64,000 nt of DNA from a virus. The notes under the pieces are model-generated. The model worked only from the letters and a program-made list of their open reading frames with translations. It did no database searches and was not told the origin of the DNA. Made by a program: the position numbers and the translations under genes. Positions 1 through 64,000 of the stretch are shown one piece after another. The stretch spans positions 32,001 through 96,000 of the IMG/VR virus record IMGVR_UViG_3300045974_000166. One strand, 5' to 3'. Each line of letters opens with the position of its first letter. Positions within the stretch are counted from its first letter, which is position 1.

Positions 1-116
1 AAAGATCCGAATGAAAAATAGCATAATCGACGAACGAACCATCGTCATAGTTGTACACACGAAAGAAATATGTTCCGTCGGTGTTTATAAGGTGCCCGGA
101 GGCGCCATGAGCCCAT

Positions 117-581
117 CTACTTGTTCCCATAATAGCAGTCTGAGTGTTGACCGAAAATGCCGCCAGTACAATCAAATGCATGGCCTTCAGCTACCCATTG
201 TTCCAATGTTTTTGGCTGTGATGGGACTGGTCCTGGTTTATGCACGCGTACAACATGCGGTGGGCCCGCTGGTTCATCCATATGAACACACGTCTCGAAA
301 TCACCTTTACTAACTTCACAACATGGATTTGTTGGTGTTGATTCTTTAATACATTCACACTTTTCGAAGTCCGAATCAAAGAGCAAGAAATCACGGTCAC
401 CGAACATATGTTCAGATGCAGTTGGCGCATATAGCGCAGTTTCGGGTGCAATAGAAAACCCGGCGCCGGCGCAAAGTTGTAGGAATTTTGGGAATGCATC
501 AACCCAGATTTCTGTTTCAAATTCTACCGTAACTACTGAACCGTCAAAATCGTCGGTGCATTGAAATGTAAATTTACTCAT
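117..581 (-). CDS. hypothetical protein
   Basis: 154-aa ORF co-directional with its neighbours; no recognisable motif. Confidence 0.6.
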   Translation of the reverse strand: MSKFTFQCTDDFDGSVVTVEFETEIWVDAFPKFLQLCAGAGFSIAPETALYAPTASEHMFGDRDFLLFDSDFEKCECIKESTPTNPCCEVSKGDFETCVHMDEPAGPPHVVRVHKPGPVPSQPKTLEQWVAEGHAFDCTGGIFGQHSDCYYGNK

Positions 582-594
582 TTTAGTTTTCCTT

Positions 595-894
595 TTATAA
601 AATTGTTGAACGATGTGAAAATGTCGAAATAGTTACAGTCTTGGCATCGACCTTGGCCCGTTCTTCTGGTGTCATATCACGGTGGTGCCATTTGCCTGTG
701 CCTTCATCATCCCAGACTTTGTAAGCCCAGGAGTCTCGGTTAAGACACCGTGCTTTGACCGTTCCTGGTTGTCGGCCGACAGCTTCTTCAATGGAAACTA
801 CCACATACTTGTTCGTCCACACAGATGAACCCCGACGAAGTGGGTGTACGAATGTAACACCCACATAGGCAGTTTTGCCCCACATATCATTCAT
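595..894 (-). CDS. hypothetical protein
   Basis: 99-aa ORF tightly packed in the minus-strand run. Confidence 0.6.
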   Translation of the reverse strand: MNDMWGKTAYVGVTFVHPLRRGSSVWTNKYVVVSIEEAVGRQPGTVKARCLNRDSWAYKVWDDEGTGKWHHRDMTPEERAKVDAKTVTISTFSHRSTIL

Positions 895-906
895 TTTGAT
901 TTTCCT

Positions 907-1191
907 TTAAGTTATATGCAATGCCACATAGACCTTACCTTCTTGGCCGGTAAGGTCTTTAAATTTTGTCTTTGCTTCTTGAATTTCATATCCAAGAGAA
1001 GTTAGATCAAATTCCGTTTGGTCACCATACAGCGCCCAGAAGCCGATAATGTTCTGATCTCGGGGTGAATCATAGTAACAAGATGAACGTTCCAGATCAC
1101 CATCGGCAATCAGATCACATAGATTTTCACAGAAGACAATGTCTTCGTATGGCAGACCAACGATGATGCCGCAATCCGACTCAACACTCAT
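907..1191 (-). CDS. hypothetical protein
   Basis: 94-aa acidic ORF; ATGA overlap with the ligase stop. Confidence 0.65.
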   Translation of the reverse strand: MSVESDCGIIVGLPYEDIVFCENLCDLIADGDLERSSCYYDSPRDQNIIGFWALYGDQTEFDLTSLGYEIQEAKTKFKDLTGQEGKVYVALHIT

Positions 1192-2486
1192 TTCAGTTCT
1201 TTCAAAGAGTTTGCAACATTTTTGTCGAAGCGGATTTGTTTGTACACGGGCAAGAACAGGCTCTTGGTATCGCGGCCCTTTGAGCTGATCACCTCGTTGT
1301 AAGCCACTTCAATAATCTTACCGATGAATTCGGATGCATCCTTAGAGCGGTCTTCATCTTTCAGACCAGTACCGACACCTGTATTTAGGAGGCCGTCTGA
1401 GGTTTCACAGATCAGGTTGCCGATCATGTTGGCATACTTGCCGGCACCTTTTTCGACACCAACACAGATCAGGTCGGCAGATTCTTCAGCTTTCAGCTTC
1501 ACGGAGTTCTTAGAGCGCTTGTCTTCCCAGACAGAATCCAACACTTTGATGATCGCACCTTCTTGTTTACGAGCACGCATTTGTTCATAGAACTCAATGC
1601 ATTCGGCAATGGTTTTCACATTCTTGCCTTCGACCACACGCACCCGGCGAGACCAGTAAGGAGCAAGTTTCTGCAGAGTAGTCCAACGATCAGAATAGAA
1701 AGCTTCACCTTGACCTTCAAGATATTGTTCAAGAGAAACCACGTCCCAGAGCACGATTGTGAACTGGTCCACTTCGGCTTCGGTTGCGGTGTTCCGAACC
1801 AACTTTGTATAGATACCATTAGATTTCTTACGGTCAGGAATGCCTGCGGCAGATTTGATGATCAGTTCGCCGTCAAATACTTGACCGCGGAAATCCCTGA
1901 AGTCTGCATCAAAGAGGCCGTACACATTGAGCTCAGAGCCGTTACGAGAGCGGCAAGCTACCGTACCATCTGGATCAACAGTGATCAACACGCGACCGCC
2001 GTCTTCCTTTAGGGAAACATTGAAACCACATTTGTTCTCAAATTTCTCGAGATACTTGCGAGTCTTGGCATTGAACTTGTCGCAGAGCATCACGGGATAC
2101 TCGGGCACCAGCTTGGGCCAGACTTTGGAAGCCAAGGTGTCCGACGCGCCACAGCGCAGATCATGATGCAGGATTCGGCAAGCAATAGCTGCGGCCGGGA
2201 AAGTGAGTGATTCGATCAGAGTCTGGAATTCAGCACGGGCGGCATCACCGGTCACCTTACGGGCAATGAGTCGGTCAAGTACTTCAAAGACACAAGGACC
2301 GATGTCATTTTTGCCGGTAGTCTTTGGCACTTCTGTGTACCGAATCCAGAAATTGAAGCGAGGATTGTATGCATACTCGAAACACTTTTTCAGAGTTTCG
2401 TTGGAGGCATGAGTTTTCAGGATCGCCAACTTCTCGTTGGTGGAAGCAGTCTGGGCGATCTGATCGACGATTTTGAAAATAGACAT
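1188..2486 (-). CDS. gp30: ATP-dependent DNA ligase (T4 gp30-like)
   Basis: Motif I KEDGGR, motif III FDGEL, IV EGAIIK, V VKLK and an OB-fold C-terminus (GVGTG). Start moved to MSIFKIV (2486), next to the upstream stop. Confidence 0.95.
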   Translation of the reverse strand: MSIFKIVDQIAQTASTNEKLAILKTHASNETLKKCFEYAYNPRFNFWIRYTEVPKTTGKNDIGPCVFEVLDRLIARKVTGDAARAEFQTLIESLTFPAAAIACRILHHDLRCGASDTLASKVWPKLVPEYPVMLCDKFNAKTRKYLEKFENKCGFNVSLKEDGGRVLITVDPDGTVACRSRNGSELNVYGLFDADFRDFRGQVFDGELIIKSAAGIPDRKKSNGIYTKLVRNTATEAEVDQFTIVLWDVVSLEQYLEGQGEAFYSDRWTTLQKLAPYWSRRVRVVEGKNVKTIAECIEFYEQMRARKQEGAIIKVLDSVWEDKRSKNSVKLKAEESADLICVGVEKGAGKYANMIGNLICETSDGLLNTGVGTGLKDEDRSKDASEFIGKIIEVAYNEVISSKGRDTKSLFLPVYKQIRFDKNVANSLKELK

Positions 2487-2487
2487 A

Positions 2488-2691
2488 TTAAGCGATAAAG
2501 TCGTAGGAATATTCATCATCAACACGGCACATGGAAACCCCACCGGTGGTCAGACCCATCAGAGCTTCTTGCAGCTTATTGGCTTCACGGTGAGTGATGT
2601 CACACACAAAGAGCGTACCGAAGGAAAATTCAGCCTGGGCCGAACCAAGAACCTCGGTCACCCGAGTCAACACAACCGTTTCAAAACCCAT
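2488..2691 (-). CDS. hypothetical protein
   Basis: 67 aa; SD AAAGGA; first gene after promoter 2721-2749. Confidence 0.65.
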   Translation of the reverse strand: MGFETVVLTRVTEVLGSAQAEFSFGTLFVCDITHREANKLQEALMGLTTGGVSMCRVDDEYSYDFIA

Positions 2692-2720
2692 GATATTTCC
2701 TTTGTTTCAGAAGATGATTT

Positions 2721-2749
2721 ATTATAACACAATTAGAATTATGTGTAAA
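2721..2749 (-). promoter_or_regulatory. early sigma70-type promoter P1
   Basis: TTTACA-17 nt-TATAAT on the minus strand; upstream TAA (2750-2752) abuts the -35. Confidence 0.85.
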
Positions 2750-3040
2750 TTAAAGTAGTTTGATTACTTTACAAAGTAGTTCGTCGGCAAGTTTACTATC
2801 TACCCAAGCAATATAGCCGTCTTCATCAAGTTCACCTGGGATTATGTGAGCTTTTATCAGCGGCACATAAAGTTCACGTTCCCAACTAGAATTACCAAAC
2901 GGCCGTTTTCCAGAAAAGCCTTCTTTTTCTTGTACTAGAGTAGTAAGTAGAAGTTGGAAATAATGCCGGATTGTTTTTGCTCCGGCATCATTTTCTTCCA
3001 TTTCAAGATCAAGAACGGGTTGCTTAGTAAGCTTCGGCAT
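2750..3040 (-). CDS. hypothetical protein
   Basis: Start likely MPKLTKQ (3040) rather than 3154, which avoids a long overlap; contains FSGKRPFGNSSWE. Confidence 0.6.
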   Translation of the reverse strand: MPKLTKQPVLDLEMEENDAGAKTIRHYFQLLLTTLVQEKEGFSGKRPFGNSSWERELYVPLIKAHIIPGELDEDGYIAWVDSKLADELLCKVIKLL

Positions 3041-3254
3041 ATGAGTACCAGGTACCATCAGAATTTTGGCATGCAGACCAAGAGACTCTGCGGTTACCGC
3101 ATTCACATCGCCGAGATTCTCCATCCCAGCCGCCGCATTTAGATTTGTCTTCATCGAGATAATTGTTACAATTCATCCCATCAAACTCAATCAAGTAAGG
3201 ACCATGGTCCTTGGTTGCGTTCGAGAGTGCCTCAGCCCAGGTGGCGTAGCTCAT
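3024..3254 (-). CDS. hypothetical Cys-containing protein
   Basis: Start MSYATW (3254) overlaps the upstream stop (ATGA); GWDGESRRCECGNRRV. Confidence 0.6.
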   Translation of the reverse strand: MSYATWAEALSNATKDHGPYLIEFDGMNCNNYLDEDKSKCGGWDGESRRCECGNRRVSWSACQNSDGTWYSYAEAY

Positions 3255-3622
3255 TTGCGCGGCACAGCCATGACGATTCGGTAGCCCGTGTTGGTAGCAG
3301 TCTGCCAAAGTGGTTCTTGCACAACAGTCACTTGGCAATACTTGAGAGCAATCTGACCACCAGTCATTACTGCTTCATCGATTACCTTGGCGACCTTGGG
3401 ATCCAACACAGAGAATGCCCAGATGTTTCCGCCGCGGATTCCATTAGCATTGCCTGCAATCTTCTCGCCTTCCATGACGAGTTCGCCTTCCCAGGATTTA
3501 TTCACAAACCCCTTAGACGAGAACTTTTGAACGGATCCTACACGGACACCATCAGAGTAACATTCTGCCGTTGCTGCCAAAGCCGTTAAGGCCAGGGCAG
3601 CAACCATGATGATCTTTTTCAT
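3251..3622 (-). CDS. secreted/periplasmic hypothetical protein
   Basis: Signal peptide MKKIIMVAALALTALAATA; SD AAGGA. Confidence 0.7.
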   Translation of the reverse strand: MKKIIMVAALALTALAATAECYSDGVRVGSVQKFSSKGFVNKSWEGELVMEGEKIAGNANGIRGGNIWAFSVLDPKVAKVIDEAVMTGGQIALKYCQVTVVQEPLWQTATNTGYRIVMAVPRK

Positions 3623-3643
3623 GATTGCTTTTCCTTTTTAAGT

Positions 3644-4612
3644 TTAGACTGCCAAGGCCAGCATGTCGGCCAAGACTTCGTTTTTCACCTTTTCGGCACG
3701 GCCGAAGTGTGACTGCCAGAAGGCATGGGATTCATCACGTTTACGACCATTGCCGTGAGTGAACAGATCGGTTGCGGCATTCACAACACCCCAAGCAGTG
3801 CCCTTGGAGTACTGAGCACCATCACCGGATTTATACAGATTCATGAGGGTAGCAACTTCCTTGATACGGCCGGTGGGTTGATCTTCAGCCAACACATCCT
3901 TCATGTAGAATTTCTTCTCAAAGTACTTTTGGACGAAATTGTCGGCAACTTCGACTTCAGCCAATTTCTTGATCGAAGCGGCAAAGGTTTCCCAGGATTC
4001 GTCGATCAGACCCATGTCCATCTTGACCTGAGTAGCATCCCATTCGATGCGGTGAGATTTCTTCACAACACGTTTGGAGTTGTCGTTCAGGGCGACGGTC
4101 AGTGTGTTATTGCACACGGTACGAGTGGAGGTCAGCTTCGCCGTAGTAGCGAGGGTGCCGTCGATGGAAGTCACGAGGAGCAGGTAACCGTTCACGTGAT
4201 CTTTGGTCACGGCCTCGAACGACTTACCGATTTCAGCAGTAGCCCAGAAGCGTTTCCCACCGAAGAGCGACCCAGCGGCCGAGAGCTTCATGCCGTGCAG
4301 TTGAGTCAGATCACGGAAGAATTCCATCACTTCGGCAGGTTGGACGATCTTGTAATCCTTGCCGACGATCGACATGGGTTCCTTGGTATCCGAACGGAAT
4401 AGGACGCGTTTGCCGTCATAGCAGTGTTGACCGTCCATTGAGGTGAACTGGACGGCCGATTGGAAGACTTCCCAGGACAGACCGGCCTCAACAATCCAAT
4501 CTTCGATTGAAGCGCCAGGGGTGAGTTCCTGACCGAGACCGTGCCAGGCCTTGTCGCCAGCATATGCGAATTCGGCGGTGCCATTTTCGCGGATTGTAAT
4601 TGCATGAGCCAT
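3644..4612 (-). CDS. DUF932 family protein (phage/plasmid TIGR03299-like)
   Basis: AWHGLGQ, AGLSWEV, YKIVQP, AGSLFGGKRFWA and TRTVCNNTL motifs. Confidence 0.85.
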   Translation of the reverse strand: MAHAITIRENGTAEFAYAGDKAWHGLGQELTPGASIEDWIVEAGLSWEVFQSAVQFTSMDGQHCYDGKRVLFRSDTKEPMSIVGKDYKIVQPAEVMEFFRDLTQLHGMKLSAAGSLFGGKRFWATAEIGKSFEAVTKDHVNGYLLLVTSIDGTLATTAKLTSTRTVCNNTLTVALNDNSKRVVKKSHRIEWDATQVKMDMGLIDESWETFAASIKKLAEVEVADNFVQKYFEKKFYMKDVLAEDQPTGRIKEVATLMNLYKSGDGAQYSKGTAWGVVNAATDLFTHGNGRKRDESHAFWQSHFGRAEKVKNEVLADMLALAV

Positions 4613-4646
4613 GATTTTTCCTTTAAGGATTTGTTGAAGATGAGTT

Positions 4647-4675
4647 ATTATACCACAATAAGAATTATGTGTAAA
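4647..4675 (-). promoter_or_regulatory. early promoter P2
   Basis: TTTACA-17-TATAAT; upstream TAA at 4676-4678 abuts. Confidence 0.85.
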
Positions 4676-4852
4676 TTATTTCTTATTGACTAGATTCTTG
4701 GTGGCTTTGCGGTCACGTTTTTCCTGAGCCTTCTTGAGTCGTTCGAAGTCGGCTTCATTTGGTTCAGGTTTTGGCTCGGGCAACAGTACATCTGGAAATC
4801 CACCCATGAGACCAGTTGCTGTCATAATTCCAGCCATAAGTATTCCATTCAT
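4676..4852 (-). CDS. small hypothetical protein (58 aa, not in ORF track)
   Basis: Read by hand: MNGILMAGIMTATGLMGGFPDV...NLVNKK; ATGA-coupled to the upstream ORF. Confidence 0.5.
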   Translation of the reverse strand: MNGILMAGIMTATGLMGGFPDVLLPEPKPEPNEADFERLKKAQEKRDRKATKNLVNKK

Positions 4853-5070
4853 TCTAATAACTCCAATTCACGTTTAAGATAAGTTCTTGATGCCATATTC
4901 AAAATAATGGCGGCCGAATGGCGCCACATTTCTTCTTTCATTCCTAAATACAGCAGACCAAGCCCCTTGTGCATATTATCCAATTCATCAATATTGAGAG
5001 TTGGAGCTGCAAGAGTAAATTCTCGAGAATACTTTTTGAATTCTTCCCAAGTGCATTCGAACGTGGACAT
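4849..5070 (-). CDS. hypothetical protein
   Basis: 73-aa ORF with SD AAGG. Confidence 0.55.
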   Translation of the reverse strand: MSTFECTWEEFKKYSREFTLAAPTLNIDELDNMHKGLGLLYLGMKEEMWRHSAAIILNMASRTYLKRELELLE

Positions 5071-5079
5071 TATTTTACC

Positions 5080-5553
5080 TTATTGTTCATTCATGTACTT
5101 GAGACTAGCAGCAACATAGTCGCCGACGCGTTTCATGAATTCTTTCTTAAAGCCGAACATCACGTGATTATCGATGTCCCACCAAAAGTCGGCATTAGTT
5201 CCATATTTTGATTTCACACGATCTTTTTCAAAGTGAACTGCTTCTTTGGTATGAATAACCGAATGTGTGTCACGAGCCTTTTTCAGAAATTCTACATAAT
5301 CTTTGAAATCTGCATCATCAAATGCCGACCACACCCGCAGCGGAGTATCACCTTCTGTGATTTCTGGGACTTGACGGCAGTGCCAAGCATGTGCTGGGAA
5401 TGTTTCGATTGCGCGAAAGGATGCTGGGAGAGCACCAAACTCGAATTCCGCGGAACCCATGTAATCAAAATTGACTGCTTGGGAAAGACGTGTATCTTTT
5501 GGGGCTAATGGGGTTTTGATTTCGGCACGTTGAATGAGATAGGGGTTGTACAT
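5080..5553 (-). CDS. hypothetical protein
   Basis: 157 aa; DYMGSAEFEFGALP motif; SD AAGGA. Confidence 0.7.
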   Translation of the reverse strand: MYNPYLIQRAEIKTPLAPKDTRLSQAVNFDYMGSAEFEFGALPASFRAIETFPAHAWHCRQVPEITEGDTPLRVWSAFDDADFKDYVEFLKKARDTHSVIHTKEAVHFEKDRVKSKYGTNADFWWDIDNHVMFGFKKEFMKRVGDYVAASLKYMNEQ

Positions 5554-5561
5554 TTTAATCC

Positions 5562-5813
5562 TTAGTCGAGAATTGTGACACGGCCGGTGGCGATGGAGTC
5601 CATGAAGTGCTCACCTTGCTCGGGGAATTTGAAGATCTGGTTTCGTGGGATTTTGATTTCTTGGCCCTCCACCACTCGTTTGACAGCTGCGGCAGTCACA
5701 ATTCCGTACTGGATTGTGAGAACACGAGCGACGATGTAATGGTCTGGGTTACCCGGGAAGTCAAGAGCTTTGACGATGTGACCAGAGCAGAGTTGTGTTT
5801 GAGTGCTTTGCAT
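5562..5813 (-). CDS. hypothetical protein
   Basis: 83-aa ORF in the operon run. Confidence 0.6.
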   Translation of the reverse strand: MQSTQTQLCSGHIVKALDFPGNPDHYIVARVLTIQYGIVTAAAVKRVVEGQEIKIPRNQIFKFPEQGEHFMDSIATGRVTILD

Positions 5814-5815
5814 GA

Positions 5816-5893
5816 TTATTTGCGGAGAATGAGATAAAGTGGGAGGAGAACAGCTGTGACAGCAAGGGCCCAGAGCAGTTTAAACGGATTCAT
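5816..5893 (-). CDS. small membrane peptide (25 aa, not in ORF track)
   Basis: MNPFKLLWALAVTAVLLPLYLILRK fills the gap between two ORFs. Confidence 0.4.
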   Translation of the reverse strand: MNPFKLLWALAVTAVLLPLYLILRK

Positions 5894-6080
5894 TTTGGGC
5901 TTCTTTCAAAGCAGCACGGGCAAGGCGTTTCATACGGTTGGTCGCAGAGACATCGGAAACATAAGTTTCGCCAACCCAGATAACGATAGGGAAGTTCTTC
6001 GAGGAAACATCGGTCACAACGGCGCGGACTTTAGTACCCAGGTTACGGCCTTCGATGGTTTCGTAGGTAAGTGTGATCAT
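5880..6080 (-). CDS. hypothetical protein
   Basis: 66 aa; SD AAAGGA after promoter P3. Confidence 0.65.
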   Translation of the reverse strand: MITLTYETIEGRNLGTKVRAVVTDVSSKNFPIVIWVGETYVSDVSATNRMKRLARAALKEAQNESV

Positions 6081-6082
6081 GA

Positions 6083-6119
6083 TTTTCCTTTGTGATTTGG
6101 AGAAGATGGTTTATTATAC
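6083..6119. repeat. 37-bp exact direct repeat, copy 1 (-10 box, leader and SD)
   Basis: ttttcctttgtgatttggagaagatggtttattatac, identical to 7359-7395. Confidence 0.9.
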
Positions 6120-6141
6120 ACCATCCATCATTATGTGTAAA
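6113..6141 (-). promoter_or_regulatory. early promoter P3
   Basis: TTTACA-17-TATAAT; the tRNA CCA end lies 5 nt upstream of the -35. Confidence 0.85.
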
Positions 6142-6146
6142 TTAAT

Positions 6147-6221
6147 TGGTGCAACCCCCGGGACTTGAACCCAGACCTTAAGAATTATGAGTTCTCGGCA
6201 CTACCATTATGCTAGAGTTGC
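6147..6221 (-). tRNA. tRNA with CAU anticodon (elongator Met or Ile2)
   Basis: 75-nt cloverleaf: acceptor GCAACTC/GGGTTGC, anticodon arm GAGAA-CTCATAA-TTCTT, T-loop TTCAAGT, encoded CCA. Confidence 0.92.
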
Positions 6222-6233
6222 GTGTACTATTTA

Positions 6234-6584
6234 TTACCAGGAGCGGAGTTTCCGCATTTCTTCTGGATAGATTGAATAGTCATACGGCTTATACGAACCA
6301 GATTCTTGTAATCTCCGAGATTCGTTATCCAACACATCTTCAAGCCAGCGCATACCGTAGGCAAACCGTGGAACTGCGAACTTGGGAATGTCTTCCGTGG
6401 CTACATAGAAGTACAGATCCGAACGACCACCAGACGTAGGGTCATCGTAGTCGGGCTTGGTTGTAAACACACCAATGAACTTGGCATGAGTCTTGAGTTC
6501 TTCCAGAATGAAGTTCTCAAAATCCTTTGGGGTATTCTCACCCATCGAGGTGTGCGGCCATACAACAACTTGTTTGAATTCCAT
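6234..6584 (-). CDS. hypothetical protein
   Basis: 116-aa ORF; SD AAGGA. Confidence 0.7.
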   Translation of the reverse strand: MEFKQVVVWPHTSMGENTPKDFENFILEELKTHAKFIGVFTTKPDYDDPTSGGRSDLYFYVATEDIPKFAVPRFAYGMRWLEDVLDNESRRLQESGSYKPYDYSIYPEEMRKLRSW

Positions 6585-6586
6585 GA

Positions 6587-6859
6587 TTATTCCTTAGCTT
6601 TGATAACAACACCAAAATGAGATGACCGGGCCAAAGATGCGCCACCATTGAATGCGGACCTGAAATTATAGTAATCTACGACATCGTATGATAGGCCGGT
6701 TGAATTCAGTCGTTCAGTCATGTGCAGCATAAAACTTTCGGCCGTGGTTCCGTGGGTGTAAAAATAACCGCGGCGAATGACGATCATTCCGTCTTTATTA
6801 CGAGAAACTTGGTCGGCATAGTGGCCGATTGCTTGCTTGACTTCCTTGACTGTGAGCAT
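6587..6859 (-). CDS. hypothetical protein
   Basis: Start MLTVKEV after SD AAAGGA, downstream of P4. Confidence 0.65.
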   Translation of the reverse strand: MLTVKEVKQAIGHYADQVSRNKDGMIVIRRGYFYTHGTTAESFMLHMTERLNSTGLSYDVVDYYNFRSAFNGGASLARSSHFGVVIKAKE

Positions 6860-6888
6860 GATTTTCCTTTGTGATTCGGTATGGATCA

Positions 6889-6917
6889 ATTATACTACAA
6901 CGAATATTATGTGTACA
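6889..6917 (-). promoter_or_regulatory. early promoter P4
   Basis: TGTACA-17-TATAAT; upstream TAA at 6918-6920 abuts. Confidence 0.8.
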
Positions 6918-7115
6918 TTAATCGAAGCTTTGGATTATCTTATTGCGCAACAGCACTTCCTTCAGCTGTTTGTCGATGAACCGACCGCAGAGCGTCTTGG
7001 CTTTTTCACAGCCGGGGTAACCGAAGGGAAGCAGCGAATAGATCTGCTTCAGCTGATCCAACGTTTTCTGGGCAGCAACTTGGGTTTCAATGAGGTCGTT
7101 CAGTTCTTTACACAT
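6918..7115 (-). CDS. hypothetical protein
   Basis: 65 aa; SD AAGGA. Confidence 0.6.
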   Translation of the reverse strand: MCKELNDLIETQVAAQKTLDQLKQIYSLLPFGYPGCEKAKTLCGRFIDKQLKEVLLRNKIIQSFD

Positions 7116-7124
7116 GATTTTTCC

Positions 7125-7355
7125 TTAGACGAATTGTACGTTCTTGCGGATCTTTTTGGACATCTTGGAGATGATGCCGAGCTGCACAGAGATGAGTTCG
7201 TCAAAGATCACCTTGGCGTCACGGGGAAGCGCAGAGTACACTTGATGGTACCGAGTGATGACACGGACGGCTTCGTCCTTCTTTTCATGGAATTTAACCT
7301 GGTCGGTGTCCACGAGGATATTCCGACCGTAGGCAAACATTGTGACTTTTTCCAT
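7125..7355 (-). CDS. hypothetical protein
   Basis: 76 aa; SD AAAGGA after P5. Confidence 0.65.
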   Translation of the reverse strand: MEKVTMFAYGRNILVDTDQVKFHEKKDEAVRVITRYHQVYSALPRDAKVIFDELISVQLGIISKMSKKIRKNVQFV

Positions 7356-7358
7356 GAT

Positions 7359-7395
7359 TTTTCCTTTGTGATTTGGAGAAGATGGTTTATTATAC
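7359..7395. repeat. 37-bp exact direct repeat, copy 2
   Basis: Identical to 6083-6119. Confidence 0.9.
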
Positions 7396-7417
7396 TACAC
7401 TCAGAATTATGTGTAAA
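7389..7417 (-). promoter_or_regulatory. early promoter P5
   Basis: TTTACA-17-TATAAT; upstream TAA at 7418-7420 abuts. Confidence 0.85.
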
Positions 7418-7912
7418 TTATTCCCAAGTCACGCCGGTAGCAACAACCGTACCCAGGATCTGGATCACAGCATATTTGGTGCCTGGCATATGTTTGGCAT
7501 AACTCTCGGCCTCATCTTGTGCAGCTTTCAGGGTTGCATATGTACCAACAACGGCCATGCCGTTATGAAGCTTCAAAACGCTGTAGCTCGGTTTCTTTTC
7601 CGTAGCTGGGGTAATACACTGCTCGGGCTGAGTAGACGCAGAATAGACCCGTGCTGGGGGAGACGAGCGATATGCCATATCCTGGCGTTCGGCCGCAGTA
7701 ATGAGTACATCAAAAACTTCACGGACGCGATCTTTACGAACGAACTTCAGCACTTTGTTGTTTTCACCCAGTGCTGCAATCTGTACCTTGGTGCGTAGCG
7801 GTAGGCGCCACTTGATGTCCTTTTCATTCGGGCATTTAGTAGACACAATGACATTACGACCTTCATCGTAGTAGAAGTCTTTGAGACGAACATCTGAGGA
7901 TTTAAACAACAT
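7418..7912 (-). CDS. hypothetical protein
   Basis: 164 aa; SD AAGGA. Confidence 0.7.
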   Translation of the reverse strand: MLFKSSDVRLKDFYYDEGRNVIVSTKCPNEKDIKWRLPLRTKVQIAALGENNKVLKFVRKDRVREVFDVLITAAERQDMAYRSSPPARVYSASTQPEQCITPATEKKPSYSVLKLHNGMAVVGTYATLKAAQDEAESYAKHMPGTKYAVIQILGTVVATGVTWE

Positions 7913-7929
7913 GGCGAGTTCCTTTTAAG

Positions 7930-8154
7930 TTAAGCCATACAATCATAAGCATCGTGACCAAGAGAACGACCGTACTGGGCACAGTAAGCTTCCCAGACCA
8001 ACAGGTTATCAAACTTGACCGAGTTGTACTCGTCGACCCAGTCGAACATACGATCCGACGGGTCCTTGCCGTTATCCTTACTCCAGCAATGGCTGTACTT
8101 ATTCAGCATGCCAGAGATGTAGTTAAGACGTTTGATTTGGGTTTTCGTTTTCAT
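7930..8154 (-). CDS. hypothetical protein (probably leaderless mRNA)
   Basis: Start MKTKTQ lies 6 nt after the -10 hexamer of P6. Confidence 0.6.
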   Translation of the reverse strand: MKTKTQIKRLNYISGMLNKYSHCWSKDNGKDPSDRMFDWVDEYNSVKFDNLLVWEAYCAQYGRSLGHDAYDCMA

Positions 8155-8160
8155 AGGGTA

Positions 8161-8189
8161 ATTATACCACAATAGCAATTATGTGTAAA
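8161..8189 (-). promoter_or_regulatory. early promoter P6
   Basis: TTTACA-17-TATAAT; upstream TAA at 8190-8192 abuts. Confidence 0.85.
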
Positions 8190-8528
8190 TTAAAATGGAA
8201 TGTCATCATCCCAACAAATTGGGCGTTGAACTTCTTTGTATTGTGGTGCGACATAGTCTGGATTGTGAAAGTTGTTAAAGACTTCGTTATACGATCCAAA
8301 GTTAGTGAAGTCACAACGTAAGCGATCTTGATTGTCTGTCAGAATTTCTGTTATTCCCAGATCTGTGTAGTCACCGCTGGCCACGCCAAGAACGGTGACG
8401 TGGCCATTGTTGAATTCACCATCCCAACTACCATTGATGACGGTGAATTCAAAATTCTTTGGATCATAGTTATCATTCACCGTCACAAGCAGCTGAGGGT
8501 CTCCAGGTTTTCCTAACATGAGCCTCAT
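8190..8528 (-). CDS. hypothetical protein
   Basis: 112 aa immediately after nadV; start ambiguous (8528 or 8519). Confidence 0.6.
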   Translation of the reverse strand: MRLMLGKPGDPQLLVTVNDNYDPKNFEFTVINGSWDGEFNNGHVTVLGVASGDYTDLGITEILTDNQDRLRCDFTNFGSYNEVFNNFHNPDYVAPQYKEVQRPICWDDDIPF

Positions 8529-8529
8529 T

Positions 8530-10005
8530 TTACTTCACCTTTACATCATTGAGCATTGTGAGCATTGAGTTAGCACGAACTTCGTCAAAGGTCTGGGTGA
8601 ATTTAACTTCACCATTTTCGAAGTATGTGTACATTGCATCTTTCCAATCGAAACCTTTATCGGTCCAATTTGCAGGCCGAATAACCGCAGTTTGATATTC
8701 AGTACCTTGGGGGGCACCATTTGTCCAGAGCTGCACACGACCTTTTTTAGATGCTTTGTTTGAAGCAGTAATTGGATCTTTGAACACATCCCGCCATTGT
8801 ACTTCAAGTTTGTCGTACTTAGCATCTGGGTAATCAACCCATTCACGAACACCAACAGCCGAGCATTTCATAGCAAACTCTTGAGTGTCACGATTACATT
8901 GTTGGAGCAGTCCACCACCCATACCAAATGCTATGTTGTCAGCAGACCAACCTGCTACATCAACAACGGTCCGAAGTATGCTAGACAAACTAAGAGAATC
9001 AATGCCATCGCCCCATATAACACGAACATTATTGAGTACTTTATAGCCTTTGGTGTTTTTAACAAATCCAAATCTGCTGCCAAGAATGTTGAACATTTTC
9101 GGAAGAACAACAGTAGGATCACCAGAGTCAGGACGAATAACAACAGTAGCACCACTTGCAATAACATCATCTTTTAACTCCGTTCCCCACATTTCGCAGG
9201 CTTTGTAAATGTCATACGAGTCAGACACCACAGCAAGAATTTTACCATTCCCACCGAACTGCTTGACCATATTCCGGTAAGCATCTACTTCGTTTGTACG
9301 ACCCCAACTTGTGATGGTACTGTGTTCTGCTGCTGGGATGCTAAATCCTGCCACATCACCCCCATAGGTATCCATGACATGCAGTACCCCAGAAATAGTA
9401 TCCGTACCCATAAAGTTGACAAGGTGCGCTGCTCCACCAATACCGGCAGAATCCAGGCTGCTGACACCGCGAGCACCAAAATCATGAAGCTTAAAAGATA
9501 TTGTTGAAGGATCACCGCTTTTCTCCAGGTAGTTTAGAATTTCTTGCTTTATGTGCCAAGAGGTAGTTCCGACAGTTGTAGGATACCAAATTGCTCTGAG
9601 GGCTGTAGTTTCAACCCAAGTTGTAAGCCAGAAACAGTTGGGGTCCGTGTTTTCAATTGTACACAGGACATTTCTTGTTGGGATGATAAGTCCCTCTTTA
9701 GCTGCTCGGATCCGTAGAGGAAGTTTTCCACCGTGGACATCGAGAATGTACTGCCATCCTGCCAAGTTGAAGGGCTCCCCGTGTAAGGTCCAAATACGAT
9801 TGGCGTAGTCGATTTGCTCTTGAGTAATAGGCTCAGCCAAATACTTTGCAAGAGCTTGAACTCCGAGGAATTCTGTTCGGTCATATTTGCCTCCGCGACT
9901 TTCGATGTAAGAGTAGACATATTCTGTTCCTGGTGGATATTGTTTCCACATTGAGACTTTGTACGAGTCGGTGTCTGTGATGATTGATTGAAGTTTGTTT
10001 GTCAT
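8530..10005 (-). CDS. nadV: nicotinamide phosphoribosyltransferase (Nampt)
   Basis: TDSYK, HDFGARG, SIPAAEHS, VIRPDSGDP, IWGDGID and FGMGGGLLQ motifs; SD TAAGGAG. Confidence 0.95.
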   Translation of the reverse strand: MTNKLQSIITDTDSYKVSMWKQYPPGTEYVYSYIESRGGKYDRTEFLGVQALAKYLAEPITQEQIDYANRIWTLHGEPFNLAGWQYILDVHGGKLPLRIRAAKEGLIIPTRNVLCTIENTDPNCFWLTTWVETTALRAIWYPTTVGTTSWHIKQEILNYLEKSGDPSTISFKLHDFGARGVSSLDSAGIGGAAHLVNFMGTDTISGVLHVMDTYGGDVAGFSIPAAEHSTITSWGRTNEVDAYRNMVKQFGGNGKILAVVSDSYDIYKACEMWGTELKDDVIASGATVVIRPDSGDPTVVLPKMFNILGSRFGFVKNTKGYKVLNNVRVIWGDGIDSLSLSSILRTVVDVAGWSADNIAFGMGGGLLQQCNRDTQEFAMKCSAVGVREWVDYPDAKYDKLEVQWRDVFKDPITASNKASKKGRVQLWTNGAPQGTEYQTAVIRPANWTDKGFDWKDAMYTYFENGEVKFTQTFDEVRANSMLTMLNDVKVK

Positions 10006-10029
10006 GGTAAGCTCCTTATAATGACAGGG

Positions 10030-11031
10030 TTAAGAAATCTGTGGATTGAGATGTGCCGGTGGTGGCATTACTCCAAGCATGTAAGAAATGATAGAAAGGT
10101 GATCGTCAAACAGTTTCATATTCGACATCACTTCGCGGATCGGAAACCAACCGCATTCCATAGCATCATCAGCACCGTTAGCACGTGGAAGCGATCCATC
10201 AACATTGGGTTGTACTTTGAAATGCACACAGAGTGTTACACGGGGAATTCCATTGCCACGAGTAGGATCATCAAAAAGATGTTGAGCCATATATGAACCA
10301 CGTAGAACTTTTTCTGGTACACGAATGTTGGTCTCTTCTTGAAGTTCACGGACGGCACAGTCTAGGAACGTCTCAGTGCGATTCTTAAATCCACCCGGTA
10401 GTGCCCATGTGCCGCGGCCCGGAGCACGAGCTCTTTGAATCAGCAGGACATGACCAGAGCATTCCACCAGAGCATCCGCACAGTTAAATGACAGAGTTTC
10501 TGGAAAGGGGTAATCGGCAAAGAGTTTCTTTTCGTTCTGGAAGTAATTCCAATCTTCTATTACTTCTGGTTCAAAGTTAGAACCACCAATCTTGAATCTT
10601 GCTGTACGAATGTCGGTTGAGCAGATTTCATAAGGTGTAGTAAGATTTACAAATCTGTACTGGGGAAACCATTTCAAATAATCATTACCTTCTTTGGCAA
10701 AACCAAAGAGAATAGTTTCTTTCGATTGCCAGTACCGAGCTTGTTCAGTTGCGATCGTAGTCACATCAGAAATCCACTGTGTGTTAGAATACTTGTAGTC
10801 GTTCAGTGGGACAATATCTACACCAGCAAGATCTTCGTGGTCTAGAAATAGTTCAATTTCTGCTTCACGCTCAAGATAGGTATATGGATTCTTAATCGAA
10901 CGAGCAGCATTAGCTGATCCGACTATGATAACGAGATTAGTACATTGAGATTTGGCTTGGCGAATCAGTTCTCTGTGACCAGTATGAAGTGGTTGGAACC
11001 TGCCAATGAGAATACCAGTTGTGTTTTGCAT
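10030..11031 (-). CDS. natV: bifunctional NMN adenylyltransferase / ADP-ribose pyrophosphatase (NadM-Nudix, NatV-like)
   Basis: IGRFQPLHTGH (HxGH) plus Nudix box ALPGGF...AVRELQEET; start MQNTTG after SD TAAGGAG. Confidence 0.93.
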   Translation of the reverse strand: MQNTTGILIGRFQPLHTGHRELIRQAKSQCTNLVIIVGSANAARSIKNPYTYLEREAEIELFLDHEDLAGVDIVPLNDYKYSNTQWISDVTTIATEQARYWQSKETILFGFAKEGNDYLKWFPQYRFVNLTTPYEICSTDIRTARFKIGGSNFEPEVIEDWNYFQNEKKLFADYPFPETLSFNCADALVECSGHVLLIQRARAPGRGTWALPGGFKNRTETFLDCAVRELQEETNIRVPEKVLRGSYMAQHLFDDPTRGNGIPRVTLCVHFKVQPNVDGSLPRANGADDAMECGWFPIREVMSNMKLFDDHLSIISYMLGVMPPPAHLNPQIS

Positions 11032-11067
11032 TATAAACTCCTTATGTTGCAAATATATTTATTCAAT

Positions 11068-11511
11068 TTATTTTTGAAGATTGGTACGAAGATTCATTAA
11101 AATTCGGCCGAGCATGTTTTGCCCTTCACCTTCACAGACACCCCAGTAGGTATCATGCCAGACATTGGTTTCCTCAAGATGCGCATCACCAGTGTCAATT
11201 AGCTTTTGTGCCAGATCTTTGTCAGCGAATTTTGCCTTTAGAGCATTAGTCATAGCAATAAGTTTATATGTATCCCAATCAGGTCTGAGTACGGCAGTCT
11301 TACCTATCTTTTTAGCTTGGGCACCAGTTGAACTCATAAGGATCTTCAGACGATAATCGTAATCGTTTGATTTTTGATACATGAAAACATGTTCAGATGA
11401 CGTAAATGGAATAGAATTCCAAACACAAATGCATGGATGAAAATTAGAGAGCCAACTGTATTTACCACGAAAGCCCATGATAGGTGGAAATTCGGATTCA
11501 AAAAGATTCAT
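11068..11511 (-). CDS. NADAR family ADP-ribosyl hydrolase
   Basis: LSNFHP, SSEHVFMYQK, LRPDWD, LIDTGDAHLEE, DTYWG and GQNMLGRILM. Confidence 0.92.
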   Translation of the reverse strand: MNLFESEFPPIMGFRGKYSWLSNFHPCICVWNSIPFTSSEHVFMYQKSNDYDYRLKILMSSTGAQAKKIGKTAVLRPDWDTYKLIAMTNALKAKFADKDLAQKLIDTGDAHLEETNVWHDTYWGVCEGEGQNMLGRILMNLRTNLQK

Positions 11512-11738
11512 ACCAGCAATTCTTTCATGATCACAAATTTAGCTTCTGGGATCGACCGACAGAGGTCACCATTCACAGAGATATGCTTGAACGACTTAAT
11601 GAGCACTTTGAATTTACCCAGGGTAAGCGACCTTGAATCAGTAGATTTCTGAGACACCGGCACCTTACCTGAAGAGAAGTAAATTGTGCCCCAGAGTTCA
11701 TCCGAGACAGTTTTCATTTGGAAGTGTAGATTAGACAT
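11508..11738 (-). CDS. hypothetical protein (probably leaderless mRNA)
   Basis: ATG 6 nt after the -10 of P7; ATGA-coupled to NADAR. Confidence 0.65.
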   Translation of the reverse strand: MSNLHFQMKTVSDELWGTIYFSSGKVPVSQKSTDSRSLTLGKFKVLIKSFKHISVNGDLCRSIPEAKFVIMKELLV

Positions 11739-11744
11739 GAATCA

Positions 11745-11773
11745 ATTATACCACAATAAACTTTATATGTAAA
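11745..11773 (-). promoter_or_regulatory. early promoter P7
   Basis: TTTACA-17-TATAAT; macrodomain TAA at 11774-11776 abuts. Confidence 0.85.
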
Positions 11774-12226
11774 TTAAAACTTCACAAGAGTAACTTTGCC
11801 GCCGTAGAAAGAAAGTTCATGATCAAACTTGGAGATGATGTCAACAATTCTACTTTCATCTCCACCAGCAAGGCCACAGCCAATATACGGCATCCCAAAA
11901 TGTTTCTTGGGGAACATAAACTTCAACTTTTGAAGAATCAGCCAAAATGCTTCATACTCAAAACGATCTTTGCCGTCGGTACCATAATCAAACTGTGTAT
12001 ACGCATTCACAATAATGGGTTTGTAATGAACTAGAGTATACGTTCCAAGTTTATTACGATCGCCTTTAGATGTTTCTTGATCAATTGTCCAGGCACCCGG
12101 GTAATTTTCTTTTATCAGCTTAGCAACTCCAGAGCCCATTGTATTGAAACAATTACAACCGTGGACTATTACATCAAACTTACCACCCTTAGCAAATTTA
12201 ATTAGATCGCCTTGCAAGTATTCCAT
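11774..12226 (-). CDS. macrodomain (Appr-1-p processing / ADP-ribose hydrolase)
   Basis: QGDL, IVHGCNCFNTMGSGVA, IVNAYTQ and MPYIGCGLAGG motifs. Confidence 0.92.
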   Translation of the reverse strand: MEYLQGDLIKFAKGGKFDVIVHGCNCFNTMGSGVAKLIKENYPGAWTIDQETSKGDRNKLGTYTLVHYKPIIVNAYTQFDYGTDGKDRFEYEAFWLILQKLKFMFPKKHFGMPYIGCGLAGGDESRIVDIISKFDHELSFYGGKVTLVKF

Positions 12227-12235
12227 AGATTTCTT

Positions 12236-12757
12236 TCAAAGAGAATATTTAAGCAAAAGTTCATCAAGTTCAGCTTCTGTAGAATCTCCCACATCATGAG
12301 ATTTCATAACAACTGCTTCGTGACCAAATTTGGCCAATTTCAATCCGGGCGCATCATCGTCACATAAAGCGACAACCCTTCGGTTCAGACACTTCAAGAA
12401 TCCTTTAAGGTCCTGTGTTGGGTTATTTGAGAGCACTGCCAGAGCAGAAAACCCACGAGAGCAAAGCCGAGCAGCGTCAAACATTCCTTCAACCAAGAAA
12501 ACAAGGTTCGGTGTCAAATGGAGACTTTCGACTCCAAAGACGACCAGAGTTCCCTCAGTTTTGTAAGTGTAGTACCGGCCTTCTTTGGGATCATTGCGTC
12601 TGGTTTTATCGGCGCCAGGCCTGTATTGTTGGTATCCGCAGACTTGGCCTGACAGATTGTACAACAGAGCAGTGGCGACCCGGTTTTCTTCGTCCAACAG
12701 AAACCGATGCAAACCTAGATTCGCATGACGGTCTTTAAGATGTTGGGCGAGTGTCAT
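12236..12757 (-). CDS. stand-alone DnaG-type Toprim (primase-like) protein
   Basis: FLVEGMFDA and ALCDDD Toprim motifs; no Zn-binding domain; start MTLAQH. Confidence 0.8.
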   Translation of the reverse strand: MTLAQHLKDRHANLGLHRFLLDEENRVATALLYNLSGQVCGYQQYRPGADKTRRNDPKEGRYYTYKTEGTLVVFGVESLHLTPNLVFLVEGMFDAARLCSRGFSALAVLSNNPTQDLKGFLKCLNRRVVALCDDDAPGLKLAKFGHEAVVMKSHDVGDSTEAELDELLLKYSL

Positions 12758-12759
12758 GA

Positions 12760-13077
12760 TTATTTGAATTCGACGAGGATGGCAGAGGAAGGGCGGATAT
12801 ACGTGTCGGCACGCCAATCGTAACTACCTTCACATTCAACGACTTCCTTGACGATGAAGGCCCGAGCGCATTTGCCGAACAGTTCAGCGGCAATATCGGA
12901 ACCCAATTTGCCGTCATTTTCAACAACGATACAGATCTTGGCACCAAGTAAACGGTCATAGTCAACAGTGCCGACATTACAACCGGCCTTCGAAACATAC
13001 TTCCGTACGACTTCCATTGTCTTTACGATTTGGTTGGCAACATCCAACGGTTCCAACTGTTTGACGATTTTACCCAT
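12760..13077 (-). CDS. hypothetical protein
   Basis: Start MGKIVK after SD AAAGGA, downstream of P8. Confidence 0.65.
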   Translation of the reverse strand: MGKIVKQLEPLDVANQIVKTMEVVRKYVSKAGCNVGTVDYDRLLGAKICIVVENDGKLGSDIAAELFGKCARAFIVKEVVECEGSYDWRADTYIRPSSAILVEFK

Positions 13078-13105
13078 GACTACCATCCTTTGTTTAAGAT
13101 GGTTT

Positions 13106-13134
13106 ATTATACTACAATTAGTATTATGTGTAAA
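13106..13134 (-). promoter_or_regulatory. early promoter P8
   Basis: TTTACA-17-TATAAT; gp52 TAA at 13135-13137 abuts. Confidence 0.85.
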
Positions 13135-14451
13135 TTAAAGAACGCTTAGATAACGCTCCATTGGATTTGTTTTGGTCAGTACAGTGTGTTCTATTGTACA
13201 CTGTCTAATCTTTTCCTCTAGCGATTCTACAGCATCGGTTGTGCATGAGTATAGAGGAATGTTGATAAAGCTCTTGCCGTGTTCGGCTATGGTCACTTTG
13301 GTCCGAATGACTTCAAGCAGTTGTTCTTTGTTCAGTTGACGGAAGTCAATCTTACGATCAACAACCATCTTGATGAACTTTGCCTTGTCGGTCATGAGAC
13401 TGATTTGAGCAAGTAGTTCAAACTTTTCGTATGCAATCTTTTCTTCGAACTTTTCCAACCGATGGTCACAGAAGTATGCAAGCAGATCAGCTGCAGAGTC
13501 AAACAGTTTCAGCTTACCATCTGTACCTAGAGTGGTGATGTTCTCTGTGTGCGACTTACGAAGTTTGAAGAACTTAATCGGGTCGGTATCAATCTTGTCA
13601 CGAGCAATAGCCGTAACTTTCACATCGAAGCAGAAACCTTCCTCTGAGCAATTGTCTTCGTAGTCCTTAATCTTTTCGGCATCAAGTAGATCATTAAGAA
13701 ACTCTACATACTTGGCACGGTCGTAACCAACTGGTAGTTCGGAGATTTTGTAAGTGAACTTACCCACATATTCAACAATACCTTCTGTATACCATGTAGC
13801 AGTATTCTCTGTGTCCTGTGTCACGGTTCCGCGGAAGTGTGGGAATGTGGGTGCAATTGCTTCCTGAGCTTTCAAGAACTTCTTGGGGTCCTTGAGATAC
13901 TTCTTGACAGCAACTGTGAGGTCCTTGATTGAACGAGGGAGAATGTTGCACGCGAAACCTACGGCAATACCTTGAGTACCATTCACTAACACCCATGGGA
14001 TAGTCGGCAAGTAATAAGCAGGCTCTGGATTCTCTGGGTCCGGAGATTTAGAAGTAACCTCTGTGTCAATAAAGTACTTTTTGAACTCTGGGCTCAAGGT
14101 GCAGAAAATGTAGCGAGAACCGGCAGCCTCTTGTACGAGACGTGAGCCAAAGTTGCCATGACCCGTGAAGATGGGACAGTTATTGTTCCAATCGGCCGTC
14201 AGCGTCACCACAGCACCCATGGCGGATTCTTCGCCGTGGTGATAGTTGTACTTGGCCAAACCACCACCCAGTTCTGCAACCTTGACCTTCTTATTTGAAT
14301 GCTCAGTAAGCATAGAATAGATCAACTTACGTGCAGCAGGTTTCACACCATCTATAGCGGATGGGATGGCACGATTTTCAACCGTATACATCGAATAGGC
14401 TTTGAAGCCCGAATCGATTTCATTTGAGATTGAGGATTCAATAATTTTCAT
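13135..14451 (-). CDS. gp52: DNA topoisomerase II medium subunit (GyrA/ParC-like)
   Basis: RAIPSAIDGVKPAARK, YHHGE and GNFGS...AAGSRY (catalytic Tyr); ATGA overlap with gp39. Confidence 0.95.
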   Translation of the reverse strand: MKIIESSISNEIDSGFKAYSMYTVENRAIPSAIDGVKPAARKLIYSMLTEHSNKKVKVAELGGGLAKYNYHHGEESAMGAVVTLTADWNNNCPIFTGHGNFGSRLVQEAAGSRYIFCTLSPEFKKYFIDTEVTSKSPDPENPEPAYYLPTIPWVLVNGTQGIAVGFACNILPRSIKDLTVAVKKYLKDPKKFLKAQEAIAPTFPHFRGTVTQDTENTATWYTEGIVEYVGKFTYKISELPVGYDRAKYVEFLNDLLDAEKIKDYEDNCSEEGFCFDVKVTAIARDKIDTDPIKFFKLRKSHTENITTLGTDGKLKLFDSAADLLAYFCDHRLEKFEEKIAYEKFELLAQISLMTDKAKFIKMVVDRKIDFRQLNKEQLLEVIRTKVTIAEHGKSFINIPLYSCTTDAVESLEEKIRQCTIEHTVLTKTNPMERYLSVL

Positions 14452-16271
14452 GCGAGCATCCAATTTTTGCGGCCGTCGGCTGAATCACCAAATGCCATTT
14501 CCAATTTTTCAAAATCTGCAGCAGTGGCATTCACTTTGATGAATCGCGGGTTTTGCAGACATTGTTTGTAGACTTCCTTGGGCATAGAGCCCAAACCTTT
14601 AAAATAATCCACTGTATAACCTCTAACATTAGCAGCTTCATATTCGTCCTTTGAATAGAATGATTTCAAATCCTTACCCTTGGTACAATAGTACAAAGGT
14701 GCAGTACAACGATTGATGCGGCCTTCAGTAAACAACTCAGGCCAGTTCGAAAATAGATTCATGAGCAGAGCAAAGATGTGATCACCATCGGTATCAGAGT
14801 CGGTAAAGATAGCAATCTTACCATAATTAAGATCTGTAGCAGGTTTACCAAATGATAGACCAATGATAGAAAGTAACTCAGAGATTTCTTTGTTCTTGAT
14901 AATGTCGACCGGTTTCATACCGCGGACATTCATCACTTTACCCTTTAGAGGATAAGCTCCATCGGTCTTGGGATTCCGCACAGAGATATGGCAGCCGACG
15001 GCAGAGAGACCTTCTACGATATATAGAATTCTTTTCTCGGGATCAGAATCAGTTGCAGCAATATGATTCACCACACGGATTTTGGCCGTAGATTTTTGTT
15101 TCTTGGCAAGTTCACGAGCCTCGGCCTGTTCCTTTTTGAACAGTATAGCTTGAATCATTGGGTCAAGAATAGCCGGAGTATTTAGAATCTGCTTCGAAAT
15201 TTTATCGAAATCAATTCCACCCAAATGTGTAGCAACTTCTGAGGCAGTATTGGTGATACGTTCCTTCGTTTGTGAATCAAATTTCATATTCACAAAGCCG
15301 CGAAGAATGGACACAAAAGTCAAATGTTGCTTGATCTGATTTGGCAGCACATCAATTTTGTGCTTTTTCCGAATGTGTTCCTTCAGAGTAACTACGATCT
15401 GATCAAGTACATAGTTTACATGTGAGCCGCCGTTCTTAATCCACAGTCCGTTAACATATGAATGAAGCCGAAACTCTTCTTGTTCGCCAGAAGGACCAAA
15501 AATTAGAACATTCTTTTCGTCTTGTGAAATTACAAATTCCGTGCAATACTTTGAAGCATATTCCTTGGCATTCTTGATCTTGATCTTTTCAGAATTGAAT
15601 GTGAATGTAATCGAAGGATAGCATGCTGCCAAATTTTCAATACGGTCCTTGATGAAATTAATGTGATCGTCTGAAATCACAAGGATACCAAACGCAGATA
15701 GGTCTGGTACAAATGATACCTTAGTAAATTGTTTGGTTGATGCTTTTACGTTAATTGACTTTACCTTGGCATGATCAGCTGTGACCATTTTGAGGTAATT
15801 CTTACCGTCGGAAGTTTCACCAATAAATTCAGATGAAAATACAGCAGTAGCAAAAGAACCGACACCGTTGGCACCAATGGTTTCACGGTCGTCTGAGAAG
15901 TTAGAACCGGCACGAGCTCTAGTCCATGCTAGCACAGGTTGGTAATTTTCACCGTGCTTTACTACAGGGATACCACGGCCGTTATCCTCAACTGTAATTC
16001 GCCATGTGTCATTCTCAAGACCATTTTCTTGTTTGACAAAGTCGATATGAATCTTATTGGCAAATTTAAAATCGGTCCGAATGGCTTCATCAATTGAGTT
16101 ATCAATGATCTCAGAGATGATCTTGAGCAGCCCAGGAATTACTTTGAGTGTTTGATGCTCACCGAAGAACATACCAGATACTTCTTCGGTTGCAACTGAA
16201 CCAATGTACATTGCTGGCCGAATACGCATATGCTGCGCATCGGTCAGTTCTTTAAATTCTTCTTTTTTCAT
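14448..16271 (-). CDS. gp39: DNA topoisomerase II large subunit (fused gp39+gp60, GyrB-like)
   Basis: EIIDNSIDE, DNGRGIP, GANGVGS, VEGLSA, PLKGK, TDSDTDGDHI and YFKGLGS. Confidence 0.95.
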   Translation of the reverse strand: MKKEEFKELTDAQHMRIRPAMYIGSVATEEVSGMFFGEHQTLKVIPGLLKIISEIIDNSIDEAIRTDFKFANKIHIDFVKQENGLENDTWRITVEDNGRGIPVVKHGENYQPVLAWTRARAGSNFSDDRETIGANGVGSFATAVFSSEFIGETSDGKNYLKMVTADHAKVKSINVKASTKQFTKVSFVPDLSAFGILVISDDHINFIKDRIENLAACYPSITFTFNSEKIKIKNAKEYASKYCTEFVISQDEKNVLIFGPSGEQEEFRLHSYVNGLWIKNGGSHVNYVLDQIVVTLKEHIRKKHKIDVLPNQIKQHLTFVSILRGFVNMKFDSQTKERITNTASEVATHLGGIDFDKISKQILNTPAILDPMIQAILFKKEQAEARELAKKQKSTAKIRVVNHIAATDSDPEKRILYIVEGLSAVGCHISVRNPKTDGAYPLKGKVMNVRGMKPVDIIKNKEISELLSIIGLSFGKPATDLNYGKIAIFTDSDTDGDHIFALLMNLFSNWPELFTEGRINRCTAPLYYCTKGKDLKSFYSKDEYEAANVRGYTVDYFKGLGSMPKEVYKQCLQNPRFIKVNATAADFEKLEMAFGDSADGRKNWMLA

Positions 16272-16277
16272 TTAACA

Positions 16278-16306
16278 ATTATACCATACAAAAGATTAAA
16301 TGTAAA
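16278..16306 (-). promoter_or_regulatory. early promoter P9 (leaderless topoisomerase mRNA)
   Basis: TTTACA-17-TATAAT; ATG 6 nt after the -10; upstream TAA at 16307-16309 abuts. Confidence 0.85.
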
Positions 16307-16393
16307 TTAATCTGTTAAAAAGTAATGCGCGACATAATCTACCGAAAGTAATACAAGTAGTGCCGCGGCAAGAAATACTAAAAAGTTGATCAT
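16307..16393 (-). CDS. small membrane peptide (28 aa, not in ORF track)
   Basis: MINFLVFLAAALLVLLSVDYVAHYFLTD; ATGA-coupled to the RNA ligase stop. Confidence 0.5.
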   Translation of the reverse strand: MINFLVFLAAALLVLLSVDYVAHYFLTD

Positions 16394-17520
16394 GAGTATT
16401 CCTTATGAAATCCAACAAAGTTCTTTAGTTCTTTCACATTCGCTTGGTTATTTGCCATGCGCTTAGCATATTCCAACAGAGCATCACGAATGTCGAAAGT
16501 TGGGTTTTCAAACAGTTTGAACATGAACATCTTGGTGTCACGGGAAAGAACCTTCAGAGCAAATTCTTTCCTATCTTTGATACAAGCCAGATCTTCAAAT
16601 TCCCAACGAATGCAATTGACTTTTGCATCAATTGCTTCCATCAACCCCTGAGCATAGTTCTTGATGAACTCGGCGCGGTCTGGCGCCAGCAAAGGTATTA
16701 CATCGTCGATCAATCCAGTCACGATTAGTTTCACACAGTCATGATCCCACTTAAGAGAATCCACGGCGTGGTGACGGTCACAGTATTGCTCTGACTTCAT
16801 TTTAACCATTCGGCCATCTGCAAAAGAAATAACAACACCTTCATCATCAACCAGTTCAGTGACTGACTTACGAAACTCATTAAAGCTTGCAGAATCAATT
16901 GACTTGATCTGCTTCACCAATGGGATTGCATATGACGCACATAGAGATTCACATTTTTCTCGGCTCATCATTTCGCCGGTTGAAATGAAGCGAACACCAG
17001 TAAGAACTAACATGTCTTCTGGATAGTCGATAACTACTCGGTTTTTACGCGAGCAGAATTCAAAAATAGGTGTTGCCCAATAATCTTTGCGAAGAGCTTC
17101 GATGAGGTATTTATATGCCCAATTGTCTTCTATAAGATCGGTGGCCATTTTAGAAATGTCAGTTACACCAGCACGGGTACCAAGAACAAAACTTTGGCGC
17201 TCATAGATCGGGAAGATGCAAGATCCATCCATCTTCTGAGTAATCAAATGTGGCTTGGAAAAATCCAACGCGGCATCGGACTCTGGGAATTCTCCATAGT
17301 TGAAGAACTTTGGAAAACCAAGACGACAAATCCCACCCGAAGCATTATCGAAAGCAGTACCACGGAGGTTAAGCAAAATACTAGTTTCTGCTTCGTCTTT
17401 TCCAACGAATGTAGTCTTGGTGTTTAGATTGTAGTCGATGACGGTATAAGTTCCCTTGTCTTTCACAGAGAACTCAGGCTTGTCTTTTATGGCCTCAAGG
17501 GCGTCGGTCAGAGTGAACAT
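16390..17520 (-). CDS. rnlA: RNA ligase 1 (T4 RnlA/gp63-like)
   Basis: GFPKFFN, motif I KMDGS, IFEF, EGVV and MVKMK. Confidence 0.85.
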   Translation of the reverse strand: MFTLTDALEAIKDKPEFSVKDKGTYTVIDYNLNTKTTFVGKDEAETSILLNLRGTAFDNASGGICRLGFPKFFNYGEFPESDAALDFSKPHLITQKMDGSCIFPIYERQSFVLGTRAGVTDISKMATDLIEDNWAYKYLIEALRKDYWATPIFEFCSRKNRVVIDYPEDMLVLTGVRFISTGEMMSREKCESLCASYAIPLVKQIKSIDSASFNEFRKSVTELVDDEGVVISFADGRMVKMKSEQYCDRHHAVDSLKWDHDCVKLIVTGLIDDVIPLLAPDRAEFIKNYAQGLMEAIDAKVNCIRWEFEDLACIKDRKEFALKVLSRDTKMFMFKLFENPTFDIRDALLEYAKRMANNQANVKELKNFVGFHKEYS

Positions 17521-17522
17521 AA

Positions 17523-17777
17523 TTAATACCCAGAATTCATTATTTCGGTAAACACTTTGTAATCAATACAGACTCCATCATGGGTCTGTAAATATTCCAT
17601 ATTTGATCCACAATTCCCGGTGCCCGGGGTGACCATTTTTGAATTCACAACGAAGGGCCGTACCACATTGGAAAACGCGGTACACTTATTGTAATTGATC
17701 GTTGCGACAAACATGACGGAAAGAAATTCATCAAGCACTTTGACCTGGAATGAATTAGAAGATGTAAGATTGATCAT
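17523..17777 (-). CDS. hypothetical protein (probably leaderless mRNA)
   Basis: Start MINLTS 6 nt after the -10 of P10. Confidence 0.6.
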   Translation of the reverse strand: MINLTSSNSFQVKVLDEFLSVMFVATINYNKCTAFSNVVRPFVVNSKMVTPGTGNCGSNMEYLQTHDGVCIDYKVFTEIMNSGY

Positions 17778-17783
17778 GTGGTA

Positions 17784-17812
17784 ATTATACCACACGAGCA
17801 ATTATGTGTACA
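17784..17812 (-). promoter_or_regulatory. early promoter P10
   Basis: TGTACA-17-TATAAT; upstream TAA at 17813-17815 abuts. Confidence 0.8.
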
Positions 17813-18118
17813 TTAATGTACGGCACCAAAGCAGTGCCAAGTTTCGTGTCCTAGAATTTCAAGTGGGAATTTGTCATCAAATGAAGTTGGCTCAGCCATG
17901 TAGATTTCACAGATGTTGCTGTTTGGTTTTGACCGAGCACACCCATTGAATTCAGCATTTGGTAATCCAAGTTGGTGGCAGGTTTCACCAACTTCTTGCT
18001 TCTTTAACCAGTGCATTTCAATAGTCGCCGTATTCCACTTAGAAGAAGTAGTTGGTTGTGGTACAGTCGAACAACCTACTAATGCGGCAACAAGTGCCGC
18101 AGCCAGAATAGTTTTCAT
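17813..18118 (-). CDS. lipoprotein
   Basis: Signal peptide with lipobox LVGC; LGHETWH resembles an HExxH motif. Confidence 0.75.
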   Translation of the reverse strand: MKTILAAALVAALVGCSTVPQPTTSSKWNTATIEMHWLKKQEVGETCHQLGLPNAEFNGCARSKPNSNICEIYMAEPTSFDDKFPLEILGHETWHCFGAVH

Positions 18119-18198
18119 TTGGTGAAAAGTTCAGACACTAGAACAACTACAACCATAGTAGCTACAGAGAGAATGAGGGCTGTGAAGATAAGTTCCAT
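18115..18198 (-). CDS. small membrane peptide (27 aa, not in ORF track)
   Basis: MELIFTALILSVATMVVVVLVSELFTK after SD AAAGGA; ATGA-coupled to the lipoprotein. Confidence 0.55.
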   Translation of the reverse strand: MELIFTALILSVATMVVVVLVSELFTK

Positions 18199-18229
18199 GA
18201 TTTTTCCTTTGAGTTTAAGAAGATGGTTT

Positions 18230-18258
18230 ATTATACCACACTAGCAATTATGTGTAAA
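18230..18258 (-). promoter_or_regulatory. early promoter P11
   Basis: TTTACA-17-TATAAT; upstream TAA at 18259-18261 abuts. Confidence 0.85.
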
Positions 18259-18483
18259 TTACTCGTTCACCTGAATAATATGGTTTGACACACCAAGATA
18301 AGTTATCGTTTTCCCGGCAAATGCTGCTTGTTGTGCTAATCCAGCACGAGCAGATGTACCATTAAGAGCAATAACTGTGACATTCCATGGATCACTAAAC
18401 CCATCTATTTTCACAGCGTAGTGAAAAGCCTTAGGTTGGATTTGGCCATTTGACGGAGGCAAGTCCATTGGTTCGTTCGACAT
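18259..18483 (-). CDS. hypothetical protein
   Basis: Start MSNEPMD after SD AAAGGA. Confidence 0.55.
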   Translation of the reverse strand: MSNEPMDLPPSNGQIQPKAFHYAVKIDGFSDPWNVTVIALNGTSARAGLAQQAAFAGKTITYLGVSNHIIQVNE

Positions 18484-18682
18484 AAAGTTTTCCTTTTTGG
18501 CCGCAGGCGGCAAACCATTTAATCTTTCGTTCATCAACAGCCGATGAACCTTTGCTCTTAACCGAAGTTAGAGCCCATTCGTCTTTGCAATTTACCTTGG
18601 GGTGATGGCAACGAAGATTCCATTCAGAGTTTATTTCTGGTTCAGACCAGGCACAGTTACGACAAAATTTTGGAAATTTCAT
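18431..18682 (-). CDS. Cys-rich hypothetical protein
   Basis: CRNC...CHHP...C; ATGA-coupled to the upstream gene. Confidence 0.55.
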   Translation of the reverse strand: MKFPKFCRNCAWSEPEINSEWNLRCHHPKVNCKDEWALTSVKSKGSSAVDERKIKWFAACGQKGKLYVERTNGLASVKWPNPT

Positions 18683-19080
18683 TCTAAATATTCCTTAGGT
18701 GGACGATCGTCACCCTCGGTGAATGTCTTTGAGTACAACGTGAGCATTCTCAAATTGCACATAGCATGTGCCAAATGTGGCAGTCCTGATTCTTCATCGT
18801 TTTCTTCGCCAGCTTGCCAACGTGCAAGATGTCTAAGAGCACATTCATATGGAATAGACCAGGACATACCCTTGGCCCAATTCCAAGACTTATATTTCTT
18901 TTCTCCATATTCCCAGACGCGGGCCTCGTCATATAGAGTAACCATTGGGATCAATGAAAGTTTTGGCTTCCCATTGTTGTATCGAGCACCAGTACCTTTG
19001 GCATCAGAATCAATATTGCCAACGCCCTCAGTTGTAGTAAGAGGATGAAATGTTAACATTTCGTGTGTATCTTCCATCAT
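18679..19080 (-). CDS. dATP/dGTP diphosphohydrolase-like protein (DUF5664)
   Basis: GKPKLSLIP, EYGEKKY, NWAKG, ALRHL and ESGLPHLAHAMCNL. Confidence 0.85.
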   Translation of the reverse strand: MMEDTHEMLTFHPLTTTEGVGNIDSDAKGTGARYNNGKPKLSLIPMVTLYDEARVWEYGEKKYKSWNWAKGMSWSIPYECALRHLARWQAGEENDEESGLPHLAHAMCNLRMLTLYSKTFTEGDDRPPKEYLE

Positions 19081-19253
19081 TTCTTTTTGTCTTCCTTGAC
19101 TGGCTTCATTTCAGATTGAAGTTGAGCCTGAATCATGTTCTGACGAAATGCGGCACGAGCAGCATCATCAGTAATGGTCGAAAGAATATACTTCGTCGTT
19201 GAAGACAACTTGAAGTGTTTGTTTGGCTTGTTTAGACCTTCATAATTTTTCAT
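19077..19253 (-). CDS. small hypothetical protein (58 aa, not in ORF track)
   Basis: MKNYEGLNKP...KEDKKK; SD AAGGA; coupled to the downstream gene. Confidence 0.55.
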   Translation of the reverse strand: MKNYEGLNKPNKHFKLSSTTKYILSTITDDAARAAFRQNMIQAQLQSEMKPVKEDKKK

Positions 19254-19262
19254 AATGTTTCC

Positions 19263-19436
19263 TTACTTAATAAATCGTTCGTATTCAATCATCTCATTCT
19301 CATCATCGAGTCCATACTCAAATGTTTTGTCTTCTTTTGTTTTTGTCTTCAGTACTTTAGCAGTGGCCTTCTTTTTGCGCTCAATATGGGATCCATTTTC
19401 AAATTCTGAATCTTTAGGCCGAAACGTGTTCTTCAT
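19263..19436 (-). CDS. small hypothetical protein (57 aa, not in ORF track)
   Basis: MKNTFRPKDSEF...ERFIK fills the gap after gp59. Confidence 0.5.
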   Translation of the reverse strand: MKNTFRPKDSEFENGSHIERKKKATAKVLKTKTKEDKTFEYGLDDENEMIEYERFIK

Positions 19437-19977
19437 GGTTCTTTATTTTTAGATAGTTGATGGGAGAGAAAAAACTTTTATATTTGATCAACTTCAACAA
19501 TTTAGGCCGAGCAAATGAGAATTGGATAGAATCAAGAATCTTTTCAAGGTTATTGGTTTCGTAGTCCAGCAATAATACAAACTCTGGAGAATAAACTGAA
19601 GCCAAGTAGTTGAAAATCAATTGGTGGAATTTAAACTCACCTTTTTCCATGTACCGATTATATTCTTCTGAGAGTACATAAGAAATAGATTCACGGCGCT
19701 TCTTGTATGCAAAATAATTGTCAAGGATTTCTTGTTTGTTTCCAAACTTCATATCCAAATCTTTTAGTTCGTTTCCAATGCAAGCGTATACAATGTTCTG
19801 AGTAGTCTGAAAATTATTCGACACCCAATCGTATTTATACTTTATACCACCTGGCAGCCTATCAAAAGCCTTCAAAGCTGTAGTAGTTTGAGTACCATAT
19901 TTCAGAATGGAATACTTTTCATTCATAAAATGAAGATGCATTCCATAGTAATAGGAAAATGCTTTTCTTGGATTCAT
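19414..19977 (-). CDS. gp59: helicase loader
   Basis: AFSYYYGMHLHF...KYSILKYG N-terminus; synteny with gp33 and rnh. Confidence 0.75.
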   Translation of the reverse strand: MNPRKAFSYYYGMHLHFMNEKYSILKYGTQTTTALKAFDRLPGGIKYKYDWVSNNFQTTQNIVYACIGNELKDLDMKFGNKQEILDNYFAYKKRRESISYVLSEEYNRYMEKGEFKFHQLIFNYLASVYSPEFVLLLDYETNNLEKILDSIQFSFARPKLLKLIKYKSFFSPINYLKIKNHEEHVSA

Positions 19978-20234
19978 CAGAAACCTTCGAGTGTAGCCTC
20001 ATCGGAACGTATCAGTTCATTTTCAATTGCTGAACGCTTTACCTTTTCAAGCAGAACGTCTGACATATAGGGAATAAGCATCAGTGGTTCCTTGTCTGAT
20101 TCTTCTGAGAACTTTAAAATAGCCTCAAAATAAGTCAGCCCGGGTGATTCCAAGAGCATGCTTTCAATATACTCGGCAAAATTAGTCTTAGACAAAAACA
20201 CAGTCTTGTCGATAGAATAATCGAATTCTTTCAT
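19977..20234 (-). CDS. gp33: late-promoter transcription coactivator
   Basis: F..YIE...LTYFEAILKFSEE...LLEKVKRSAIENELIR pattern; synteny with gp59. Confidence 0.75.
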   Translation of the reverse strand: MKEFDYSIDKTVFLSKTNFAEYIESMLLESPGLTYFEAILKFSEESDKEPLMLIPYMSDVLLEKVKRSAIENELIRSDEATLEGF

Positions 20235-20404
20235 TTGAATTTCACCGAGTCTTTGAGAAATTTGGCCACACGATTGTCATTCACAATCGCAGTTACATAT
20301 TTTTTGTCGTAAATCATTTCTTCTGATCCAACAATTACCTTTACATTTGAATAAACATCCGGCACAGTAGCTGAGCGGTATTGGTATTTAATCGTAGTAG
20401 CCAT
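20231..20404 (-). CDS. hypothetical protein
   Basis: Start MATTIK just after the upstream stop. Confidence 0.5.
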   Translation of the reverse strand: MATTIKYQYRSATVPDVYSNVKVIVGSEEMIYDKKYVTAIVNDNRVAKFLKDSVKFK

Positions 20405-20405
20405 T

Positions 20406-20819
20406 TTAGCGAGCCTCTTCAAGATAATTAAGAACAGAAAGTTGTTTGCGGCACCAGTTGTATTTGGTGTCCAATTCCTTATAGATTTGCCAACCGATGT
20501 GGTCATCTTCATCCATATAGAATTTTGTTGAAACCGTTTCATCATTCAGGAAATAATCCAGGTACGTGCGATACGCAATCATGCAATCATACATATCCTT
20601 GCCGTCTAATCCCTTCAGATTATCTTCGGTATACACACAGTTTGCCGCCCAAGTATCATGGTAATTAGTACCTTCAACCGTGAGCACACATTCCATCTTT
20701 TCAGAAATACCATCAAAGAACCGCTTATGGAGTTCATATGCTACCATAATGAAATCCGAAGAACTTTCGATGACGGAATTATCAATCACTTCTTTAGTAA
20801 TTGACTTAATTTCTTTCAT
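20406..20819 (-). CDS. hypothetical protein
   Basis: About 137-aa acidic ORF in the operon. Confidence 0.65.
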   Translation of the reverse strand: MKEIKSITKEVIDNSVIESSSDFIMVAYELHKRFFDGISEKMECVLTVEGTNYHDTWAANCVYTEDNLKGLDGKDMYDCMIAYRTYLDYFLNDETVSTKFYMDEDDHIGWQIYKELDTKYNWCRKQLSVLNYLEEAR

Positions 20820-20821
20820 AT

Positions 20822-21235
20822 TCATTGAATACCTACCATCATTTTGTGAGTAATATGCGGATACAAAGTTGTCAGATTCTTTTTCAGAATTGCCTCCAAC
20901 ACTTTGGCCTCAGGTTCAGACAAAAGTTCCAAGAGATTCTTGGTGTGAAAGAACTTTGTCTTTTTCACAATTTTCGGATTGAATAAAATTTCAGTAAGAA
21001 TATTCATTGTGCTCTTTGAGAGCAAATATGCTCCACAAAGAGACCGATGGAAGTCTGAAAATTTGTATTTCAGATCATCAAGATCAAAATCAATCCATTC
21101 TTCGTCACATGCACGATGAATATAGAACCTAACAAGTGGGCTTCGGGCACACACATCTTTTAGGGCGTCTTCGACATTAGACGCGTTAGACACGTTTGTC
21201 AAAATTTCGTCAAGTTGAAAATCAGCTACTCTCAA
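20822..21235 (-). CDS. conserved hypothetical protein downstream of rnh
   Basis: LLELLSEPEAKVL...LYPHIT; ATGA-coupled to rnh. Confidence 0.65.
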   Translation of the reverse strand: MRVADFQLDEILTNVSNASNVEDALKDVCARSPLVRFYIHRACDEEWIDFDLDDLKYKFSDFHRSLCGAYLLSKSTMNILTEILFNPKIVKKTKFFHTKNLLELLSEPEAKVLEAILKKNLTTLYPHITHKMMVGIQ

Positions 21236-22164
21236 AAGAAATCTCCTATTTTAGAATACAACACATTCATTTTATGGTTCACAAAGAAATTCATCAATTT
21301 CATTTTATCAACTTTGTGACCCTTCTGTTCATTATAACACTCAATTGTATTGGTGTAAATTATTTCTGGTGTATGTTCGTAAGACACAAGCATTTCATTC
21401 CGAGAATAGTTTCGACGTTCTTCTTCGGTGGCACAGGCATCAATAGGATTCTTGGCAGCATAGAATGTTGCCAAATACTTCTCGGAGATCGGTGGCGCAC
21501 GTTTCTTATCGGTCAGTGTGAACCAATCGTCTGAACATTTGATACTGGGGACACCGTCTCCCGCGTCACCTCGCACGATTTTCTCTATGAGAGCATCTTT
21601 TGGCTTGCCTTCTGGCTTCACCAATTTCTTTGTCAGAGGACTCCACTGCTTCACATTCTTATATCGATGGAGTTGAAAGTGATCCTTATCAGAAGAAACA
21701 ATAAGAATTTGATCGGCTTCAATGTCACCAAAAATATTTTCTTCTTGATCTTCTCGGTTCAAGTCCTTATACTTACACAGAGCACCAATAATATCGTCTG
21801 CTTCTGCTTTTTCGGTAGCAAGAACATTGTAAGGAAAATAGTCGCGAAGTGCTTGTTGAATGTACGCCGAAGTCTCGAACACAAATGTCCAGTCAATTCC
21901 GGAAGTATCGGTTTCGCGCTTTTGTTTGCGGGCCCATTTGTAATATGGGAAAGCATCCTTGCGCCAGGACGGTGAGTCAAATGCAATCACCACCTCAGAA
22001 CCGTATTTGCTTTTGTGCATTACTTGTTGAGCACGGATGGTATTTAGAACCATGTGCATCATCATATCACGAGATTCATCCGATGGATTTTGAGCACAAG
22101 ACTTTGCAGCTGCATCCAAAAAGATTGGTGCTAGATACACCTGAGAAAAGTCAATTAAAAGCAT
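21232..22164 (-). CDS. rnh: RNase H / 5'-3' exonuclease (T4 Rnh, FEN family)
   Basis: LLIDFSQ, IAFDSPSWRK, YKWAR, EADDIIG, SSDKDHFQL and GDAGDGVPSI. Confidence 0.93.
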   Translation of the reverse strand: MLLIDFSQVYLAPIFLDAAAKSCAQNPSDESRDMMMHMVLNTIRAQQVMHKSKYGSEVVIAFDSPSWRKDAFPYYKWARKQKRETDTSGIDWTFVFETSAYIQQALRDYFPYNVLATEKAEADDIIGALCKYKDLNREDQEENIFGDIEADQILIVSSDKDHFQLHRYKNVKQWSPLTKKLVKPEGKPKDALIEKIVRGDAGDGVPSIKCSDDWFTLTDKKRAPPISEKYLATFYAAKNPIDACATEEERRNYSRNEMLVSYEHTPEIIYTNTIECYNEQKGHKVDKMKLMNFFVNHKMNVLYSKIGDFF

Positions 22165-22166
22165 CG

Positions 22167-22403
22167 TTACCTTGTGGTTCGGCCGGTGAGCCAGTACATT
22201 ACTAGTGCGAATTGCCAAAACTTAGGTCGGCGAACTGCACCCGGGATTTTCTTCCAAAGTTCGGATTCTGCCAATACGTTACCTTCTATTGCAAGATAGA
22301 TACGATAGACAACCCAATAGATTGTTAGCAAAAATAACACACATCCGGCAGCAACCGCAAGTACGACAAAAATACTTATTGCCGACAACATCATTCGGCC
22401 CAA
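22167..22403 (-). CDS. membrane protein
   Basis: Long N-terminal hydrophobic helix. Confidence 0.55.
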   Translation of the reverse strand: MGRMMLSAISIFVVLAVAAGCVLFLLTIYWVVYRIYLAIEGNVLAESELWKKIPGAVRRPKFWQFALVMYWLTGRTTR

Positions 22404-22876
22404 ATGTTTTTCACATAGGATTTGGCAACAGGCCGAGTCTGACCCAGAGTTGCAACGGCCCAGTCAACGACTTCATTCTTGTCTTGACCGGCAGCTTTGG
22501 CTTCGGCAATTTTTTGACGAATGAGTGATGCATTGGAAACTTTTCCACCGCGGTTTACAACCTTGACCTTTTTCTTTTCTGTGGTAATGTCCACTTGATT
22601 ACCAGAAGAATTCAGGAAAGCCGTCGAAACTTCTTCGAGCTGCACATTCTTATAGAAGACATTGGTGCCGATGTTAATCGATCCATTCGATAGTCCCGGG
22701 CCACCACATGACTTAGTAAGATTCAAAGAAATAACTTCAATGAACGATCCAAAACGTGCCATACATTTATCACGGGCATCATCTTCTGTCAGGGCCTCCA
22801 TGAAAACCGTATTCAGTTCGGCGACATCCTGCTCGGCAGGATCAGAAAAATAGGTAATTACATAGCGATTCATCAA
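22391..22876 (-). CDS. hypothetical protein
   Basis: 161-aa ORF with a basic helical C-terminus. Confidence 0.65.
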   Translation of the reverse strand: MMNRYVITYFSDPAEQDVAELNTVFMEALTEDDARDKCMARFGSFIEVISLNLTKSCGGPGLSNGSINIGTNVFYKNVQLEEVSTAFLNSSGNQVDITTEKKKVKVVNRGGKVSNASLIRQKIAEAKAAGQDKNEVVDWAVATLGQTRPVAKSYVKNIWAE

Positions 22877-23053
22877 TTAAACTCCAACGGCTTCAACAGC
22901 TTCAACACAAGAAAACGAAACTTCATAAGTCTTAATTTCGTCATCAACAAACACAACCTCACGGTCATAGTCGAATCCAACAATCTTGGCAATGAAGAAC
23001 TTGGTCAGTTCTTGATCGTTGAACACGTTTACAAAATTTCCGATTTTAAACAT
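22877..23053 (-). CDS. small hypothetical protein (58 aa, not in ORF track)
   Basis: MFKIGNFVNVF...AVGV, first ORF after P12. Confidence 0.55.
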   Translation of the reverse strand: MFKIGNFVNVFNDQELTKFFIAKIVGFDYDREVVFVDDEIKTYEVSFSCVEAVEAVGV

Positions 23054-23085
23054 TTTGAGCTTTCTGTTTAGTTAGTGATGTGTCA

Positions 23086-23114
23086 ATTATACTACACTTA
23101 GCAATATGTGTAAA
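23086..23114 (-). promoter_or_regulatory. early promoter P12
   Basis: TTTACA-17-TATAAT; gp46 TAA at 23115-23117 abuts. Confidence 0.85.
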
Positions 23115-24836
23115 TTATTTTGAGAGGTCCTTAATAAGACTGAATCCGGATTCTTTGTACATGAGCAAATTCCCATCAAACACTTCTGCCAACTGATCTT
23201 TGGATTTGTGTGAAATGATAAAGATGTTGGATGTTTTGAATTCTTCTAACTCGTCAATGAGCGCTAGGAAATTGTCAATACCCTTCTGATCTAGACATTC
23301 CAAGATTTCGTCGAGGAATAGAATGTTGCAGTCGAACGAGTTCCTGATCTTAGATAGTTGACGGAACGTAAGCAATAGAGCTGTATCAATACGAGTCTTT
23401 TCACCGGCAGAGAATGAACCGTATGTGAAATCATCTCGGTGCCGTGACTTGATGATTTCGTTGAACTCAGAATCAAGATTGAACGAGATAAAGAAGTCAA
23501 GTTTCTCTAAGTAACCATTGATCAAACCATTGATGATTGGAATGTACTGATCTACAATTTTGGTTTTAATACCCGAATCCTTGAACAACTCAATCATGAG
23601 GTTGTTGTAATCTTGTTCGGCATTCATCTTAGACTGTTTGTCCTTTAATACTAGCGCTTCCTGTGCAGTTTGTTTTAGTTCAGCCTTAAGGTCGGCTAGT
23701 TCTTCTGATTGAGCATAATCAGCTAGTTCAGTCTCAAGTTCACCAATATCTTTATTCAAACGAGTAACCGTGCCATTGTCGGCAAAATTGCTTGAGTTTG
23801 CATCTGAGATGATTTCATTGATAGAACCAATTTCAGCCATAAGACTTTCTTGATCATGAAGTTTGGCAACGAACTCATCTTTTTTACTAGAGAGTTCTTG
23901 CATCTTTTCCATTGAAGGGGAAACAATAGTAAGTTTGGCCTTTTCATCTAACAGTGAGGCACAAACAGGGCAAGAATCTTCATGTTTCACAGAATCAATC
24001 TTTTCTAGGTGCTTGGCAATTGCATCATCAAAACTTTTGATCCGATCTACTGTACTTTGATGTTCTTCTAATTTCTTCTTAACCTGTTTGTATACAGTAT
24101 TCTTCTCTAGAATTGTTGCAGTCTTTTCTTTGATTCGCACTTCAAGTGCTACTTTTTCTTCTTGCAGAGATTCAAGTTTTGTTTTAAGTGCAGAGACTGA
24201 ATCTCCTTGAATAGATTGAAGGCGGTCAATATGTGCTTTCTGCAATTTTGCTTTAGTAAAGCAATTCTTTAATTCAAGATCAATGAGTTTGATTTCTTCT
24301 TTGTACTTGGAAATTTTAGACTTAAGAATCTGATTCATGAACGAGAACACTTTAATATCAAGGATCTCTTCAATGAATGCACGACGGTCTTGAGTTCTGA
24401 GTGTCATAAATGGCTTATAGTTCTCAACCGATAGTACAGATGTCTGTAGGAACGTCTTGATATTAGTACCAATAATGTTCAGTTCCAAATATTCTTGGAA
24501 ATCATTAGAGATTGTTTGATCTAGTGCTACACCATTTTCAAAGATCTCAAAGATGTTTGGCTTGATACCTCGGCGTACTAGATATGCTTTACCATGAGAT
24601 TCAAACTCAATCTCTACTACTGTACCCTTTTGATTTACAGAGTTCACAATCTGTGGTCTATTGATCTGTTTAATAGTTTGATTGAATAAACCAAAAGTAA
24701 TCAGATTCGCAATTGTAGACTTGGCAGAACCGTTAAAACCTTGGATAACAGTACGAGAATATTTTCGCAGATCAACTTCTAGAAATGCATTACCGATTGA
24801 GAGGAAGTTCTTTCCTCGCACTTTGCTTATAATCAT
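23115..24836 (-). CDS. gp46: recombination endonuclease ATPase subunit (Rad50/SbcC-like)
   Basis: KNFLSIGN, Walker A GFNGSAKST, CPVC hook, FSAGE signature and LFLDE. Confidence 0.95.
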   Translation of the reverse strand: MIISKVRGKNFLSIGNAFLEVDLRKYSRTVIQGFNGSAKSTIANLITFGLFNQTIKQINRPQIVNSVNQKGTVVEIEFESHGKAYLVRRGIKPNIFEIFENGVALDQTISNDFQEYLELNIIGTNIKTFLQTSVLSVENYKPFMTLRTQDRRAFIEEILDIKVFSFMNQILKSKISKYKEEIKLIDLELKNCFTKAKLQKAHIDRLQSIQGDSVSALKTKLESLQEEKVALEVRIKEKTATILEKNTVYKQVKKKLEEHQSTVDRIKSFDDAIAKHLEKIDSVKHEDSCPVCASLLDEKAKLTIVSPSMEKMQELSSKKDEFVAKLHDQESLMAEIGSINEIISDANSSNFADNGTVTRLNKDIGELETELADYAQSEELADLKAELKQTAQEALVLKDKQSKMNAEQDYNNLMIELFKDSGIKTKIVDQYIPIINGLINGYLEKLDFFISFNLDSEFNEIIKSRHRDDFTYGSFSAGEKTRIDTALLLTFRQLSKIRNSFDCNILFLDEILECLDQKGIDNFLALIDELEEFKTSNIFIISHKSKDQLAEVFDGNLLMYKESGFSLIKDLSK

Positions 24837-24838
24837 GC

Positions 24839-25888
24839 TTATACCTTGAGCAGTTCTAATGCCTCTGAGTAGGTCTCAGAAATCATTTTCTTAAGTAATA
24901 TTTTGTCCAAATTTGTGTTCATGTTATCTACAACATGATCTATCATATTAAGTGTAGTCTGAAATTCGACTTTAGCATTCATTGATTCTTCTACGGACTT
25001 AGTAATTTTGTCATCAACTATATTTACATCATGCGGATTATTCATGAGCAAATTTTGAAAGAATGAGTCAAACTTATATTGGTTCGTCTTGTTCTTGATA
25101 ATCAGCTTAATGAACTTATCTTTTGCAACTGTGAAATCATAGTACATCTCGTGCGTATCATCATACTCAATCTTTTCATACAGAGTATGTTCAGTACGAA
25201 TGAAGTCAAGTTTGTTTGTATCTGGATCCAATGACCAAAAGCCTTTGGTGTCACCACAATCTGCCCAGTCAAGTTCATATGGTGTACCACAGTATAACAC
25301 ATTATCCTTACGGGAGATTGTGTGGTAATGTCCTGAGAATACTAATTTGTAGTTTTTGAATATAGTATGATCGGCACCAGTCTCGGCAATTTGGAATTTA
25401 TGTAGGCGGAAGCGAGCAAACTCAAAGTGACCAACAGCAAAATCGGACTTTGAGTTTATAGCAAATTCATTACTTTCCTGTACTAACGATTCGTTAATCC
25501 ATGGGTAAAAATCAAAGTTTTTACCTTCAATGATAAAAGTGCATGGGCAAGCATCAATGACAATCATATTTGGTGTAGCCAAACTGCGTACAGAGTTTAC
25601 CTCATTTGTAGACTTGTAATAACAGTCATGGTTTCCAGAAATAATGTATACAGTTATATGCCGTTTCTCACATTCAAGAAGAAACATCTTTCTGGCCATG
25701 TGCAGTGTAAGAAAATTTACAGTCTTTCGTTTATCAAAAAGATCACCAAGTTGTACAATTGTTGTAATACTATGTTCATCTATGTAAGCAAAAAGATCTT
25801 TGTAGAATTTTTCAAAGTAATCATAGTATATAGGATTGTCATTCCTGACACCCCAATGAGTGTCTCCAATAAAAACAATTTTTGCCAT
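24839..25888 (-). CDS. gp47: recombination endonuclease nuclease subunit (Mre11/SbcD-like)
   Basis: GDTHWG, LGDLFD, GNHD and SGHYH phosphoesterase motifs. Confidence 0.95.
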   Translation of the reverse strand: MAKIVFIGDTHWGVRNDNPIYYDYFEKFYKDLFAYIDEHSITTIVQLGDLFDKRKTVNFLTLHMARKMFLLECEKRHITVYIISGNHDCYYKSTNEVNSVRSLATPNMIVIDACPCTFIIEGKNFDFYPWINESLVQESNEFAINSKSDFAVGHFEFARFRLHKFQIAETGADHTIFKNYKLVFSGHYHTISRKDNVLYCGTPYELDWADCGDTKGFWSLDPDTNKLDFIRTEHTLYEKIEYDDTHEMYYDFTVAKDKFIKLIIKNKTNQYKFDSFFQNLLMNNPHDVNIVDDKITKSVEESMNAKVEFQTTLNMIDHVVDNMNTNLDKILLKKMISETYSEALELLKV

Positions 25889-25891
25889 GTG

Positions 25892-26533
25892 TTAGTCTTT
25901 AGCTAAATCAAAAATATTTGGTTCAACGACCTCTTTAGTTTTCTTGACTTTTTCTGCCTTGGCATAAGGTGTTAAATTTTTGTGTCGTAGAGATGGATGT
26001 AAGTTGCCAGTCTTTTCAGTAGTTTTACGTTGTTCAAAGTAATCAACAAAGATTTCATTTTCCTTTAAGAAATCAACAAACGCATTTGTACCTTCGACAT
26101 CACCCTCAAGATTTTGTTGTATGAATTCGGTAGTTACTTTGTCATTGATCAAACGGGCTCTAATAGATGTTTGTTTTTGTTCCATCTTGATTCGGCCGAT
26201 GAATGAATTCCAGCAAAGTTGGGAAGCATACCCAAAAAAGTTATCGGATTTGAGAGGATCAAATAGATGGAATTTTGCTGTGAGTTGAAGAATAGCATCA
26301 GAAATCATATCTGACCTATAACTATACCCAATGAAATTGTGCATCCGAGACATTTTAGTTGCAATCTGTACAATAGCATCCGCAATACGGGGAGGCATCT
26401 CAGGCCGATCTTCTCCAGCTTCTTTTGAAGCCAAATAAGCAACACGATATTCTTTCATGATGCCAAGAATTTCTTTGTTGTTCACATAGTGATTGTTCTC
26501 TGCAATCTTTTCGATATAGTCTTGTTGTTCCAT
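25892..26533 (-). CDS. gp55: late sigma factor
   Basis: HYVNNKE, FIGYSYRSDMISDA, FDPLKSDNFFGYASQLCWNSF and RIKMEQKQ. Confidence 0.9.
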   Translation of the reverse strand: MEQQDYIEKIAENNHYVNNKEILGIMKEYRVAYLASKEAGEDRPEMPPRIADAIVQIATKMSRMHNFIGYSYRSDMISDAILQLTAKFHLFDPLKSDNFFGYASQLCWNSFIGRIKMEQKQTSIRARLINDKVTTEFIQQNLEGDVEGTNAFVDFLKENEIFVDYFEQRKTTEKTGNLHPSLRHKNLTPYAKAEKVKKTKEVVEPNIFDLAKD

Positions 26534-26563
26534 AATTGGTACTTAGTTGTGAGCGATAGATTT

Positions 26564-26591
26564 ATTATACACTAATAGTCTTTAAAGTAAA
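26564..26591 (-). promoter_or_regulatory. sigma70-type promoter for gp55-47-46
   Basis: TTTACT-16-TATAAT. Confidence 0.6.
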
Positions 26592-26593
26592 AT

Positions 26594-26601
26594 ATTAAAT
26601 A
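26594..26601 (+). promoter_or_regulatory. putative late promoter (ATTAAATA)
   Basis: Variant of T4 TATAAATA, 5 nt before the gp4 ATG. Confidence 0.6.
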
Positions 26602-26606
26602 TGTAA

Positions 26607-27068
26607 ATGACTAAACCTTCAATTTCTAAAAAGTCTAGATATAGACAAGGCACATACACACCAAAGAACCCAGACAAGTACATAGGTGACGGTGAAATTC
26701 GCTATAGATCTTCTTGGGAACTACGACTGTGTAAGTGGCTTGATAATCACCAATCTGTAGTTTGTTGGAATTCAGAAGGAATGGTAGTTCCCTATTTAAG
26801 CCCAGTTGACAATAAGCAACACAAATACTATGTAGATTTTTTGGCAAAGATGAAACTTAAAGACGGCACAATCAAAACATATGCAATAGAAATTAAACCA
26901 AAAAAAGAAATGATACCCCCACGCAAAAACAAAAACAAAGAACGAATGATTACTGAAGTGACAACATTTGTTACAAACCAGGCAAAATGGGCCCATGCTA
27001 AAGAATACTGTGATAAACTTGGTATTTCATTTTTAGTACTCAATGAACACGATTTAGGAATAGCATGA
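26607..27068 (+). CDS. gp4: head completion nuclease
   Basis: PKNPDKYIGD, YRSSWE, WNSE, YYVDF and IEIKP. Confidence 0.93.
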   Translation: MTKPSISKKSRYRQGTYTPKNPDKYIGDGEIRYRSSWELRLCKWLDNHQSVVCWNSEGMVVPYLSPVDNKQHKYYVDFLAKMKLKDGTIKTYAIEIKPKKEMIPPRKNKNKERMITEVTTFVTNQAKWAHAKEYCDKLGISFLVLNEHDLGIA

Positions 27069-27697
27069 AAAATCTTGCATCAAGAAATATGACTTCGATC
27101 TTTGAAGCGATAAAGAAGGACCCAAATTTTAAAGCTGAACGGAGTTCCGATTGGTTTAAAAACAAAATCAAAGAACTTGCGCCTATCGCGCCGGTTGATA
27201 GAGCTAACCTTATGGCGCAAACTAGAGATTCTATGCAGTCAAATAGACTCTTACCTGGTACTATGACATTTTTTGCATATGATCCAAAATATAAAGCAGT
27301 TCTGCCTTACTATGATAAGTTTCCGCTATCATTTATAGTAGGAATTGACAAATCTGGTTTTACTGGACTAAATTTCCACTATCTGTCTATACCAATGCGG
27401 ATTAAACTCTATGATGCAATGTATATTATAGCAAAACAGTCCGTAAATAAAACTACACAACAGGTTTTAGTTCTAAACTGGAAATTACTATCTAACTTTG
27501 CTAGGTTTCCAGCTGCAGCTCCAGCAGTTAAAAAGTATCTCTTTGGTCACGTTCAATCTAGATTTATTAAAGTACCTTTAGAAGATTGGAAAACTGCTAT
27601 ACTGTTAGAAAATGCTGAATTTAAAAAGGCATCAGCTTCATCAGTCAGATCAATATCGACTCAAATCGCTTCTAATGCATTAAAGAATCGAGAGTAG
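27065..27697 (+). CDS. gp2: DNA end protector protein
   Basis: FFAYDPKYK, LPYYDKFPL, GLNFHYL and VKKYLFGHVQS. Confidence 0.92.
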   Translation: MKNLASRNMTSIFEAIKKDPNFKAERSSDWFKNKIKELAPIAPVDRANLMAQTRDSMQSNRLLPGTMTFFAYDPKYKAVLPYYDKFPLSFIVGIDKSGFTGLNFHYLSIPMRIKLYDAMYIIAKQSVNKTTQQVLVLNWKLLSNFARFPAAAPAVKKYLFGHVQSRFIKVPLEDWKTAILLENAEFKKASASSVRSISTQIASNALKNRE

Positions 27698-28015
27698 TGT
27701 TACCATACCAAGTGATACTAATACATTAATTCTACAGCGATCTAAGCAGTAGTCTACGATTAGAATGGATCCGAGGTGAAACCGAGTGATCTGGGGCTGA
27801 GGGTACCGAATGCCCCAAGCTAAAGCTAGCCAATAAGTATTAAGAATACTCTAGATGCAAAGACCCTTAGTATTACCCTCCATTGCATTCCGGGTAGCTA
27901 GTCACTAGCAAGCTAGTTCCATAGCTTATTTCTCTAAATACCTTTAGCACCAGCTTCCAAAGTCCACATGAATAGAATATGGTTCATCGTAGATGAACAC
28001 AACTATCCTTTCTAT
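27698..28015 (-). ncRNA. candidate structured RNA / small-peptide transcript
   Basis: No long ORF; several short inverted repeats; own promoter at 28022-28050. Confidence 0.3.
27944..28000 (-). CDS. candidate 18-aa peptide MFIYDEPYSIHVDFGSWC
   Basis: GTG start 5 nt after SD AAAGGA near the predicted +1. Confidence 0.3.
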   Translation of the reverse strand: MFIYDEPYSIHVDFGSWC

Positions 28016-28021
28016 AGAATA

Positions 28022-28050
28022 ATTATATCACGCGTTTTTGCTGATGTACA
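28022..28050 (-). promoter_or_regulatory. sigma70-type promoter P13
   Basis: TGTACA-17-TATAAT, pointing into the 27698-28015 gap. Confidence 0.65.
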
Positions 28051-28117
28051 ATCTTTTTAGCACAGCTAAGTTATTGATGCTTAAATAGATTCCGGTTTAA
28101 TTACATTCTGTAACAAC

Positions 28118-28300
28118 TTAGTTGTTTAGTTGGTGCTTGAGATTTTCTTTTTGTATATCAGCTGCAATCATCGACATTTCTACATCAAGTTCCCACCGAG
28201 TCATTTGGTCTATAGTGTCTGCAGAGTAGTTAAATCTATATCGTAGCATATGCATGGCCTTGAAGTAATCTTGCAGATCGATATACCCAAGGCTTATAGA
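28118..28300 (-). CDS. gp51: gp51-like baseplate hub/tail assembly chaperone; probable -1 frameshift extension of gp26 (not in ORF track)
   Basis: 60 open codons SISLGYIDLQDYFKAMHMLRYRFNYSADTIDQMTRWELDVEM..., resembling gp51 of T4-like phages; begins at the T-TTT-TTT run. Confidence 0.7.
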   Translation of the reverse strand, partial: SISLGYIDLQDYFKAMHMLRYRFNYSADTIDQMTRWELDVEMSMIAADIQKENLKHQLNN

Positions 28301-28986
28301 AAAAAATTCTCAAACCCAGACATAATTTGATCATGATGCTTACCACAATGCTTACAGTCGAATGAGACATCGAGCTTAACCATTGGCATTTCATCTAGAA
28401 ATTTAGCAATTAGACTTTGTTGTTTTGGACTCATTGATTCTACAAACTCAGTCTTTTCTTGTTCTGAATATTCAAATACTTCATCATCAGAATAGATTGA
28501 TGTAATACATTTAGCAACTGTTCCCGAACCATTTGCTTTCCCACCAGCTTTGATAGTTTCGATGAAATCGGATAAAGAAGGATGTCGAAGAACTACGGTA
28601 TAGTTTGTCTCGGGAATCTTGATCTTAAGTTTATCTATTGGATTTGGTTCTACCACTGCTTTGGTAATATCAACTGTGAATTCAGTTTTGGCAGTTGGAG
28701 CACACGAACAAGATCCTATTAGGTCAACGATTTCGCCTACAGATTTTGATCTGATATGCAGGAATAAAAATTCAAGATCATAGTATGGATGCTCATCTGG
28801 GTCCACTACTTCAAAAGTACAAACCTCAATAGTATTCCTAATTGCCGCTCCAACCGTATCAAGATTGTTTTCTTGCAGTGCTAACAGCAAAGCTTTCTCT
28901 TCTTTGACAGTAAAAGGACGGAATGACACAGTTTTGCCATTAGATGGAATTTTAATTGTATACGTTGGAAGAATAATTTTTTTCAT
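28294..28986 (-). CDS. gp26: baseplate hub assembly protein / tail assembly chaperone
   Basis: LPTY.I.IPS, FRPFTVKEEKALL, DLEFLFLHIRSKSVGE, CSC...CKHC and the terminal GFENFF. Confidence 0.9.
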   Translation of the reverse strand: MKKIILPTYTIKIPSNGKTVSFRPFTVKEEKALLLALQENNLDTVGAAIRNTIEVCTFEVVDPDEHPYYDLEFLFLHIRSKSVGEIVDLIGSCSCAPTAKTEFTVDITKAVVEPNPIDKLKIKIPETNYTVVLRHPSLSDFIETIKAGGKANGSGTVAKCITSIYSDDEVFEYSEQEKTEFVESMSPKQQSLIAKFLDEMPMVKLDVSFDCKHCGKHHDQIMSGFENFFL

Positions 28987-29005
28987 ATGATCACTTTATT
29001 AATGA

Positions 29006-29701
29006 TTAAGAACCAATTGCAAAGTCTGTACCAAGACCAGAAATGATACTTTGTTTATTTAGGTCAGATTGAAGTCCTTGATAGACTTCTGAATTTGTGT
29101 ATGCGCCTTTAATTTTATCTGATTGAGTAGTAGCATATGTATCTTCTGATGCTGTATCAATACTTGTTTCTACCGTTTCAAATACAAATGACACCGGAAG
29201 ACTCATAATACCAGTTGAACTATAGTCTAACATTATAGAATTGATCACCTTTGGCACAACACGCTTATATGTATAAGAGAAGTTAGAATTTCCTTCTAGA
29301 TCAATCATGTTGAGTTTAAATGATTCAGCTGTATAGTCATCTGGGTAACTAAAATTGCGGCGAGAGTTCACAATCAGTTCTTTCCATTTTTCAAAGAACT
29401 TTTGGACTAGATATGTCTGATCAACATAAAATTGAAGCATTAAATCTTGGTAGTCATAGTCGTGAATAAATTTACGCTTGATACCAGCTTCAAAGTAGTT
29501 ATCATTGGTCATCATCTGTGTAAATGGTGTCTGGGCACCATGACAGAAAAGATTGATTGTGTCGACATCTGGAGCCGAAACTTTGCCAGAATTGAGTAAT
29601 CCCGGTGGTAAAGTGAGTTCTACATAGAAAAGATACGGCCGAGCAATATTTGTGGCTCTTATAGAGGCACTAAATTTGTTTAGAGGTGGTGCTGTAGACA
29701 T
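29006..29701 (-). CDS. gp54: tail tube initiator / gp19-gp54 family protein
   Basis: IARPYLFYV, LFCHGAQTP, FYVD...FFEKW and LPVSFVF tail-tube-like motifs. Confidence 0.65.
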   Translation of the reverse strand: MSTAPPLNKFSASIRATNIARPYLFYVELTLPPGLLNSGKVSAPDVDTINLFCHGAQTPFTQMMTNDNYFEAGIKRKFIHDYDYQDLMLQFYVDQTYLVQKFFEKWKELIVNSRRNFSYPDDYTAESFKLNMIDLEGNSNFSYTYKRVVPKVINSIMLDYSSTGIMSLPVSFVFETVETSIDTASEDTYATTQSDKIKGAYTNSEVYQGLQSDLNKQSIISGLGTDFAIGS

Positions 29702-29713
29702 TTAGAATGTACC

Positions 29714-29721
29714 ATTAAATA
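29714..29721 (+). promoter_or_regulatory. putative late promoter (ATTAAATA) for gp48
   Basis: One of a back-to-back pair in the 52-bp divergent gap. Confidence 0.65.
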
Positions 29722-29726
29722 ATTAG

Positions 29727-29734
29727 TATTTAAT
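29727..29734 (-). promoter_or_regulatory. putative late promoter (ATTAAATA) for gp54-26-51
   Basis: tatttaat on the plus strand. Confidence 0.65.
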
Positions 29735-29753
29735 CCCACATTAAAGAATTCTA

Positions 29754-30872
29754 ATGGATGCAACAACTCAAAAAATAGATAAGAAGAATATTGCCTCTTA
29801 CTCTAAGACTACTAATGATATAGATGTCTTATCCGGTAAGAAAATTCTTGCTTTCCCAACATCTCTTGGATCCACCATAAAAGATGAGGCAGGGAATGAT
29901 TTTGCCTATGTGATTATTCGAATTAATACTTCGGACACAGGATCTAAACTTAGAGAAGATGCATCTTCTGGTGATGTACTTATAGCCGCAGGTGCTGTAC
30001 AGACTGGTTCTGCACAAGATTTAGGTAAGTTAGACAAAATTACCAATAAATTTAACCCACTGACTTCAAACAAATATCTAGAAGGTCGGCAAGCAGATCA
30101 AGACCTATCTACTAGATATGGTAAAGCCGCTGTAAGTAAAGAAAATTCTAAAGGTTGGACAAAGAAATTTGGTCTTACTAAGCTAGACAAAGTTATAGTT
30201 CTCCCGATGCCAGCTGACTATTCTGTTGATACTGCAATTAATTATGAACCTACTGAATCTGGGGATTTATCTAAAATTTTAGATGCGGCCGCCTCAATAG
30301 AATCTGGTGGTATTTCTGCATATCTTAAAATGGCGGCAACAAGCATAGCAGCATCTATTGGCGCCGGTGCTATTAATGCAGCCAAAGATGTAATGGGTAT
30401 GAAACCTGGTTCTACAGAAGATATGACTAGAAAACTCTATGCTATGAGTAGAGAAGCAGAAAATCCAAAGAAAGAAATTTTGTTCAAGGATATCGGTTTC
30501 AGAAACTTTACTTTCGCTTATGTACTTTCTCCAAAGAATGCACTTGAATCTGCTACAATACAAGAAATAATCAGAACACTTAGATATTATGCTCTACCAG
30601 AACTACAAAAGGGTAAACTTTTCTATACATTTCCCGGTGAGTTTGAAATTGCAATGATGAAGGGTGGAATTGAAAATACAGCATTACCGAGAATTGCAAC
30701 TTGCGTACTGGAAGATGTTGGGGTTACCTTTACATCTGGTGGTGGTACCTGGGGTAATTTACCAGACGGTATGACACCAATGGTTAATCTAACTCTTCAG
30801 TTCAAAGAAATAGAAATCATTGATAGAAACAGAGTTTGGAATCGCGACTCTGTAATTACATCGGGTTATTAA
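29754..30872 (+). CDS. gp48: baseplate tail tube cap
   Basis: IVLPMP, NPKKEILFKDIGFRNFTF, PKNALES, FPGEFEI and LTLQFKEIE. Confidence 0.85.
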   Translation: MDATTQKIDKKNIASYSKTTNDIDVLSGKKILAFPTSLGSTIKDEAGNDFAYVIIRINTSDTGSKLREDASSGDVLIAAGAVQTGSAQDLGKLDKITNKFNPLTSNKYLEGRQADQDLSTRYGKAAVSKENSKGWTKKFGLTKLDKVIVLPMPADYSVDTAINYEPTESGDLSKILDAAASIESGGISAYLKMAATSIAASIGAGAINAAKDVMGMKPGSTEDMTRKLYAMSREAENPKKEILFKDIGFRNFTFAYVLSPKNALESATIQEIIRTLRYYALPELQKGKLFYTFPGEFEIAMMKGGIENTALPRIATCVLEDVGVTFTSGGGTWGNLPDGMTPMVNLTLQFKEIEIIDRNRVWNRDSVITSGY

Positions 30873-30873
30873 G

Positions 30874-31419
30874 ATGACATACTTTGCAAATTTTCCATAC
30901 ACAACATTTGAATTCAACGGAATCGATTCCGTTGTGAAAAATGTTTTAGAACGCGCCCGGTTTATCACTGAGTATGCACCTTATACAGATTTGTTCCAAG
31001 TTTATGAAATAAGCAATGGTGAAACCGTTCAATCTATTGCCAATGATTACTATGGTTCTGCCACATATCATTGGGTAATCATGATCTTTAATGAAATACA
31101 TGATCTAGAAAATGAATGGCCCCGTGATAACTATCAGTTAGATATTTACTGCACAAACAAATACGGTTCAGCTAAAGATTCAGTTATGTCATGGATTGAT
31201 CCAAATGGTAATGTTGTCGGTGAAGTAAAGACATTTGTACTTGGTCAGATTTGGACTCCGCCAGCTAATCCAGGTACATTGGGCAATACTTATTATCTTC
31301 CGATGACATTTGTAGAATATGAAGAAAAACTCAATGAAGCAAAACGTATTATCAAAATTATGCGGCCAGAACTACTTGGTGATTTTGTCAAACAATTTCA
31401 TGATAAATTAAATGGCTGA
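30874..31419 (+). CDS. gp53: baseplate wedge subunit
   Basis: YFANFP, GETVQSIANDYYG..YHWVI, WP and EEKLNEAKRIIKI. Confidence 0.9.
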   Translation: MTYFANFPYTTFEFNGIDSVVKNVLERARFITEYAPYTDLFQVYEISNGETVQSIANDYYGSATYHWVIMIFNEIHDLENEWPRDNYQLDIYCTNKYGSAKDSVMSWIDPNGNVVGEVKTFVLGQIWTPPANPGTLGNTYYLPMTFVEYEEKLNEAKRIIKIMRPELLGDFVKQFHDKLNG

Positions 31420-32671
31420 AAGTAAAACATCCATCTCATCTCCGGGTGAGATAAACATAAGACGTTTTGATCTTAGATCTACCAATGGTAAGATGTTTAG
31501 TCTTTCGACTCAGGTTGCAGATTTGACTCTATACGAAGATGTGTTTTCAAACACTATGTCTGGATATGCAATTATTCAGGACTCATTAGATCTTATTAAT
31601 ACACTTCCAATTATGGGAGAAGAAATTCTTTACATAGATCTTCAGACACCATCTTTGACTAAGAGTATAACAAAGACATTTTATGTCTATAAGTTAGCTG
31701 GCCTGGCTCAAAAGAAACGCGCCTCAACTTATATGCTTTATTTTTGTTCTTTTGAACTAATTAGTTCATTGAATTCAAAAATTTCAAAATCATTTAAAGG
31801 TAACATCACAGATACAGTTAAAGAAATCTTTGGTAGTAAACGATTCCTTGCATCAGAAAAGAATATTGTTTCTGATACTACAGCTAATGACTATTCATTT
31901 GTTGCTCCGTTTTGGTCGCCACTTCAGACAATCAATTGGTTGACTACTAAGAGTTTAAATAAGAGAGGTATCTCTAACTTCTTATTTTTTGAGAATAACA
32001 AAGAATTCAAATACGTTTCTATAGATTCTTTGCTCTCTACACAACCAGTTAGAAATTATGTTTTGTCCGACGTAAATTCAACTACTGTTGTTGGAAATGA
32101 TATGGATAAGAGATACTCATTTGTAGAACTTGTTGACATGCCGGTGACATTTGACTATATGAGAAATTCTTCTGCTGGTATGTATGGTGGTGTGCTTTAT
32201 ACATATGACTTAACAACAAAGAAAATTAAGAAGACTCAGTATGATTATCTAGTAGAATTCACTAAGGCAAATCATACAAATAAACTTCCTCTAAAATCTA
32301 AGAATCTATTCAACAATTTGAGATCAAACATTGACTTCTCTACTCAAAACGACTATTTGACTGGTGTATACAAATCTCAGAAACTTCATGATACCGTACT
32401 TCAACGAAATTCTTTGTTAGAACAAATCCGTGCATTCAAGTTCAACATCCGAGTTTTTGGTCGTACTGACATTAATGCCGGGCAAACTATAACTTATACA
32501 TCACCCAAGCAAAGAGAAATTGCCAAAGACGAAATTCAGGCTAACCCAGACTCTGAGTATTTTACTGGTAAGTATCTCATTACTGCTATTCGTCACCAAA
32601 TTATTCGTGGTCAACACCACATGGAAATGGAAATTGTTTCCGATTCATTCGTTAAAGATATTTCAATATGA
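31412..32671 (+). CDS. gp27: baseplate hub subunit (gp27-like)
   Basis: LYEDVFSNTMSG, LPIMGEE, APFWSPLQTINWL, FLFFEN and GKYLITAIRHQI. Confidence 0.7.
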   Translation: MAESKTSISSPGEINIRRFDLRSTNGKMFSLSTQVADLTLYEDVFSNTMSGYAIIQDSLDLINTLPIMGEEILYIDLQTPSLTKSITKTFYVYKLAGLAQKKRASTYMLYFCSFELISSLNSKISKSFKGNITDTVKEIFGSKRFLASEKNIVSDTTANDYSFVAPFWSPLQTINWLTTKSLNKRGISNFLFFENNKEFKYVSIDSLLSTQPVRNYVLSDVNSTTVVGNDMDKRYSFVELVDMPVTFDYMRNSSAGMYGGVLYTYDLTTKKIKKTQYDYLVEFTKANHTNKLPLKSKNLFNNLRSNIDFSTQNDYLTGVYKSQKLHDTVLQRNSLLEQIRAFKFNIRVFGRTDINAGQTITYTSPKQREIAKDEIQANPDSEYFTGKYLITAIRHQIIRGQHHMEMEIVSDSFVKDISI

Positions 32672-35217
32672 CTGACTTTTTTGTAGGTATTGTAGAAGAT
32701 AGAATTTCAGATCCACTTAAGTTGGGTAGAGTAAAAGTTCGTGTCTTTGGTGTACATTCTGAATCTATAATTGATGTACCAACTGCCGATTTACCTTGGG
32801 CAATTCCGTTGATGACTGCTGGTTCTGCATCGCTTTCTGGTATTGGTGATGCGGTGCCACAATATTTAGAAGGAAGTACCGTATTCATATTCTTCCAGGA
32901 TGGAGAATCAAAGCAGCAGCCTATCATCTTGGGATCACTTGCCGGTATTCCAATCAACAAGAATCCACTATCTAATACTTCAGAAGAAGTTTCTTCTAAT
33001 ATTGCAACACCTAAGTCAACTGTACTAGAATCAAGTTCTGGTACTCTTACTGACTCTTCTGGCCAAGCAGTAACAGACTCTTCAGGTACAGCCGTCAAAT
33101 CTGGCACTTCAGATTTGGTCCCACCTTTAGACATCACTGATATGGTTGCTAAATTTGGTGATAACGTTACTCTGGTATATCAAACTCTACTGAATTTTGG
33201 CATCAAAGATCCTTATGCTCTAATCGGCATTCTCTCTAATGTTGGCAAAGAATGTTCGTTTAAAGTTACTCGTGAAAGTCTAAATTATACTACAGTTGTA
33301 CGTCTTAAAGAAATATTTCCTTCTAAGTTTGGGTCAATGCCAGAATCAGTAGTTGCTACATATCTCGGTGATGAACAGAAAGTTGCTAATCTAGTGTATG
33401 CAAATAGATATGGTAATGGCACTACTGACTCTGGTGACGGTTATAATTTTCGCGGTGGTGGCTTTATCCAACTTACGTTCAAGAACAACTATCGCGATGT
33501 AGGTTCAAAAATAGGACTAGATCTTGTTTCTGATCCATCTCAAATTTCTGATGTAAAGGTAGCCGCAAAAACTTGTGCCCAATTCTTTATAAACTCATTT
33601 GGAGGCCGCGGCCGACTAAGTTTCTCAAGTTTAGATGAAGCACTTACTACAATTACGAAGAAGGTCAATGCTGGTGGATTTGCAAATGACTACCCAAAGG
33701 TAGTAACATATTCTAAACTTTGTAAAATCATCGATGATACAAATACAACAAGTAAGCAAGTAACAGAAGAAATTGCCAAGCCAAATAATCCAGAAAATGA
33801 CGTCAACAAGTCTGCCACTCAAGAACAGATAAACACTGGAATAGCATCTAAAAATAAACCTACTGGTGGTGGAACAGGTTTCAGAGACCCATCTGGCAAG
33901 TACCCTTTGTCTGCATTACTAAATGAACAAGATACTTCTCGCCTAGCTCGTAGAAATACTGCAGGTACCTCAATCGAAATTAGAAATAATAAGCGATTAA
34001 CTGGTCTCAAGAATACTTCTGGCACAACATTTGATGAACCAGCCCCAGCCTACAACTCACAATATCCGTACAACAAGGTTCATACAACTGAATCTGGACA
34101 CACCATAGAATTTGACGACACACCGGGCAATGAACGTATAAGTCAATTTCATGCAGCAGGCACATATACAGAGATTGACAAATATGGTAATACGGTTAAC
34201 AAAATTGTGGGTGATAACTATTCTATCACAGAACGCAACGGTTATATCTACATAGACGGTACAGCTAGAATCTCTGTTGGTTCTGATGTTAAGTTATATG
34301 TTGCTGGAAATATGGAAGTTGAAGTAGATGGAGATTTAAACTACAATGTGGGTGGGTCTGTAAATTGGAAAATTGGTGGCAATCTAATACAGGGTGTTGG
34401 CGGCCAAAATTCATTGAAATCTAGTGGGTCTACAGATATAGATTCTTCTATGGTTAACTTTAACTCTGGTACTTCTATATCTAACCCTCCATCTGCACGG
34501 TCTGGTGTTACCAATGATTACCCTAAACAAATACCAGAAAATTTCCTTGGTGGAGAAATTATCAAGTTTGATGATGCAGACCCAACTGTCGTTGATGCGC
34601 ATCATACGGAACAACTAAAGTCTGGTGCTATCACACAAGAAGAATTAGATAAAGGTACGGCCGCCAAAGCTATCGAAAAGAATGAAGAACCAGCTACAAT
34701 CAAAGAGGCACCAGTATTAAGTTCATGCACTATATTTGACAATAAGGATGACATTCCAGACACAACTCAAATATCTAAGTACTTTACTATAGGTATGCTT
34801 TCATCAAATGCCGTTGTGTCTCACTACAAGATAACAGCTCAACATAGTTTAACCAAAGCTCAAATAGCATGCAATCTCAAGAATTTAGCAGAGAACTGTC
34901 TTGATGTTATTAAAGCAAAATACTCAAACATGAGAGTTACTTCTGCATTCAGAATTGGAAGTACAACTTCTCAACATGAACTTGGTATGGCTGCTGACAT
35001 GCAATTTACTGGCATAACTAACGCAGATTACTATGACATAGCGGTTTGGATCAAATCTAATGTGATTTGTGATCAGCTTTTACTTGAGTATAAAACTACT
35101 GGAACTGGGCTTCCTTGGATTCATATTTCTTATAATATGGCCGGATGCAGATCACAAGTTATGACTTTTATGAATGATAAGAAATTTGCAGCTGGTCTCC
35201 AGAAACTTGAAGGATAA
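32668..35217 (+). CDS. gp5: baseplate central spike with GH19-like lysozyme and C-terminal M15 peptidase
   Basis: OB fold (DPLKLGRVKVR, LPWA); GH19 (YANRYGN, DGYNFRGGGFIQLT); YPYNKVHTTESGH; M15 (SAFR, SQHELGMAAD, WIHIS). Confidence 0.9.
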   Translation: MTDFFVGIVEDRISDPLKLGRVKVRVFGVHSESIIDVPTADLPWAIPLMTAGSASLSGIGDAVPQYLEGSTVFIFFQDGESKQQPIILGSLAGIPINKNPLSNTSEEVSSNIATPKSTVLESSSGTLTDSSGQAVTDSSGTAVKSGTSDLVPPLDITDMVAKFGDNVTLVYQTLLNFGIKDPYALIGILSNVGKECSFKVTRESLNYTTVVRLKEIFPSKFGSMPESVVATYLGDEQKVANLVYANRYGNGTTDSGDGYNFRGGGFIQLTFKNNYRDVGSKIGLDLVSDPSQISDVKVAAKTCAQFFINSFGGRGRLSFSSLDEALTTITKKVNAGGFANDYPKVVTYSKLCKIIDDTNTTSKQVTEEIAKPNNPENDVNKSATQEQINTGIASKNKPTGGGTGFRDPSGKYPLSALLNEQDTSRLARRNTAGTSIEIRNNKRLTGLKNTSGTTFDEPAPAYNSQYPYNKVHTTESGHTIEFDDTPGNERISQFHAAGTYTEIDKYGNTVNKIVGDNYSITERNGYIYIDGTARISVGSDVKLYVAGNMEVEVDGDLNYNVGGSVNWKIGGNLIQGVGGQNSLKSSGSTDIDSSMVNFNSGTSISNPPSARSGVTNDYPKQIPENFLGGEIIKFDDADPTVVDAHHTEQLKSGAITQEELDKGTAAKAIEKNEEPATIKEAPVLSSCTIFDNKDDIPDTTQISKYFTIGMLSSNAVVSHYKITAQHSLTKAQIACNLKNLAENCLDVIKAKYSNMRVTSAFRIGSTTSQHELGMAADMQFTGITNADYYDIAVWIKSNVICDQLLLEYKTTGTGLPWIHISYNMAGCRSQVMTFMNDKKFAAGLQKLEG

Positions 35218-35219
35218 AA

Positions 35220-35618
35220 ATGGCAACGTTAACACGAAATTCGCGAGACTATGTAGATGTAGACTTTAAGTTTACCAAACACCCAGAGTCTTATAATTTG
35301 GCAATCAAGAAGAACATTAATGCAGTAAAACAATCTATTGTAAATTTGCTTCTACTAAAAGAAGGTGATAAACCGTTTCACCCGGAGATCAAATCACCTA
35401 TTTTTGACAATTTGTTCGAACTAAGTTCAGTAGTTGAGAAAATTGTTCTTGAATCGGAAGTACTAAGGTATATCAACTCTTACGAGCCCAGAGTTCTAGT
35501 AAGTTCAGTTTCTGTATCGTTTGACTCTCCAAATGCTATATCATGTTCGGTAGTTGGTCAAATCATCAATCTACAGCAGCCGTTTGAGGTAAATATTCTA
35601 GTAGATCGTCTGAGATAA
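35220..35618 (+). CDS. gp25: baseplate wedge subunit
   Basis: AVKQSIVNLLL, GDKPFHPEI and YEPRV. Confidence 0.92.
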   Translation: MATLTRNSRDYVDVDFKFTKHPESYNLAIKKNINAVKQSIVNLLLLKEGDKPFHPEIKSPIFDNLFELSSVVEKIVLESEVLRYINSYEPRVLVSSVSVSFDSPNAISCSVVGQIINLQQPFEVNILVDRLR

Positions 35619-35620
35619 GC

Positions 35621-35628
35621 ATTAAATA
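35621..35628 (+). promoter_or_regulatory. putative late promoter (ATTAAATA)
   Basis: Intergenic, upstream of gp6. Confidence 0.65.
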
Positions 35629-35648
35629 AAACAATAAAGAAATAAACT

Positions 35649-37487
35649 ATGGCCACAAATCCTCTCATTGATCTAGATTTTGATCAGATTAAAACAGCTA
35701 TTATAGATTATATCAAGAACTCAAATTCGACGTTCACTGACTATAATTTTGAAGGTTCTGCTTTAAATTCTATCATAGACATTCTTGCATATAACACACA
35801 TACAAATGCGTACTATGCAAACATGCTGCATTCAGAAAGTTTCTTGGACACAGCTCAGAAAAGATCTTCTGTAGTTTCTCGTGCTAAAGAACTTGGGTAT
35901 ACACCAAAGTCTATTACTGGTTCAAATGCTTATATAAACATTTATACTACTGGTTTATCTAGCCAAAGTACAGTATTTTACATCCCCCGTGGTTCTGTGT
36001 TTACATCTTCTAATGAATCTGGATCTTATCAATTTTTAGCTAAAAATGATTATTTTTCTAAATTGGATGGTGTAAATGGTACTGGTAACCGTCACATTTT
36101 TTCAGATGTAAATCTAATTTCTGGTGTTTATCTATCCAATTCCTTTACGGTTGATATACTTTCTAACGTTCGGTCAATCTTTACTATTCCTAATGAATCT
36201 ATAGACACAAATACACTTCGCGTGTTTGTAAAAGATTCTGCAAATTCGGTTGAACGGACAGAATATAAACTTGCATCAAATGTTTTTGATGCAGAACGTG
36301 GTTCTTTAATCTATTACCTACAAGAATCTTATACTGGGAATTTTGAAATATTCTTTGGTGACAACATTCTTGGCAAACAACCAGTCAATGGAAATGTGAT
36401 TGAGATTGATTATTTTGCATCCGAAATGCCAGACTCTCCTAACGGCTGCAGATTCTTTGCTTCTGATATTACATTTGATGGTGGAGTGGGAGTTGCTTCT
36501 ATTGAAACTACTCAAGTTGCATTTGGTGGTTCTTATAAGGATCCTCTAGAAACTATTAGGTTTAATGCATTGAACACAAATATTTCTAAGAATCGCGCGG
36601 TCACTGCTTCGGATTATTCTACGCTTTTAATCTCAAACTTCTCATTCATTAAGTCTGTAAATTCTTGGGGTGGCGAGGATAATCTACCGCCAGTTTTCGG
36701 CAAAATTTTCTTATCTCTACAACCTGTAACCGGATTTACTATTTCTGATTCTGTTAAGAATTCTCAAATTTTACCTGTGATTAAGAAGAATTCTTTAGTT
36801 ACTATTACTCCAGAATTTGTTGATCCTGCATATACATTCTTGGAATTTACTACTAAAGCAAAGTATGTTAAAAACCGAACTCTACTTACTAAGTCTTTGA
36901 TAGAAAGTTATATCAGAGCTACAATCTCTACTTATGTTTCTAATATTTCTTCGTTCAATTCTGAGTATCTTCATTCACAGTTGATCAAGGAATGTTTGGC
37001 GATTGATGCATCAATCTCTTCTGTAGACATTAAAGTCAATATTGCAAAAAACATAGTACCTTATATCGGCGTAAGTACTACTTCTATGTTTAGTTTTAAT
37101 AACGAATTGACCGACGGTTCTATTACATCTACAAATTACTACATGATCTCCAATGGAGAAACCGTTCTTGTTTCACTGAAACAGATTCCTGGGTCATATT
37201 CGGATGCTATCAATACTATCCCTTTCATTGGCGCGTATAATTCAGACAACCAACTTATTAGAAATGTTGGGACAATAAATCTAAAAACTGGTGAAGTAAA
37301 TATCACAATCAATGTGTCGGCCTTTGTGACTTCTACAGTCAAGTTTGTAAAGTTAAAAGCTACTACATATGACTTAAATATATCAACTAAAAACAATCAA
37401 ATTTTAGCTCTAGATGCAAATCTTAAGGATGGTCCTTCTGGTCTAATTGACAACAATTATATTCTCGTAGAAGAATACTTAAAGTAA
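35649..37487 (+). CDS. gp6: baseplate wedge subunit
   Basis: LDFDQIK, FTDYNFEGS, FLDTAQKRSSV, NRAVTASDY and WGGEDN. Confidence 0.93.
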   Translation: MATNPLIDLDFDQIKTAIIDYIKNSNSTFTDYNFEGSALNSIIDILAYNTHTNAYYANMLHSESFLDTAQKRSSVVSRAKELGYTPKSITGSNAYINIYTTGLSSQSTVFYIPRGSVFTSSNESGSYQFLAKNDYFSKLDGVNGTGNRHIFSDVNLISGVYLSNSFTVDILSNVRSIFTIPNESIDTNTLRVFVKDSANSVERTEYKLASNVFDAERGSLIYYLQESYTGNFEIFFGDNILGKQPVNGNVIEIDYFASEMPDSPNGCRFFASDITFDGGVGVASIETTQVAFGGSYKDPLETIRFNALNTNISKNRAVTASDYSTLLISNFSFIKSVNSWGGEDNLPPVFGKIFLSLQPVTGFTISDSVKNSQILPVIKKNSLVTITPEFVDPAYTFLEFTTKAKYVKNRTLLTKSLIESYIRATISTYVSNISSFNSEYLHSQLIKECLAIDASISSVDIKVNIAKNIVPYIGVSTTSMFSFNNELTDGSITSTNYYMISNGETVLVSLKQIPGSYSDAINTIPFIGAYNSDNQLIRNVGTINLKTGEVNITINVSAFVTSTVKFVKLKATTYDLNISTKNNQILALDANLKDGPSGLIDNNYILVEEYLK

Positions 37488-37496
37488 TCCTGCTCC

Positions 37497-39524
37497 ATGA
37501 TCAATTACCAAAATAGTGTAGTAGATAATTATCCTCTGTACCAAGCATTCATTGACTTATACTATGCATATGTAAAGCAAAGAAATGCTCCAGTTGGCGA
37601 GATAAATAATCATGCCGCTAAACTAGATCTTGATCGCGCACTTTCTTCTGAGATTGATAAATTTTATTCCGTATATGCTATTGATCTACCAAAGACTATA
37701 GCATATGACAAAAGAAATCTTGCAAAAATTCTAAATCAGATATATGAAGCTAAGGGAACCGAGAATTCTCTTAAATTATTGTTTCGTCTTATCTATAATG
37801 AAGACATTCAGATTTCATACCCAGTACAAAATATTCTAAAACCTTCAGATGGTAGATGGATAAAAGAACAATACTTTACCGCATATAAGTATTCTGGCAC
37901 ACCACCCATAGAAAACACAAGAATTGTTTTCTCAAATGAAAAGGGTGACTTTTCACTAATCGTTACTGGTGTAGAAATTATCAATGCCGATGTTTGTCGA
38001 ATTAGATTCTCATCTTTGAACCGAGTTAATTTACCTCTAGAACAAATAGTAACGGCTACAGATGGTGAGCATGTATATTTTATCGGTAAAGTTATCCCAT
38101 CACCAGATAAACTTAGAATTTTAAAGCCTGGTAAGTATTGGAAGAAGGGTAAAGCAATTGTTATACCTGGTTCTATTAGAAACACAGTAGCCGTTGTATC
38201 ATCTGTTTCAACTGGTGGTGTAATTACCGGTATAGAAATTTTGGAATATGGTATCGGCCACAATGAAAATCAAATTTCTATAATTTCTCCATTTCCAAGA
38301 AAGCCAACCGGCTCACTACAAGATCTATCTTTTCAAATTACTGCTATCAATACAGCGGCAATTGGTGCCGGCTTCACAAACCATCCCGGTGTTGTGTATC
38401 ATCACACTGTAAACATAGAAGATTATGTAGATGGTCTAGCAGACGAAGTAATCGGTATATCAGCTGGGTTTACTCATAATTCTTATTTTCTGTCTGACTA
38501 TTTGGCCGCAGATTATTTGGGTACAGAAGAAATTCATACAAATACTACATCCGTTAAAAGTATAGATAACGTTGGTAGAGATACAGACATTAGAACCTGG
38601 CAAGAATCTCTTGCACTTCTAATGTACGAACACGGCCCACTTGTCGATGTAAAGGGTAAATATTCTGGTGATGAAGGTCAACTTTCCAATCAGCTGATTA
38701 AAATACAGGATTCATATTTCTATCAGGCATTCTCATATCTTTTAGAAAGTATACAAGATCCAAAATTATATAAGAAAATGGCGGACCTGTTTCACCCAGC
38801 AGGCACCAAAAGATTCTCGGGATACATTAAACAAATAGATGAAGCTTTACAATATGAGTTCCGTAGAGCATTCTTAGTTGATACAATTGTTCTTCGTGAT
38901 CAGCAGACTTTCTTAGATGCAGATTCTTTGATATTTGTTAAGAAAGTAATCGACTCATCTACACCTGTTGATTCGATACGATATAAGATTGTAGTTAAAC
39001 AATTGACAGACTCTGTGACTCCAAATCCAGATGTCAAGATGAAGAATCTTACTAAGAATTTGTCAGAAATTACTACTTATATTGATGTCTATCAAAAGAC
39101 TATTTTTAAATCTTTTACATTAGATTCAGTTGTTCCAGCCGAAACTGAGTTCAATAAGGACCAAACAAAGTACTTTACTACTGACTTTGTGACTAGTAGT
39201 CACACAAACCCAATATCACTGAGTAAACCCCGCGTAGATACTACAACAATCACAGATCCCCAATACTCAAAAATCTTTGGTAAAGGTTTTACCGAACTTG
39301 AAACTATTGTTGAAACTAAACCAAAACTTACAACTAATAGAACATTAAATGAATTAGAAACTATATTAGAAGCATTTTCCAAAAATGCTGCCAAAAATAT
39401 TGCATCTGACTTAGTCACTATAGTTTCTACCGATTCCAATGGAACTCTCGTCGATGGCCGATGGGATGTATCTTATTCTATTGGCGATTACTCAGAACCA
39501 TACAAATATCTATCTTTTAGTTAG
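37497..39524 (+). CDS. gp7: baseplate wedge initiator (gp7-like)
   Basis: KGTENSLKLLFRLIYNE, PSDGRW, IQDSYFYQAFSY and FHPAG; located after gp6. Confidence 0.7.
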   Translation: MINYQNSVVDNYPLYQAFIDLYYAYVKQRNAPVGEINNHAAKLDLDRALSSEIDKFYSVYAIDLPKTIAYDKRNLAKILNQIYEAKGTENSLKLLFRLIYNEDIQISYPVQNILKPSDGRWIKEQYFTAYKYSGTPPIENTRIVFSNEKGDFSLIVTGVEIINADVCRIRFSSLNRVNLPLEQIVTATDGEHVYFIGKVIPSPDKLRILKPGKYWKKGKAIVIPGSIRNTVAVVSSVSTGGVITGIEILEYGIGHNENQISIISPFPRKPTGSLQDLSFQITAINTAAIGAGFTNHPGVVYHHTVNIEDYVDGLADEVIGISAGFTHNSYFLSDYLAADYLGTEEIHTNTTSVKSIDNVGRDTDIRTWQESLALLMYEHGPLVDVKGKYSGDEGQLSNQLIKIQDSYFYQAFSYLLESIQDPKLYKKMADLFHPAGTKRFSGYIKQIDEALQYEFRRAFLVDTIVLRDQQTFLDADSLIFVKKVIDSSTPVDSIRYKIVVKQLTDSVTPNPDVKMKNLTKNLSEITTYIDVYQKTIFKSFTLDSVVPAETEFNKDQTKYFTTDFVTSSHTNPISLSKPRVDTTTITDPQYSKIFGKGFTELETIVETKPKLTTNRTLNELETILEAFSKNAAKNIASDLVTIVSTDSNGTLVDGRWDVSYSIGDYSEPYKYLSFS

Positions 39525-39531
39525 AAGCCGT

Positions 39532-39539
39532 ATTAAATA
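39532..39539 (+). promoter_or_regulatory. putative late promoter (ATTAAATA)
   Basis: Intergenic. Confidence 0.65.
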
Positions 39540-39578
39540 AAACATAACCCAACCAACCCCGTTATAAGGATATCTAAA

Positions 39579-40043
39579 ATGATTAATGACTCACTAAAAC
39601 CAACCGGCGAACTTCTAATTGTTCTTCGTGGCCCAGACGGCAAGATTAAAGAACAAAAGACCGTTCCTAACTTGATCGTCACCACTGGCAAAAATGCAAT
39701 TGCTTCACGTCTTGCTGGTGTTACTACCGGTGTGATGACTCACATGGCTCTCGGCACTAGTGCCGTGGCTGCTGATGTAGCACAAGCTAGCCTTGGCGTG
39801 TCAGAATTCACAGGCGGTTCTAATGTGCGTGCCGCTCTATCTGTTTCTGGTGGTTCTGTTTCTGGCAACCAGGTTACTTTCACTGCTACTTTTGCCGCTG
39901 GCAACTGTACTGGCGCTGTGACTGAAGCAGGTATTTTTAACGCCTCGACTGCCGGTATAATGTTAGCTCGTACAACATTTTTGCCAGTCAACAAAGATGC
40001 TTTGGACACGCTGACTATCTCTTGGATCGTGACTGTATCGTAA
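39579..40043 (+). CDS. virion structural protein (tail/baseplate beta domain)
   Basis: NLIVTTGKNAIA, MALGT and VTEAGIFN motifs typical of tail-associated proteins. Confidence 0.7.
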   Translation: MINDSLKPTGELLIVLRGPDGKIKEQKTVPNLIVTTGKNAIASRLAGVTTGVMTHMALGTSAVAADVAQASLGVSEFTGGSNVRAALSVSGGSVSGNQVTFTATFAAGNCTGAVTEAGIFNASTAGIMLARTTFLPVNKDALDTLTISWIVTVS

Positions 40044-40049
40044 TATAAA

Positions 40050-42140
40050 ATGTCTAATTCAATCAGAGCCGGCCTCCATTTTAGCGTCGCTGATACTATT
40101 CTCAAAGAGATTCAGTATCAGCGCTCTAACTATTTTTTCTTCCTTGGAAAGATTGACAAATGGAATGTAGATGATGTCTATGTTGACGCCAATCTGATTA
40201 ATTCTGATTATGAAAATAGTAATATTAGAACTAACATTCTATACATCAACAAGGTTTCTCCTACTGATGTGTCATTAGTTACGAAAAGAACACTTTGGAC
40301 TGCATCTACAGTTTATGATCAGTACGATCATACTAAAGATCTAAACACACTAACGTTCTTTGTAGTGACAGATGACTATAATGTTTACAAATGTCTTTCA
40401 AACAACAATAACGTTCCTTCTACTGTTAAACCGGTAGGAAAACCAACAATTCCTTTAAAACTTGCCGATGGATATATCTGGAAGTATATGTATGCAATTC
40501 CTTCTTTCAAGAAGTCGAAGTTCATGTCATATTCCTACATCCCTGTCCAAACTGCACTTTCTGATAGTTTTTATAACAACGGTTCCGTTGATGATGTAAT
40601 TGTCGAATATGGTGGTTCGGGTTATTCAGATACACCAAATGTGACAATCAGTTTAGCAGGTGCAGTTACCACAGGATCCGGAGCTACTGGCCACGTCACG
40701 GTTGATTCTTCTGGCCGTATTACTGGGATAGTAATAGACACAGGTGGTTCTGGATATACAGCGGGTGTTAGTCTTTCTGTTACTACTCTATCTGGAGCTG
40801 GTGCAGAACTTACACCTATCATTGCTGCTGGTGTTGTGACCGGAGCTAATATAGTTAGTGCTGGAATTTCTTATCAAAACGGAAATGTGATAAACTTTTC
40901 TCTTGGTGGTGCAATTTTAGTAGCAGGTGTGTCTCAAAGAATCTATGATGGTAGTTTAGCTTTTGTTTCTGGCGGCAGTATTACTAAGGTAACAATCGTT
41001 AATCCGGGTATTGGGTATGCTGTTGCACCAACACTCACGGTTGTTTCCGCTGATGCCTCAGGTACTGGAAAATATGGAGCTGGTTCTGCGTTACTTTCAT
41101 CTGTTGTATATCAAGGGAAAATTGTTCAGGTAAACATACTTGATTCTGGTATAAACTATGCTAATGGTATCGGCACCAATATTTCTGTATTTGGTGACGG
41201 TACTGGTGCTAAATTCACACCTGTTATCTATAACGGCTCTATTGTAGATGTGGTCGTAGATAATCCAGGCAAAGATTACTCAGAAGTTATAGTTTCAATC
41301 TCTGGTTCTACAGTAAATCCTGCTAAAATTACTCCCGTGTTGGCTTCATCTGACTTTTCTTCCGATCAATATATTATTGAACAGACTTCTGTTGCTGGTG
41401 CAATTTATGCAATTGTAATAACAAATCAGGGTACAAATTATACGGCCAATGCAGCTGTGAATGTTGTAGGTGATGGTACCGGAGCAATAGCTATACCAAC
41501 TGTGATAGATGGCAAAATTACTAAAATTACAATGACCAGCTATGGTCAAGACTATACTTATGCTAGTATTAGTATTACCGATGCTCTTCGTGCAGTTAAC
41601 ATAACCAATATAGATTTAGTATCATATGCTGTGATATCTCCAAAATATGGCCATGGTAGAGATGCGGTTCGCGAACTTAGTTCTTCTACAATTGCATTTA
41701 CGAATGTGATTAAGAAAGACCCATCTATTATTGATCTAGCTCAGGATTATAGATATTTTGGTCTTATAAAAAATCCAAAAAATATTCTTACTGGTGAGAT
41801 GATACGAGTTCAAAATAATGTTATAGCCCACTATGTTACCTTCACATCACATACTGGGTTGGTGATTGATGAAGTTCTTCTTAAGGCTGGTGCTAAATAC
41901 CGTGTTGTAAGTATTACAAATAATGATGTTGTTTTGCAACCGCTTGGTTCTGGATATATGACTTCAGCCGGTACCTACGTTGCAGAAACTAATTCTTCAA
42001 GAACTTATACAACTAGTGCAGTTTCTTATACTCCGGTCGTTGATAAATATTCTGGTGACTTACTCTTTGCCTCAGCAGAAAATCAATTTACATTTACAGC
42101 TGACCAGACATTCGTTATCAAAACTTTCCTAACAGTTTAA
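40050..42140 (+). CDS. gp8: baseplate wedge subunit (gp8-like) with beta-repeat insertion
   Basis: FFVVTDDYNVYKCLSNN, DGYIWKYMY, GGSGY repeats and GHGRDAVREL. Confidence 0.8.
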   Translation: MSNSIRAGLHFSVADTILKEIQYQRSNYFFFLGKIDKWNVDDVYVDANLINSDYENSNIRTNILYINKVSPTDVSLVTKRTLWTASTVYDQYDHTKDLNTLTFFVVTDDYNVYKCLSNNNNVPSTVKPVGKPTIPLKLADGYIWKYMYAIPSFKKSKFMSYSYIPVQTALSDSFYNNGSVDDVIVEYGGSGYSDTPNVTISLAGAVTTGSGATGHVTVDSSGRITGIVIDTGGSGYTAGVSLSVTTLSGAGAELTPIIAAGVVTGANIVSAGISYQNGNVINFSLGGAILVAGVSQRIYDGSLAFVSGGSITKVTIVNPGIGYAVAPTLTVVSADASGTGKYGAGSALLSSVVYQGKIVQVNILDSGINYANGIGTNISVFGDGTGAKFTPVIYNGSIVDVVVDNPGKDYSEVIVSISGSTVNPAKITPVLASSDFSSDQYIIEQTSVAGAIYAIVITNQGTNYTANAAVNVVGDGTGAIAIPTVIDGKITKITMTSYGQDYTYASISITDALRAVNITNIDLVSYAVISPKYGHGRDAVRELSSSTIAFTNVIKKDPSIIDLAQDYRYFGLIKNPKNILTGEMIRVQNNVIAHYVTFTSHTGLVIDEVLLKAGAKYRVVSITNNDVVLQPLGSGYMTSAGTYVAETNSSRTYTTSAVSYTPVVDKYSGDLLFASAENQFTFTADQTFVIKTFLTV

Positions 42141-42155
42141 ACACGGTTACCAATT

Positions 42156-45100
42156 ATGCCTACAAATTTATCCGCAGCACCTTACTACGATGACTACAAT
42201 CCAGCATCTGACTACCATCAGATTCTGTTTAAACCTGGTGTGTCTGTTCAGGCTCGTGAACTTACTCAAATGCAAAGCATTACAAGAAATCAGATTGCAG
42301 CATTTGGTGGTCACGTTTTTAAACATGGTTCAGTTGTCGTACCAGGTAATGTCACAACAGATTTTGAAGTCTCATATGTAAAGTTAACTATTGTAAACTT
42401 TGACGTTACTAGATTAGTAGGTAGTAAGCTTACTGGCCAAACTTCTGGTCTTACTGCATATGTTAAATTTGCTGTGAATGCGGTAGCGACCGATCCTGCA
42501 ACTATTTTTGTGACATACTATAATGTTGGTACCAATGGTGAACGTGTATTCACAGAAGGTGAAACTATCACAGACAATGTTAACAATTTTGTTGTATGGA
42601 CAAAACTTGTGTCAGACACTACGGAGTCTAGAGGACAATCTGTTCTTGCTTCTGTTAATAAAGGAACATTCTTCGTTAATGGTACTTTTGCTAATGTATC
42701 ACCACAGACGGTAGTATACTCAAAATATTCTGGTATTCCATCTGGTTCTGCATTGTTGAAGATTACTGAATCCATTGTTGATTCGAATACTGACCCAACA
42801 TTACTAGATCCAGCACAAGGTTCTTATAACTATGCTGCACCCGGCGCAGATCGTCTTAAAATTACCCTTACATTAGTAACACTTCCACTTGGTGCTACTT
42901 TTGGCGAAGATTATATTGAACTTATGCGGTATGACAATGGAGAACTTTTAGAACTTCTTCGGTATTCTAAGTACTCAGAACTAGAAAAGAATCTTGCACG
43001 TAGAACATATGAGCAATCTGGTGACTATATTACATCTGGCCTAGATATATCGGTGCGTGAACACCTTAAGAAAACTGTTAATGGTGGCAAATATGATGCA
43101 CCTACAGGTGATGCATCAAAATTCATTGTAGATGTTTCTGCTGGTAAAGCATATGTTAACGGATATGAGTGCGAAGTATTTTCTAAACGTGAAGTCGTGG
43201 TTGATAAGGCACGTTCTGCCGATCATATCAAAACATCTACCGCTAATTTAGTACCATCATTTGGCCAATATGTCCTGATTACGGATTTAGCTGGACTTCC
43301 AGTTTTCTCTACTCAAGAAACTATTACGTTCTATGATAATACTACTGCTGGTACCGTGATCGGTACGGCTTCTGCTCTAGCCGTAGATTATAATCAGACT
43401 GCCGGTGCAAATGAAACTTCTTCTATCTATACACTATTCATTTCAAATGTAGTATTGCAACCAGCTAAGTCTTTAGTTGATGTTGCTCGATGCACCTATA
43501 CTGCTGGTTCTTCAAAGGTTGTGCAAAAGATTAATATTGCTTCATCATCAGCAGTTGATTTTGTATTGGGTGAACTTGTCTCTGCTGGTGCTACTGGCCG
43601 ATCTGCAACCGTTCGTAAATACAACCGATACACTGGTGAACTGTTTGTGATCAAGAATGGTGCAAATACTGTACCAATTATCAATGATTTTCTTACTGCA
43701 GTATCTACTTCTTCTGGTAAAATTTTGTCTATTGATGCTATATTTAAGAATTCAACTGACAATCTTATCATTCAACTTCCAAAGAAATCTGTTAATGCAG
43801 TTAAGAATAGTGCAAATGCAGTTGATACTACATATAAACTTTACTATAATACCACCGTAACATGTGTCGCTGGCAATGCATCATTCTCTGTGACTGGTAT
43901 GACTATTGATCCAAAAGAACAAGGCAACTTCATGGTCGTTGGTGCTACACAGGTTTATCCGATCTCTGTTGCAACAGTAACAACCGACGGTTTAACCGTT
44001 AACATTACTGGTATTACTCCTACAACAGCAGTTCTGCAAATTACATGTGCCGCTACGAAAACTCTTACTGGTTCTACTCCAAAGACAAAATCTAAGAGCA
44101 CTTCTACCGCCGAAGTATTTACTCTAACTTCTGGGTTTGGCCAACTAAAATATGCCGATGGTATTAGATTAATTTCTGTTATTTCATCCGTTGACGGTAA
44201 TGTCACTTCTCGGTTTATGTTCGACAACGGCCAGCGCGACTATGTATATGGTCGTTCAGCCGTAGTATTAATTTCTGGAACTGCTCCTACAGGAACTCTA
44301 ACAGCAACATATGATTACTTTGCTCATAATGCTGGTTCTGGTGATCACTTCACTGTTGACTCATATGTCTCATCTGGCCTCGTAGATTATTTTGAATCAT
44401 CACTTTTATACTACACTAGCAAATCTGGTGGAACTAAATATGATCTAAGAAACTGCTTAGACTTTCGTCCACGTGAAGGTGTGGCCGGAGGTATTACTGG
44501 TGTGTCTTCTCTTACAAATTATCTACCACAGGTTGACTCTAGAATTACTACATCTGTACAAAGTTATGTAGGTCGCTATGATGTTGTTGTAATTGATAAA
44601 GCTTCAAAAATTAGTACTCTTACTGGTGTACCTTCGGAAACACCTTATGTGCCAAAGATCAATTCTGAGATCATTTCTCTTGGAACTATCTACGTACCAC
44701 CATATACTTACTCTGTCAACGATATGAGATTGTCAAAGTCTAATAATTCTACTTATAGAATGAAAGACATCTTTGGTATCGAAAACCGAATTGCTAATCT
44801 TGAAGATTATGTGACGATTAATGCAACAGAAGCATCAATCATCAATTATGATGTTATCGATGCACAAACTGGTTTATCTAGATATAAGTCTGGTTATTTA
44901 GTTGACACTTTTGACAATCCAGACATCATTTCAGATATTTTGGGTAGTCAGTTTACTATCACTTATTTTTCTGGCAATATTATTCCACAATTTGAAGTAT
45001 ACGAAACTCCGCTTGTGACTTCTTCTGCTGGTACTTTGTCTATTACAAATAATGTAGTGATGCTACCCTTTACAGAGATTGTCTTTGCCAAACAACCAAT

Positions 45101-46037
45101 GTCATCTAAGATTACTAACATCAATCCGTTTTCTGTATTTTCGTGGCACGGTATTATGAGTATCCAACCAAAATCTGATTCGTGGGAAGAAATTCAAAAT
45201 TTACCTACGGTGTTGAATACTCACAACCAAGTGTTAAACAATACGGTTGTTAACATTACTACAGAAACTATAAATGTTAGTCGGCCATGGGATTGGGTGC
45301 CACCTTCTGGTGCTTTAGTTTCTTATGCTGCTGCACCAACACCTGTTGTTGCTCCACCGGCTTCTGGCGGGGGTGGGGGTGGATGTTTTACTGGTGAAAC
45401 ATTAGTTACTATGGCAAATGGTAAAAAGAAAGCAATCTCGGAAATCGTTGTGGGTGATCTTGTTAAGGGCACAACTAAGGATGCATTCAATGAAGTTCTA
45501 TATGTGGAATCTCTTGAGAACAACATGTGGAATCTTTACTCTCCAAACGAGACATTCATTCCATTTGCTACTATCAACCATCCATTCTACATCAATGGCG
45601 TTCTAACTCTACCAAAAGAATTGATGGGCAAGATTAACTATTCTTGGCTTGGCAATATCCAGTATGAAGCATTTGGCAATGTACAAGAACTTAATAAGTC
45701 TAGATGCCGTGTATACAATCTTTGGTTAGATGGTGACGGCACTTACCTTGTAAATGGACTTCCAACAACTTCGATTTTGTTAGACACAAAATTCCTAAGA
45801 AACATAATTAAATATGAGCATGTAACTCATGATCAATGTATGGAAATTATTAATGCCGTTCAATCGGATATTAATTTGCTAAATGGATCTTATGCAGTTT
45901 CTAGAATTTTAGGAAAACTAAATTTAAGATTCATAGATCGTACAGTTGCATGCACATTCAATGACGGAAAAATATCTAAGAAAATATTGTTTGGTTTCTT
46001 AAAAATCGTCGGTTCTCTAGTTATAAAGAAAAAATAA
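42156..46037 (+). CDS. VrlC/DUF4815-like large tail protein, N-terminal part, with C-terminal Hint domain
   Basis: PYYDDY, ILFKPG..VQARELTQ, APGADRLK, LARRTYEQSGDY, AGKAYVNGYE, LDFRP, RIANLEDY and GYLVDTF. Confidence 0.8.
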   Translation: MPTNLSAAPYYDDYNPASDYHQILFKPGVSVQARELTQMQSITRNQIAAFGGHVFKHGSVVVPGNVTTDFEVSYVKLTIVNFDVTRLVGSKLTGQTSGLTAYVKFAVNAVATDPATIFVTYYNVGTNGERVFTEGETITDNVNNFVVWTKLVSDTTESRGQSVLASVNKGTFFVNGTFANVSPQTVVYSKYSGIPSGSALLKITESIVDSNTDPTLLDPAQGSYNYAAPGADRLKITLTLVTLPLGATFGEDYIELMRYDNGELLELLRYSKYSELEKNLARRTYEQSGDYITSGLDISVREHLKKTVNGGKYDAPTGDASKFIVDVSAGKAYVNGYECEVFSKREVVVDKARSADHIKTSTANLVPSFGQYVLITDLAGLPVFSTQETITFYDNTTAGTVIGTASALAVDYNQTAGANETSSIYTLFISNVVLQPAKSLVDVARCTYTAGSSKVVQKINIASSSAVDFVLGELVSAGATGRSATVRKYNRYTGELFVIKNGANTVPIINDFLTAVSTSSGKILSIDAIFKNSTDNLIIQLPKKSVNAVKNSANAVDTTYKLYYNTTVTCVAGNASFSVTGMTIDPKEQGNFMVVGATQVYPISVATVTTDGLTVNITGITPTTAVLQITCAATKTLTGSTPKTKSKSTSTAEVFTLTSGFGQLKYADGIRLISVISSVDGNVTSRFMFDNGQRDYVYGRSAVVLISGTAPTGTLTATYDYFAHNAGSGDHFTVDSYVSSGLVDYFESSLLYYTSKSGGTKYDLRNCLDFRPREGVAGGITGVSSLTNYLPQVDSRITTSVQSYVGRYDVVVIDKASKISTLTGVPSETPYVPKINSEIISLGTIYVPPYTYSVNDMRLSKSNNSTYRMKDIFGIENRIANLEDYVTINATEASIINYDVIDAQTGLSRYKSGYLVDTFDNPDIISDILGSQFTITYFSGNIIPQFEVYETPLVTSSAGTLSITNNVVMLPFTEIVFAKQPMSSKITNINPFSVFSWHGIMSIQPKSDSWEEIQNLPTVLNTHNQVLNNTVVNITTETINVSRPWDWVPPSGALVSYAAAPTPVVAPPASGGGGGGCFTGETLVTMANGKKKAISEIVVGDLVKGTTKDAFNEVLYVESLENNMWNLYSPNETFIPFATINHPFYINGVLTLPKELMGKINYSWLGNIQYEAFGNVQELNKSRCRVYNLWLDGDGTYLVNGLPTTSILLDTKFLRNIIKYEHVTHDQCMEIINAVQSDINLLNGSYAVSRILGKLNLRFIDRTVACTFNDGKISKKILFGFLKIVGSLVIKKK
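45384..45773 (+). other. Hint (hedgehog/intein-like) autoprocessing domain
   Basis: Block A CFTGETLVTMANG, block B TINH and block F VYNLWLDGDGTYLVNG; no terminal His-Asn. Confidence 0.85.
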
Positions 46038-48308
46038 ATGGCTACATCATTACTAAGCACTTATGGCACTACTCAATCTATTAGTAGAACTGATCTAGTT
46101 GGTCTAACATCTGTTTCTTTCATCAGACCACAAAGAATTAGTTTCTCTGTTTCTGGTACAAAACCAAATACAAGACTTTATGCATTTTTTGATGGTCAGG
46201 TAGTCTCACAATATGTAGCACAGACAGGCAAAAACAAGGGTGACCCAATCATTGCTGATAGCGCTGGCAGTGTCACTGGTTACTTTGATGTCCCACCTGT
46301 CACTTTTAACACTGGTGTTCGGACATTTTTGCTTCAAGATGATCCAGTATATTCTACTACGGTTATACCTGGAAATTCTGTGGGTACTGCCCAGGCTAAT
46401 TTTTCGGCCGCTGGTATTCTTAAGACATTCCAACAAACAACAGATGTTACAAATACTACGTTTAATACATTTAAACAAGATATTACTAAAACTGTAACAA
46501 ACAACATCATTGCAGCCAAACCTGTTCCTCCGCCAGCTCCCGCACCAGTTGTATCTACATGGTCCGGCGGAAATGACGGTGGAGGAGGTGGGGGAGATCC
46601 TCTCGCCCAGACATTTTTTACATATGGTGTAAAGGGTGGTTGTTTTATTACTGCTATTTCTGTGTTCTTTCAAAGTAAAGATGCATCTTTACCTATTACG
46701 TTACAGATTAGAAATACTAACAATGGTTATCCAACGGATTCTTTAATTTCGGAGTATGCTTCTAAAACATTGTCACCAGTTTCAATATTCACTTCTAACG
46801 ATTCAAGCCTAGAGACTAAGTTCGCATTTGATAGACCAATTTATCTTCAGGAAAATCAAGAATTCTGTTTTGTTTTGATGGCAAATTCTAACGGCTACAA
46901 TGTTTGGACTTCAGAATTTAGTAAAGTGTCAGTAGAAACAGGCAAGACAATTTTTGAACAGCCTTATGTTGGTACAATGTTCAAATCAGAAAATAATTCT
47001 ACTTGGACTGCTGAACAAGCTGAAGATATTAAGTTTACAATCTATCGTGCATCTTTTAATACTGCACCACGTGAATACACATTTAAAGCTAATGCACCTA
47101 CTATACTAGTGCCTGGTTATAATTTCTCTACTACATCTGGTGTCAGCCCAATAATCACTGCATCTTTTGACACACAGCACGGTCATAAAACTGGTGACAA
47201 AATTGTTCTTGCAACTCTTACGGGTGCAACATATAGAGGTATGACTGCTGCTACACTTGGTGTAAATACTGGTTTTTCTGTGACAGTTATAGATGATTAT
47301 TCTCTCACTTTTACAGCAACTGGTTGTACATCAACATCTGCCGGTCTTTTGTCGGCATCAGGAATTCTAAATCAGATTTCTGTAATTGCCCCCGGTACAG
47401 GTTATACAGCTTCTCCTTCAATTGTAGTTTCTGGTGGTGGAGCTTCTGTACAAGCTACTGCTCATGCAGTTGTAGTTTCTGGTAAGGTAGCTTCTGTTAT
47501 CATTGATACGGTTGGTACAGGATATACTTCTAAACCATCTGTTGCTATTACGGATGGTTCTGGGTCTGGTTGTATACTTGATGCAGTGTCAGAAGCAATT
47601 TTTGTAGTTTCTCTGAACAAACAATATCAAAATTTGCTGCCTGTTGTCGATACATTTATTCCACAATCTACAACAGTTGATTGCACTATAAAAACTATGA
47701 CGTCAGATTACATTCAGGGCATACATGAATTGTCGTCTCTTACCGTTCCTCGTCAATTGGTTAAGAATGCAGTTTTACTTAATTCTGGAACTGAAACTGT
47801 TGTTTCGTCTGGTGTGAATTCTACCGAAATTAAAATGACATTTTCTACGGATAATGCTAATGTTTCTCCAATGTTAGATTTAGCTAATAAACCTAGACTT
47901 CGGGTACATAATTTTATTGTAAATAACTCTTCAAATGCAGCATCAGAAACCTCTGCCACAACAGGTACAGCCCAGTCTAAATACATCTCTAAAATTGTAA
48001 AGATCGACACACCTTCTAAAGGTGCCAAGATATTTGTATCTGGTGCTTCAATTAAACAGACATCGTTTGATGTCTTTATTCGTACTTCGATAGGTAGTGA
48101 TAACCATACTCTGCTTGCTTGGACTCCAATGAACTGTGACATTCTTCGTAATGTTTCAAGTACATGGGATGAATACAGAGACTATGAATTTTACATCGAA
48201 AATCTTGCTATATTTGATACGTACGATATTAAGATAGTTTTGTACTCAGATGTTAAATACTTATTCCCAAAGATAGATAATTACCGTGTGATTATCCTAG
48301 CATCATAA
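46038..48308 (+). CDS. VrlC/DUF4815-like tail protein, C-terminal part
   Basis: RPQRISF.VSGTKPNTRLYAFFDG, DPLAQTF, QPYVGTMFKSEN.STW and Q.EDIKFTIYRA.F. Confidence 0.75.
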   Translation: MATSLLSTYGTTQSISRTDLVGLTSVSFIRPQRISFSVSGTKPNTRLYAFFDGQVVSQYVAQTGKNKGDPIIADSAGSVTGYFDVPPVTFNTGVRTFLLQDDPVYSTTVIPGNSVGTAQANFSAAGILKTFQQTTDVTNTTFNTFKQDITKTVTNNIIAAKPVPPPAPAPVVSTWSGGNDGGGGGGDPLAQTFFTYGVKGGCFITAISVFFQSKDASLPITLQIRNTNNGYPTDSLISEYASKTLSPVSIFTSNDSSLETKFAFDRPIYLQENQEFCFVLMANSNGYNVWTSEFSKVSVETGKTIFEQPYVGTMFKSENNSTWTAEQAEDIKFTIYRASFNTAPREYTFKANAPTILVPGYNFSTTSGVSPIITASFDTQHGHKTGDKIVLATLTGATYRGMTAATLGVNTGFSVTVIDDYSLTFTATGCTSTSAGLLSASGILNQISVIAPGTGYTASPSIVVSGGGASVQATAHAVVVSGKVASVIIDTVGTGYTSKPSVAITDGSGSGCILDAVSEAIFVVSLNKQYQNLLPVVDTFIPQSTTVDCTIKTMTSDYIQGIHELSSLTVPRQLVKNAVLLNSGTETVVSSGVNSTEIKMTFSTDNANVSPMLDLANKPRLRVHNFIVNNSSNAASETSATTGTAQSKYISKIVKIDTPSKGAKIFVSGASIKQTSFDVFIRTSIGSDNHTLLAWTPMNCDILRNVSSTWDEYRDYEFYIENLAIFDTYDIKIVLYSDVKYLFPKIDNYRVIILAS

Positions 48309-48318
48309 AGATAGAACC

Positions 48319-49797
48319 ATGGCCGCAAACATAATTTATAGAGCTTCAGTAACTCCGGTCGTAGCCTCTGCTACTATTGCAAAAAATTCTGCCCTTTCTA
48401 ATGCAGAAATGGATGGAAACTTAAAAGCAATTGCTAACGAATTGGAAATAAAAGCAAATCTAAATGCACCCACATTTACGGGCACAGTTGTTCTACCAGC
48501 AACTACTTCAATTGGCACCGTATCTTCTGTAGAGTTAGGGTTTTTGGATGGAGTAACTTCTAGTATTCAGACGCAATTGTCATCTAAAGCTTCAATAGCA
48601 AGTCCTACTTTTTCTGGTATTCCAACTGCACCTACTGCCGCACCTGGTACTAGTACCACACAAGTTGCAACAACGGAATTTGTTGCAACTTCTTTTACGG
48701 CAAAAGCACCAGTCGCTTCTCCTGCATTTACAGGTACTGCTACTGCACCTCAATTTATTTCTACTGCTGCCATTGGTACTCCTCCGTTTGCGGTAACTTC
48801 TACTACTGTCGTCACAAATCTAAATGCGGATTTCCTTGACGGTCAATCAGGAGATACTGCTGCAACACCAAGCACAATCGTAATCAGAGATGTTTCTGGT
48901 GGAGCTGCTCTTACAAATCTGAATACTACACTAGCTGATGTTAATACAATTTCCGGAGCTCTTGTATTTAGAAATGCAGGTTCTCTGGGTTACTGTTCAT
49001 CTACAACTGCTATTAAGACTTATCTTGGTGTTCCAACTGGTTCTGGTACTTCTACTGGTAGTAATACTGGTGATCAAACTTCTGTTACAGGTAATGCCGG
49101 CACAGTAACTAACGGTGTCTATACGATTGGAGACCAAACGATAGGTGGTAATAAGACATTCTCTCTTCCAATCGTTGGAACACTATCTGGTACTGCTACT
49201 TACGTTTCTACTACACAACAGACAAATATGATTACTGGTTCTAACACTCCAGTAAACATTGCTCTAGCTAATTCAACTAATAACGGTTCATTCGTCTGCC
49301 GAGCAGCTGGTGCATCTGACGGTAATTCTAATTTAGCAGGTCTAACATTTTGGCATGATTCTTATGCAATCAAGATGGGTGTTCGTGCCGATGGTATGTT
49401 TGGTATTGGTGGTTGGTCTAGAGGCGCATGGTCGTGGTATTCTGATTCTGCTGGCAACTGTGTGGCCTCAGGTAATGTGTCTGGTTATTCAGACCCGAGG
49501 CTTAAAGACAATGTACAACTTATAGCTGATCCATTTGCTCTTATAGATGCTATCAACGGAGTAACATTCACCTGGAATGAACATTCTAAACTCATACAAC
49601 CTAAATGGGGAAAACATGATTATGGTGTCCTATCATCAGAAGTAAAATCTGTGATGCCAGAAATCATTACTCAGTCAATTTCTGATGAAGAAACAGGTGA
49701 GATTTATGATACAGTCGACTACACCAAATTGGTACCAGTTCTTCTAGAAGCAATAAAACTATTGAAAAGAGAAGTTGATCTCTTAAAAGCAAAATGA
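48319..49797 (+). CDS. tail fibre 1 with C-terminal intramolecular chaperone (S74)
   Basis: SPTFSGIPTAPT repeats; SDPRLK...YGVLSSEV...VDYTKLVPVLLEAIK. Confidence 0.85.
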   Translation: MAANIIYRASVTPVVASATIAKNSALSNAEMDGNLKAIANELEIKANLNAPTFTGTVVLPATTSIGTVSSVELGFLDGVTSSIQTQLSSKASIASPTFSGIPTAPTAAPGTSTTQVATTEFVATSFTAKAPVASPAFTGTATAPQFISTAAIGTPPFAVTSTTVVTNLNADFLDGQSGDTAATPSTIVIRDVSGGAALTNLNTTLADVNTISGALVFRNAGSLGYCSSTTAIKTYLGVPTGSGTSTGSNTGDQTSVTGNAGTVTNGVYTIGDQTIGGNKTFSLPIVGTLSGTATYVSTTQQTNMITGSNTPVNIALANSTNNGSFVCRAAGASDGNSNLAGLTFWHDSYAIKMGVRADGMFGIGGWSRGAWSWYSDSAGNCVASGNVSGYSDPRLKDNVQLIADPFALIDAINGVTFTWNEHSKLIQPKWGKHDYGVLSSEVKSVMPEIITQSISDEETGEIYDTVDYTKLVPVLLEAIKLLKREVDLLKAK

Positions 49798-50699
49798 CTA
49801 TAAAGCGCTCTGGTATAATCGGACTTGCCGATATTCAGAATGAATTTGGGGGCAATGCCCCTATAGATATAAGTGAATACTATAGAAGTGGTGCATTTAC
49901 CACTTCAAATAATATAGCAGTCCCAACTGCCGGGCTTGTTTCTTTAGATAAATTTTATGGGACATCAAAATACATACCAGGTACTTCTGGTGTTTTAACT
50001 GCTTCAACTTCTATTGTACTTCCACCTCAATGTGGTACCACAGTATACTACTATTGTATTGCTGGCGGGGGTGGGGGTGGTGGAGGATCATCTCGCATAT
50101 CTTATGGTTATGGCGCAGGTGGTGGTGGCGGCACTGGTGGAAATTCTTATGGTTCATTTTCTGTTGTACCCGGAGATACTTTAGATGTTATAGTTGGTGG
50201 CGGCGGCTCAGCTGGCGCAGCCAGAGACGGCCCATATTCATTTGGAACAACCGCGGGTGAAGGTGGACTTTCTAGGATAAACAAAAATGGAATCCCTGTG
50301 GTTACGGCAAATGGTGGACTATACGGTACTGTTGCGCAATATGGTATAAACTCCAGTTTAGTAACTCCGGGTGGATCTATAGGTACTATATCTGGGGGAA
50401 CTACAATAGAGGCTGGTGATGTAGGTCAATATGGACAAAATGGAGTTTGGTGGGCAATTGGTGGGTCAGGCGGCCGCGGATTCTCTCTATCTTTATCTAA
50501 TAATGTTGGAGTATACACACGTGGTGCTTTGGGCGCCGGCGGCATCGGATACTATAATGGATACGGATCTGCTAGAAATGCAGTCTCTGGAACTGGATAT
50601 GGTGCTGGTGGATCAGGTGGTGGAGCAATGATGAATGCAGATTCACAAACATATCAGGGTACTCCGGGTGTTCAGGGTGCAGTATTAATCTGGTGGTAA
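49794..50699 (+). CDS. glycine-rich fibre-tip adhesin (gp38-like)
   Basis: IQNEFGG..PI.ISEYY N-terminus; poly-Gly loops (AGGGGGGGG, GAGGGGG, YGAGGSGGG). Confidence 0.7.
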   Translation: MTIKRSGIIGLADIQNEFGGNAPIDISEYYRSGAFTTSNNIAVPTAGLVSLDKFYGTSKYIPGTSGVLTASTSIVLPPQCGTTVYYYCIAGGGGGGGGSSRISYGYGAGGGGGTGGNSYGSFSVVPGDTLDVIVGGGGSAGAARDGPYSFGTTAGEGGLSRINKNGIPVVTANGGLYGTVAQYGINSSLVTPGGSIGTISGGTTIEAGDVGQYGQNGVWWAIGGSGGRGFSLSLSNNVGVYTRGALGAGGIGYYNGYGSARNAVSGTGYGAGGSGGGAMMNADSQTYQGTPGVQGAVLIWW

Positions 50700-50712
50700 A
50701 TTAGGAAATAAA

Positions 50713-51321
50713 ATGGAATATTCTTGGAAAATTGAGCATGTAGATGATGTATCTAATACAATGACTGTTAAGTATACATTTAACACGTCGTACCCATTAG
50801 ATTCAGTTCTAGTAAATATGTCTAGATGTCCGGCCGGCGTGAATGTAAATGATCATATACGACAACATACACCAACTTCTGTGCTTTCTCCGGGTGGTTT
50901 GTATAACAACTCTGCTGTGACTGGTATGACTGGTCTTGATTCTGTGTATGTAGATTCTATTATCAAGATGGATTCTATTACTCTTGATGACTATAAAAAA
51001 CTAAAGCGTGAAGAACTTGCAGCTAAGAGATTTGAATACGAAACTTCGGGGTTTGATTTTAATGGTATTAGAGTAGATACTTCTAGACAATCTCAAGCAA
51101 CTCTTGGCAATGCTTATGTCTCTATGAAGAATAACCTAATCCCATCGGTAGATTGGAAAGATTCTACGGGTAACTTCATCACTCTTACACTGACACAAGT
51201 AGAACCATTAGCAATTGCTGTGGCAGAATTTGTTCAGGCCGCGTTTTCCAAAGAGAAAACTTTGATACAACTTGTGAATGCAGCTACTACAAAGTCCGAA
51301 GTAGATTTAGTTGTTTGGTAA
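50713..51321 (+). CDS. tail fibre assembly protein (DUF4376-like)
   Basis: KKLKREELAAKR...DTSRQSQ...WK...FITLT...AFSKE. Confidence 0.7.
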   Translation: MEYSWKIEHVDDVSNTMTVKYTFNTSYPLDSVLVNMSRCPAGVNVNDHIRQHTPTSVLSPGGLYNNSAVTGMTGLDSVYVDSIIKMDSITLDDYKKLKREELAAKRFEYETSGFDFNGIRVDTSRQSQATLGNAYVSMKNNLIPSVDWKDSTGNFITLTLTQVEPLAIAVAEFVQAAFSKEKTLIQLVNAATTKSEVDLVVW

Positions 51322-51322
51322 A

Positions 51323-51538
51323 ATGAAGCAAATTGTTGATGCTTCTGGTACTCCAATTAAGGGTCTTTTTAAGAATGCAGATGGATCGGTAATCGTAAAG
51401 AATGATGTCGAACTTAAAAAGAATCTAAAACAGCATGAGACGTTCGACCGATTAAATAATCAAATAAATGATCTGACGATTAGAGTATCGGAGATAGAAA
51501 ATCTTCTTAGAAAAATGAGAATAAACAATGACAGCTAA
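51323..51538 (+). CDS. small coiled-coil virion-associated protein
   Basis: MKQIVD...GSVIVKN with a C-terminal coiled coil. Confidence 0.6.
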   Translation: MKQIVDASGTPIKGLFKNADGSVIVKNDVELKKNLKQHETFDRLNNQINDLTIRVSEIENLLRKMRINNDS

Positions 51539-54245
51539 CATTACATATAGACTTACTACTGCTGGCACCCCACCAGTTTCAACTACATTTAAAAATTTAC
51601 CTCTATCTAATGCAGAAATTGATGGTAACTTAAAGTCTATTATCACCGATGTAGATCTAAAAGCTCCGATTGATTCTCCTACATTCACCACAACAGCGGC
51701 CGCACCAACACCAGCACTAGCCGACAATACTACAAAAATTGCTACCACAGCATTCGTACAAGCAAATACTGTACCGCTACGCGCAGCTTCAACAGCAGGC
51801 ACATTTGATCAGTCTGCCACAACACCCACAAGTGTTACTCGTCTAAATTATTCTGGTGTATTTTGGCCAACAGCTATTAATTTGACAGGTACTGCAGATA
51901 CAACAGTTGCTGCCACAAATTATTTTGTAGAGACTGCTACCGATGGGGTTATACGTCCAAAACTTCTAGCAGATGTTAAAACAGAACTTGTTACAACCGC
52001 CGCAGTTAATTCTGCACTAGCTACATCAGTTGGTACAGTATTGACAGGCAATTGGCAAGCGACAGCTGTCGGAGTAACTTATGGTGGTACTGGTTTATCT
52101 TCATATGCCGTAGGTGATATTCCTTATGCTTCTGCTTCTAATGTAATTTCTAAATTGGCCGATGTTGCCGCCGGTTCTGTAATTATTTCAGGTGGTGTCG
52201 GCATTGCTCCATCATACGGTAAAGTAGGTCTTACGACTCATGTATCTGGAACATTGCCAATTGCTAGTGGTGGTACTGGCCAGACTACTGCTCAGTTAGC
52301 TATTAATGCTCTTACCGGTACAACTACCGGTACGTATCTTCGTGGCGACGGTGTAAATGCATCAATGTCGCCAATCCAGATACTCGATGTTCCAACTCTG
52401 AACCAATCAACTACTGGCACTGCTACAAATGCAGTTAATCTAAATGGCACTGGTACAGCACAAACAGCTGCTACTGCCGGTTCTGGTTATGGATTGTGGG
52501 CATCTGCTCCAATCACCTATGGCACTATGATGTCTGCTTCGACAGATATAACTTATGGTGGTAGAAATGGTACAGAAAGTACATCTGACTACAATATGTA
52601 CTTTACCATGGCCGGTGGTATAAATCGTGGATTCTTATTTAGATCAGCATACGGCGCAAATTTACTTTCGGTCAATCCAGATGGTATTAGAACCGGCATT
52701 GCTATTAATGGTACAGATTTAATTCTCTCTGGTAATTTAACTGTTAATGGTACTACGACAACTATTAATTCTACAACAATTTCCGTAGATGATATCAACA
52801 TAGAAATCGGTTCTGTTGCGGTACCAACCGATGTTACGGCAAATGGCGGCGGCATTACTCTTAGAGGAACTACAAATAAAACTCTTACTTGGGATTCTAC
52901 TAATACGAATTGGACTTCTTCTGAACATTGGAATATTCCAACTGGTAAGTCTTATAAAATCAACAACATTGCTTTGCTTACCGCTACTACGGTGCTTGGT
53001 AAAACTGTCGGTGATTCTACTGCTGGTGCCATCGTCACTATTGATGGAATACAGACGCTAGCAAACAAAACATTTACTGCACCTGCGCTTGGTACTCCTG
53101 CTTCTGGTGTCTTGACTAATTGTACTGGTACAGCTGCTGGCCTAACTTCTGGATCTGTTACTAATGCTACCTTGTCTACGGCTCTGACAGTCAACACAGG
53201 TTCACTTACTTTAGCTGGTAATATAGCAAATACATCGGTACTTACTGTTGGTGCGGGCGCATCCTCTGTCTCTGGCTCAAACACAGGTGATCAGACTGGT
53301 GGCACCCCTGCGCTAGTTTTTGGCACCACAAATACAGCTGGCGCTTCTACTAATTTCCTACGTAGAGATGATACTGTAGCAATATTTGATGGTACTGTGG
53401 GTGTTGTACCTACAACTGTTGCAACATCTGGTTTATCTACTGCTGGCACCGCCGCATTCGCTGCTCGACAAGATCATACTCACAACATTCCTATTTTAAG
53501 TGGCACAGTTTCTGGTATTGTAGCTACACAAGGTACTAGTGCTACTAATCTTTGGCTTAACGGTAATGGTGCTTGGTCGGCACCCACTTATGCTCAGATT
53601 GGGGCCTTGGGTGCTTCTGGTTCTGTGTATCTGGGCACAACCCCAGTTTTATATAATAGAGGTCCTGGTGCACTTTCATTGGCTGGTGTAAGTATTGATG
53701 GATCGGCTGGTACAGCAGGTTCAGCAAGCTCGGCCGATGCTTTAAATACTGCTAATTCTTATCAAGGTGTAAATTTTACTTCTACTGGTAGATTCTTAGC
53801 GGCCAGCGGTTCAGCAGCTGTGCCATCTATTGCTTGGTCAGCTGATGGTGGAACTGATACTGGATTTTATTGGGGCGGTGATGGCTATACATTCTTTACT
53901 AATAATAGTGTTTATAGCGGACAGATCGGCCCAGGCGGCAATCTTATTATGGTTGGCAATGTCACTGCTTATTCAGATATCCGAATCAAGACTAACATCA
54001 CAAAGATTACTGGCGCACTAGATAAAGTAGATCAACTAAATGGTTATACATTTGATCGTACCGATGTAAATTTACCTAGACAGACCGGTGTGATTGCTCA
54101 GGAAGTTCTTAAGGTACTTCCGGAAGCAGTCATGGGCACTGAAGAAACTAAATACTCTGTTGCTTACGGTAACATGGTTGGTCTATTGATTGAAGCAATT
54201 AAGGAACTTCGAGCAGAAGTTGCAGAACTTAAGGGATTGAAATAA
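51528..54245 (+). CDS. tail fibre 2 with C-terminal intramolecular chaperone (S74)
   Basis: N-terminus paralogous to fibre 1 (LSNAEIDGNLK); SDIRIK...GVIAQEV...VAYGNMVGLLIEAIKEL. Confidence 0.85.
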   Translation: MTANITYRLTTAGTPPVSTTFKNLPLSNAEIDGNLKSIITDVDLKAPIDSPTFTTTAAAPTPALADNTTKIATTAFVQANTVPLRAASTAGTFDQSATTPTSVTRLNYSGVFWPTAINLTGTADTTVAATNYFVETATDGVIRPKLLADVKTELVTTAAVNSALATSVGTVLTGNWQATAVGVTYGGTGLSSYAVGDIPYASASNVISKLADVAAGSVIISGGVGIAPSYGKVGLTTHVSGTLPIASGGTGQTTAQLAINALTGTTTGTYLRGDGVNASMSPIQILDVPTLNQSTTGTATNAVNLNGTGTAQTAATAGSGYGLWASAPITYGTMMSASTDITYGGRNGTESTSDYNMYFTMAGGINRGFLFRSAYGANLLSVNPDGIRTGIAINGTDLILSGNLTVNGTTTTINSTTISVDDINIEIGSVAVPTDVTANGGGITLRGTTNKTLTWDSTNTNWTSSEHWNIPTGKSYKINNIALLTATTVLGKTVGDSTAGAIVTIDGIQTLANKTFTAPALGTPASGVLTNCTGTAAGLTSGSVTNATLSTALTVNTGSLTLAGNIANTSVLTVGAGASSVSGSNTGDQTGGTPALVFGTTNTAGASTNFLRRDDTVAIFDGTVGVVPTTVATSGLSTAGTAAFAARQDHTHNIPILSGTVSGIVATQGTSATNLWLNGNGAWSAPTYAQIGALGASGSVYLGTTPVLYNRGPGALSLAGVSIDGSAGTAGSASSADALNTANSYQGVNFTSTGRFLAASGSAAVPSIAWSADGGTDTGFYWGGDGYTFFTNNSVYSGQIGPGGNLIMVGNVTAYSDIRIKTNITKITGALDKVDQLNGYTFDRTDVNLPRQTGVIAQEVLKVLPEAVMGTEETKYSVAYGNMVGLLIEAIKELRAEVAELKGLK

Positions 54246-54246
54246 T

Positions 54247-54867
54247 ATGGTGATGCCGGCATCTGGTGGACTTAATTTAGCTGGTACTTCTACTCCAGTT
54301 AGTGTAGCCCAAGAACTTGGTTTGGGCTTAACAACTACAATATCAATGAACCAGGCAGCAGTTAGAACTTTGGCGGGTGCTGGGGGTTCTGGTACTTCTT
54401 GGAGTATGAGTTCTTTATATGGGAAAAGTAATGCAGCAAGTGTTATTACATCCCCTTATTTTGTCGCAAGTGCGGCTATGAATATAGAAGGCGCGGCCAC
54501 CGCGAGAATAACCTTCAGCGGGGTTACGGGTTTAATAACTACGGTTGCAAATGCTGGCGGCATCACCGGAGGTACACTTGCTTCTGCTTGGTTGACCTCA
54601 GGGCTTGCTGCTGGCCAAACTGTTTATCTACGACTCCATGTAAATAGTAAATCAGCCACCGGCACCAATTTAACCGCTTTTGGAAGTCCTGTAACGGGCG
54701 CGACTAGCGCATGGTATGGTGTTACCTCTGCCACTGCTATGCAAATCTCTGCAGCAGCATCCATAAATTTTATGTACTCGGCTAGTGTGTATTTTCAAGT
54801 GTCCTTGGATGCCTCGACAGTGCTTGCAACGACACCTACTATTGTTATTGTCGCTAATAACATATAA
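54247..54867 (+). CDS. fibre-tip adhesin 2 (gp38-like N-terminus)
   Basis: MPASG...SMNQAAVRTLAG...SMSSLYGKS attachment module, directly after fibre 2. Confidence 0.6.
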   Translation: MVMPASGGLNLAGTSTPVSVAQELGLGLTTTISMNQAAVRTLAGAGGSGTSWSMSSLYGKSNAASVITSPYFVASAAMNIEGAATARITFSGVTGLITTVANAGGITGGTLASAWLTSGLAAGQTVYLRLHVNSKSATGTNLTAFGSPVTGATSAWYGVTSATAMQISAAASINFMYSASVYFQVSLDASTVLATTPTIVIVANNI

Positions 54868-54882
54868 GCAGTAAATCTAACA

Positions 54883-56400
54883 ATGCTCAACGAATCAGTA
54901 CAAAATCTAACAGAAAAGACCTTTGGTACGACAAAGCAAGCACCAGTAGACTTTGACCCAAAAACACCAGAAGAATATGATCTGGTCTACGGTCCAGCAC
55001 TAAAGCAGGCAGAAAAGAAGGGTGACAAAGTTACAGTTCATATTCTTGAAAATGAACGTGCCAAATTGGTAGCTAAAACTACGGCTGCTGTGGCCCCAGC
55101 TAAAATTCCAGATGCCATAGTTGCAATGGAAGCTGCGGTTACAGAACAACCCACAGAAACAAAGTCTCAAACACCTGAATTATCAGAAGGTGTTACAAAA
55201 AATAAAAAGAGTGAATTTACAAGACTAAACAAGATGTTAGAGGCATTTTGTAATGCCGAGCTCTATGTAAATAAACAAACTTTAGATGAAGTAAAAAAGA
55301 CAAACGAATTTCTTAAAAAGAAAGAAGAAACTGCTAAAAAGAAGGATGTAGCACCCCCAAAAGCTATAGTGCCAACTCCAACTGCGGTCAAAGTAGAACC
55401 ACCTCCCGTTCCAGAACCAATAGTAAAACCTGCACAAACAGAGAGAACTCAGGTCCCGGAACCAATAGTCAAATCCGATTCACCAGAACCGACTCCTATT
55501 CCCCGCGTAAGAAAAAGAGAAGTAGAACCAGCAGATGATCAACCTCGGCAATCTATTCTAGATAAAGCATACAGCAAATCATACAACGCAGTTACTAATC
55601 TACTTACTGGAAGCAAATCTGATAACTCAGAAGTAGACGAAGAAATTCTTGTCGAGGCAAAGAAAACAAACGAACTGTTAGAAGATGCCGCCGAGGAAAG
55701 AAAAATGGCTCATGCACTAGCAGATGAAACTGCTTCGGAACGTGTGTCACCTGTAAAATCAGCCGCGCCTAAAGATCTACAAAAGAAAAATATAGAAGTA
55801 GAAAATAAGCCACGCACTTCGCTTACTTCTACAATTCTTGAAAAGGGTGCTGGAATATTGGGTTCTGCAGGTAAAATGGCCCTTCCAGCACTGGCAGTTG
55901 CCGGAGCCGGAGCAGCTGGATATGCAGCTGGAAACTGGCTCAATGAAAACACAAACATCCAAGAAAACATTGCCGGTGGTGTAGAAACCGTCAAGGGTTG
56001 GTTTGGCAATTCATTTGAAGATAAGCAGAAAGAAGCTGATAAGAAATCCACTCAAGATCTTTATGAGAAAAAGGTAAAAGAAGGTAAACTTACTGCTAAA
56101 TCTGCTGCATTCTTTGAAAAGCAAGGTGTCAAGGTAGATAAATCTAAGATAACAGAAGTACCAGAAGCGGCCAAATCTTCTGTAATTACTTCTGTAGAAA
56201 AATCTGTTGCAACTAAGGATGCCAATACCGATGCAGCAAAAACTCAACAAGTGACACCTCCACCGATGGTATTAAATACTACAAATAATGTAGGTTCTGG
56301 CAGTTCTTCACCTACTATCATTTCTGGTATGAACATAAGAAATTCCGAAAGTACATTTGACCGAGTTCAAATGCAAAATTACTGGTCTAGGACAATATAA
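54883..56400 (+). CDS. tape measure / baseplate hub protein (gp29-like)
   Basis: Low-complexity Lys/Glu/Pro/Thr protein; GxxG hydrophobic patch; C-terminal PMVLNTTNN resembling gp29-type ends. Confidence 0.5.
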   Translation: MLNESVQNLTEKTFGTTKQAPVDFDPKTPEEYDLVYGPALKQAEKKGDKVTVHILENERAKLVAKTTAAVAPAKIPDAIVAMEAAVTEQPTETKSQTPELSEGVTKNKKSEFTRLNKMLEAFCNAELYVNKQTLDEVKKTNEFLKKKEETAKKKDVAPPKAIVPTPTAVKVEPPPVPEPIVKPAQTERTQVPEPIVKSDSPEPTPIPRVRKREVEPADDQPRQSILDKAYSKSYNAVTNLLTGSKSDNSEVDEEILVEAKKTNELLEDAAEERKMAHALADETASERVSPVKSAAPKDLQKKNIEVENKPRTSLTSTILEKGAGILGSAGKMALPALAVAGAGAAGYAAGNWLNENTNIQENIAGGVETVKGWFGNSFEDKQKEADKKSTQDLYEKKVKEGKLTAKSAAFFEKQGVKVDKSKITEVPEAAKSSVITSVEKSVATKDANTDAAKTQQVTPPPMVLNTTNNVGSGSSSPTIISGMNIRNSESTFDRVQMQNYWSRTI

Positions 56401-57359
56401 TGACAATAACATCAAAAGTAGATCTAATTGAATATGCTCTGAAGAAACTTGGAAAGCCAGTTATCAATATAGAGGTAGATGCTACTCAAGTAGAAGATCG
56501 TGTAAATGAAGCTCTCCAGTTTTTCCAAGACTTCCACTATGATGGCACCGAGCGTATCTATTTGAAGCATCAAGTTCAACCAACAGTGATCACCGTATCA
56601 ACTACTGCTGGATTTTCTATCAATGAAATTGTTTCATCTCCAGATGGAACTCATTTTGGTATCATAGCTATGACGGCAACTTCGTTTGCCACCCGAGCTA
56701 TTCTGACCGCACACGATTCTCCTGCTGCACTCTATACGGTGGGTGATGTTTTAACTGGTAGATCTACTGGTTCTGTGTGTACATTTGTTTCATCTGTACA
56801 GGGTGATATAGAATCTGGTTCTGTACCAATTTCAGACATGGTCACCGGCATCATTCGTGCAATTCCTTGGTTCCAAGGTATCAATTCATCTAACTTCATG
56901 TTTGACCCAAAATATCAAGTTATCATGTCGACATTCCAAAATCTTGGTTCATCATCGATGGTCTATTTCGAACAGTTAATGCAACACATTAGTCTTATTG
57001 ATCAAGTACTTCGGCCGATAGATTCGGTGCGGTTTAACCGGAAAATGAGCAAAGTTTATTTAGATATCGACTGGGCACTTGCTAACCCAGGTGACTACAT
57101 TGTGTTTGAATGCTATCGGATTCTTGATCCAGAAGTATTCACCACGATCTATAATGATCGGATGCTCAAGAAATTAGTTACAGCTTGCGTAAAGCAGCAA
57201 TGGGCCACAAATACTCAGAAATATTCTGGTATCCAACTTCTCGGTGGTGTAACTATAGATGCTAGTACTCTTATGTCGCAGGCCGCGGCAGAAATTGCCT
57301 CTGCTGAACAGGAAATAAGAGATTCATACCAAGAAATGCCAATGGGCTTTATAGGCTAA
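56400..57359 (+). CDS. gp13: neck protein
   Basis: YALKKLGKPVINIEVD..QVEDR, DFHYDG and KQQWATNTQKYSGIQLLGGVT. Confidence 0.93.
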   Translation: MTITSKVDLIEYALKKLGKPVINIEVDATQVEDRVNEALQFFQDFHYDGTERIYLKHQVQPTVITVSTTAGFSINEIVSSPDGTHFGIIAMTATSFATRAILTAHDSPAALYTVGDVLTGRSTGSVCTFVSSVQGDIESGSVPISDMVTGIIRAIPWFQGINSSNFMFDPKYQVIMSTFQNLGSSSMVYFEQLMQHISLIDQVLRPIDSVRFNRKMSKVYLDIDWALANPGDYIVFECYRILDPEVFTTIYNDRMLKKLVTACVKQQWATNTQKYSGIQLLGGVTIDASTLMSQAAAEIASAEQEIRDSYQEMPMGFIG

Positions 57360-57360
57360 A

Positions 57361-57603
57361 ATGATACAAGAAGACAAAATAAAACATTTTTTAGCTGGCG
57401 CCGGAATAGTTTTTATTTCTAAATTATTTGGATTTAGTTTAGGAATTGGATTACTGATTGCTATAGCGGCTGGTGTGTTTAAAGAAATTTGGGACTATTA
57501 TCACCCAGAAACCAATACGGCAGAATCTGCCGATACTGTAGCCACGGTCTTTGGCGCTATGATAACAACACTATTACTACATTGGATAAATTATGGATAT
57601 TGA
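57361..57603 (+). CDS. putative holin / small membrane protein
   Basis: 80 aa with 2-3 hydrophobic segments, directly upstream of the endolysin. Confidence 0.5.
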   Translation: MIQEDKIKHFLAGAGIVFISKLFGFSLGIGLLIAIAAGVFKEIWDYYHPETNTAESADTVATVFGAMITTLLLHWINYGY

Positions 57604-58126
57604 AGATACACTCACATCACTACTTAAAGTAGAAGGCGGATATACTAATGACCCACGTGACTCTGGTGGAGAAACTAACTGGGGTGTTACAAAAGCAGTA
57701 GCCGATGCATTTGGTTATACAGGTTTAATGAAGAATATGACTGCTGACCAAGCTAAGGATATCTATCGTGCTCGGTATTGGGTTCAACCAAAGTTTGACC
57801 AGTTATATCTTCTTGATAAAGACCTAGCTCTTATGCTGTTTGATATTGGTGTGAACATGGGTCAGGCAACCGGTGTAAAATTCCTACAACGTGCTCTGAA
57901 TGTGCTCAATCAAGGTGGCACAACATACCCAGATATGACCGTAGATGGTGGTCTTGGTGCCATGACTCTAGATGCAGTGAAGAAATTCATTGCTCTTCGG
58001 AAAGATGCATCAGTTCTTAAGAAACTTGTTAATGCCCAACGCGCCGTGAAGTATATCGAGATTGCCGAAGCATCACCTAAGAATGAGGCATTTGAGTATG
58101 GTTGGATTGCCAACCGGGTGGCTTAA
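57593..58126 (+). CDS. endolysin, glycoside hydrolase family 108 with PG-binding domain
   Basis: EGGYTNDPRDSGGETNWGVT, LFDIGVNMG, LQRALN and VDGGLG. Confidence 0.92.
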   Translation: MDIEDTLTSLLKVEGGYTNDPRDSGGETNWGVTKAVADAFGYTGLMKNMTADQAKDIYRARYWVQPKFDQLYLLDKDLALMLFDIGVNMGQATGVKFLQRALNVLNQGGTTYPDMTVDGGLGAMTLDAVKKFIALRKDASVLKKLVNAQRAVKYIEIAEASPKNEAFEYGWIANRVA

Positions 58127-58127
58127 T

Positions 58128-58637
58128 ATGTGGCCAATCCCATTCTCTCCAAAACTAATTGCTGCAGCTATTGGTCTTGCAGCCGTACTCGGCCTAGGTT
58201 ATGTAGCTTATAACCATGTCTATGACAAAGGTGCCGCGTCCGTACAAGTTCTCTGGGACAAAGTTGAAGCCGATAGAAAAGCCGTAATAGACGATCTAAA
58301 GACTAAAGCTGCACTCTCTGAGCTTACCATGAAAAAAGAATCTGAAAATCAAGTGAGGTTATTAAATGAAAAAAATAAAAGTCTTGTCGCTACTGTCGCT
58401 ACTATTACTCGTGAGTTGCAAAACCGCCCCAACCGTCCAAGTGGCACAGATCTGTCCAGCAATCCCGCCCCTGTCTGCCCAGGTGCCACCGGAAAAGAGC
58501 TTTATCGAGCCGATGCAGAATTTCTTATCGGGGAAGCTGCCAGAGCCGAAACAGTAAGAAACCAACTAGAATACTGTGTTTCTCAATACAACTCTGTGTA
58601 TCAAGAATATTTAAAGCTTCAAACTCTTCCAAAGTAA
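58128..58637 (+). CDS. i-spanin (Rz-like)
   Basis: N-terminal TM helix, coiled coil and LYRADAEFL. Confidence 0.8.
   Translation: MWPIPFSPKLIAAAIGLAAVLGLGYVAYNHVYDKGAASVQVLWDKVEADRKAVIDDLKTKAALSELTMKKESENQVRLLNEKNKSLVATVATITRELQNRPNRPSGTDLSSNPAPVCPGATGKELYRADAEFLIGEAARAETVRNQLEYCVSQYNSVYQEYLKLQTLPK
58366..58557 (+). CDS. o-spanin (Rz1-like), embedded in the +1 frame of the i-spanin
   Basis: Lipobox LVSC; Pro-rich periplasmic segment CPAIPP. Confidence 0.8.
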   Translation: MKKIKVLSLLSLLLLVSCKTAPTVQVAQICPAIPPLSAQVPPEKSFIEPMQNFLSGKLPEPKQ

Positions 58638-58640
58638 TAC

Positions 58641-59399
58641 ATGGCAGTCAATTCGTATTTTCAGACGACCGAAAACGGTTATGCTTCTGAGCAGAATTTA
58701 GTTGAGTCTCTGAACATAGAGGCTATTCAGATAGCCGGCCAGAACTATATCTATATTCCGCGGACGTTGAATAAGTTAGATCAGATCTTTGGTGAAGATG
58801 TACTTTCTTCTTTTGACTCCTATGCCGAAATAGAAATGTACATGCTAGACTTCCAAGGGCCCGGTGGCGCATCTGAAATTCTTACTAGGTTTGGTATGGA
58901 AATTCAGGATACGGCCTCGTTCATTGTAGCTCGTAAGCGCTTCACTGAGACAGTAGTACCAATTGTTCCTGCTACTCGTGACCCAAAGGTGGCATGGAGA
59001 CCAAACGAAGGTGATCTAATCTTTGCTAAGCATTCTAAGTCTCTGTTTGAAATTAAGTTTGTAGAGGATGAAGAACCTGGTTACTATCAGTTGAATAAAA
59101 AGTATGTATGGACTCTTCGAACAGAATTGGTCCAGTTTAACAATGAAAAATTTGGTACTGGATATGCAGATGTAGATGCATATTATGGAGTAAGTTTAAA
59201 TAGATTAGATATGGGTATTGCTCTTGAAGATGGTTCTGGTATTTTCCTAATGGAAAGTGGTGGCGACGTACTACTTGAAGAATATGTAGTATCTAAAGAA
59301 TACGATGATATGCATGGTTTTGGTGATAACGATGTTATCAAGCAAGAGTTTGTTAAGATCATGAATTTTAACGAGAAAGATCCCTTCGCTGGGACATAA
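58641..59399 (+). CDS. gp14: neck protein
   Basis: EQNLVESL..EAIQI.G, YIPR, FGED, FIVARKRF and RPNEGDLI. Confidence 0.93.
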   Translation: MAVNSYFQTTENGYASEQNLVESLNIEAIQIAGQNYIYIPRTLNKLDQIFGEDVLSSFDSYAEIEMYMLDFQGPGGASEILTRFGMEIQDTASFIVARKRFTETVVPIVPATRDPKVAWRPNEGDLIFAKHSKSLFEIKFVEDEEPGYYQLNKKYVWTLRTELVQFNNEKFGTGYADVDAYYGVSLNRLDMGIALEDGSGIFLMESGGDVLLEEYVVSKEYDDMHGFGDNDVIKQEFVKIMNFNEKDPFAGT

Positions 59400-59402
59400 A
59401 GC

Positions 59403-60194
59403 ATGATCACAGCTATCCCATTTTACCACGGCACTACAAGAAATCTTGTTGTAGCATTTTGTGGTTTATTCTCTAATATTTTCCTTCGCACCAGAGACGC
59501 AGCCGGAGTTTCTCAGAAGATTGTAAATGTACCTATTTCATATCTGAACAAAGAAAAGTTTCTTGTTCGGTTGACACAAGATCCTGGAATGAACGAAGAT
59601 ACGGCACTAGTACTTCCACGTCTTTCGGCCGAGATTACTAGCATACAATACGACTCATCTCGGCAGTTCAATAAAGTAAATAAGGTAGTTGGATCTACAG
59701 GTTCTCGGGCAATCTACTATTATTCACCTGTACCTTATACAGTTACATTCTCTCTGTATTCTTATACGAAGACCGTAGAGGATAATCTTCAGATCATGGA
59801 GCAAATTCTTCCATTCTTCTCTCCGGACATAAATCTGTCTATTAAGATGTTAGAAGATCCAGTACTCATTCAAGATATTCCGATGGTCTTGAACTCTGTA
59901 AATACAGATGATTCATACTCGGGTTCATTTGAGAACATGCGTACGATTATCACATCGTACTCGTTCTCAATGAAAACTTTCTATTATGGCCCGATCCTTA
60001 ACTCAATAGATCCAGAAGGTCACTTTGCATCTGGATCTGATGCTCAGATTATTAAGCAAGTTTCTATTAATGTAACTAATAACAATAAATATACAGCCGT
60101 CATAAATCCATTTGCTGCAACAGCTATGGATCCTTATTCAATTGATGAAAATTGGGTAACAATCATACCTAAAGCTGGAGATCCTATATTATGA
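59403..60194 (+). CDS. gp15: tail sheath stabiliser / terminator
   Basis: FYHGTTR, VPISY..KEKF, LPRLS, PVPY and QIMEQILPFF.P. Confidence 0.93.
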   Translation: MITAIPFYHGTTRNLVVAFCGLFSNIFLRTRDAAGVSQKIVNVPISYLNKEKFLVRLTQDPGMNEDTALVLPRLSAEITSIQYDSSRQFNKVNKVVGSTGSRAIYYYSPVPYTVTFSLYSYTKTVEDNLQIMEQILPFFSPDINLSIKMLEDPVLIQDIPMVLNSVNTDDSYSGSFENMRTIITSYSFSMKTFYYGPILNSIDPEGHFASGSDAQIIKQVSINVTNNNKYTAVINPFAATAMDPYSIDENWVTIIPKAGDPIL

Positions 60195-60631
60195 GTACAC
60201 CAAAAGTAGAAGCATCACTGAGTTCTATATTCAATGTCGATCTTCAAGAAGTAGATCCAAATCGTTCTCTGGCAGAACTACAGGCAGAGGCACAGGCTAA
60301 ATCGATAGATAGTCTTGAATCTCAAAGAGATTATGTAAAGGCTAATCTGGTAAAACTTATTGAGCGTGGAATGGTTGCCGTAGGTGATCTCAATACTATT
60401 GCAAACTCTACGGAAAAATCTCGTGACTTCGAAGTTATGGCGGGACTCATTAAGACGTTAGTAGAAACCAATGTTGAGCTCCTCAACGTAGAAGTTGCTC
60501 ATAAACCAAAACTTGGTATTCCTGGTGCAAACGGCCAAGAAGCAACAACGATTAACAATAATACAGTATTTGTAGGACAGACAAAAGATTTGGCGGCATA
60601 TCTGAAATCTACCAATGTGATTGATAATTAA
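60191..60631 (+). CDS. gp16: terminase small subunit
   Basis: RDYVKANL, RDFEVMAGLIKTL and NNTVFVGQTKDL. Confidence 0.88.
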   Translation: MSTPKVEASLSSIFNVDLQEVDPNRSLAELQAEAQAKSIDSLESQRDYVKANLVKLIERGMVAVGDLNTIANSTEKSRDFEVMAGLIKTLVETNVELLNVEVAHKPKLGIPGANGQEATTINNNTVFVGQTKDLAAYLKSTNVIDN

Positions 60632-60637
60632 ACTTTA

Positions 60638-60645
60638 ATTAAATA
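60638..60645 (+). promoter_or_regulatory. putative late promoter (ATTAAATA)
   Basis: Intergenic, upstream of the 60679 operon. Confidence 0.65.
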
Positions 60646-60678
60646 ATGATATTGCAACACATTAATCGATGAACTAAT

Positions 60679-61749
60679 ATGACTAAGACTTTAAGAGAAC
60701 GGTATCTAAATAATGAGATTCTTTTGATAGGGGAAATTGTAAAAGATCAGACTACAGGTGAAGACGTAAAAATTCTTGACCGCGGTTCAAATTACGTTAC
60801 AGTTGAATCATCGGCGGGAATCCAGAAAAAATGGATACAAGATGTCATTTCCGAATCGGAACCGGAAACTAAAGTCGAGCACATAGTAGAGGAAGATTTT
60901 ACCCTTCTTGAATCTGGCCAAGTTAAACTTTTTGGGTTTGAAACTCAAAATTTCTGTGTAGAACTCTCGTCATTCATCATTGAACAATTTAAAGAATTCG
61001 ACGATTTATACTCCAAGCATCAGATCATCAAACTATTGGATTATGCTCTTACCGAATCTAATATTGACAAGAAGTACGAAAATCTAGAAAAGATTAGTGC
61101 CTTCTATAAAAATAATTCAATCCAAGAACCTCTAATTGTCGAAGGCCTTAAGAATTCAATTGAACGTCTTCGTTTGGCACAGATCGTAGCTTCTATTGCC
61201 GAAATTGATACTAAACCAAGCCCATACGAAACCGTAAAGGATGCTGTTACTGCTCTTAGAAAGAAGTATACAGATCCTAAGCAGTGGCAAGTATTATGGC
61301 CATTTTTCCGTATGGTAGATGCCTCGGGCATCACTGGTATTCTTCAGATGCTTCCTTTCAAACCAACAGCACAGACACCGGTAGGCCAATCATCTAGAGT
61401 AACAGAAGAAATTCTTTCTATGATGGAAGAAAATGTTGATGAATTATTTGAGTCTCTTTGCGTTGAAGATATAATGGAAACATACTCTGCAGATGAACTA
61501 GTTGAGGCATGGGCAGTCAAAGGTTTAGATGTACTTACTCCTGCCGTAAATACTTCCGTCCTATCTGATAGAACTAAGAAACTTGCCGATACTATGATTG
61601 CACGGAGAATGTTCCAAAAATCAATGCCAGACTTAACTTCAGATGATAAGAACACATTTGGTGAAACAGTTAACCGCCGCAAACTATTGGTAGCACAACT
61701 TGCACAAAAACTACTACCAAAAGTTAAGGCTCTACAGGAAACACCATGA
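60679..61749 (+). CDS. hypothetical protein (N-terminal SH3-like LRERY...ILDRGSNYV domain)
   Basis: 356 aa; ATGA-coupled to the downstream gene. Confidence 0.7.
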   Translation: MTKTLRERYLNNEILLIGEIVKDQTTGEDVKILDRGSNYVTVESSAGIQKKWIQDVISESEPETKVEHIVEEDFTLLESGQVKLFGFETQNFCVELSSFIIEQFKEFDDLYSKHQIIKLLDYALTESNIDKKYENLEKISAFYKNNSIQEPLIVEGLKNSIERLRLAQIVASIAEIDTKPSPYETVKDAVTALRKKYTDPKQWQVLWPFFRMVDASGITGILQMLPFKPTAQTPVGQSSRVTEEILSMMEENVDELFESLCVEDIMETYSADELVEAWAVKGLDVLTPAVNTSVLSDRTKKLADTMIARRMFQKSMPDLTSDDKNTFGETVNRRKLLVAQLAQKLLPKVKALQETP

Positions 61750-62897
61750 AAACATTTCTAGAATATTTAGCAGAGCAAGCAGAGTCAGATGGTAAACTCA
61801 AACATCTCCAGCACCTAGAAGATCTACATGTCGACCATGGCCAATCTGGCTTTAAGCACGCAGCTGGTGAACTTGACCGCGTAAAGAAACATGTAGAATC
61901 TGGTAAGACATCCTCTTCCCTAACTCAAAAGATTGATGGTTCTCCAAGTATTGTTATGGGTCATCACCCACAGTCTGGTAAGTATTTTGTCGCATCTAAA
62001 TCTGCATTCAATAAAACTCCAAAGCTTAACTATACTCATGCCGACATTGAAAAGAACCACGGCCATGCACCCGGTCTAGTGGAGAAACTTAAATCTGCTC
62101 TTGACCACGGCCATAAGATTCTACCAAAGCATGGTGTGTTTCAAGGTGACGTGCTTCACTCCGGTACAGATGTAAAGCATGGCAAGACTACTGCTACATT
62201 CAAACCTAACACGATCGAATATACAGCCCATGGTGCCGAAGCTGATAAGGTGAAGAAATCTAAGTTTGGTGTAGCTCTGCACACAGAATATCATGGCAAG
62301 ACTCTAGATGATATGCATGCCGAGCCTATTAAAGATCACTCTAAGTTTTCTCACCACGAAGATGTCTATTCGCCTTCTGTTGCATATAAGTCTGCCGGTA
62401 AGAAAATGTCTCCAGATGATAACCAAAAATTTCATGAGCATATAGCTGCTGCAAAGACCGCACACGAAAAGACTAACTACTCTCATATTTCTCCACACAA
62501 AGAACATATTAACACTTATATCAATCAAACAGTGAGATCTGGTGAAAAGCCAACTCACGAAGGATATGTAAAGCACTTAGAAGCGATTAAGACAAAAGCC
62601 GTAGGGTCTGTTAAGACAGAGAAAGCTAAAGCAGCTAAGGCTGATCTACATCAGTCTACAATCAATGCTGCGCAGGGTGATCATAAAGAATCTATTACTC
62701 ATGCTTTAAAATCTCACCATCATCTTCAGGCTGCCAAAGATCTGCTCGTGAAGCACATGGACCATTCAGCCGAAGGCCTTGAGGCAAAAATTAATGGTAA
62801 GAAAGTTGGCCCAGAAGGCTATGTGTCTAACCACGCAGGTAAATCAACAAAATTCGTTAACCGTGCCGAGTTCTCTCGTGCAAATTTTCAGAGATAA
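61746..62897 (+). CDS. DUF6267-like, ligase-fold protein; putative internal head protein
   Basis: HLQHLED, KIDGSPS (KxDG) and GPEGYV (EGxV); N-terminus MKTFLEYLAE; about 40 His in 383 aa. Confidence 0.7.
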   Translation: MKTFLEYLAEQAESDGKLKHLQHLEDLHVDHGQSGFKHAAGELDRVKKHVESGKTSSSLTQKIDGSPSIVMGHHPQSGKYFVASKSAFNKTPKLNYTHADIEKNHGHAPGLVEKLKSALDHGHKILPKHGVFQGDVLHSGTDVKHGKTTATFKPNTIEYTAHGAEADKVKKSKFGVALHTEYHGKTLDDMHAEPIKDHSKFSHHEDVYSPSVAYKSAGKKMSPDDNQKFHEHIAAAKTAHEKTNYSHISPHKEHINTYINQTVRSGEKPTHEGYVKHLEAIKTKAVGSVKTEKAKAAKADLHQSTINAAQGDHKESITHALKSHHHLQAAKDLLVKHMDHSAEGLEAKINGKKVGPEGYVSNHAGKSTKFVNRAEFSRANFQR

Positions 62898-62899
62898 AA

Positions 62900-63868
62900 A
62901 TGATAACATTCAAAGAATACCTATCGGAAGTAGCAATCAGTGGCACTGGCCTGAATGGCGAAAGACATTTAGCTAAATATGTGACACCACATCTAGGATC
63001 TTCTAACTTTACACATACTCTGGCAAGAAATCATGGTGATCTAGAACCGGGTTCTAAAGTTAAATTGCACAAAGTAGAAAACATAAAAGGTGTTACTCAT
63101 GTCCACGCAGAAGATGAATCTGGCCACAAACATGTAATACCAGTTACTAAACTACATAAACCTGGTACTCAAAAAGAAAATGCCGGCCATAAGTATGAAA
63201 ATGATTTTATCACTCATCTTAAGAAACATGGTGTTATGCCAGAACATTTGTCTGGCGCAGGGTCCACCGCAGGTACCGATTTCCAAGTAGAACATAGAAA
63301 ACTCAAAAGGAACCATGCTGGTAAAGTTCAAGGTAGTATGTTGAATGGTGAAACTAAGAATGGTGTGACTGGTGCTATGGGTCAGATCACAATTCACCAT
63401 GATCCTAAAAAGGGTGGCTGGCATATTCCAGATGATGCCCGTGCTAAGAGACCTAAGTATGCCGCCGAAGTTGAAAAAGCCGGTGTTTTGAAGCATATGA
63501 ATAAACACTATAACCCAGATAAGCATGACATTAAAACTACCGATTCGGGTAGAGCTCAATCTGTATACATTAAACATCCAAATCTAGAACCAGGCCATGC
63601 TTATCTGCAAGATCACCACGTGCATATCCTACAAGTTGGTGGTCATGGTACGTACCGTGTTGGCGATAAAGACCACACAGGCCATGGACTTCCAGCAATC
63701 TCCGGTAAAGGTAAATGGACTGTCCGTGAGAAACAAGCAGGAAATAAGAAGGCACGTACAGTTATGTTCCAACCAGATGGTAAAGCCGGTCTTGACAAAT
63801 CTCATGTAGATCTAGATAAACCAGATCATATCGAAGCATTCAAGAAGACTTTGGGAATTACTAAATGA
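62900..63868 (+). CDS. PD-(D/E)xK-like nuclease; putative internal head protein
   Basis: G..YE...GTDF...GETK core; N-terminus MITFKEYLSE; about 32 His in 322 aa. Confidence 0.55.
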   Translation: MITFKEYLSEVAISGTGLNGERHLAKYVTPHLGSSNFTHTLARNHGDLEPGSKVKLHKVENIKGVTHVHAEDESGHKHVIPVTKLHKPGTQKENAGHKYENDFITHLKKHGVMPEHLSGAGSTAGTDFQVEHRKLKRNHAGKVQGSMLNGETKNGVTGAMGQITIHHDPKKGGWHIPDDARAKRPKYAAEVEKAGVLKHMNKHYNPDKHDIKTTDSGRAQSVYIKHPNLEPGHAYLQDHHVHILQVGGHGTYRVGDKDHTGHGLPAISGKGKWTVREKQAGNKKARTVMFQPDGKAGLDKSHVDLDKPDHIEAFKKTLGITK

Positions 63869-64000
63869 AAACCACAGTGATGGCATTTGGCAGGATGTCT
63901 CCAGTTACGGCTGGCCACGCCAAGTTAGTACAGAAGGTGAAGGATACTGCTGCTGAGCATAAGGCAGATCACAAGATCATTCTGTCTCATACTCAAGATG
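63865..64000 (+). CDS. HIGH-family nucleotidyltransferase (cytidyltransferase-like), truncated by the window end
   Basis: Read by hand: MKTTVMAFGRMSPVTAGHAKLV; ATGA-coupled. Confidence 0.75.
   Translation, partial: MKTTVMAFGRMSPVTAGHAKLVQKVKDTAAEHKADHKIILSHTQD

Follow-up and report, generated by a model that had tools for sequence, protein, structure and literature searches.

A stop-to-start promoter cassette as a probable linker and crossover site for gene exchange in an uncultured T4-like phage

Introduction

The closest described counterparts of the repeat family reported here are the promoter-early stem-loops (PeSLs) of the T4-type phages RB49/phi1, T4/PST and KVP40/nt-1 (Arbiol et al. 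2010, PMC2839356; Comeau et al. 2014, PMC4122927). Like PeSLs, the elements of this uncultured T4-like lineage cluster among small accessory genes, bound indels between relatives in pairs of copies, occur in chimeric and degraded ('half') forms, have no dedicated recombinase, and carry a sigma-70-like early promoter, which is here predicted from sequence. They differ from PeSLs in five respects: 11 of 13 copies lack the stem-loop/terminator part; upstream lies coding sequence with ~0 bits of conservation, in place of an AT-rich tract; a fixed TAA stop of the upstream gene is fused to the -35 box within the repeat; the leader is near-identical at unrelated loci; and about a quarter of the copies appear leaderless, with an ATG 6 nt past the -10 box.

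The promoter can also be compared with T4 early promoters, which have GTTTAC at -36 to -31, an A-rich UP region at -40 to -44 and a GT-rich stretch before -12 (PMC1524935). Common to both are a -35 box of the TTTAC type, a spacing of 17 nt, GT-rich sequence immediately ahead of TATAAT, and a position ahead of early genes and tRNA genes. In contrast to T4, position -36 here is A instead of G, an extra conserved CATAWT stands directly behind the -35 box, and there is no UP-like A-tract because coding sequence extends to -39.

Another system for comparison is the integron, which combines attC sites with the IntI integrase and whose promoterless cassettes are read from one common promoter. As in integron cassettes, gene 3' ends lie at a repeated recombination site and arrays differ by whole units. 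Unlike in integrons, there is neither an integrase nor a folded attC, exchange appears to be homologous, not site-specific, a promoter is part of each unit, and most units hold several genes, some of them essential.

Results

The window, that is, the whole stretch of 64,000 nt that was analysed, contains 13 exact matches to the pattern TAA-T(T/G)TACA-17 nt-TATAAT, all on the minus strand, against 0.00 expected from 100 shuffles. All twelve minus-strand elements reported in an earlier note on this DNA are among them; the 13th (21331-21362) lies within the RNase H gene and is without the CATAAT spacer. The features are as follows.

2689..2752, minus strand: cassette; TAA (2750-2752) is the stop of a 134-aa ORF; core 2721-2752, conserved leader of 29 nt, ATG 2691
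4610..4678, minus strand: cassette; TAA is the stop of a 58-aa ORF; core 4647-4678, leader of 34 nt; downstream gene on the minus strand from ATG 4612, a 322-aa DUF932 protein
6078..6144, minus strand: cassette, 2 nt past tRNA-Met (6147-6221); TAA ends no ORF; core 6113-6144, leader of 32 nt, ATG 6080
6857..6920, minus strand: cassette with TGTACA as -35 box; TAA is the stop of a 65-aa ORF; leader of 29 nt, ATG 6859
7353..7420, minus strand: cassette; TAA is the stop of a 164-aa ORF; leader of 33 nt, ATG 7355
8152..8192, minus strand: predicted leaderless-type cassette; TAA is the stop of a 112-aa ORF; ATG 8154, 6 nt past TATAAT
11736..11776, minus strand: predicted leaderless-type cassette; TAA is the stop of a 150-aa ORF; ATG 11738, 6 nt past TATAAT
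13075..13137, minus strand: cassette; gp52 (442 aa, topoisomerase subunit) ends natively at the TAA; core 13106-13137
16269..16309, minus strand: predicted leaderless-type cassette, abutting ATG 16271 of gp39 (607 aa); TAA ends a 28-aa hydrophobic ORF
17775..17815, minus strand: predicted leaderless-type cassette with TGTACA as -35 box; TAA is the stop of a 101-aa ORF; ATG 17777
18196..18261, minus strand: cassette; TAA is the stop of a 92-aa ORF; leader of 31 nt; downstream on the minus strand, a 27-aa hydrophobic ORF from ATG 18198
21331..21362, minus strand: RNase H-internal promoter, not a cassette; same hexamer geometry, embedded in coding sequence
23051..23117, minus strand: cassette; gp46 (573 aa) ends natively at the TAA; leader of 32 nt, ATG 23053

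The twelve-element array stands as far as the window goes, but a wider scan places it within a family of 31 core copies in the 192-kb phage genome, distributed over two oppositely oriented arms with each copy oriented along its own genes. Pairs of copies are homologous over 32-65 bp and, within an arm, lie as direct repeats; the promoter and leader of 6857..6920 are near-identical to those of one copy on the opposite arm. In all copies the -35 box is TTTACA or TGTACA, followed by 17 nt and TATAAT; the spacer carries conserved CATAWT and TGTRG motifs before TATAAT and is conserved far beyond the requirement of sigma-70. The sequence thus predicts a near-consensus sigma-70-like early promoter. 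Its 5' edge is sharp: information content is ~0 bits at -2 and jumps to 1.3-1.8 bits at TAA, where conservation begins exactly, while the coding sequence reaching TAA from upstream stays at ~0 bits.

At the 3' side, the core geometry given in the earlier note holds, but the repeated unit is actually longer: it includes a conserved leader up to the following ATG, or it ends in an ATG 6 nt past TATAAT. The first form is a leader of 19-34 nt that contains AAGGA as ribosome-binding site and runs up to a start codon (ATG, but GTG in two). It is found in ~20 of the 31 copies and is near-identical at unrelated loci. The second accounts for 8 of 31, with ATG as start codon in 8/8, placed 6 nt past TATAAT in seven and 5 nt in one; five copies in relatives have the same 6-nt spacing. 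Leader lengths are thus bimodal: a short class of 6 nt (a single copy here has 5 nt) and a long class, which spans 19-34 nt in this genome and 19-39 nt among the 51 cassettes compared from relatives; lengths of 7-18 nt do not occur in either set. In the 6-nt class the transcript should begin at its own ATG, which predicts a leaderless mRNA; no description of leaderless early messages in any T4-type phage was found in the literature searched.

The TAA triplet is shared with upstream genes to a degree that chance does not produce. An ORF check found all 11 stop positions that had been quoted to be minus-strand ORF ends (11/11), the 28-aa ORF at 16269..16309 being the only doubtful gene among them, and the tRNA-Met ahead of the twelfth element does end 2 nt before the TAA at 6144. 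When set against a null, as the earlier note had suggested, TAA ends an ORF of at least 28 aa in 20 of 28 copies, compared with 13.6% of sense-strand TAAs (p ~5e-12), and ORFs ending inside an element do so in frame 0 in 21 of 22 cases (manual count; p 1e-9). With the triplet left free in the search, it is TAA in 28 of the 31 copies. Genes elsewhere use TAA as stop in 57.5% and TGA/TAG in 42% of cases, and no copy among the 31 abuts a TGA or TAG stop. Moreover, TAA is kept in 8/8 copies where no ORF ends at it, at least four of which come after tRNA, terminator or RNA-gene sequence. The sharp 5' edge and the TAA usage of only 57.5% elsewhere bear out the view that TAA is a component of the repeat and more than the stop of each individual gene.

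Abutment had also been read as the mark of captured genes, and this part has to be given up. The conserved core genes gp46 and gp52 likewise end at TAA, and natively, at the same residue where the cassette is missing; abutment is therefore no marker of captured genes. Since the same two genes overlap stop-on-start where the cassette is missing (L030, for one, links gp52 and its downstream neighbour via a cassette-free TAATG overlap), the module behaves like an exact replacement for a zero-length junction.

Megablast of the region against GenBank phages gave no match and the best protein matches were ~43% identical, so that no cultured relative was usable for comparison. One metagenome scan yielded a population 91-99% identical, permitting fine mapping, and the scan gave no relative closer than L007; events were scored as differences between few relatives, without polarity of insertion or deletion. 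These relatives differ by gained, lost and replaced genes at the elements, in agreement with the PeSL-like junctions proposed earlier. For example, a gene of 110-155 aa stands between two copies in L007, L003, L005 and L001, and the window has no gene and a single copy (13106-13137) there; L002 has a second cassette and a 66-aa gene between two copies at the point of 23051..23117; and two copies in L035 enclose ~0.9 kb, in place of which L003 has a single chimeric copy, whose crossover falls within a shared 15-nt stretch. Homology between L003 and L035 begins exactly at TAA, with unrelated genes upstream. In addition, L041 carries a degraded second copy, the cassette at 11736..11776 is missing from L005 and L007, in which the two neighbouring genes overlap, and the 101-aa ORF ending at 17775..17815 has no counterpart in relatives. 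Elsewhere a cassette is preserved: 7353..7420 and its orthologous copy in L007 are identical in the 32-nt core and over the 33 nt of leader compared.

Homology breakpoints fall at cassettes in 13 of 46 cases, with cassettes occupying 4.1% of positions (p 3e-8). When gene junctions are compared with the closest relative, 8 of 16 junction breakpoints are at cassettes, which account for 12 of the 47 junctions (p 0.03; manual classification), so the enrichment over ordinary gene junctions is modest. The expected clustering of breakpoints at cassettes is thus present, but many indels fall at cassette-free junctions: 4 of 12 indel events against the closest relative touch no cassette, and neither does one indel between contigs 97-99% identical to each other. 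A homing-endonuclease-like insert beside a tRNA in L017 was rejected as a cassette event and scored only as adjacent, given its reverse-strand ORF and duplicated tRNA end.

The earlier note had seen no terminator hairpins between the genes. Folding agrees at 11 of the 13 window copies, where z-scores of -1.5 to +1.7 are no better than shuffles, but significant hairpins exist at two sites, 13137 and 17815. A terminator scan found no excess at elements, and folding of the 13 copies gave no conserved attC-like single-strand hairpin. A weak ACACA/TGTGT spacer pairing was rejected as a terminator, having 4-5 A/T-rich pairs and no energy signal. The phage genome, rated 100% complete, has no match to the tyrosine recombinase family PF00589 or the serine recombinase family PF00239; genes for homologous recombination (UvsX, gp46/gp47) are present.

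Discussion

The element is probably a complete stop-to-start linker that also serves as a crossover site, a PeSL variant without the stem-loop. Read 5' to 3', it would supply the TAA stop of the upstream gene, a sigma-70 early promoter, and either a leader with AAGGA and ATG or a close ATG. The phage's own homologous recombination (UvsX, gp46/gp47) may cross over inside copies, and such crossovers would delete, insert or replace the genes between them while reading frames and expression signals stay intact, the module acting as an exact substitute for a zero-length gene junction. Recombination among copies would maintain the TAA abutment, without accounting for its first origin. Natural populations of this uncultured lineage of T4-like phages would thereby have a single short module that ends translation of one gene, holds the promoter and starts translation of the next, and that doubles as the crossover point for gene exchange. 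This widens the PeSL idea in three directions: terminator-free cassettes, a repeat that includes the stop codon, and predicted leaderless early messages. For this lineage it also offers an annotation rule, by which the motif indicates where genes end and start and where indels are likely, and the cassette may be viewed as a compact natural expression linker.

A bolder version, which we hold only tentatively, is that of a recombinase-free shuffling device, a universal linker targeted to TAATG-type overlaps and spreading with its own TAA, perhaps via mini-circles. If this were true, a gene of any kind could come to lie between two copies and would need no adjustment of its own to be terminated, transcribed and translated, and the leaderless form would dispense with a ribosome-binding site.

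It is unlikely that TAA is kept mainly as a contact for RNA polymerase (host or phage-modified) at -38 to -36, with gene ends selected to fuse with it and recombination incidental. Conservation of TAA where it has no coding job would suit such a contact, as would a spacer conserved well past sigma-70 needs and the conservation of T4 early promoters out to -36 (PMC1524935), the position taken here by the last A of TAA. However, in L006, a more distant relative, these positions are kept as CTG, so there is no general polymerase contact demanding TAA; the RNase H-internal promoter, whose position is kept in relatives, has TAA, AAA or ATA there; and the frame-0 bias is not predicted by a contact.

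Still less probable is compaction alone, the alternative offered in the earlier note, in which ordinary early promoters are squeezed on gene ends, TAA is simply the commonest stop, and the elements have no role in gene flux. The genome is indeed ~90% coding (by a crude ORF call with a 60-aa minimum), stops are found at -2 and -4 in the case of two non-core promoters, late-type boxes also have stops within a few nt, and core genes end at elements as accessory ones do. Yet compaction accounts neither for TAA in the eight non-stop copies and the lack of TGA/TAG abutment, nor for the two-copy-bounded indels and the chimeric copy in one relative. It also leaves the fixed offset of 0 unexplained, since the controls fail to reproduce it: among late-type ATTAAATA boxes, used as control where the T4-type TATAAATA yielded just 2 usable sites, 3 of 18 have a gene stopping at the TAA within the box, with other stops scattered over variable offsets (Fisher p 7e-4), and in L006 stops lie at -3 to -24, +10 and +28.

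Integron-like site-specific capture with the element in the role of attC is very improbable, for although gene ends coincide exactly with a repeated site and units of gene plus element vary among relatives, there is no tyrosine or serine recombinase and no conserved attC-like fold, every unit has its own promoter and most are multi-gene, core genes abut the element too, and the crossover within a shared 15-nt stretch is what homologous exchange predicts, so that the likeness is only functional. Units delimited by the linker hold 1-5 genes, the exception being a run of ~13 genes after 23117, and the RNase H-internal promoter lies inside this run.

A repeated promoter cassette with a fixed TAA edge

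The source contig is a single virus contig of 192,097 bp (40.7% G+C, completeness rating 100%) from a phage of the T4 type, and the window covers its bases 32001-96000. None of the GenBank phages is close; a megablast search gave zero matches, and the best match of gp39 is about 43% identical. The exact pattern TAA-T(T/G)TACA-17 nt-TATAAT occurs 13 times in the window, on the minus strand only, and 0 times in 100 shuffles. All 12 minus-strand elements listed in the earlier note are among these matches, and its 11 quoted stops each coincide with the end of a minus-strand ORF of 28-573 aa, the sole doubtful gene being the 28-aa ORF ending at 16307. The tRNA said to lie 2 nt before a TAA is a tRNA-Met, whose end precedes the TAA at 6144 by that distance. 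The thirteenth match (21331-21362), not on that list, lies within the coding sequence of RNase H, and its spacer is without the CATAAT that begins most of the others. The position of this internal promoter is kept in six relatives and an in-frame ATG follows 27 nt downstream, close to the gene end; it may have a role for downstream genes or as an internal start. In addition, tiny hydrophobic ORFs of 28 and 27 aa lie directly before or after cassettes (16307-16392 and 18115-18198) and a third follows the cassette at genome position 30352; these may encode small peptides of the membrane or be open by chance.

A genome-wide search that left the triplet before the -35 box unconstrained recovered 31 core copies on two arms, one on the minus strand (genome 25.8-55.1 kb) and one on the plus strand (127-164 kb). 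The triplet is TAA in 28 copies and AAA in 3, with a TAA stop 1 nt upstream in two of the latter. Information content is about 0 bits through position -2 and then 1.3-1.8 bits at TAA; the 5' edge of the cassette family is TAA. The claim that this TAA serves as the upstream gene's stop codon withstands comparison with a null model, since an ORF of 28 aa or longer stops at 20 of these 28 TAAs, compared with 13.6% for all sense-strand TAAs in both arms (p = 5e-12). By manual count, frame 0 is used by 21 of the 22 ORFs ending inside an element, stops at +11 and +28 being available in the remaining two frames. Genes elsewhere end in TAA (57.5%), TGA (32%) or TAG (10%), and no cassette among the genome's copies abuts a TGA or TAG stop. 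Furthermore, the TAA is retained in 8 of 8 copies where it stops no ORF, at least 4 of which come after tRNA, terminator or RNA-gene sequence.

Extreme compaction alone had been offered as the alternative explanation of this abutment. Among 25 late-type ATTAAATA boxes with a downstream ORF, 18 also have an upstream ORF nearby, and there the upstream stop is often near, but its offset varies; just 3 of the 18 ORFs stop at the TAA of the box itself, compared with 20 of 28 for the cassettes (Fisher p = 7e-4). Offsets also vary in the relative L006 (58% gp39 identity), where promoters are preceded by CTG and stops fall at -3 to -24, +10 and +28. Compaction alone therefore does not give the fixed abutment. 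The early promoter repeated in the more distant L006 lineage is a distinct one, CTG-TGTACA-17 nt-TATAAT, and the 3 bases ahead of its -35 box are conserved yet are not a stop codon.

Anatomy from stop to start

The unit extends from stop to start. In about 20 copies, TATAAT is followed by a 19-34-nt leader that starts AAACCATCTTCT and closes with the ribosome-binding site AAGGA and the start codon, which is ATG save for two GTG. In 8 copies genome-wide, the start codon, always ATG, comes directly after TATAAT, at 6 nt (n=7) or 5 nt (n=1), without a ribosome-binding site. Four of them lie in the window, one sitting on the essential topoisomerase gene gp39.

Window copies with ATG right after TATAAT
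8152-8192, minus strand, cassette with ATG right after TATAAT
11736-11776, minus strand, cassette with ATG right after TATAAT
16269-16309, minus strand, cassette with ATG right after TATAAT
17775-17815, minus strand, cassette with ATG right after TATAAT

Three further copies have no downstream ORF of at least 25 aa, and two of these precede RNA genes. Among 51 distinct cassettes in relatives, TATAAT and the start again lie either 6 nt or 19-39 nt apart, and distances of 7-18 nt do not occur. From their spacing, members of the 6-nt class are best taken to give leaderless messages; mRNAs of this predicted kind would be unusual in a T4-type phage. Unrelated loci (7353-7388, 6078-6112, the cassettes at genome 26504 and 164102, and 19019 and 20267 of the relative L007) share a near-identical leader of about 33 nt, even where the genomes compared differ by 10-30% in coding DNA, which suggests either a function beyond ribosome binding, for example as a regulator or RNase target, or homogenisation between copies.

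Substitution and breakpoints in relatives

Why the stop abuts the promoter can be approached through junctions that lack a cassette. The end residue of gp46 is the same in contig L004, where no cassette follows, and that of gp52 is the same in L030, where its TAA and the ATG of the following gene are merged into TAATG; this following gene is the homologue of the gene that cassettes flank in L007. Likewise, genes 150 and 76 overlap in L005, whereas the window has a leaderless cassette between them. On these comparisons, the cassette behaves as if it replaced exactly a stop/start junction of zero length, and it may have been either inserted (e.g. through TAA and ATG microhomology) or lost with precision.

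The cassette family also occurs in uncultured contigs, which were recovered with gp39, gp52 and the cassette pattern as queries. The expectation that breakpoints in relatives fall at the elements holds in part: 8 of 12 indel events relative to the closest contig (L007 plus L017, 80-92% nucleotide identity) touch a cassette and 4 do not. When five relatives are taken together, 46 distinct breakpoints of homology are found, of which 13 lie at cassettes, which occupy 4.1% of positions (p = 3e-8), but the excess is modest when gene junctions serve as the null, a fairer comparison, with 8 of 16 junction breakpoints at cassettes when cassettes form 12 of 47 junctions (p = 0.03, manual classification).

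Several individual cases are clean. A 110-155-aa gene lies between two cassettes after gp52 in L007, L003, L005 and L001 and is absent from the window, which keeps one cassette (13106-13137), and L002 has an additional cassette and a 66-aa gene at the counterpart of window cassette 23086-23117. After a tRNA, two cassettes of L035 enclose about 0.9 kb; at this place L003, which is about 91% identical, has just one, a chimera with the spacer of the first L035 copy and the leader of the second, implying a crossover within the shared 15 nt around the -10 box. Between these two contigs, homology starts exactly at TAA and the upstream genes are unrelated. In L041, a gene is inserted after a cassette and followed by a second copy whose -35 box has been lost, matching the 'half PeSL' of PMC4122927. 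As a counter-example, a cassette-free junction accounts for a difference of two small genes between two contigs that are 97-99% identical. In the closest relative, L017 (3657-4558, versus window 6140-6152), about 900 nt are inserted between tRNA-Met and the cassette; this insert has an ORF on the reverse strand that may encode a homing endonuclease, and it repeats the final 8 nt that precede TAA.

Comparison with known systems

PeSLs, the promoter-early stem-loop cassettes of T4-type phages, consist of an upstream stop codon in an AT-rich region, a promoter, a stem-loop, and a Shine-Dalgarno sequence with ATG, and their recombination yields indels and mini-circles (PMC2839356; PMC4122927). Common to PeSLs and the cassettes described here are the promoter, the extent from stop to start and the association with indels; the cassettes add the fixed TAA and the leaderless subclass, no description of which was found in the literature searched. 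The reported absence of intervening hairpins applies to 11 of the 13 window copies, which fold no better than shuffles, but not to those at 13137 and 17815, where upstream hairpins have z-scores of -3.3 and -4.3; a terminator scan gave no excess at elements. These two hairpins (13139-13159 and 17816-17838) are G+C-rich, lie inside the upstream gene's end and are the array's only PeSL-like stem-loops. The proposed likeness to integrons fails on every defining feature testable here, integrase and resolvase Pfam models having zero matches in the genome. The genome has a UvsX/RecA-like gene.

Gene content of the cassette region

The region codes for the recombination nuclease gp46 and gp47, RNase H, RNA ligase 1, DNA ligase, topoisomerase subunits gp39 and gp52, an NAD salvage pair, a NADAR protein and a DUF932 protein. 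In the NAD-related block (8530-11511), a 491-aa NAMPT-like phosphoribosyltransferase and a 340-aa NMN adenylyltransferase-Nudix fusion are accompanied by a 147-aa NADAR-domain protein, in place of whose gene L007 has other DNA. At 18679-19080, a 133-aa protein resembles the N-terminal domain of dATP/dGTP diphosphohydrolase (PF18909, E = 7e-28) and could be linked to nucleotide-pool or DNA-modification chemistry.

What the first reader, a model, noticed from the sequence alone, without database searches (positions are those of the whole stretch)
45290..46620. Split VrlC/DUF4815 tail gene with a non-splicing Hint domain behind a Gly6 linker
Seen: the 1293-aa protein ends in a Pro-rich linker, GGGGGG, then C1077-FTGETLV with block B TINH and block F VYNL..G..TY.VNG. 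It has PTTS where inteins have the terminal His-Asn, followed by about 85 helical residues. The next gene starts at the base after the stop and continues with motifs (RPQRISF, KPNTRLYAFFDG, DPLAQTF) that I recall as the C-terminal half of single-chain VrlC-like proteins. It has its own Pro/Gly6 linker (about 46520-46600). Established: Hint domains lacking the terminal Asn (Hedgehog, BIL-type) form a thioester at Gly-Cys and cleave or transfer the N-fragment to a nucleophile. Inference: a phage-encoded autoprocessing or ligation system. It could re-ligate the two halves in trans, attach a small molecule or protein to a poly-Gly C-terminus chosen by the helical tail, or release a folding chaperone during baseplate assembly.
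Basis: partly seen in the sequence, partly recalled or inferred. Interest (0 to 1): 0.85.

Follow-up and report, generated by a model that had tools for sequence, protein, structure and literature searches.

The report
Self-cutting cap on phage baseplate protein
A phage baseplate protein made in two pieces carries, at the end of its first piece, a Hedgehog-like self-cutting domain with a helical tail; this cap is a widespread, apparently undescribed add-on of many phage particle proteins and is not what joins the two pieces, because most close relatives are split the same way without it.

Summary
Observation confirmed. ORF 42156-46037 (VrlC/DUF4815, homologue of the phage 812 tripod protein) ends in Gly6, a genuine Hint fold (C1077-S1206) and an 87-residue five-helix tail; the next gene is the missing C-half. 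The re-ligation idea fails: of 73 close relatives all are split here, 50 end bare, 12 end in a different Hint-free helical cap (KIICT type), 11 carry Hint+tail, and an 84%-identical sister lost the cassette yet keeps the split. The cassette is a mobile C-terminal family (133 clusters at E<1e-10), almost only viral, on more than 20 cargo groups (VrlC cut at several points, gp5 hub, other virion proteins); poly-Gly is not required. It keeps Cys1, TxxH, a near-invariant Glu42 and Ser130 at the place of Hedgehog Cys143, but no Asn or +1 nucleophile: it cannot splice, but probably cuts itself off at Gly1076/Cys1077. Best reading: a self-removing accessory cap; Hedgehog-like transfer of an adduct to the cargo is the main rival. 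No paper describing it was found. The scan met this family before on other DNA.

The parts
42156..45215 (+). VrlC/DUF4815 N-half (cargo): T4-like baseplate protein, homologue of the N-terminal about 630 residues of the phage 812 tripod protein
   Evidence: PF16075 E=4e-54; phrog_358 5-1132; close relative P0195 matches 9EUF to residue 627
45216..45383 (+). Variable Thr/Val/Pro-rich linker ending in Gly6 (45366-45383); the place where relatives stop, or carry a Hint or KIICT cap
   Evidence: sequence; C-termini of 73 relatives
45384..45773 (+). Hint domain, C1077-S1206. Catalytic candidates: C1077 (45384), E1118 (45507), T1139 (45570), H1142 (45579), N1188 (45717), D1194 (45735), S1206 (45771)
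   Evidence: conservation in 120 members; model and fold search
45774..46037 (+). 87-residue five-helix tail, basic and amphipathic in its last half, not a clear transmembrane segment; modelled confidently only together with the Hint
46038..48308 (+). VrlC C-half gene (756 aa), starting the base after the stop; own Pro/Gly6 linker 46521-46595 without any cap
   Evidence: phrog_358 1315-1590; 9EUF 682-761 and 792-948

Best explanation
The gene split and the Hint are two independent things. This T4-like phage clade makes its tripod-type baseplate protein as two chains that reassemble without a covalent link (inferred: 62 of 73 relatives have no Hint). The free C-terminus made by the split is a landing site for interchangeable accessory caps. 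The ester is then resolved, most simply by water, releasing Hint+tail as one 24-kDa unit and leaving the N-half ending in Gly. The basic amphipathic tail is the working part before release, most likely a transient membrane or assembly tag (inferred), and is optional for the virion. My odds: cleavage at Gly1076/Cys1077 about 0.8; independence from the split about 0.95; hydrolytic release of a transient cap, as against adduct transfer or a pure passenger, about 0.45.
For: C1 120/120, F2 120/120, T63 116, H66 120, D118 120, E42 114, S/T/C at 130 118 of 120; +1 residue always I/L/V/M. Hint fold 1-130 plus five helices, pLDDT 93.6; 1at0 258-402 aligns with model 1-132, putting S130 on C400/C143; role of C143 from PMC12054796. 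Cassette is terminal in all 120 full members (197-254 aa to the stop) on 23 cargo clusters among 177 cargoes. Patchy and mobile: 7 changes of the Hint label on the cargo tree, at least 5 forced by well-supported branches; cassettes of the 11 close VrlC proteins do not form one group. P0180, 84% identical, has no cassette and keeps the C-half gene 28 bp downstream. A Hint-free helical cap of similar length, charge and amphipathicity occupies the same site in 12 relatives and the same cap type follows a Hint directly in P0163/P0165 (27.8 bits, 0 of 500 shuffles). dN is 0.25-0.41 against dS of 1.5 or more (saturated in one case) in Hint and tail.
Against: No biochemical or proteomic data; no cultured phage carries the cassette. 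Membrane binding rests only on charge and hydrophobic moment (median net +7 in the last 45 residues; best 19-residue hydropathy 1.3). Simple hydrolysis does not explain why Glu42 and Ser130 are near-invariant. Block F position 4 is Asn, not the usual Asp, so activity could be slow or triggered. Only 3 of the 50 bare relatives were checked in their DNA context.
Confidence: 0.45

Rival explanations
1. Hedgehog-like transferase: the tail is an adduct-recognition region that presents a host lipid, small molecule or protein amine to the (thio)ester, so the virion protein leaves with a C-terminal modification (for example a lipid anchor on tripod, hub or ejection proteins).
For: Same layout as Hog (cargo, G-C junction, Hint, helical tail). 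Counterparts for C1, T69, H72 and C143 are present; an acidic residue (E42, 114/120) lies on the strand that carries Hedgehog D46, which is needed for cholesterol transfer but not for thiol cleavage (PMC9163320). By a rough motif count Glu is at that place in 164 of 200 terminal cassettes against 3 of 44 HN-K Hints of the same phages. The tail models well only with the Hint (pLDDT about 90 against 64 alone), as expected for one two-part enzyme.
Against: E42 = D46 was not verified by residue-level superposition and may be one residue off. The tail shows no sequence or fold match to the Hedgehog SRR or anything else (inconclusive). A needed modification would not be expected to be absent from 62 of 73 relatives. 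No conserved partner gene follows the cassette.
Confidence: 0.3
2. Near-neutral passenger: a self-removing element that spreads by recombination into low-complexity C-terminal linkers of virion genes and is kept active only because an uncut cap would harm the particle; the tail merely stabilises the Hint.
For: Repeated gain and loss; clean loss in a sister phage; the same linker collects tandem arrays of up to six HN-K Hint domains in other phages; the cassette changes faster than its cargo (55-72% against 78-85% identity).
Against: No homing endonuclease or other drive seen; the cargoes that could be named are virion proteins; Hint-free KIICT caps at the same site are not explained by self-removal.
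Confidence: 0.2
3. Trans-ligase that rejoins the two VrlC halves.
For: The cassette sits at the break and the next gene starts at once; BIL-type Hints can ligate through amines (BIL2 isopeptide, PMC8616854).
Against: 62 of 73 relatives are split here with no Hint; C-halves of Hint-free phages are 47-77% identical and start alike; 28 different C-half starts have no Cys and no conserved nucleophile at residue 2; the cassette also ends gp5 hub and other proteins.
Confidence: 0.04

Closest known systems
Hedgehog C-terminal autoprocessing (Hog) domain: Hint plus sterol/adduct recognition region (PDB 1at0; PMC9163320, PMC12054796, PMC2362128)
   Same: Cargo-Gly|Cys-Hint-helical tail layout; Hint fold (Z 11.5, rmsd 2.5, 112 residues); C1, TxxH, a nucleophile at the C143 position, an acidic residue near the D46 position; no terminal Asn.
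   Different: Ser instead of Cys at 143; tail of five helices with no detected likeness to the SRR; phage virion cargoes, not secreted eukaryotic signals; 18% identity; adduct unknown.
Bacterial intein-like domains and Tetrahymena BIL2 (PDB 6TMM/6Y75, 2LWY)
   Same: Best sequence and structure matches (E=1.7e-5; Z 14.4 and 12.5); no +1 nucleophile; no endonuclease.
   Different: These end in His-Asn and can cut at the C-terminal side or ligate a following domain; this family has T/H-Ser followed by a fixed tail.
Vint domain (PF14623, PDB 8R2C)
   Same: Non-splicing C-terminal Hint; weak Pfam match in 43 of 78 members; Z 11.3 over 1-170; nearest named ESM Atlas clusters.
   Different: Below Pfam cut-off for this protein; no VWA/Vwaint domains; longer all-helical tail.
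Peptidase S74 intramolecular chaperone of phage fibres (PF13884)
   Same: Works alike in outline (own knowledge): C-terminal module of a trimeric virion protein that removes itself. Two fibres in this operon carry it.
Single-chain VrlC/DUF4815 = tripod protein gp119 of Staphylococcus phage 812 (PDB 9EUF/9TIC; PMC13433997)
   Same: Both genes match it in order; trimeric baseplate component with putative receptor-binding domains.
   Different: Here two chains, longer, with an optional C-terminal cap on the first.

Membership tests
Hint superfamily | Hint beta-fold with N-terminal Cys and block B TxxH | tested here: met
   model; Z 8-14 to 27 Hint structures; residues
Class 1 intein | Terminal (His)-Asn/Gln | tested here: not met
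   T1205-S1206; Asn in 2 of 120 members
Class 1 intein | Cys/Ser/Thr at +1 and a C-extein belonging to the host protein | tested here: not met
   +1 is I/L/V/M in 120 of 120; what follows is the cassette's own tail
Split intein | Hint fold divided over two genes, second gene starting with the C-intein | tested here: not met
   whole fold lies in one chain; P0002 has no Hint match
BIL type A / BIL2 | His-Asn end without +1 nucleophile | tested here: not met
   Ser at the Asn position; such HN-K domains do occur upstream of the cassette in relatives
BIL type B (Pfam Hint_2, assignment from memory) | Match to the family profile | tested here: inconclusive
   no match for this protein; 7 of 78 members match weakly
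Hog (Hedgehog Hint+SRR/ARR) | C1, T69, H72 and a nucleophile at position 143 | tested here: met
   C1, T63, H66; S130 at C400 by the ends of the structural alignment; Ser, not Cys
Hog (Hedgehog Hint+SRR/ARR) | General base D46 | tested here: inconclusive
   E42 in 114 of 120, same region; no residue-level alignment to 1at0 obtained
Hog (Hedgehog Hint+SRR/ARR) | Tail homologous to the SRR/ARR; match to PF01079 above cut-off | tested here: inconclusive
   PF01079 match only over the first 40 residues, 22 bits against cut-off 29.7; tail has no family or fold match
Hog (Hedgehog Hint+SRR/ARR) | Covalent transfer of a sterol or other adduct | not testable with these tools
   needs biochemistry
Vint | VWA and Vwaint domains in front of the Hint | tested here: not met
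   cargo is DUF4815; no VWA among family matches of 78 members
VrlC/DUF4815 tripod protein | PF16075/phrog_358 match and place in a T4-like baseplate operon | tested here: met
Peptidase S74 chaperone | PF13884 match | tested here: not met
   no match in P0001, strong matches in two neighbouring fibres

The most novel reading that the evidence does not exclude
Phages carry a mobile Hedgehog-like ligase cassette that covalently attaches a host lipid or other small molecule to the C-terminus of virion proteins (tripod, hub spike, ejection proteins) through a Cys1 to Ser130 relay, with the helical tail choosing the adduct: a prokaryotic-virus counterpart, and possible relative, of Hedgehog cholesterolysis.
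Probability: 0.25. Interest if true: 0.9.

Novelty: new variant of a known kind. Interest (0 to 1): 0.55.

Why it matters
Hint-driven maturation of phage particle proteins did not turn up in the searchable literature, yet this cassette is common in uncultured phages. If it only removes itself, it adds a second self-cleaving route, beside S74 chaperones, for finishing virion proteins and exposes a family of interchangeable helical end-caps of unknown role. If it transfers an adduct, it would be the first Hog-type modifying enzyme outside eukaryotes, would make the long-open question of what non-Hedgehog 'adduct recognition regions' attach testable in E. coli, and would offer a compact C-terminal labelling tool that tolerates many residues at -1.

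Tried and rejected
Trans re-ligation of the halves: rejected by distribution. Poly-Gly as a recognition signal: rejected (Gly at -1 in 45 of 120; 26 of 120 have at most one Gly in the ten preceding residues). Canonical or split intein: rejected. Direct homology of this tail with the KIICT cap: profile-profile comparison not significant (hhalign probability 1.3%); only a weak excess in HMM scores (13 of 120 tails at 5 bits or more, against 0-4 in shuffles and 1 reversed), so it stays a lead. Likeness to CFI-box-CTERM (from memory): no NCBIfam match, no paper. Tail fold search: best Z 4.8, model only pLDDT 64, so no conclusion. Residue-level alignment to Hedgehog: three attempts failed. Cultured phages: no match. 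Complex prediction (trimer test) and the atlas fold library were not available. Literature searches found only ordinary inteins in phage enzymes; the library lacks most subscription journals.
Full report
Observation. The window is part of a complete 192-kb virus record and the stretch lies in a T4-like baseplate and tail operon: tube cap, gp5 hub, gp6-like and gp8-like wedge genes upstream, fibres, neck and sheath-stabiliser genes downstream. ORF 42156-46037 is a DUF4815/VrlC protein whose last 217 residues start with Cys1077 behind six glycines; the next gene starts at the base after the stop. The two genes cover successive parts of one PHROG profile and of the single-chain tripod protein of phage 812 (PDB 9EUF/9TIC), so this is a split gene. 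The cassette occurs once in the genome.

The Hint is real and non-splicing. A model from 50 family members has pLDDT 93.6: beta Hint fold over 1-130, then five helices. It matches BIL2 (Z 14.4), a Clostridium BIL (12.5), Hedgehog (11.5) and Vint (11.3). In 120 full-length members Cys1, Phe2, His66, Trp88 and Asp118 are invariant, Thr63 is kept in 116, Glu42 in 114. The position of the intein's terminal Asn holds Ser (108), Thr (8), Cys (2) or Asn (2), and +1 is always aliphatic. So N-terminal acyl shift is plausible and splicing is not. The structural alignment to 1at0 ends in register (model 132, chain 402), placing Ser130 on Hedgehog Cys143, shown to form a branched intermediate (PMC12054796). 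Glu42 lies near the place of Hedgehog Asp46, the base needed for cholesterol transfer only (PMC9163320), but I could not verify that register.

The cassette is a family of its own. One profile search found 133 clusters at 50% identity with E below 1e-10; it is nearly absent from prokaryotic genomes (3 MAG contigs) and from cultured phages. It is always C-terminal. Its cargoes fall into 23 clusters among 177 (the largest is inflated by VrlC and low-complexity links): VrlC pieces cut at several different points, including middle pieces of three-way splits, gp5-type hub proteins, and proteins matching virion structural PHROGs. The residue before Cys1 is Gly in only 45 of 120. On a cassette tree, cargo types are mixed, and the cassettes on the 11 close VrlC proteins do not group together (FastTree, quick method). 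Synonymous change far exceeds replacement change in both Hint and tail.

The split does not depend on the Hint. A search with residues 660-1076 returned 73 close relatives (about 40% identity or more); none contains the C-half. Fifty end in a bare linker, 11 in Hint+tail, 12 in another helical cap that begins Lys-Ile/Val-Ile-Cys after the same kind of Gly-rich linker. On the cargo tree the Hint label needs 7 changes and the KIICT label 9 (quick IQ-TREE tree, no bootstrap). P0180, 84% identical and nested among Hint-bearing sisters, stops after the Pro-rich linker, and its C-half gene, 77% identical to ours, follows 28 bp later. L011 and L116 (bare) and L114, L115, L117 (KIICT) show the same. 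The other bare proteins were not checked in DNA context. C-half N-termini share no nucleophile. Re-ligation is therefore not the cassette's job.

The tail. It is 87 residues, basic and amphipathic in its last half, seldom hydrophobic enough to span a membrane (11 of 120). Alone it models poorly (pLDDT 64) and matches no family or fold, which suggests it packs on the Hint. The KIICT cap has similar size, charge and moment, ends HMO-2011 gp49 next to the portal gene, and in P0163/P0165 directly follows a Hint (0 of 500 shuffles). Direct homology to the present tail is weak and unproven. In several relatives up to six HN-Lys Hint domains are stacked in front of the terminal cassette, so this linker collects Hint domains.

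Mechanism. Shown: fold, conserved residues, terminal position, mobility, independence from the split, dispensability. Inferred: cleavage at Gly1076/Cys1077 (about 0.8), possibly through Ser1206. Open: the resolving nucleophile. I favour release by water of a transient membrane or assembly cap (0.45), because most relatives do without it and a Hint-free cap can stand in the same place. Hedgehog-like adduct transfer (0.3) is favoured by Glu42, Ser130 and the fixed tail. A self-removing passenger (0.2) fits the patchiness but not the Hint-free caps. Rejoining of the halves: 0.04.

Comparison and novelty. It works like a Hog domain in layout and first steps, but membership is not shown; it is not an intein, split intein, BIL-A or Vint by their defining features. 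Five literature searches on this topic found no description of a terminal Hint+tail cassette on virion proteins; coverage is limited to open papers. Earlier unchecked notes of this scan reached the same reading on other genomes; I saw them after my own tests and do not count them as support. Verdict: new variant of a known kind, interest 0.55; 0.9 if adduct transfer is shown.

Noticed in passing
L089:153-5666, L039:3-5666, L071:1-2361, L097:348-5681, L040:3444-5648: Tandem arrays of one to six HN-Lys-ending Hint domains, often joined by a single Lys, stacked directly in front of the terminal cassette; 40 of 45 such Hints have Lys at +1.
   Followed up: partly
L114:5669-5977, L115:7520-7852, L117:7253-7747; L118:7001-7312 (HMO-2011 gp49): An unnamed Hint-free helical end-cap of about 105 residues (KIICT type, invariant Cys, GYH motif) at the same site in 12 relatives and in a cultured SAR116 phage; no Pfam, PHROG or NCBIfam match.
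   Followed up: partly
proteins P0163 (737-858) and P0165: Hint ending in His-Asn-Ile followed directly by a KIICT-type domain lacking its Cys: a possible bridge between the two cap types.
   Followed up: partly
protein P0177, last 80 residues: HN-Lys Hint followed by a third short helical cap starting with Cys-Trp-Val, recalling CFI-box-CTERM from memory; no NCBIfam match.
   Followed up: partly
L051:4332-5648, L069:4347-5639, L103:1767-3116; L003:6673-7044, L035, L080: VrlC split into three genes in some phages, with the cassette on the middle piece or on the first piece before a small middle gene.
   Followed up: no
L121:1-1026: Cassette behind a very long poly-Pro linker at the end of a 278-kb Burkholderiales MAG contig whose neighbours look plasmid- or conjugation-like, not phage-like (my reading of the ORFs): possibly a non-viral use.
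   Followed up: no
window 48319-49797 and 51528-54245: Two fibre genes share a similar N-terminal anchor segment and both end in a peptidase S74 chaperone, so this operon uses two kinds of self-removing C-terminal module.
   Followed up: no
L002:2732-6626 and L002:636-2722: VrlC N-half and the upstream wedge gene are each broken by a frameshift, probably sequencing errors.
   Followed up: no

Follow-up and report, generated by a model that had tools for sequence, protein, structure and literature searches.

Results

Gene organization of the block between gp16 and gp18

A block of 11 closely coupled genes, which overlap by 4 nt or are separated by gaps of 2-10 nt, sits between gp16 and gp18 in the 192-kb genome of an uncultured T4-like phage, and begins close to the end of the window (here the entire analysed stretch of 64,000 nt, to which coordinates refer unless stated otherwise). 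The first gene, ORF356 (60679..61749, + strand), is followed on the same strand by genes for a 383-aa DUF6267 protein (61746..62897), a 322-aa nuclease-like protein (62900..63868), and a 260-aa HIGH-motif nucleotidyltransferase, of which the 5' part lies within the window (63865..64000) and the remainder continues past its end to position 6648 of locus L004. An earlier note, made from the DNA letters, had reported the latter three open frames and their tight coupling, and both were confirmed. With regards to the capsid protein, the closest cultured relative is a freshwater Synechococcus phage (61 % identity); the phage is T4-like, but distant kin of T4. A megablast search of the block region against 50,697 phage records returned no match.

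ORF356 encodes an acidic protein (pI 4.9) that is not His-rich and had no match in Pfam and no usable one in the Atlas. Over its N-terminal ~60 aa, it is similar to the C-terminal domain found in cyanophage cytidylyltransferases (phrog_395 positions 214-276, E 6e-6; S-SZBM1_140, E 7e-8), and a homologue is encoded after gp17 in phage BUCT-ZZ01 (E 2e-39). The late promoter that the earlier note had placed upstream of the block would not be the canonical T4 one (TATAAATA), which is absent from the 16-kb region; instead, a variant, late-promoter-like motif (ATTAAATAA, 60638..60646, + strand) is located 32 nt upstream of ORF356. Further copies of this 9-mer lie a short distance before gp18, gp22, and other late genes; the genome has 14 in total, 11 of them in + orientation, and the window has 5, where 1.9 are expected.

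A T4-like leader peptide marks three genes of the block

In T4, the capsid-targeting sequence (CTS) MKTYQEFIAE (PMC8442874) depends on residues 4 and 7 for targeting and on residues 8 and 10 for processing (PMC9026906). The DUF6267 protein starts with MKTFLEYLAE (61746..61775, + strand), identical to the T4 CTS at 6 of 10 residues, conservative at positions 4, 7, and 8 and with Glu at position 10, and the nuclease-like protein starts with MITFKEYLSE (62900..62929, + strand). Scanning the 192-kb genome in six frames for M..[FYW]..[FYW][LIVM].E with 50 aa or more behind it yielded three occurrences, every one at a gene start inside the block, the third belonging to a gene for a 135-aa protein. 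The 30-nt stretch encoding the leader is near-identical in this third gene and the nuclease gene, while the flanks differ. Homologues of the DUF6267 protein keep the leader as MxxFxxFLxE down to 48 % identity, those of the nuclease-like protein have MxxFKxF(L/I)xE-type starts, and in relatives it is found on homologues of the nuclease, the DUF6267 protein, and the nucleotidyltransferase alike. The leader is disordered in the AlphaFold models of both the DUF6267 and the 322-aa protein. It represents an add-on to the DUF6267 core, since the cyanophage DUF6267 protein lacks it and begins right at the conserved core. The CTS-like leader recognized in the earlier note was thus borne out, and these patterns show it to behave as a portable tag.

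The two proteins had also been described as about 10 % His by hand count; recounting gave 40/383 (10.4 %) and 32/322 (9.9 %), the two highest values among 132 open frames of at least 150 aa in a genome with a median of 1.5 %. Predicted mature, leader-trimmed forms have a pI of 9.35-9.65. Internal [LIV]xE sites are depleted in the four His-rich proteins (3 vs 9.9 expected, P about 0.006) and enriched in the adjoining 729-aa protein (22 vs 10.4 expected). The relation between His richness and the leader is confounded by phylogeny.

The DUF6267 protein is predicted to adopt an RNA-ligase-type fold

The 383-aa protein matches PF19782 (E 6e-85), a family present in 468 phage records of the collection, which are mostly from cyanomyoviruses. 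Metagenomic members number in the thousands, but no paper in the literature searched gives the family by name. No ligase model was matched in Pfam or NCBIfam, in which PF19782 was the only match, and a family profile search of PDB sequences likewise returned no ligase. A confident AlphaFold model (pLDDT 88.7) displays the fold of RNA-ligase-type covalent nucleotidyltransferases, with a helical insert of ~120 residues (about 223-340) before motif IV. Structurally, it comes closest to NgrRnl (Z 8.6), REL1 (7.5), Rnl2 (7.4), Trl1 (7.4), and Rnl1 (7.2), followed by DNA ligases; this Z range of 7-8.6 admits chance matches, and the ligase assignment draws on fold and motifs together. With VIA-align, 12/12 top matches were ligases (Z 8.6 to 5cot), and the weak Foldseek matches (E 0.02) were again ligases.

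The KxDG and EGxV motifs highlighted by the earlier note proved to be invariant among 26 homologues (K62-I-D-G, including the motif I lysine, and E357-G-Y-V). Invariant residues comprise K62, D64, G65, Q133-G-D135, E357, G358, V360, K369, and R373, and besides the invariant motif IV (E357-G-x-V) the sequence offers candidates for motif III (Q133-G-D135), IIIa (N155/Y159), and V, which would read K369...R373 and not KxK. These readings of motifs III and V, like the missing sequence match to a ligase family, count against the assignment. Fold and motifs nevertheless place the DUF6267 protein, as a divergent member, in the superfamily of lysine-nucleotidylating ligases, with a predicted fold closest to RNA ligases.

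The 322-aa protein resembles PD-(D/E)xK endonucleases

Following its leader, the 322-aa protein comprises a predicted SH3/Tudor-like domain (residues 18-90) and a PD-(D/E)xK nuclease domain (94-320). Its AlphaFold model (pLDDT 91.0) aligned with the HhaI endonuclease 6uke at Z 10.7 (rmsd 3.6, 178 residues), a score clearly ahead of those ranked below it, further matches being Hjc (Z 6.1) and I-Ssp6803I (Z 5.5); Foldseek also ranked HhaI first, with a probability of 0.97. The E...D...ExK core suspected from the sequence holds across 30 homologues of 29-53 % identity, with no variation at G96, E100, E151, or K153 and with conservation of at least 90 % at D127. A profile search of PDB sequences with the family found no nuclease. 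Based on the model, the protein is best described as a predicted PD-(D/E)xK endonuclease preceded by an SH3-like domain at the N-terminus. Thus, models and invariant motifs back both the ligase-like and the nuclease-like fold, from which enzymatic activity of the two proteins is predicted.

With 97 representatives, the nuclease belongs to a small family that is restricted to one sub-lineage, and a tblastn search with it gave no match in the 50,697 phage records. Cyanophage T4-GC_533 and a 450-aa protein occupying the nuclease slot of locus L006 were considered as distant relatives and rejected (hhalign probability 0.2 % each). GCGC is over-represented in the phage genome and not avoided, and therefore HhaI specificity is not to be assumed. 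None of the 4-bp palindromes is strongly avoided in the genome, and a search for self-protection genes found no hmC, 7-deazaguanine, TGT/DpdA, QueC, or thymidylate-synthase-like genes.

The HIGH-motif nucleotidyltransferase is a conserved partner of DUF6267

The nucleotidyltransferase (8.8 % His) starts with MKTTVMAFGRM, without leader, and its first strand is followed by an (H/T)xGH motif (AFGRMSPVTAGH). It matches phrog_3041 ('cytidyltransferase') with E 2e-60. Residues 5-31 match TIGR00125 with a score of 24.0, below the cut-off of 27.7, and the full-length protein had no match in Pfam at E 0.05; however, a homologue in L012 passes PF01467 (23.5 vs threshold 21), and the Atlas neighbours of the phage protein are viral PF01467 clusters. 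A single-sequence search of the PDB gave only noise. In relatives, the protein includes a P-loop kinase-like domain (GGPGSGKD, with weak AAA_33 and Zeta_toxin matches), which is absent from the genome of this phage.

Co-occurrence of the three genes was confirmed: DUF6267, nuclease, and nucleotidyltransferase are adjacent in 28/31 related viral contigs. Fusions of DUF6267 with the nucleotidyltransferase are also known, as the phrog_455 profile covers both, S-PM2 has one, and several BFVD entries (591-915 aa) represent them. This NMNAT/NadR-like enzyme is a conserved, often fused partner of DUF6267, tagged in relatives and untagged here. Given the small size of the nuclease family and its failure to match any of the phage records, the broadly conserved core consists of DUF6267 and the nucleotidyltransferase only.

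Discussion

The occurrence of a T4 head-loading peptide on RNA-ligase-like and nuclease-like enzymes suggests that these are probably virion components that enter the host along with the DNA. By analogy with T4, we consider it likely, with a probability of about 60 %, that the genes of the block specify enzymes carried as internal cargo in the head of a T4-like phage. The phage possesses a homologue of the gp21 prohead protease (PF03420, E 8e-36; genome positions 111668-112117), and L-S-E|A in its gp23 aligns with the L-T-E|A cleavage site of T4, whose chains of 521 and 456 residues in the PDB fit a 65-residue propeptide. Furthermore, the cyanophages S-SZBM1 (PMC9146016) and S-CREM2 (PMC10665884) have cytidylyltransferases that were identified in their virions by mass spectrometry, albeit by 2-3 peptides and with contamination allowed for by the S-CREM2 authors (PMC10665884). 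Both bear a leader, starting with MRFRQFIIE and MKNFSSFLTE, respectively, which might explain why cytidylyltransferases recur in cyanophage virion proteomes. That cyanophage cytidylyltransferases travel in the virion is a published proposal (PMC10665884). The text and tables of PMC9146016 do not mention the DUF6267 homologue of S-SZBM1, which lacks the leader. Our literature searches on 'cytitidyltransferase', or on capsid targeting and cyanophages, found nothing relevant.

In our model, all three leader-bearing proteins (DUF6267, nuclease-like, and the third one of 135 aa) would be made late and brought by their 10-residue N-terminal leader into the prohead scaffolding core, and the gp21-type protease would trim them after Glu10. 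The trimmed basic, His-rich proteins would then remain among the packaged DNA and exit with it at infection; both cleavage and injection are inferred here by analogy with T4. An active endonuclease packed alongside the genome would, however, need to be silenced, and the nucleotidyltransferase here is untagged, both of which count against head carriage. As to the role of the cargo, we can offer only a weak guess, namely nucleic-acid end processing at the onset of infection, by breaking, healing, or sealing RNA or DNA ends.

How the enzymes relate to each other allows several explanations. The earlier note envisaged one pre-packaged cut/nucleotidylate/ligate module that is active before transcription. 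In such a pathway, the nuclease would cut, the nucleotidyltransferase (with the kinase in relatives) would prepare ends or a cofactor, and the ligase-like enzyme would seal, with phage genome ends or nicks, or else RNA or DNA of the host, as targets. The conserved adjacency of the trio, the DUF6267-nucleotidyltransferase fusions, and the tagging of all three enzymes in relatives speak for such cooperation, and the kinase-like domain recalls pairs of RNA ligase and polynucleotide kinase, which were also among the viral fold matches. Nevertheless, the nuclease slot is filled by unrelated proteins in other lineages, the kinase domain is absent from this genome, nothing tested points to a substrate, and we know of no HIGH-motif enzyme in end healing. 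With the nucleotidyltransferase untagged here and the small nuclease family confined to one sub-lineage, the joint pathway was not supported, and we regard it as unlikely. The order of HIGH nucleotidyltransferase and P-loop kinase in relatives is also that of NadR, so that the enzyme might serve NAD+ salvage, its product being used by DUF6267 or the pair restoring NAD+ against NAD+-depleting host defences, with the nuclease as an unrelated cargo. A weak match of the HIGH region to the nadR model TIGR01526 (E 0.004) and the term NMNAT homologue in the cyanophage literature (PMC10665884) agree with this; yet the match lies far under threshold (16 bits vs a cut-off of 341), DUF6267 folds are nearest to ATP-dependent RNA ligases and not to NAD+-dependent LigA, and this genome lacks the kinase domain, making NAD+ salvage decidedly improbable.

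Alternatively, the leader could be a shared recombination or translation-start cassette instead of a head-targeting signal, and its bearers ordinary cytoplasmic late enzymes. The near-identical 30-nt stretch between differing flanks in two of the three genes is what a mobile cassette would leave, and the predicted nucleotidyltransferase here does without it. However, the peptide pattern is retained across homologues of only 30-50 % identity in which codons and residues vary, exactly the T4 targeting and cleavage positions are kept, and leader-bearing homologues occur in two virion proteomes, so that we consider a mere cassette very unlikely. We thus favour head carriage of the leader-bearing enzymes.

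If true, loading of the head by leader and gp21 reaches far past the T-even phages and carries real enzymes beyond small inhibitors, and the leader could become a simple sequence marker to predict injected proteins of uncultured T4-like phages. DUF6267, in turn, gains a testable biochemical identity as a predicted ligase-type lysine nucleotidyltransferase. More broadly, and this we put forward as a doubtful speculation, T4-like phages that infect aquatic bacteria might inject a ready enzyme kit, made up of an enzyme of the RNA-ligase type together with the nucleotidyltransferase as its partner and, here, a restriction-type nuclease. The kit would act on nucleic-acid ends or cofactors within the first seconds after infection, with ~10 % His keeping the enzymes DNA-bound and silent until release. 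For instance, such a kit would seal or cap phage DNA or RNA ends, or undo RNA-cleaving defences while cutting host nucleic acid.

Comparison with known systems

[quoted passage not shown] The leader proteins share with them the 10-residue leader (aromatic at positions 4 and 7, L/I at 8, Glu at 10), predicted mature forms that are basic, and the placing of several unrelated cargoes under one leader; the phage likewise encodes a homologue of gp21, and its gp23 contains L-x-E|A. In contrast to the small anti-restriction proteins of T4, the candidate cargoes here are of 34-41 kDa, with predicted ligase and nuclease folds and ~10 % His. The ATP-dependent RNA ligases (Naegleria NgrRnl/Rnl5, T4 Rnl2, T. 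brucei REL1, T4 Rnl1, and the fungal Trl1 ligase domain) resemble the DUF6267 model in fold (Z 7.2-8.6 over 175-203 residues), in the invariant KxDG and EGxV and, going by the candidates for III, IIIa, and V, probably in the motif order I-III-IIIa-IV-V. DUF6267 differs from them in having no sequence-level match to any ligase family, the helical insert before motif IV, a K...R motif V, no flanking OB, C-terminal Rnl1-type or Rnl2-type domains, and a frequently fused HIGH-motif nucleotidyltransferase as its partner.

The whole chain of R.HhaI, a type II restriction endonuclease, aligns to residues 94-320 of the 322-aa protein, which has the E...D...ExK arrangement in common with it and with other PD-(D/E)xK nucleases (Hjc, I-Ssp6803I). 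Identity to R.HhaI is, however, 14 %, the phage protein adds the SH3/Tudor-like domain and the leader, and no partner methyltransferase was seen beside its gene. Finally, marine cyanomyoviruses possess the same two core families, 'cytitidyltransferase' (T4-GC_190) and DUF6267 (T4-GC_71), adjacent and sometimes fused, and their cytidylyltransferase is the one reported from virion proteomes. In these phages, however, the pair resides in the replication module after MazG with no HhaI-like nuclease, and the four DUF6267 homologues examined lack the leader and contain only 1.0-1.7 % His where counted.

Organization of the probable cargo block

The virus record (192,097 bp, judged complete; the window covers its bases 32001-96000) is that of a T4-like myovirus whose nearest cultured relative by capsid protein is the freshwater Synechococcus phage BUCT-ZZ01 (61 % identity), with marine cyanomyoviruses next at ~51 %. 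Following gp14 (neck protein), gp15 (tail sheath stabiliser), and gp16 (small terminase), 11 genes run from 60679 to genome position 102999 with overlaps of 1-4 nt or gaps of 2-10 nt, which upholds the operon of tightly coupled genes proposed in the earlier note. This cargo block occupies the gp16-gp18 interval; downstream, outside the window, lie gp18 (sheath), gp19 (tube), gp20 (portal), gp21 (protease), gp22 (scaffold), and gp23. The large terminase gene gp17 does not lie between gp16 and gp18 but at genome 19267-20868, outside the window and ~72 kb from gp16. As for the late promoter also proposed, a search of the region found no canonical T4 late promoter, but a shared, late-promoter-like ATTAAATAA lies upstream of ORF356, the first gene of the block, and likewise of gp18, gp22, and other late genes.

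Two proteins of the block start with a 10-residue leader, namely the DUF6267 protein (61746-62897, + strand; 383 residues; MKTFLEYLAE) and a 322-aa protein (62900-63868, +; MITFKEYLSE), and the nucleotidyltransferase (8.8 % His) starts at 63865 on the same strand. The ~10 % His previously counted by hand in both leader proteins was reproduced (40/383 and 32/322); they rank as the top two among 132 open frames of at least 150 aa, against a genome median of 1.5 %. The leader recurs on a third protein, of 135 aa (MKTFKEYLTE; 8.9 % His), encoded at 9282-9689 of L004, a stretch of the phage's own genome; this protein has no family match, and its start was probably misannotated, at a TTG 24 nt too far upstream. 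The block also contains a ferritin/Dps-like protein (L004 8845-9285; PF00210, E 2e-14), a homologue of which also follows the nucleotidyltransferase in the related contig L038. The first ~60 residues of ORF356 (60679-60870) are similar to the C-terminal domain found in cyanophage cytidylyltransferases (compare L010 8390-9478), and inspection by eye suggests comparable short beta-rich stretches in both the 729-aa and the 749-aa protein of L004.

A probable leader for head loading

We give a probability of about 0.6 to a route in which the leader would take the cargo enzymes into the head, gp21 would trim the tagged ones, and these would enter the host together with the phage DNA. In the T4 capsid-targeting sequence, MKTYQEFIAE (PMC8442874), residues 4 and 7 serve targeting and residues 8 and 10 processing (PMC9026906), and these positions are kept in the present leaders (aromatic at 4 and 7, Leu at 8, Glu at 10), in line with the likeness first noted. 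A six-frame search of the genome yielded three occurrences of the pattern, each at the start of a leader gene of the cargo block, and the 30 nt encoding it hardly differ between genes of this phage with unrelated flanks. DUF6267 homologues as distant as 48 % identity keep the pattern, as do most homologues of the nuclease, and in related contigs the nucleotidyltransferase carries it too. The leader is absent from the four cyanophage DUF6267 homologues read, whose sequences open with the core itself (MSKNTHLEHLED or MAKNTHLEHLED); it is therefore an add-on.

The phage has a gp21 homologue, and its gp23 shows L-S-E|A aligned with the T4 maturation site L-T-E|A. Internal [LIV]xE sites number 3 in the four His-rich proteins (9.9 expected, P about 0.006) and 22 in the neighbouring 729-aa protein (10.4 expected). 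The 729-aa and 749-aa proteins (L004 6659-8848 and 9686-11935; genome 96658-98847 and 99685-101934) consist of basic modules and 5-6 acidic linkers each (e.g. EEVLDE, EELDE, QIDEL) fitting [LIV]-x-E, and by their sequence look like polyproteins for cleavage by the head protease. At the gp67/gp68 position, a 629-aa protein (2099-3988 of L008, likewise a stretch of the phage genome) combines an acidic N-terminus with linkers of the [LIV]xE type and a DELSKKTLKSYIKKA module that the gp22 scaffold also contains. Two small His-rich proteins (L008 6287-6619 and 7268-7594) flank the gp21 gene; unlike the leader, their common N-terminal pattern is MN..(L/I)K.I.EAY..ML, possibly a second head-leader type.

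Cytidylyltransferases are listed in the virion proteomes of Synechococcus phages S-SZBM1 (PMC9146016) and S-CREM2 (PMC10665884), and the S-CREM2 authors state that such enzymes are often detected in cyanophage virions (PMC10665884). These two start with MRFRQFIIE and MKNFSSFLTE, respectively, and therefore both carry a leader. The adjoining DUF6267 homologue of S-SZBM1 lacks the leader, contains 1.0 % His, and receives no mention in the text or tables of the proteome paper (PMC9146016). A tagged enzyme in the virion and an untagged, unmentioned DUF6267 protein is the pattern expected if the leader drives packaging, here from two phages and few peptides.

Predicted enzymes

The folds assigned from models to the DUF6267 and 322-aa proteins are very probably correct. 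The sole Pfam match of the DUF6267 protein is DUF6267 (E 6e-85), a family with >3,000 homologues in metagenomes and members in 468 phage records, mostly of cyanomyoviruses. Its confident AlphaFold model (26 homologues; pLDDT 88.7, pTM 0.84; residues 1-15 disordered) retrieved RNA ligases first and then DNA ligases among ~48,000 solved chains (NgrRnl Z 8.6, REL1 7.5, Rnl2 7.4, Trl1 7.4, Rnl1 7.2); Foldseek gave weak matches, ligases too, and in a viral structure library named RNA ligases rank directly below the family's own members. The ligase-superfamily motifs reported earlier correspond to invariant residues of motif I (K62-x-D-G) and motif IV (E357-G-x-V), with candidate motifs III, IIIa, and V in correct order. 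Because no ligase family in Pfam, NCBIfam, or PDB sequences matches by sequence, we call the protein ligase-like in fold and probable chemistry and do not assign it to any named Rnl family.

The 322-aa protein matched nothing in Pfam, PHROG, or NCBIfam; 97 relatives emerged when all 1.8 billion representatives were scanned, and a search of cultured phages gave no relative. In its confident model (pLDDT 91.0), residues 18-90 form an SH3/Tudor-like barrel, and residues 94-320 align with the entire restriction endonuclease HhaI (Z 10.7, rmsd 3.6 over 178 residues), which stands well ahead of all other matches; next come Hjc and I-Ssp6803I, likewise PD-(D/E)xK enzymes. Homologues show no variation at E100, E151, or K153 and almost none at D127, and the nuclease reading is well supported. 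It does not extend to the specificity of HhaI: the two proteins are 14 % identical, and the phage genome shows no avoidance of GCGC. Searches of this genome found neither DNA-modification genes that could spare it from a stored endonuclease nor strong avoidance of any 4-bp palindrome. Among 6-bp palindromes, GTGCAC is the most strongly avoided across the whole genome (3 copies, 23 expected), which may reflect a host restriction system.

Gene linkage and possible joint role

As anticipated, the three genes co-occur: of 31 viral contigs that encode a homologue of the nuclease, 28, many of them closely related to each other, have all three side by side; one further contig has the nuclease and then DUF6267. 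DUF6267 and the nucleotidyltransferase form the wider and older pair: they adjoin in cyanomyoviruses and are fused in S-PM2 and several uncultured phages, and in other lineages unrelated proteins occupy the neighbouring slot. In the old S-PM2 record (AJ630128, L001 5986-7765), DUF6267 is divided between p138 and the first half of p139, the 'Cytitidyltransferase'; a single fused DUF6267-nucleotidyltransferase protein of 591 aa appears in the newer record and in BFVD.

The HIGH nucleotidyltransferase recognized as the next ORF gives a strong match to phage 'cytidyltransferase' PHROGs (E 2e-60) and weak ones to curated models, at the HIGH motif; in the Atlas it lies next to viral PF01467 clusters. 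In relatives it measures 584-642 aa, with a P-loop kinase-like domain (GGPGSGKD) behind the nucleotidyltransferase domain; leader-tagged fusions of this kind occur in the related contigs L012 (5413-7167), L027 (8975-10903), and L006 (12536-14359), and end in a long low-complexity tail absent from the phage genome. This order of nucleotidyltransferase and then kinase is that of NadR, and a NadR-like NAD+ role for the nucleotidyltransferase is a real alternative, although a search of the phage genome found the P-loop kinase domain missing. A tentative candidate for the joint role is end processing of RNA or DNA, which would suit the ligase fold, the nuclease, and the relatives' kinase. The DUF6267 protein resembles ATP-dependent RNA ligases, sharing their fold in the model and motifs I and IV, and differs by a helical domain of ~120 residues inserted ahead of motif IV.
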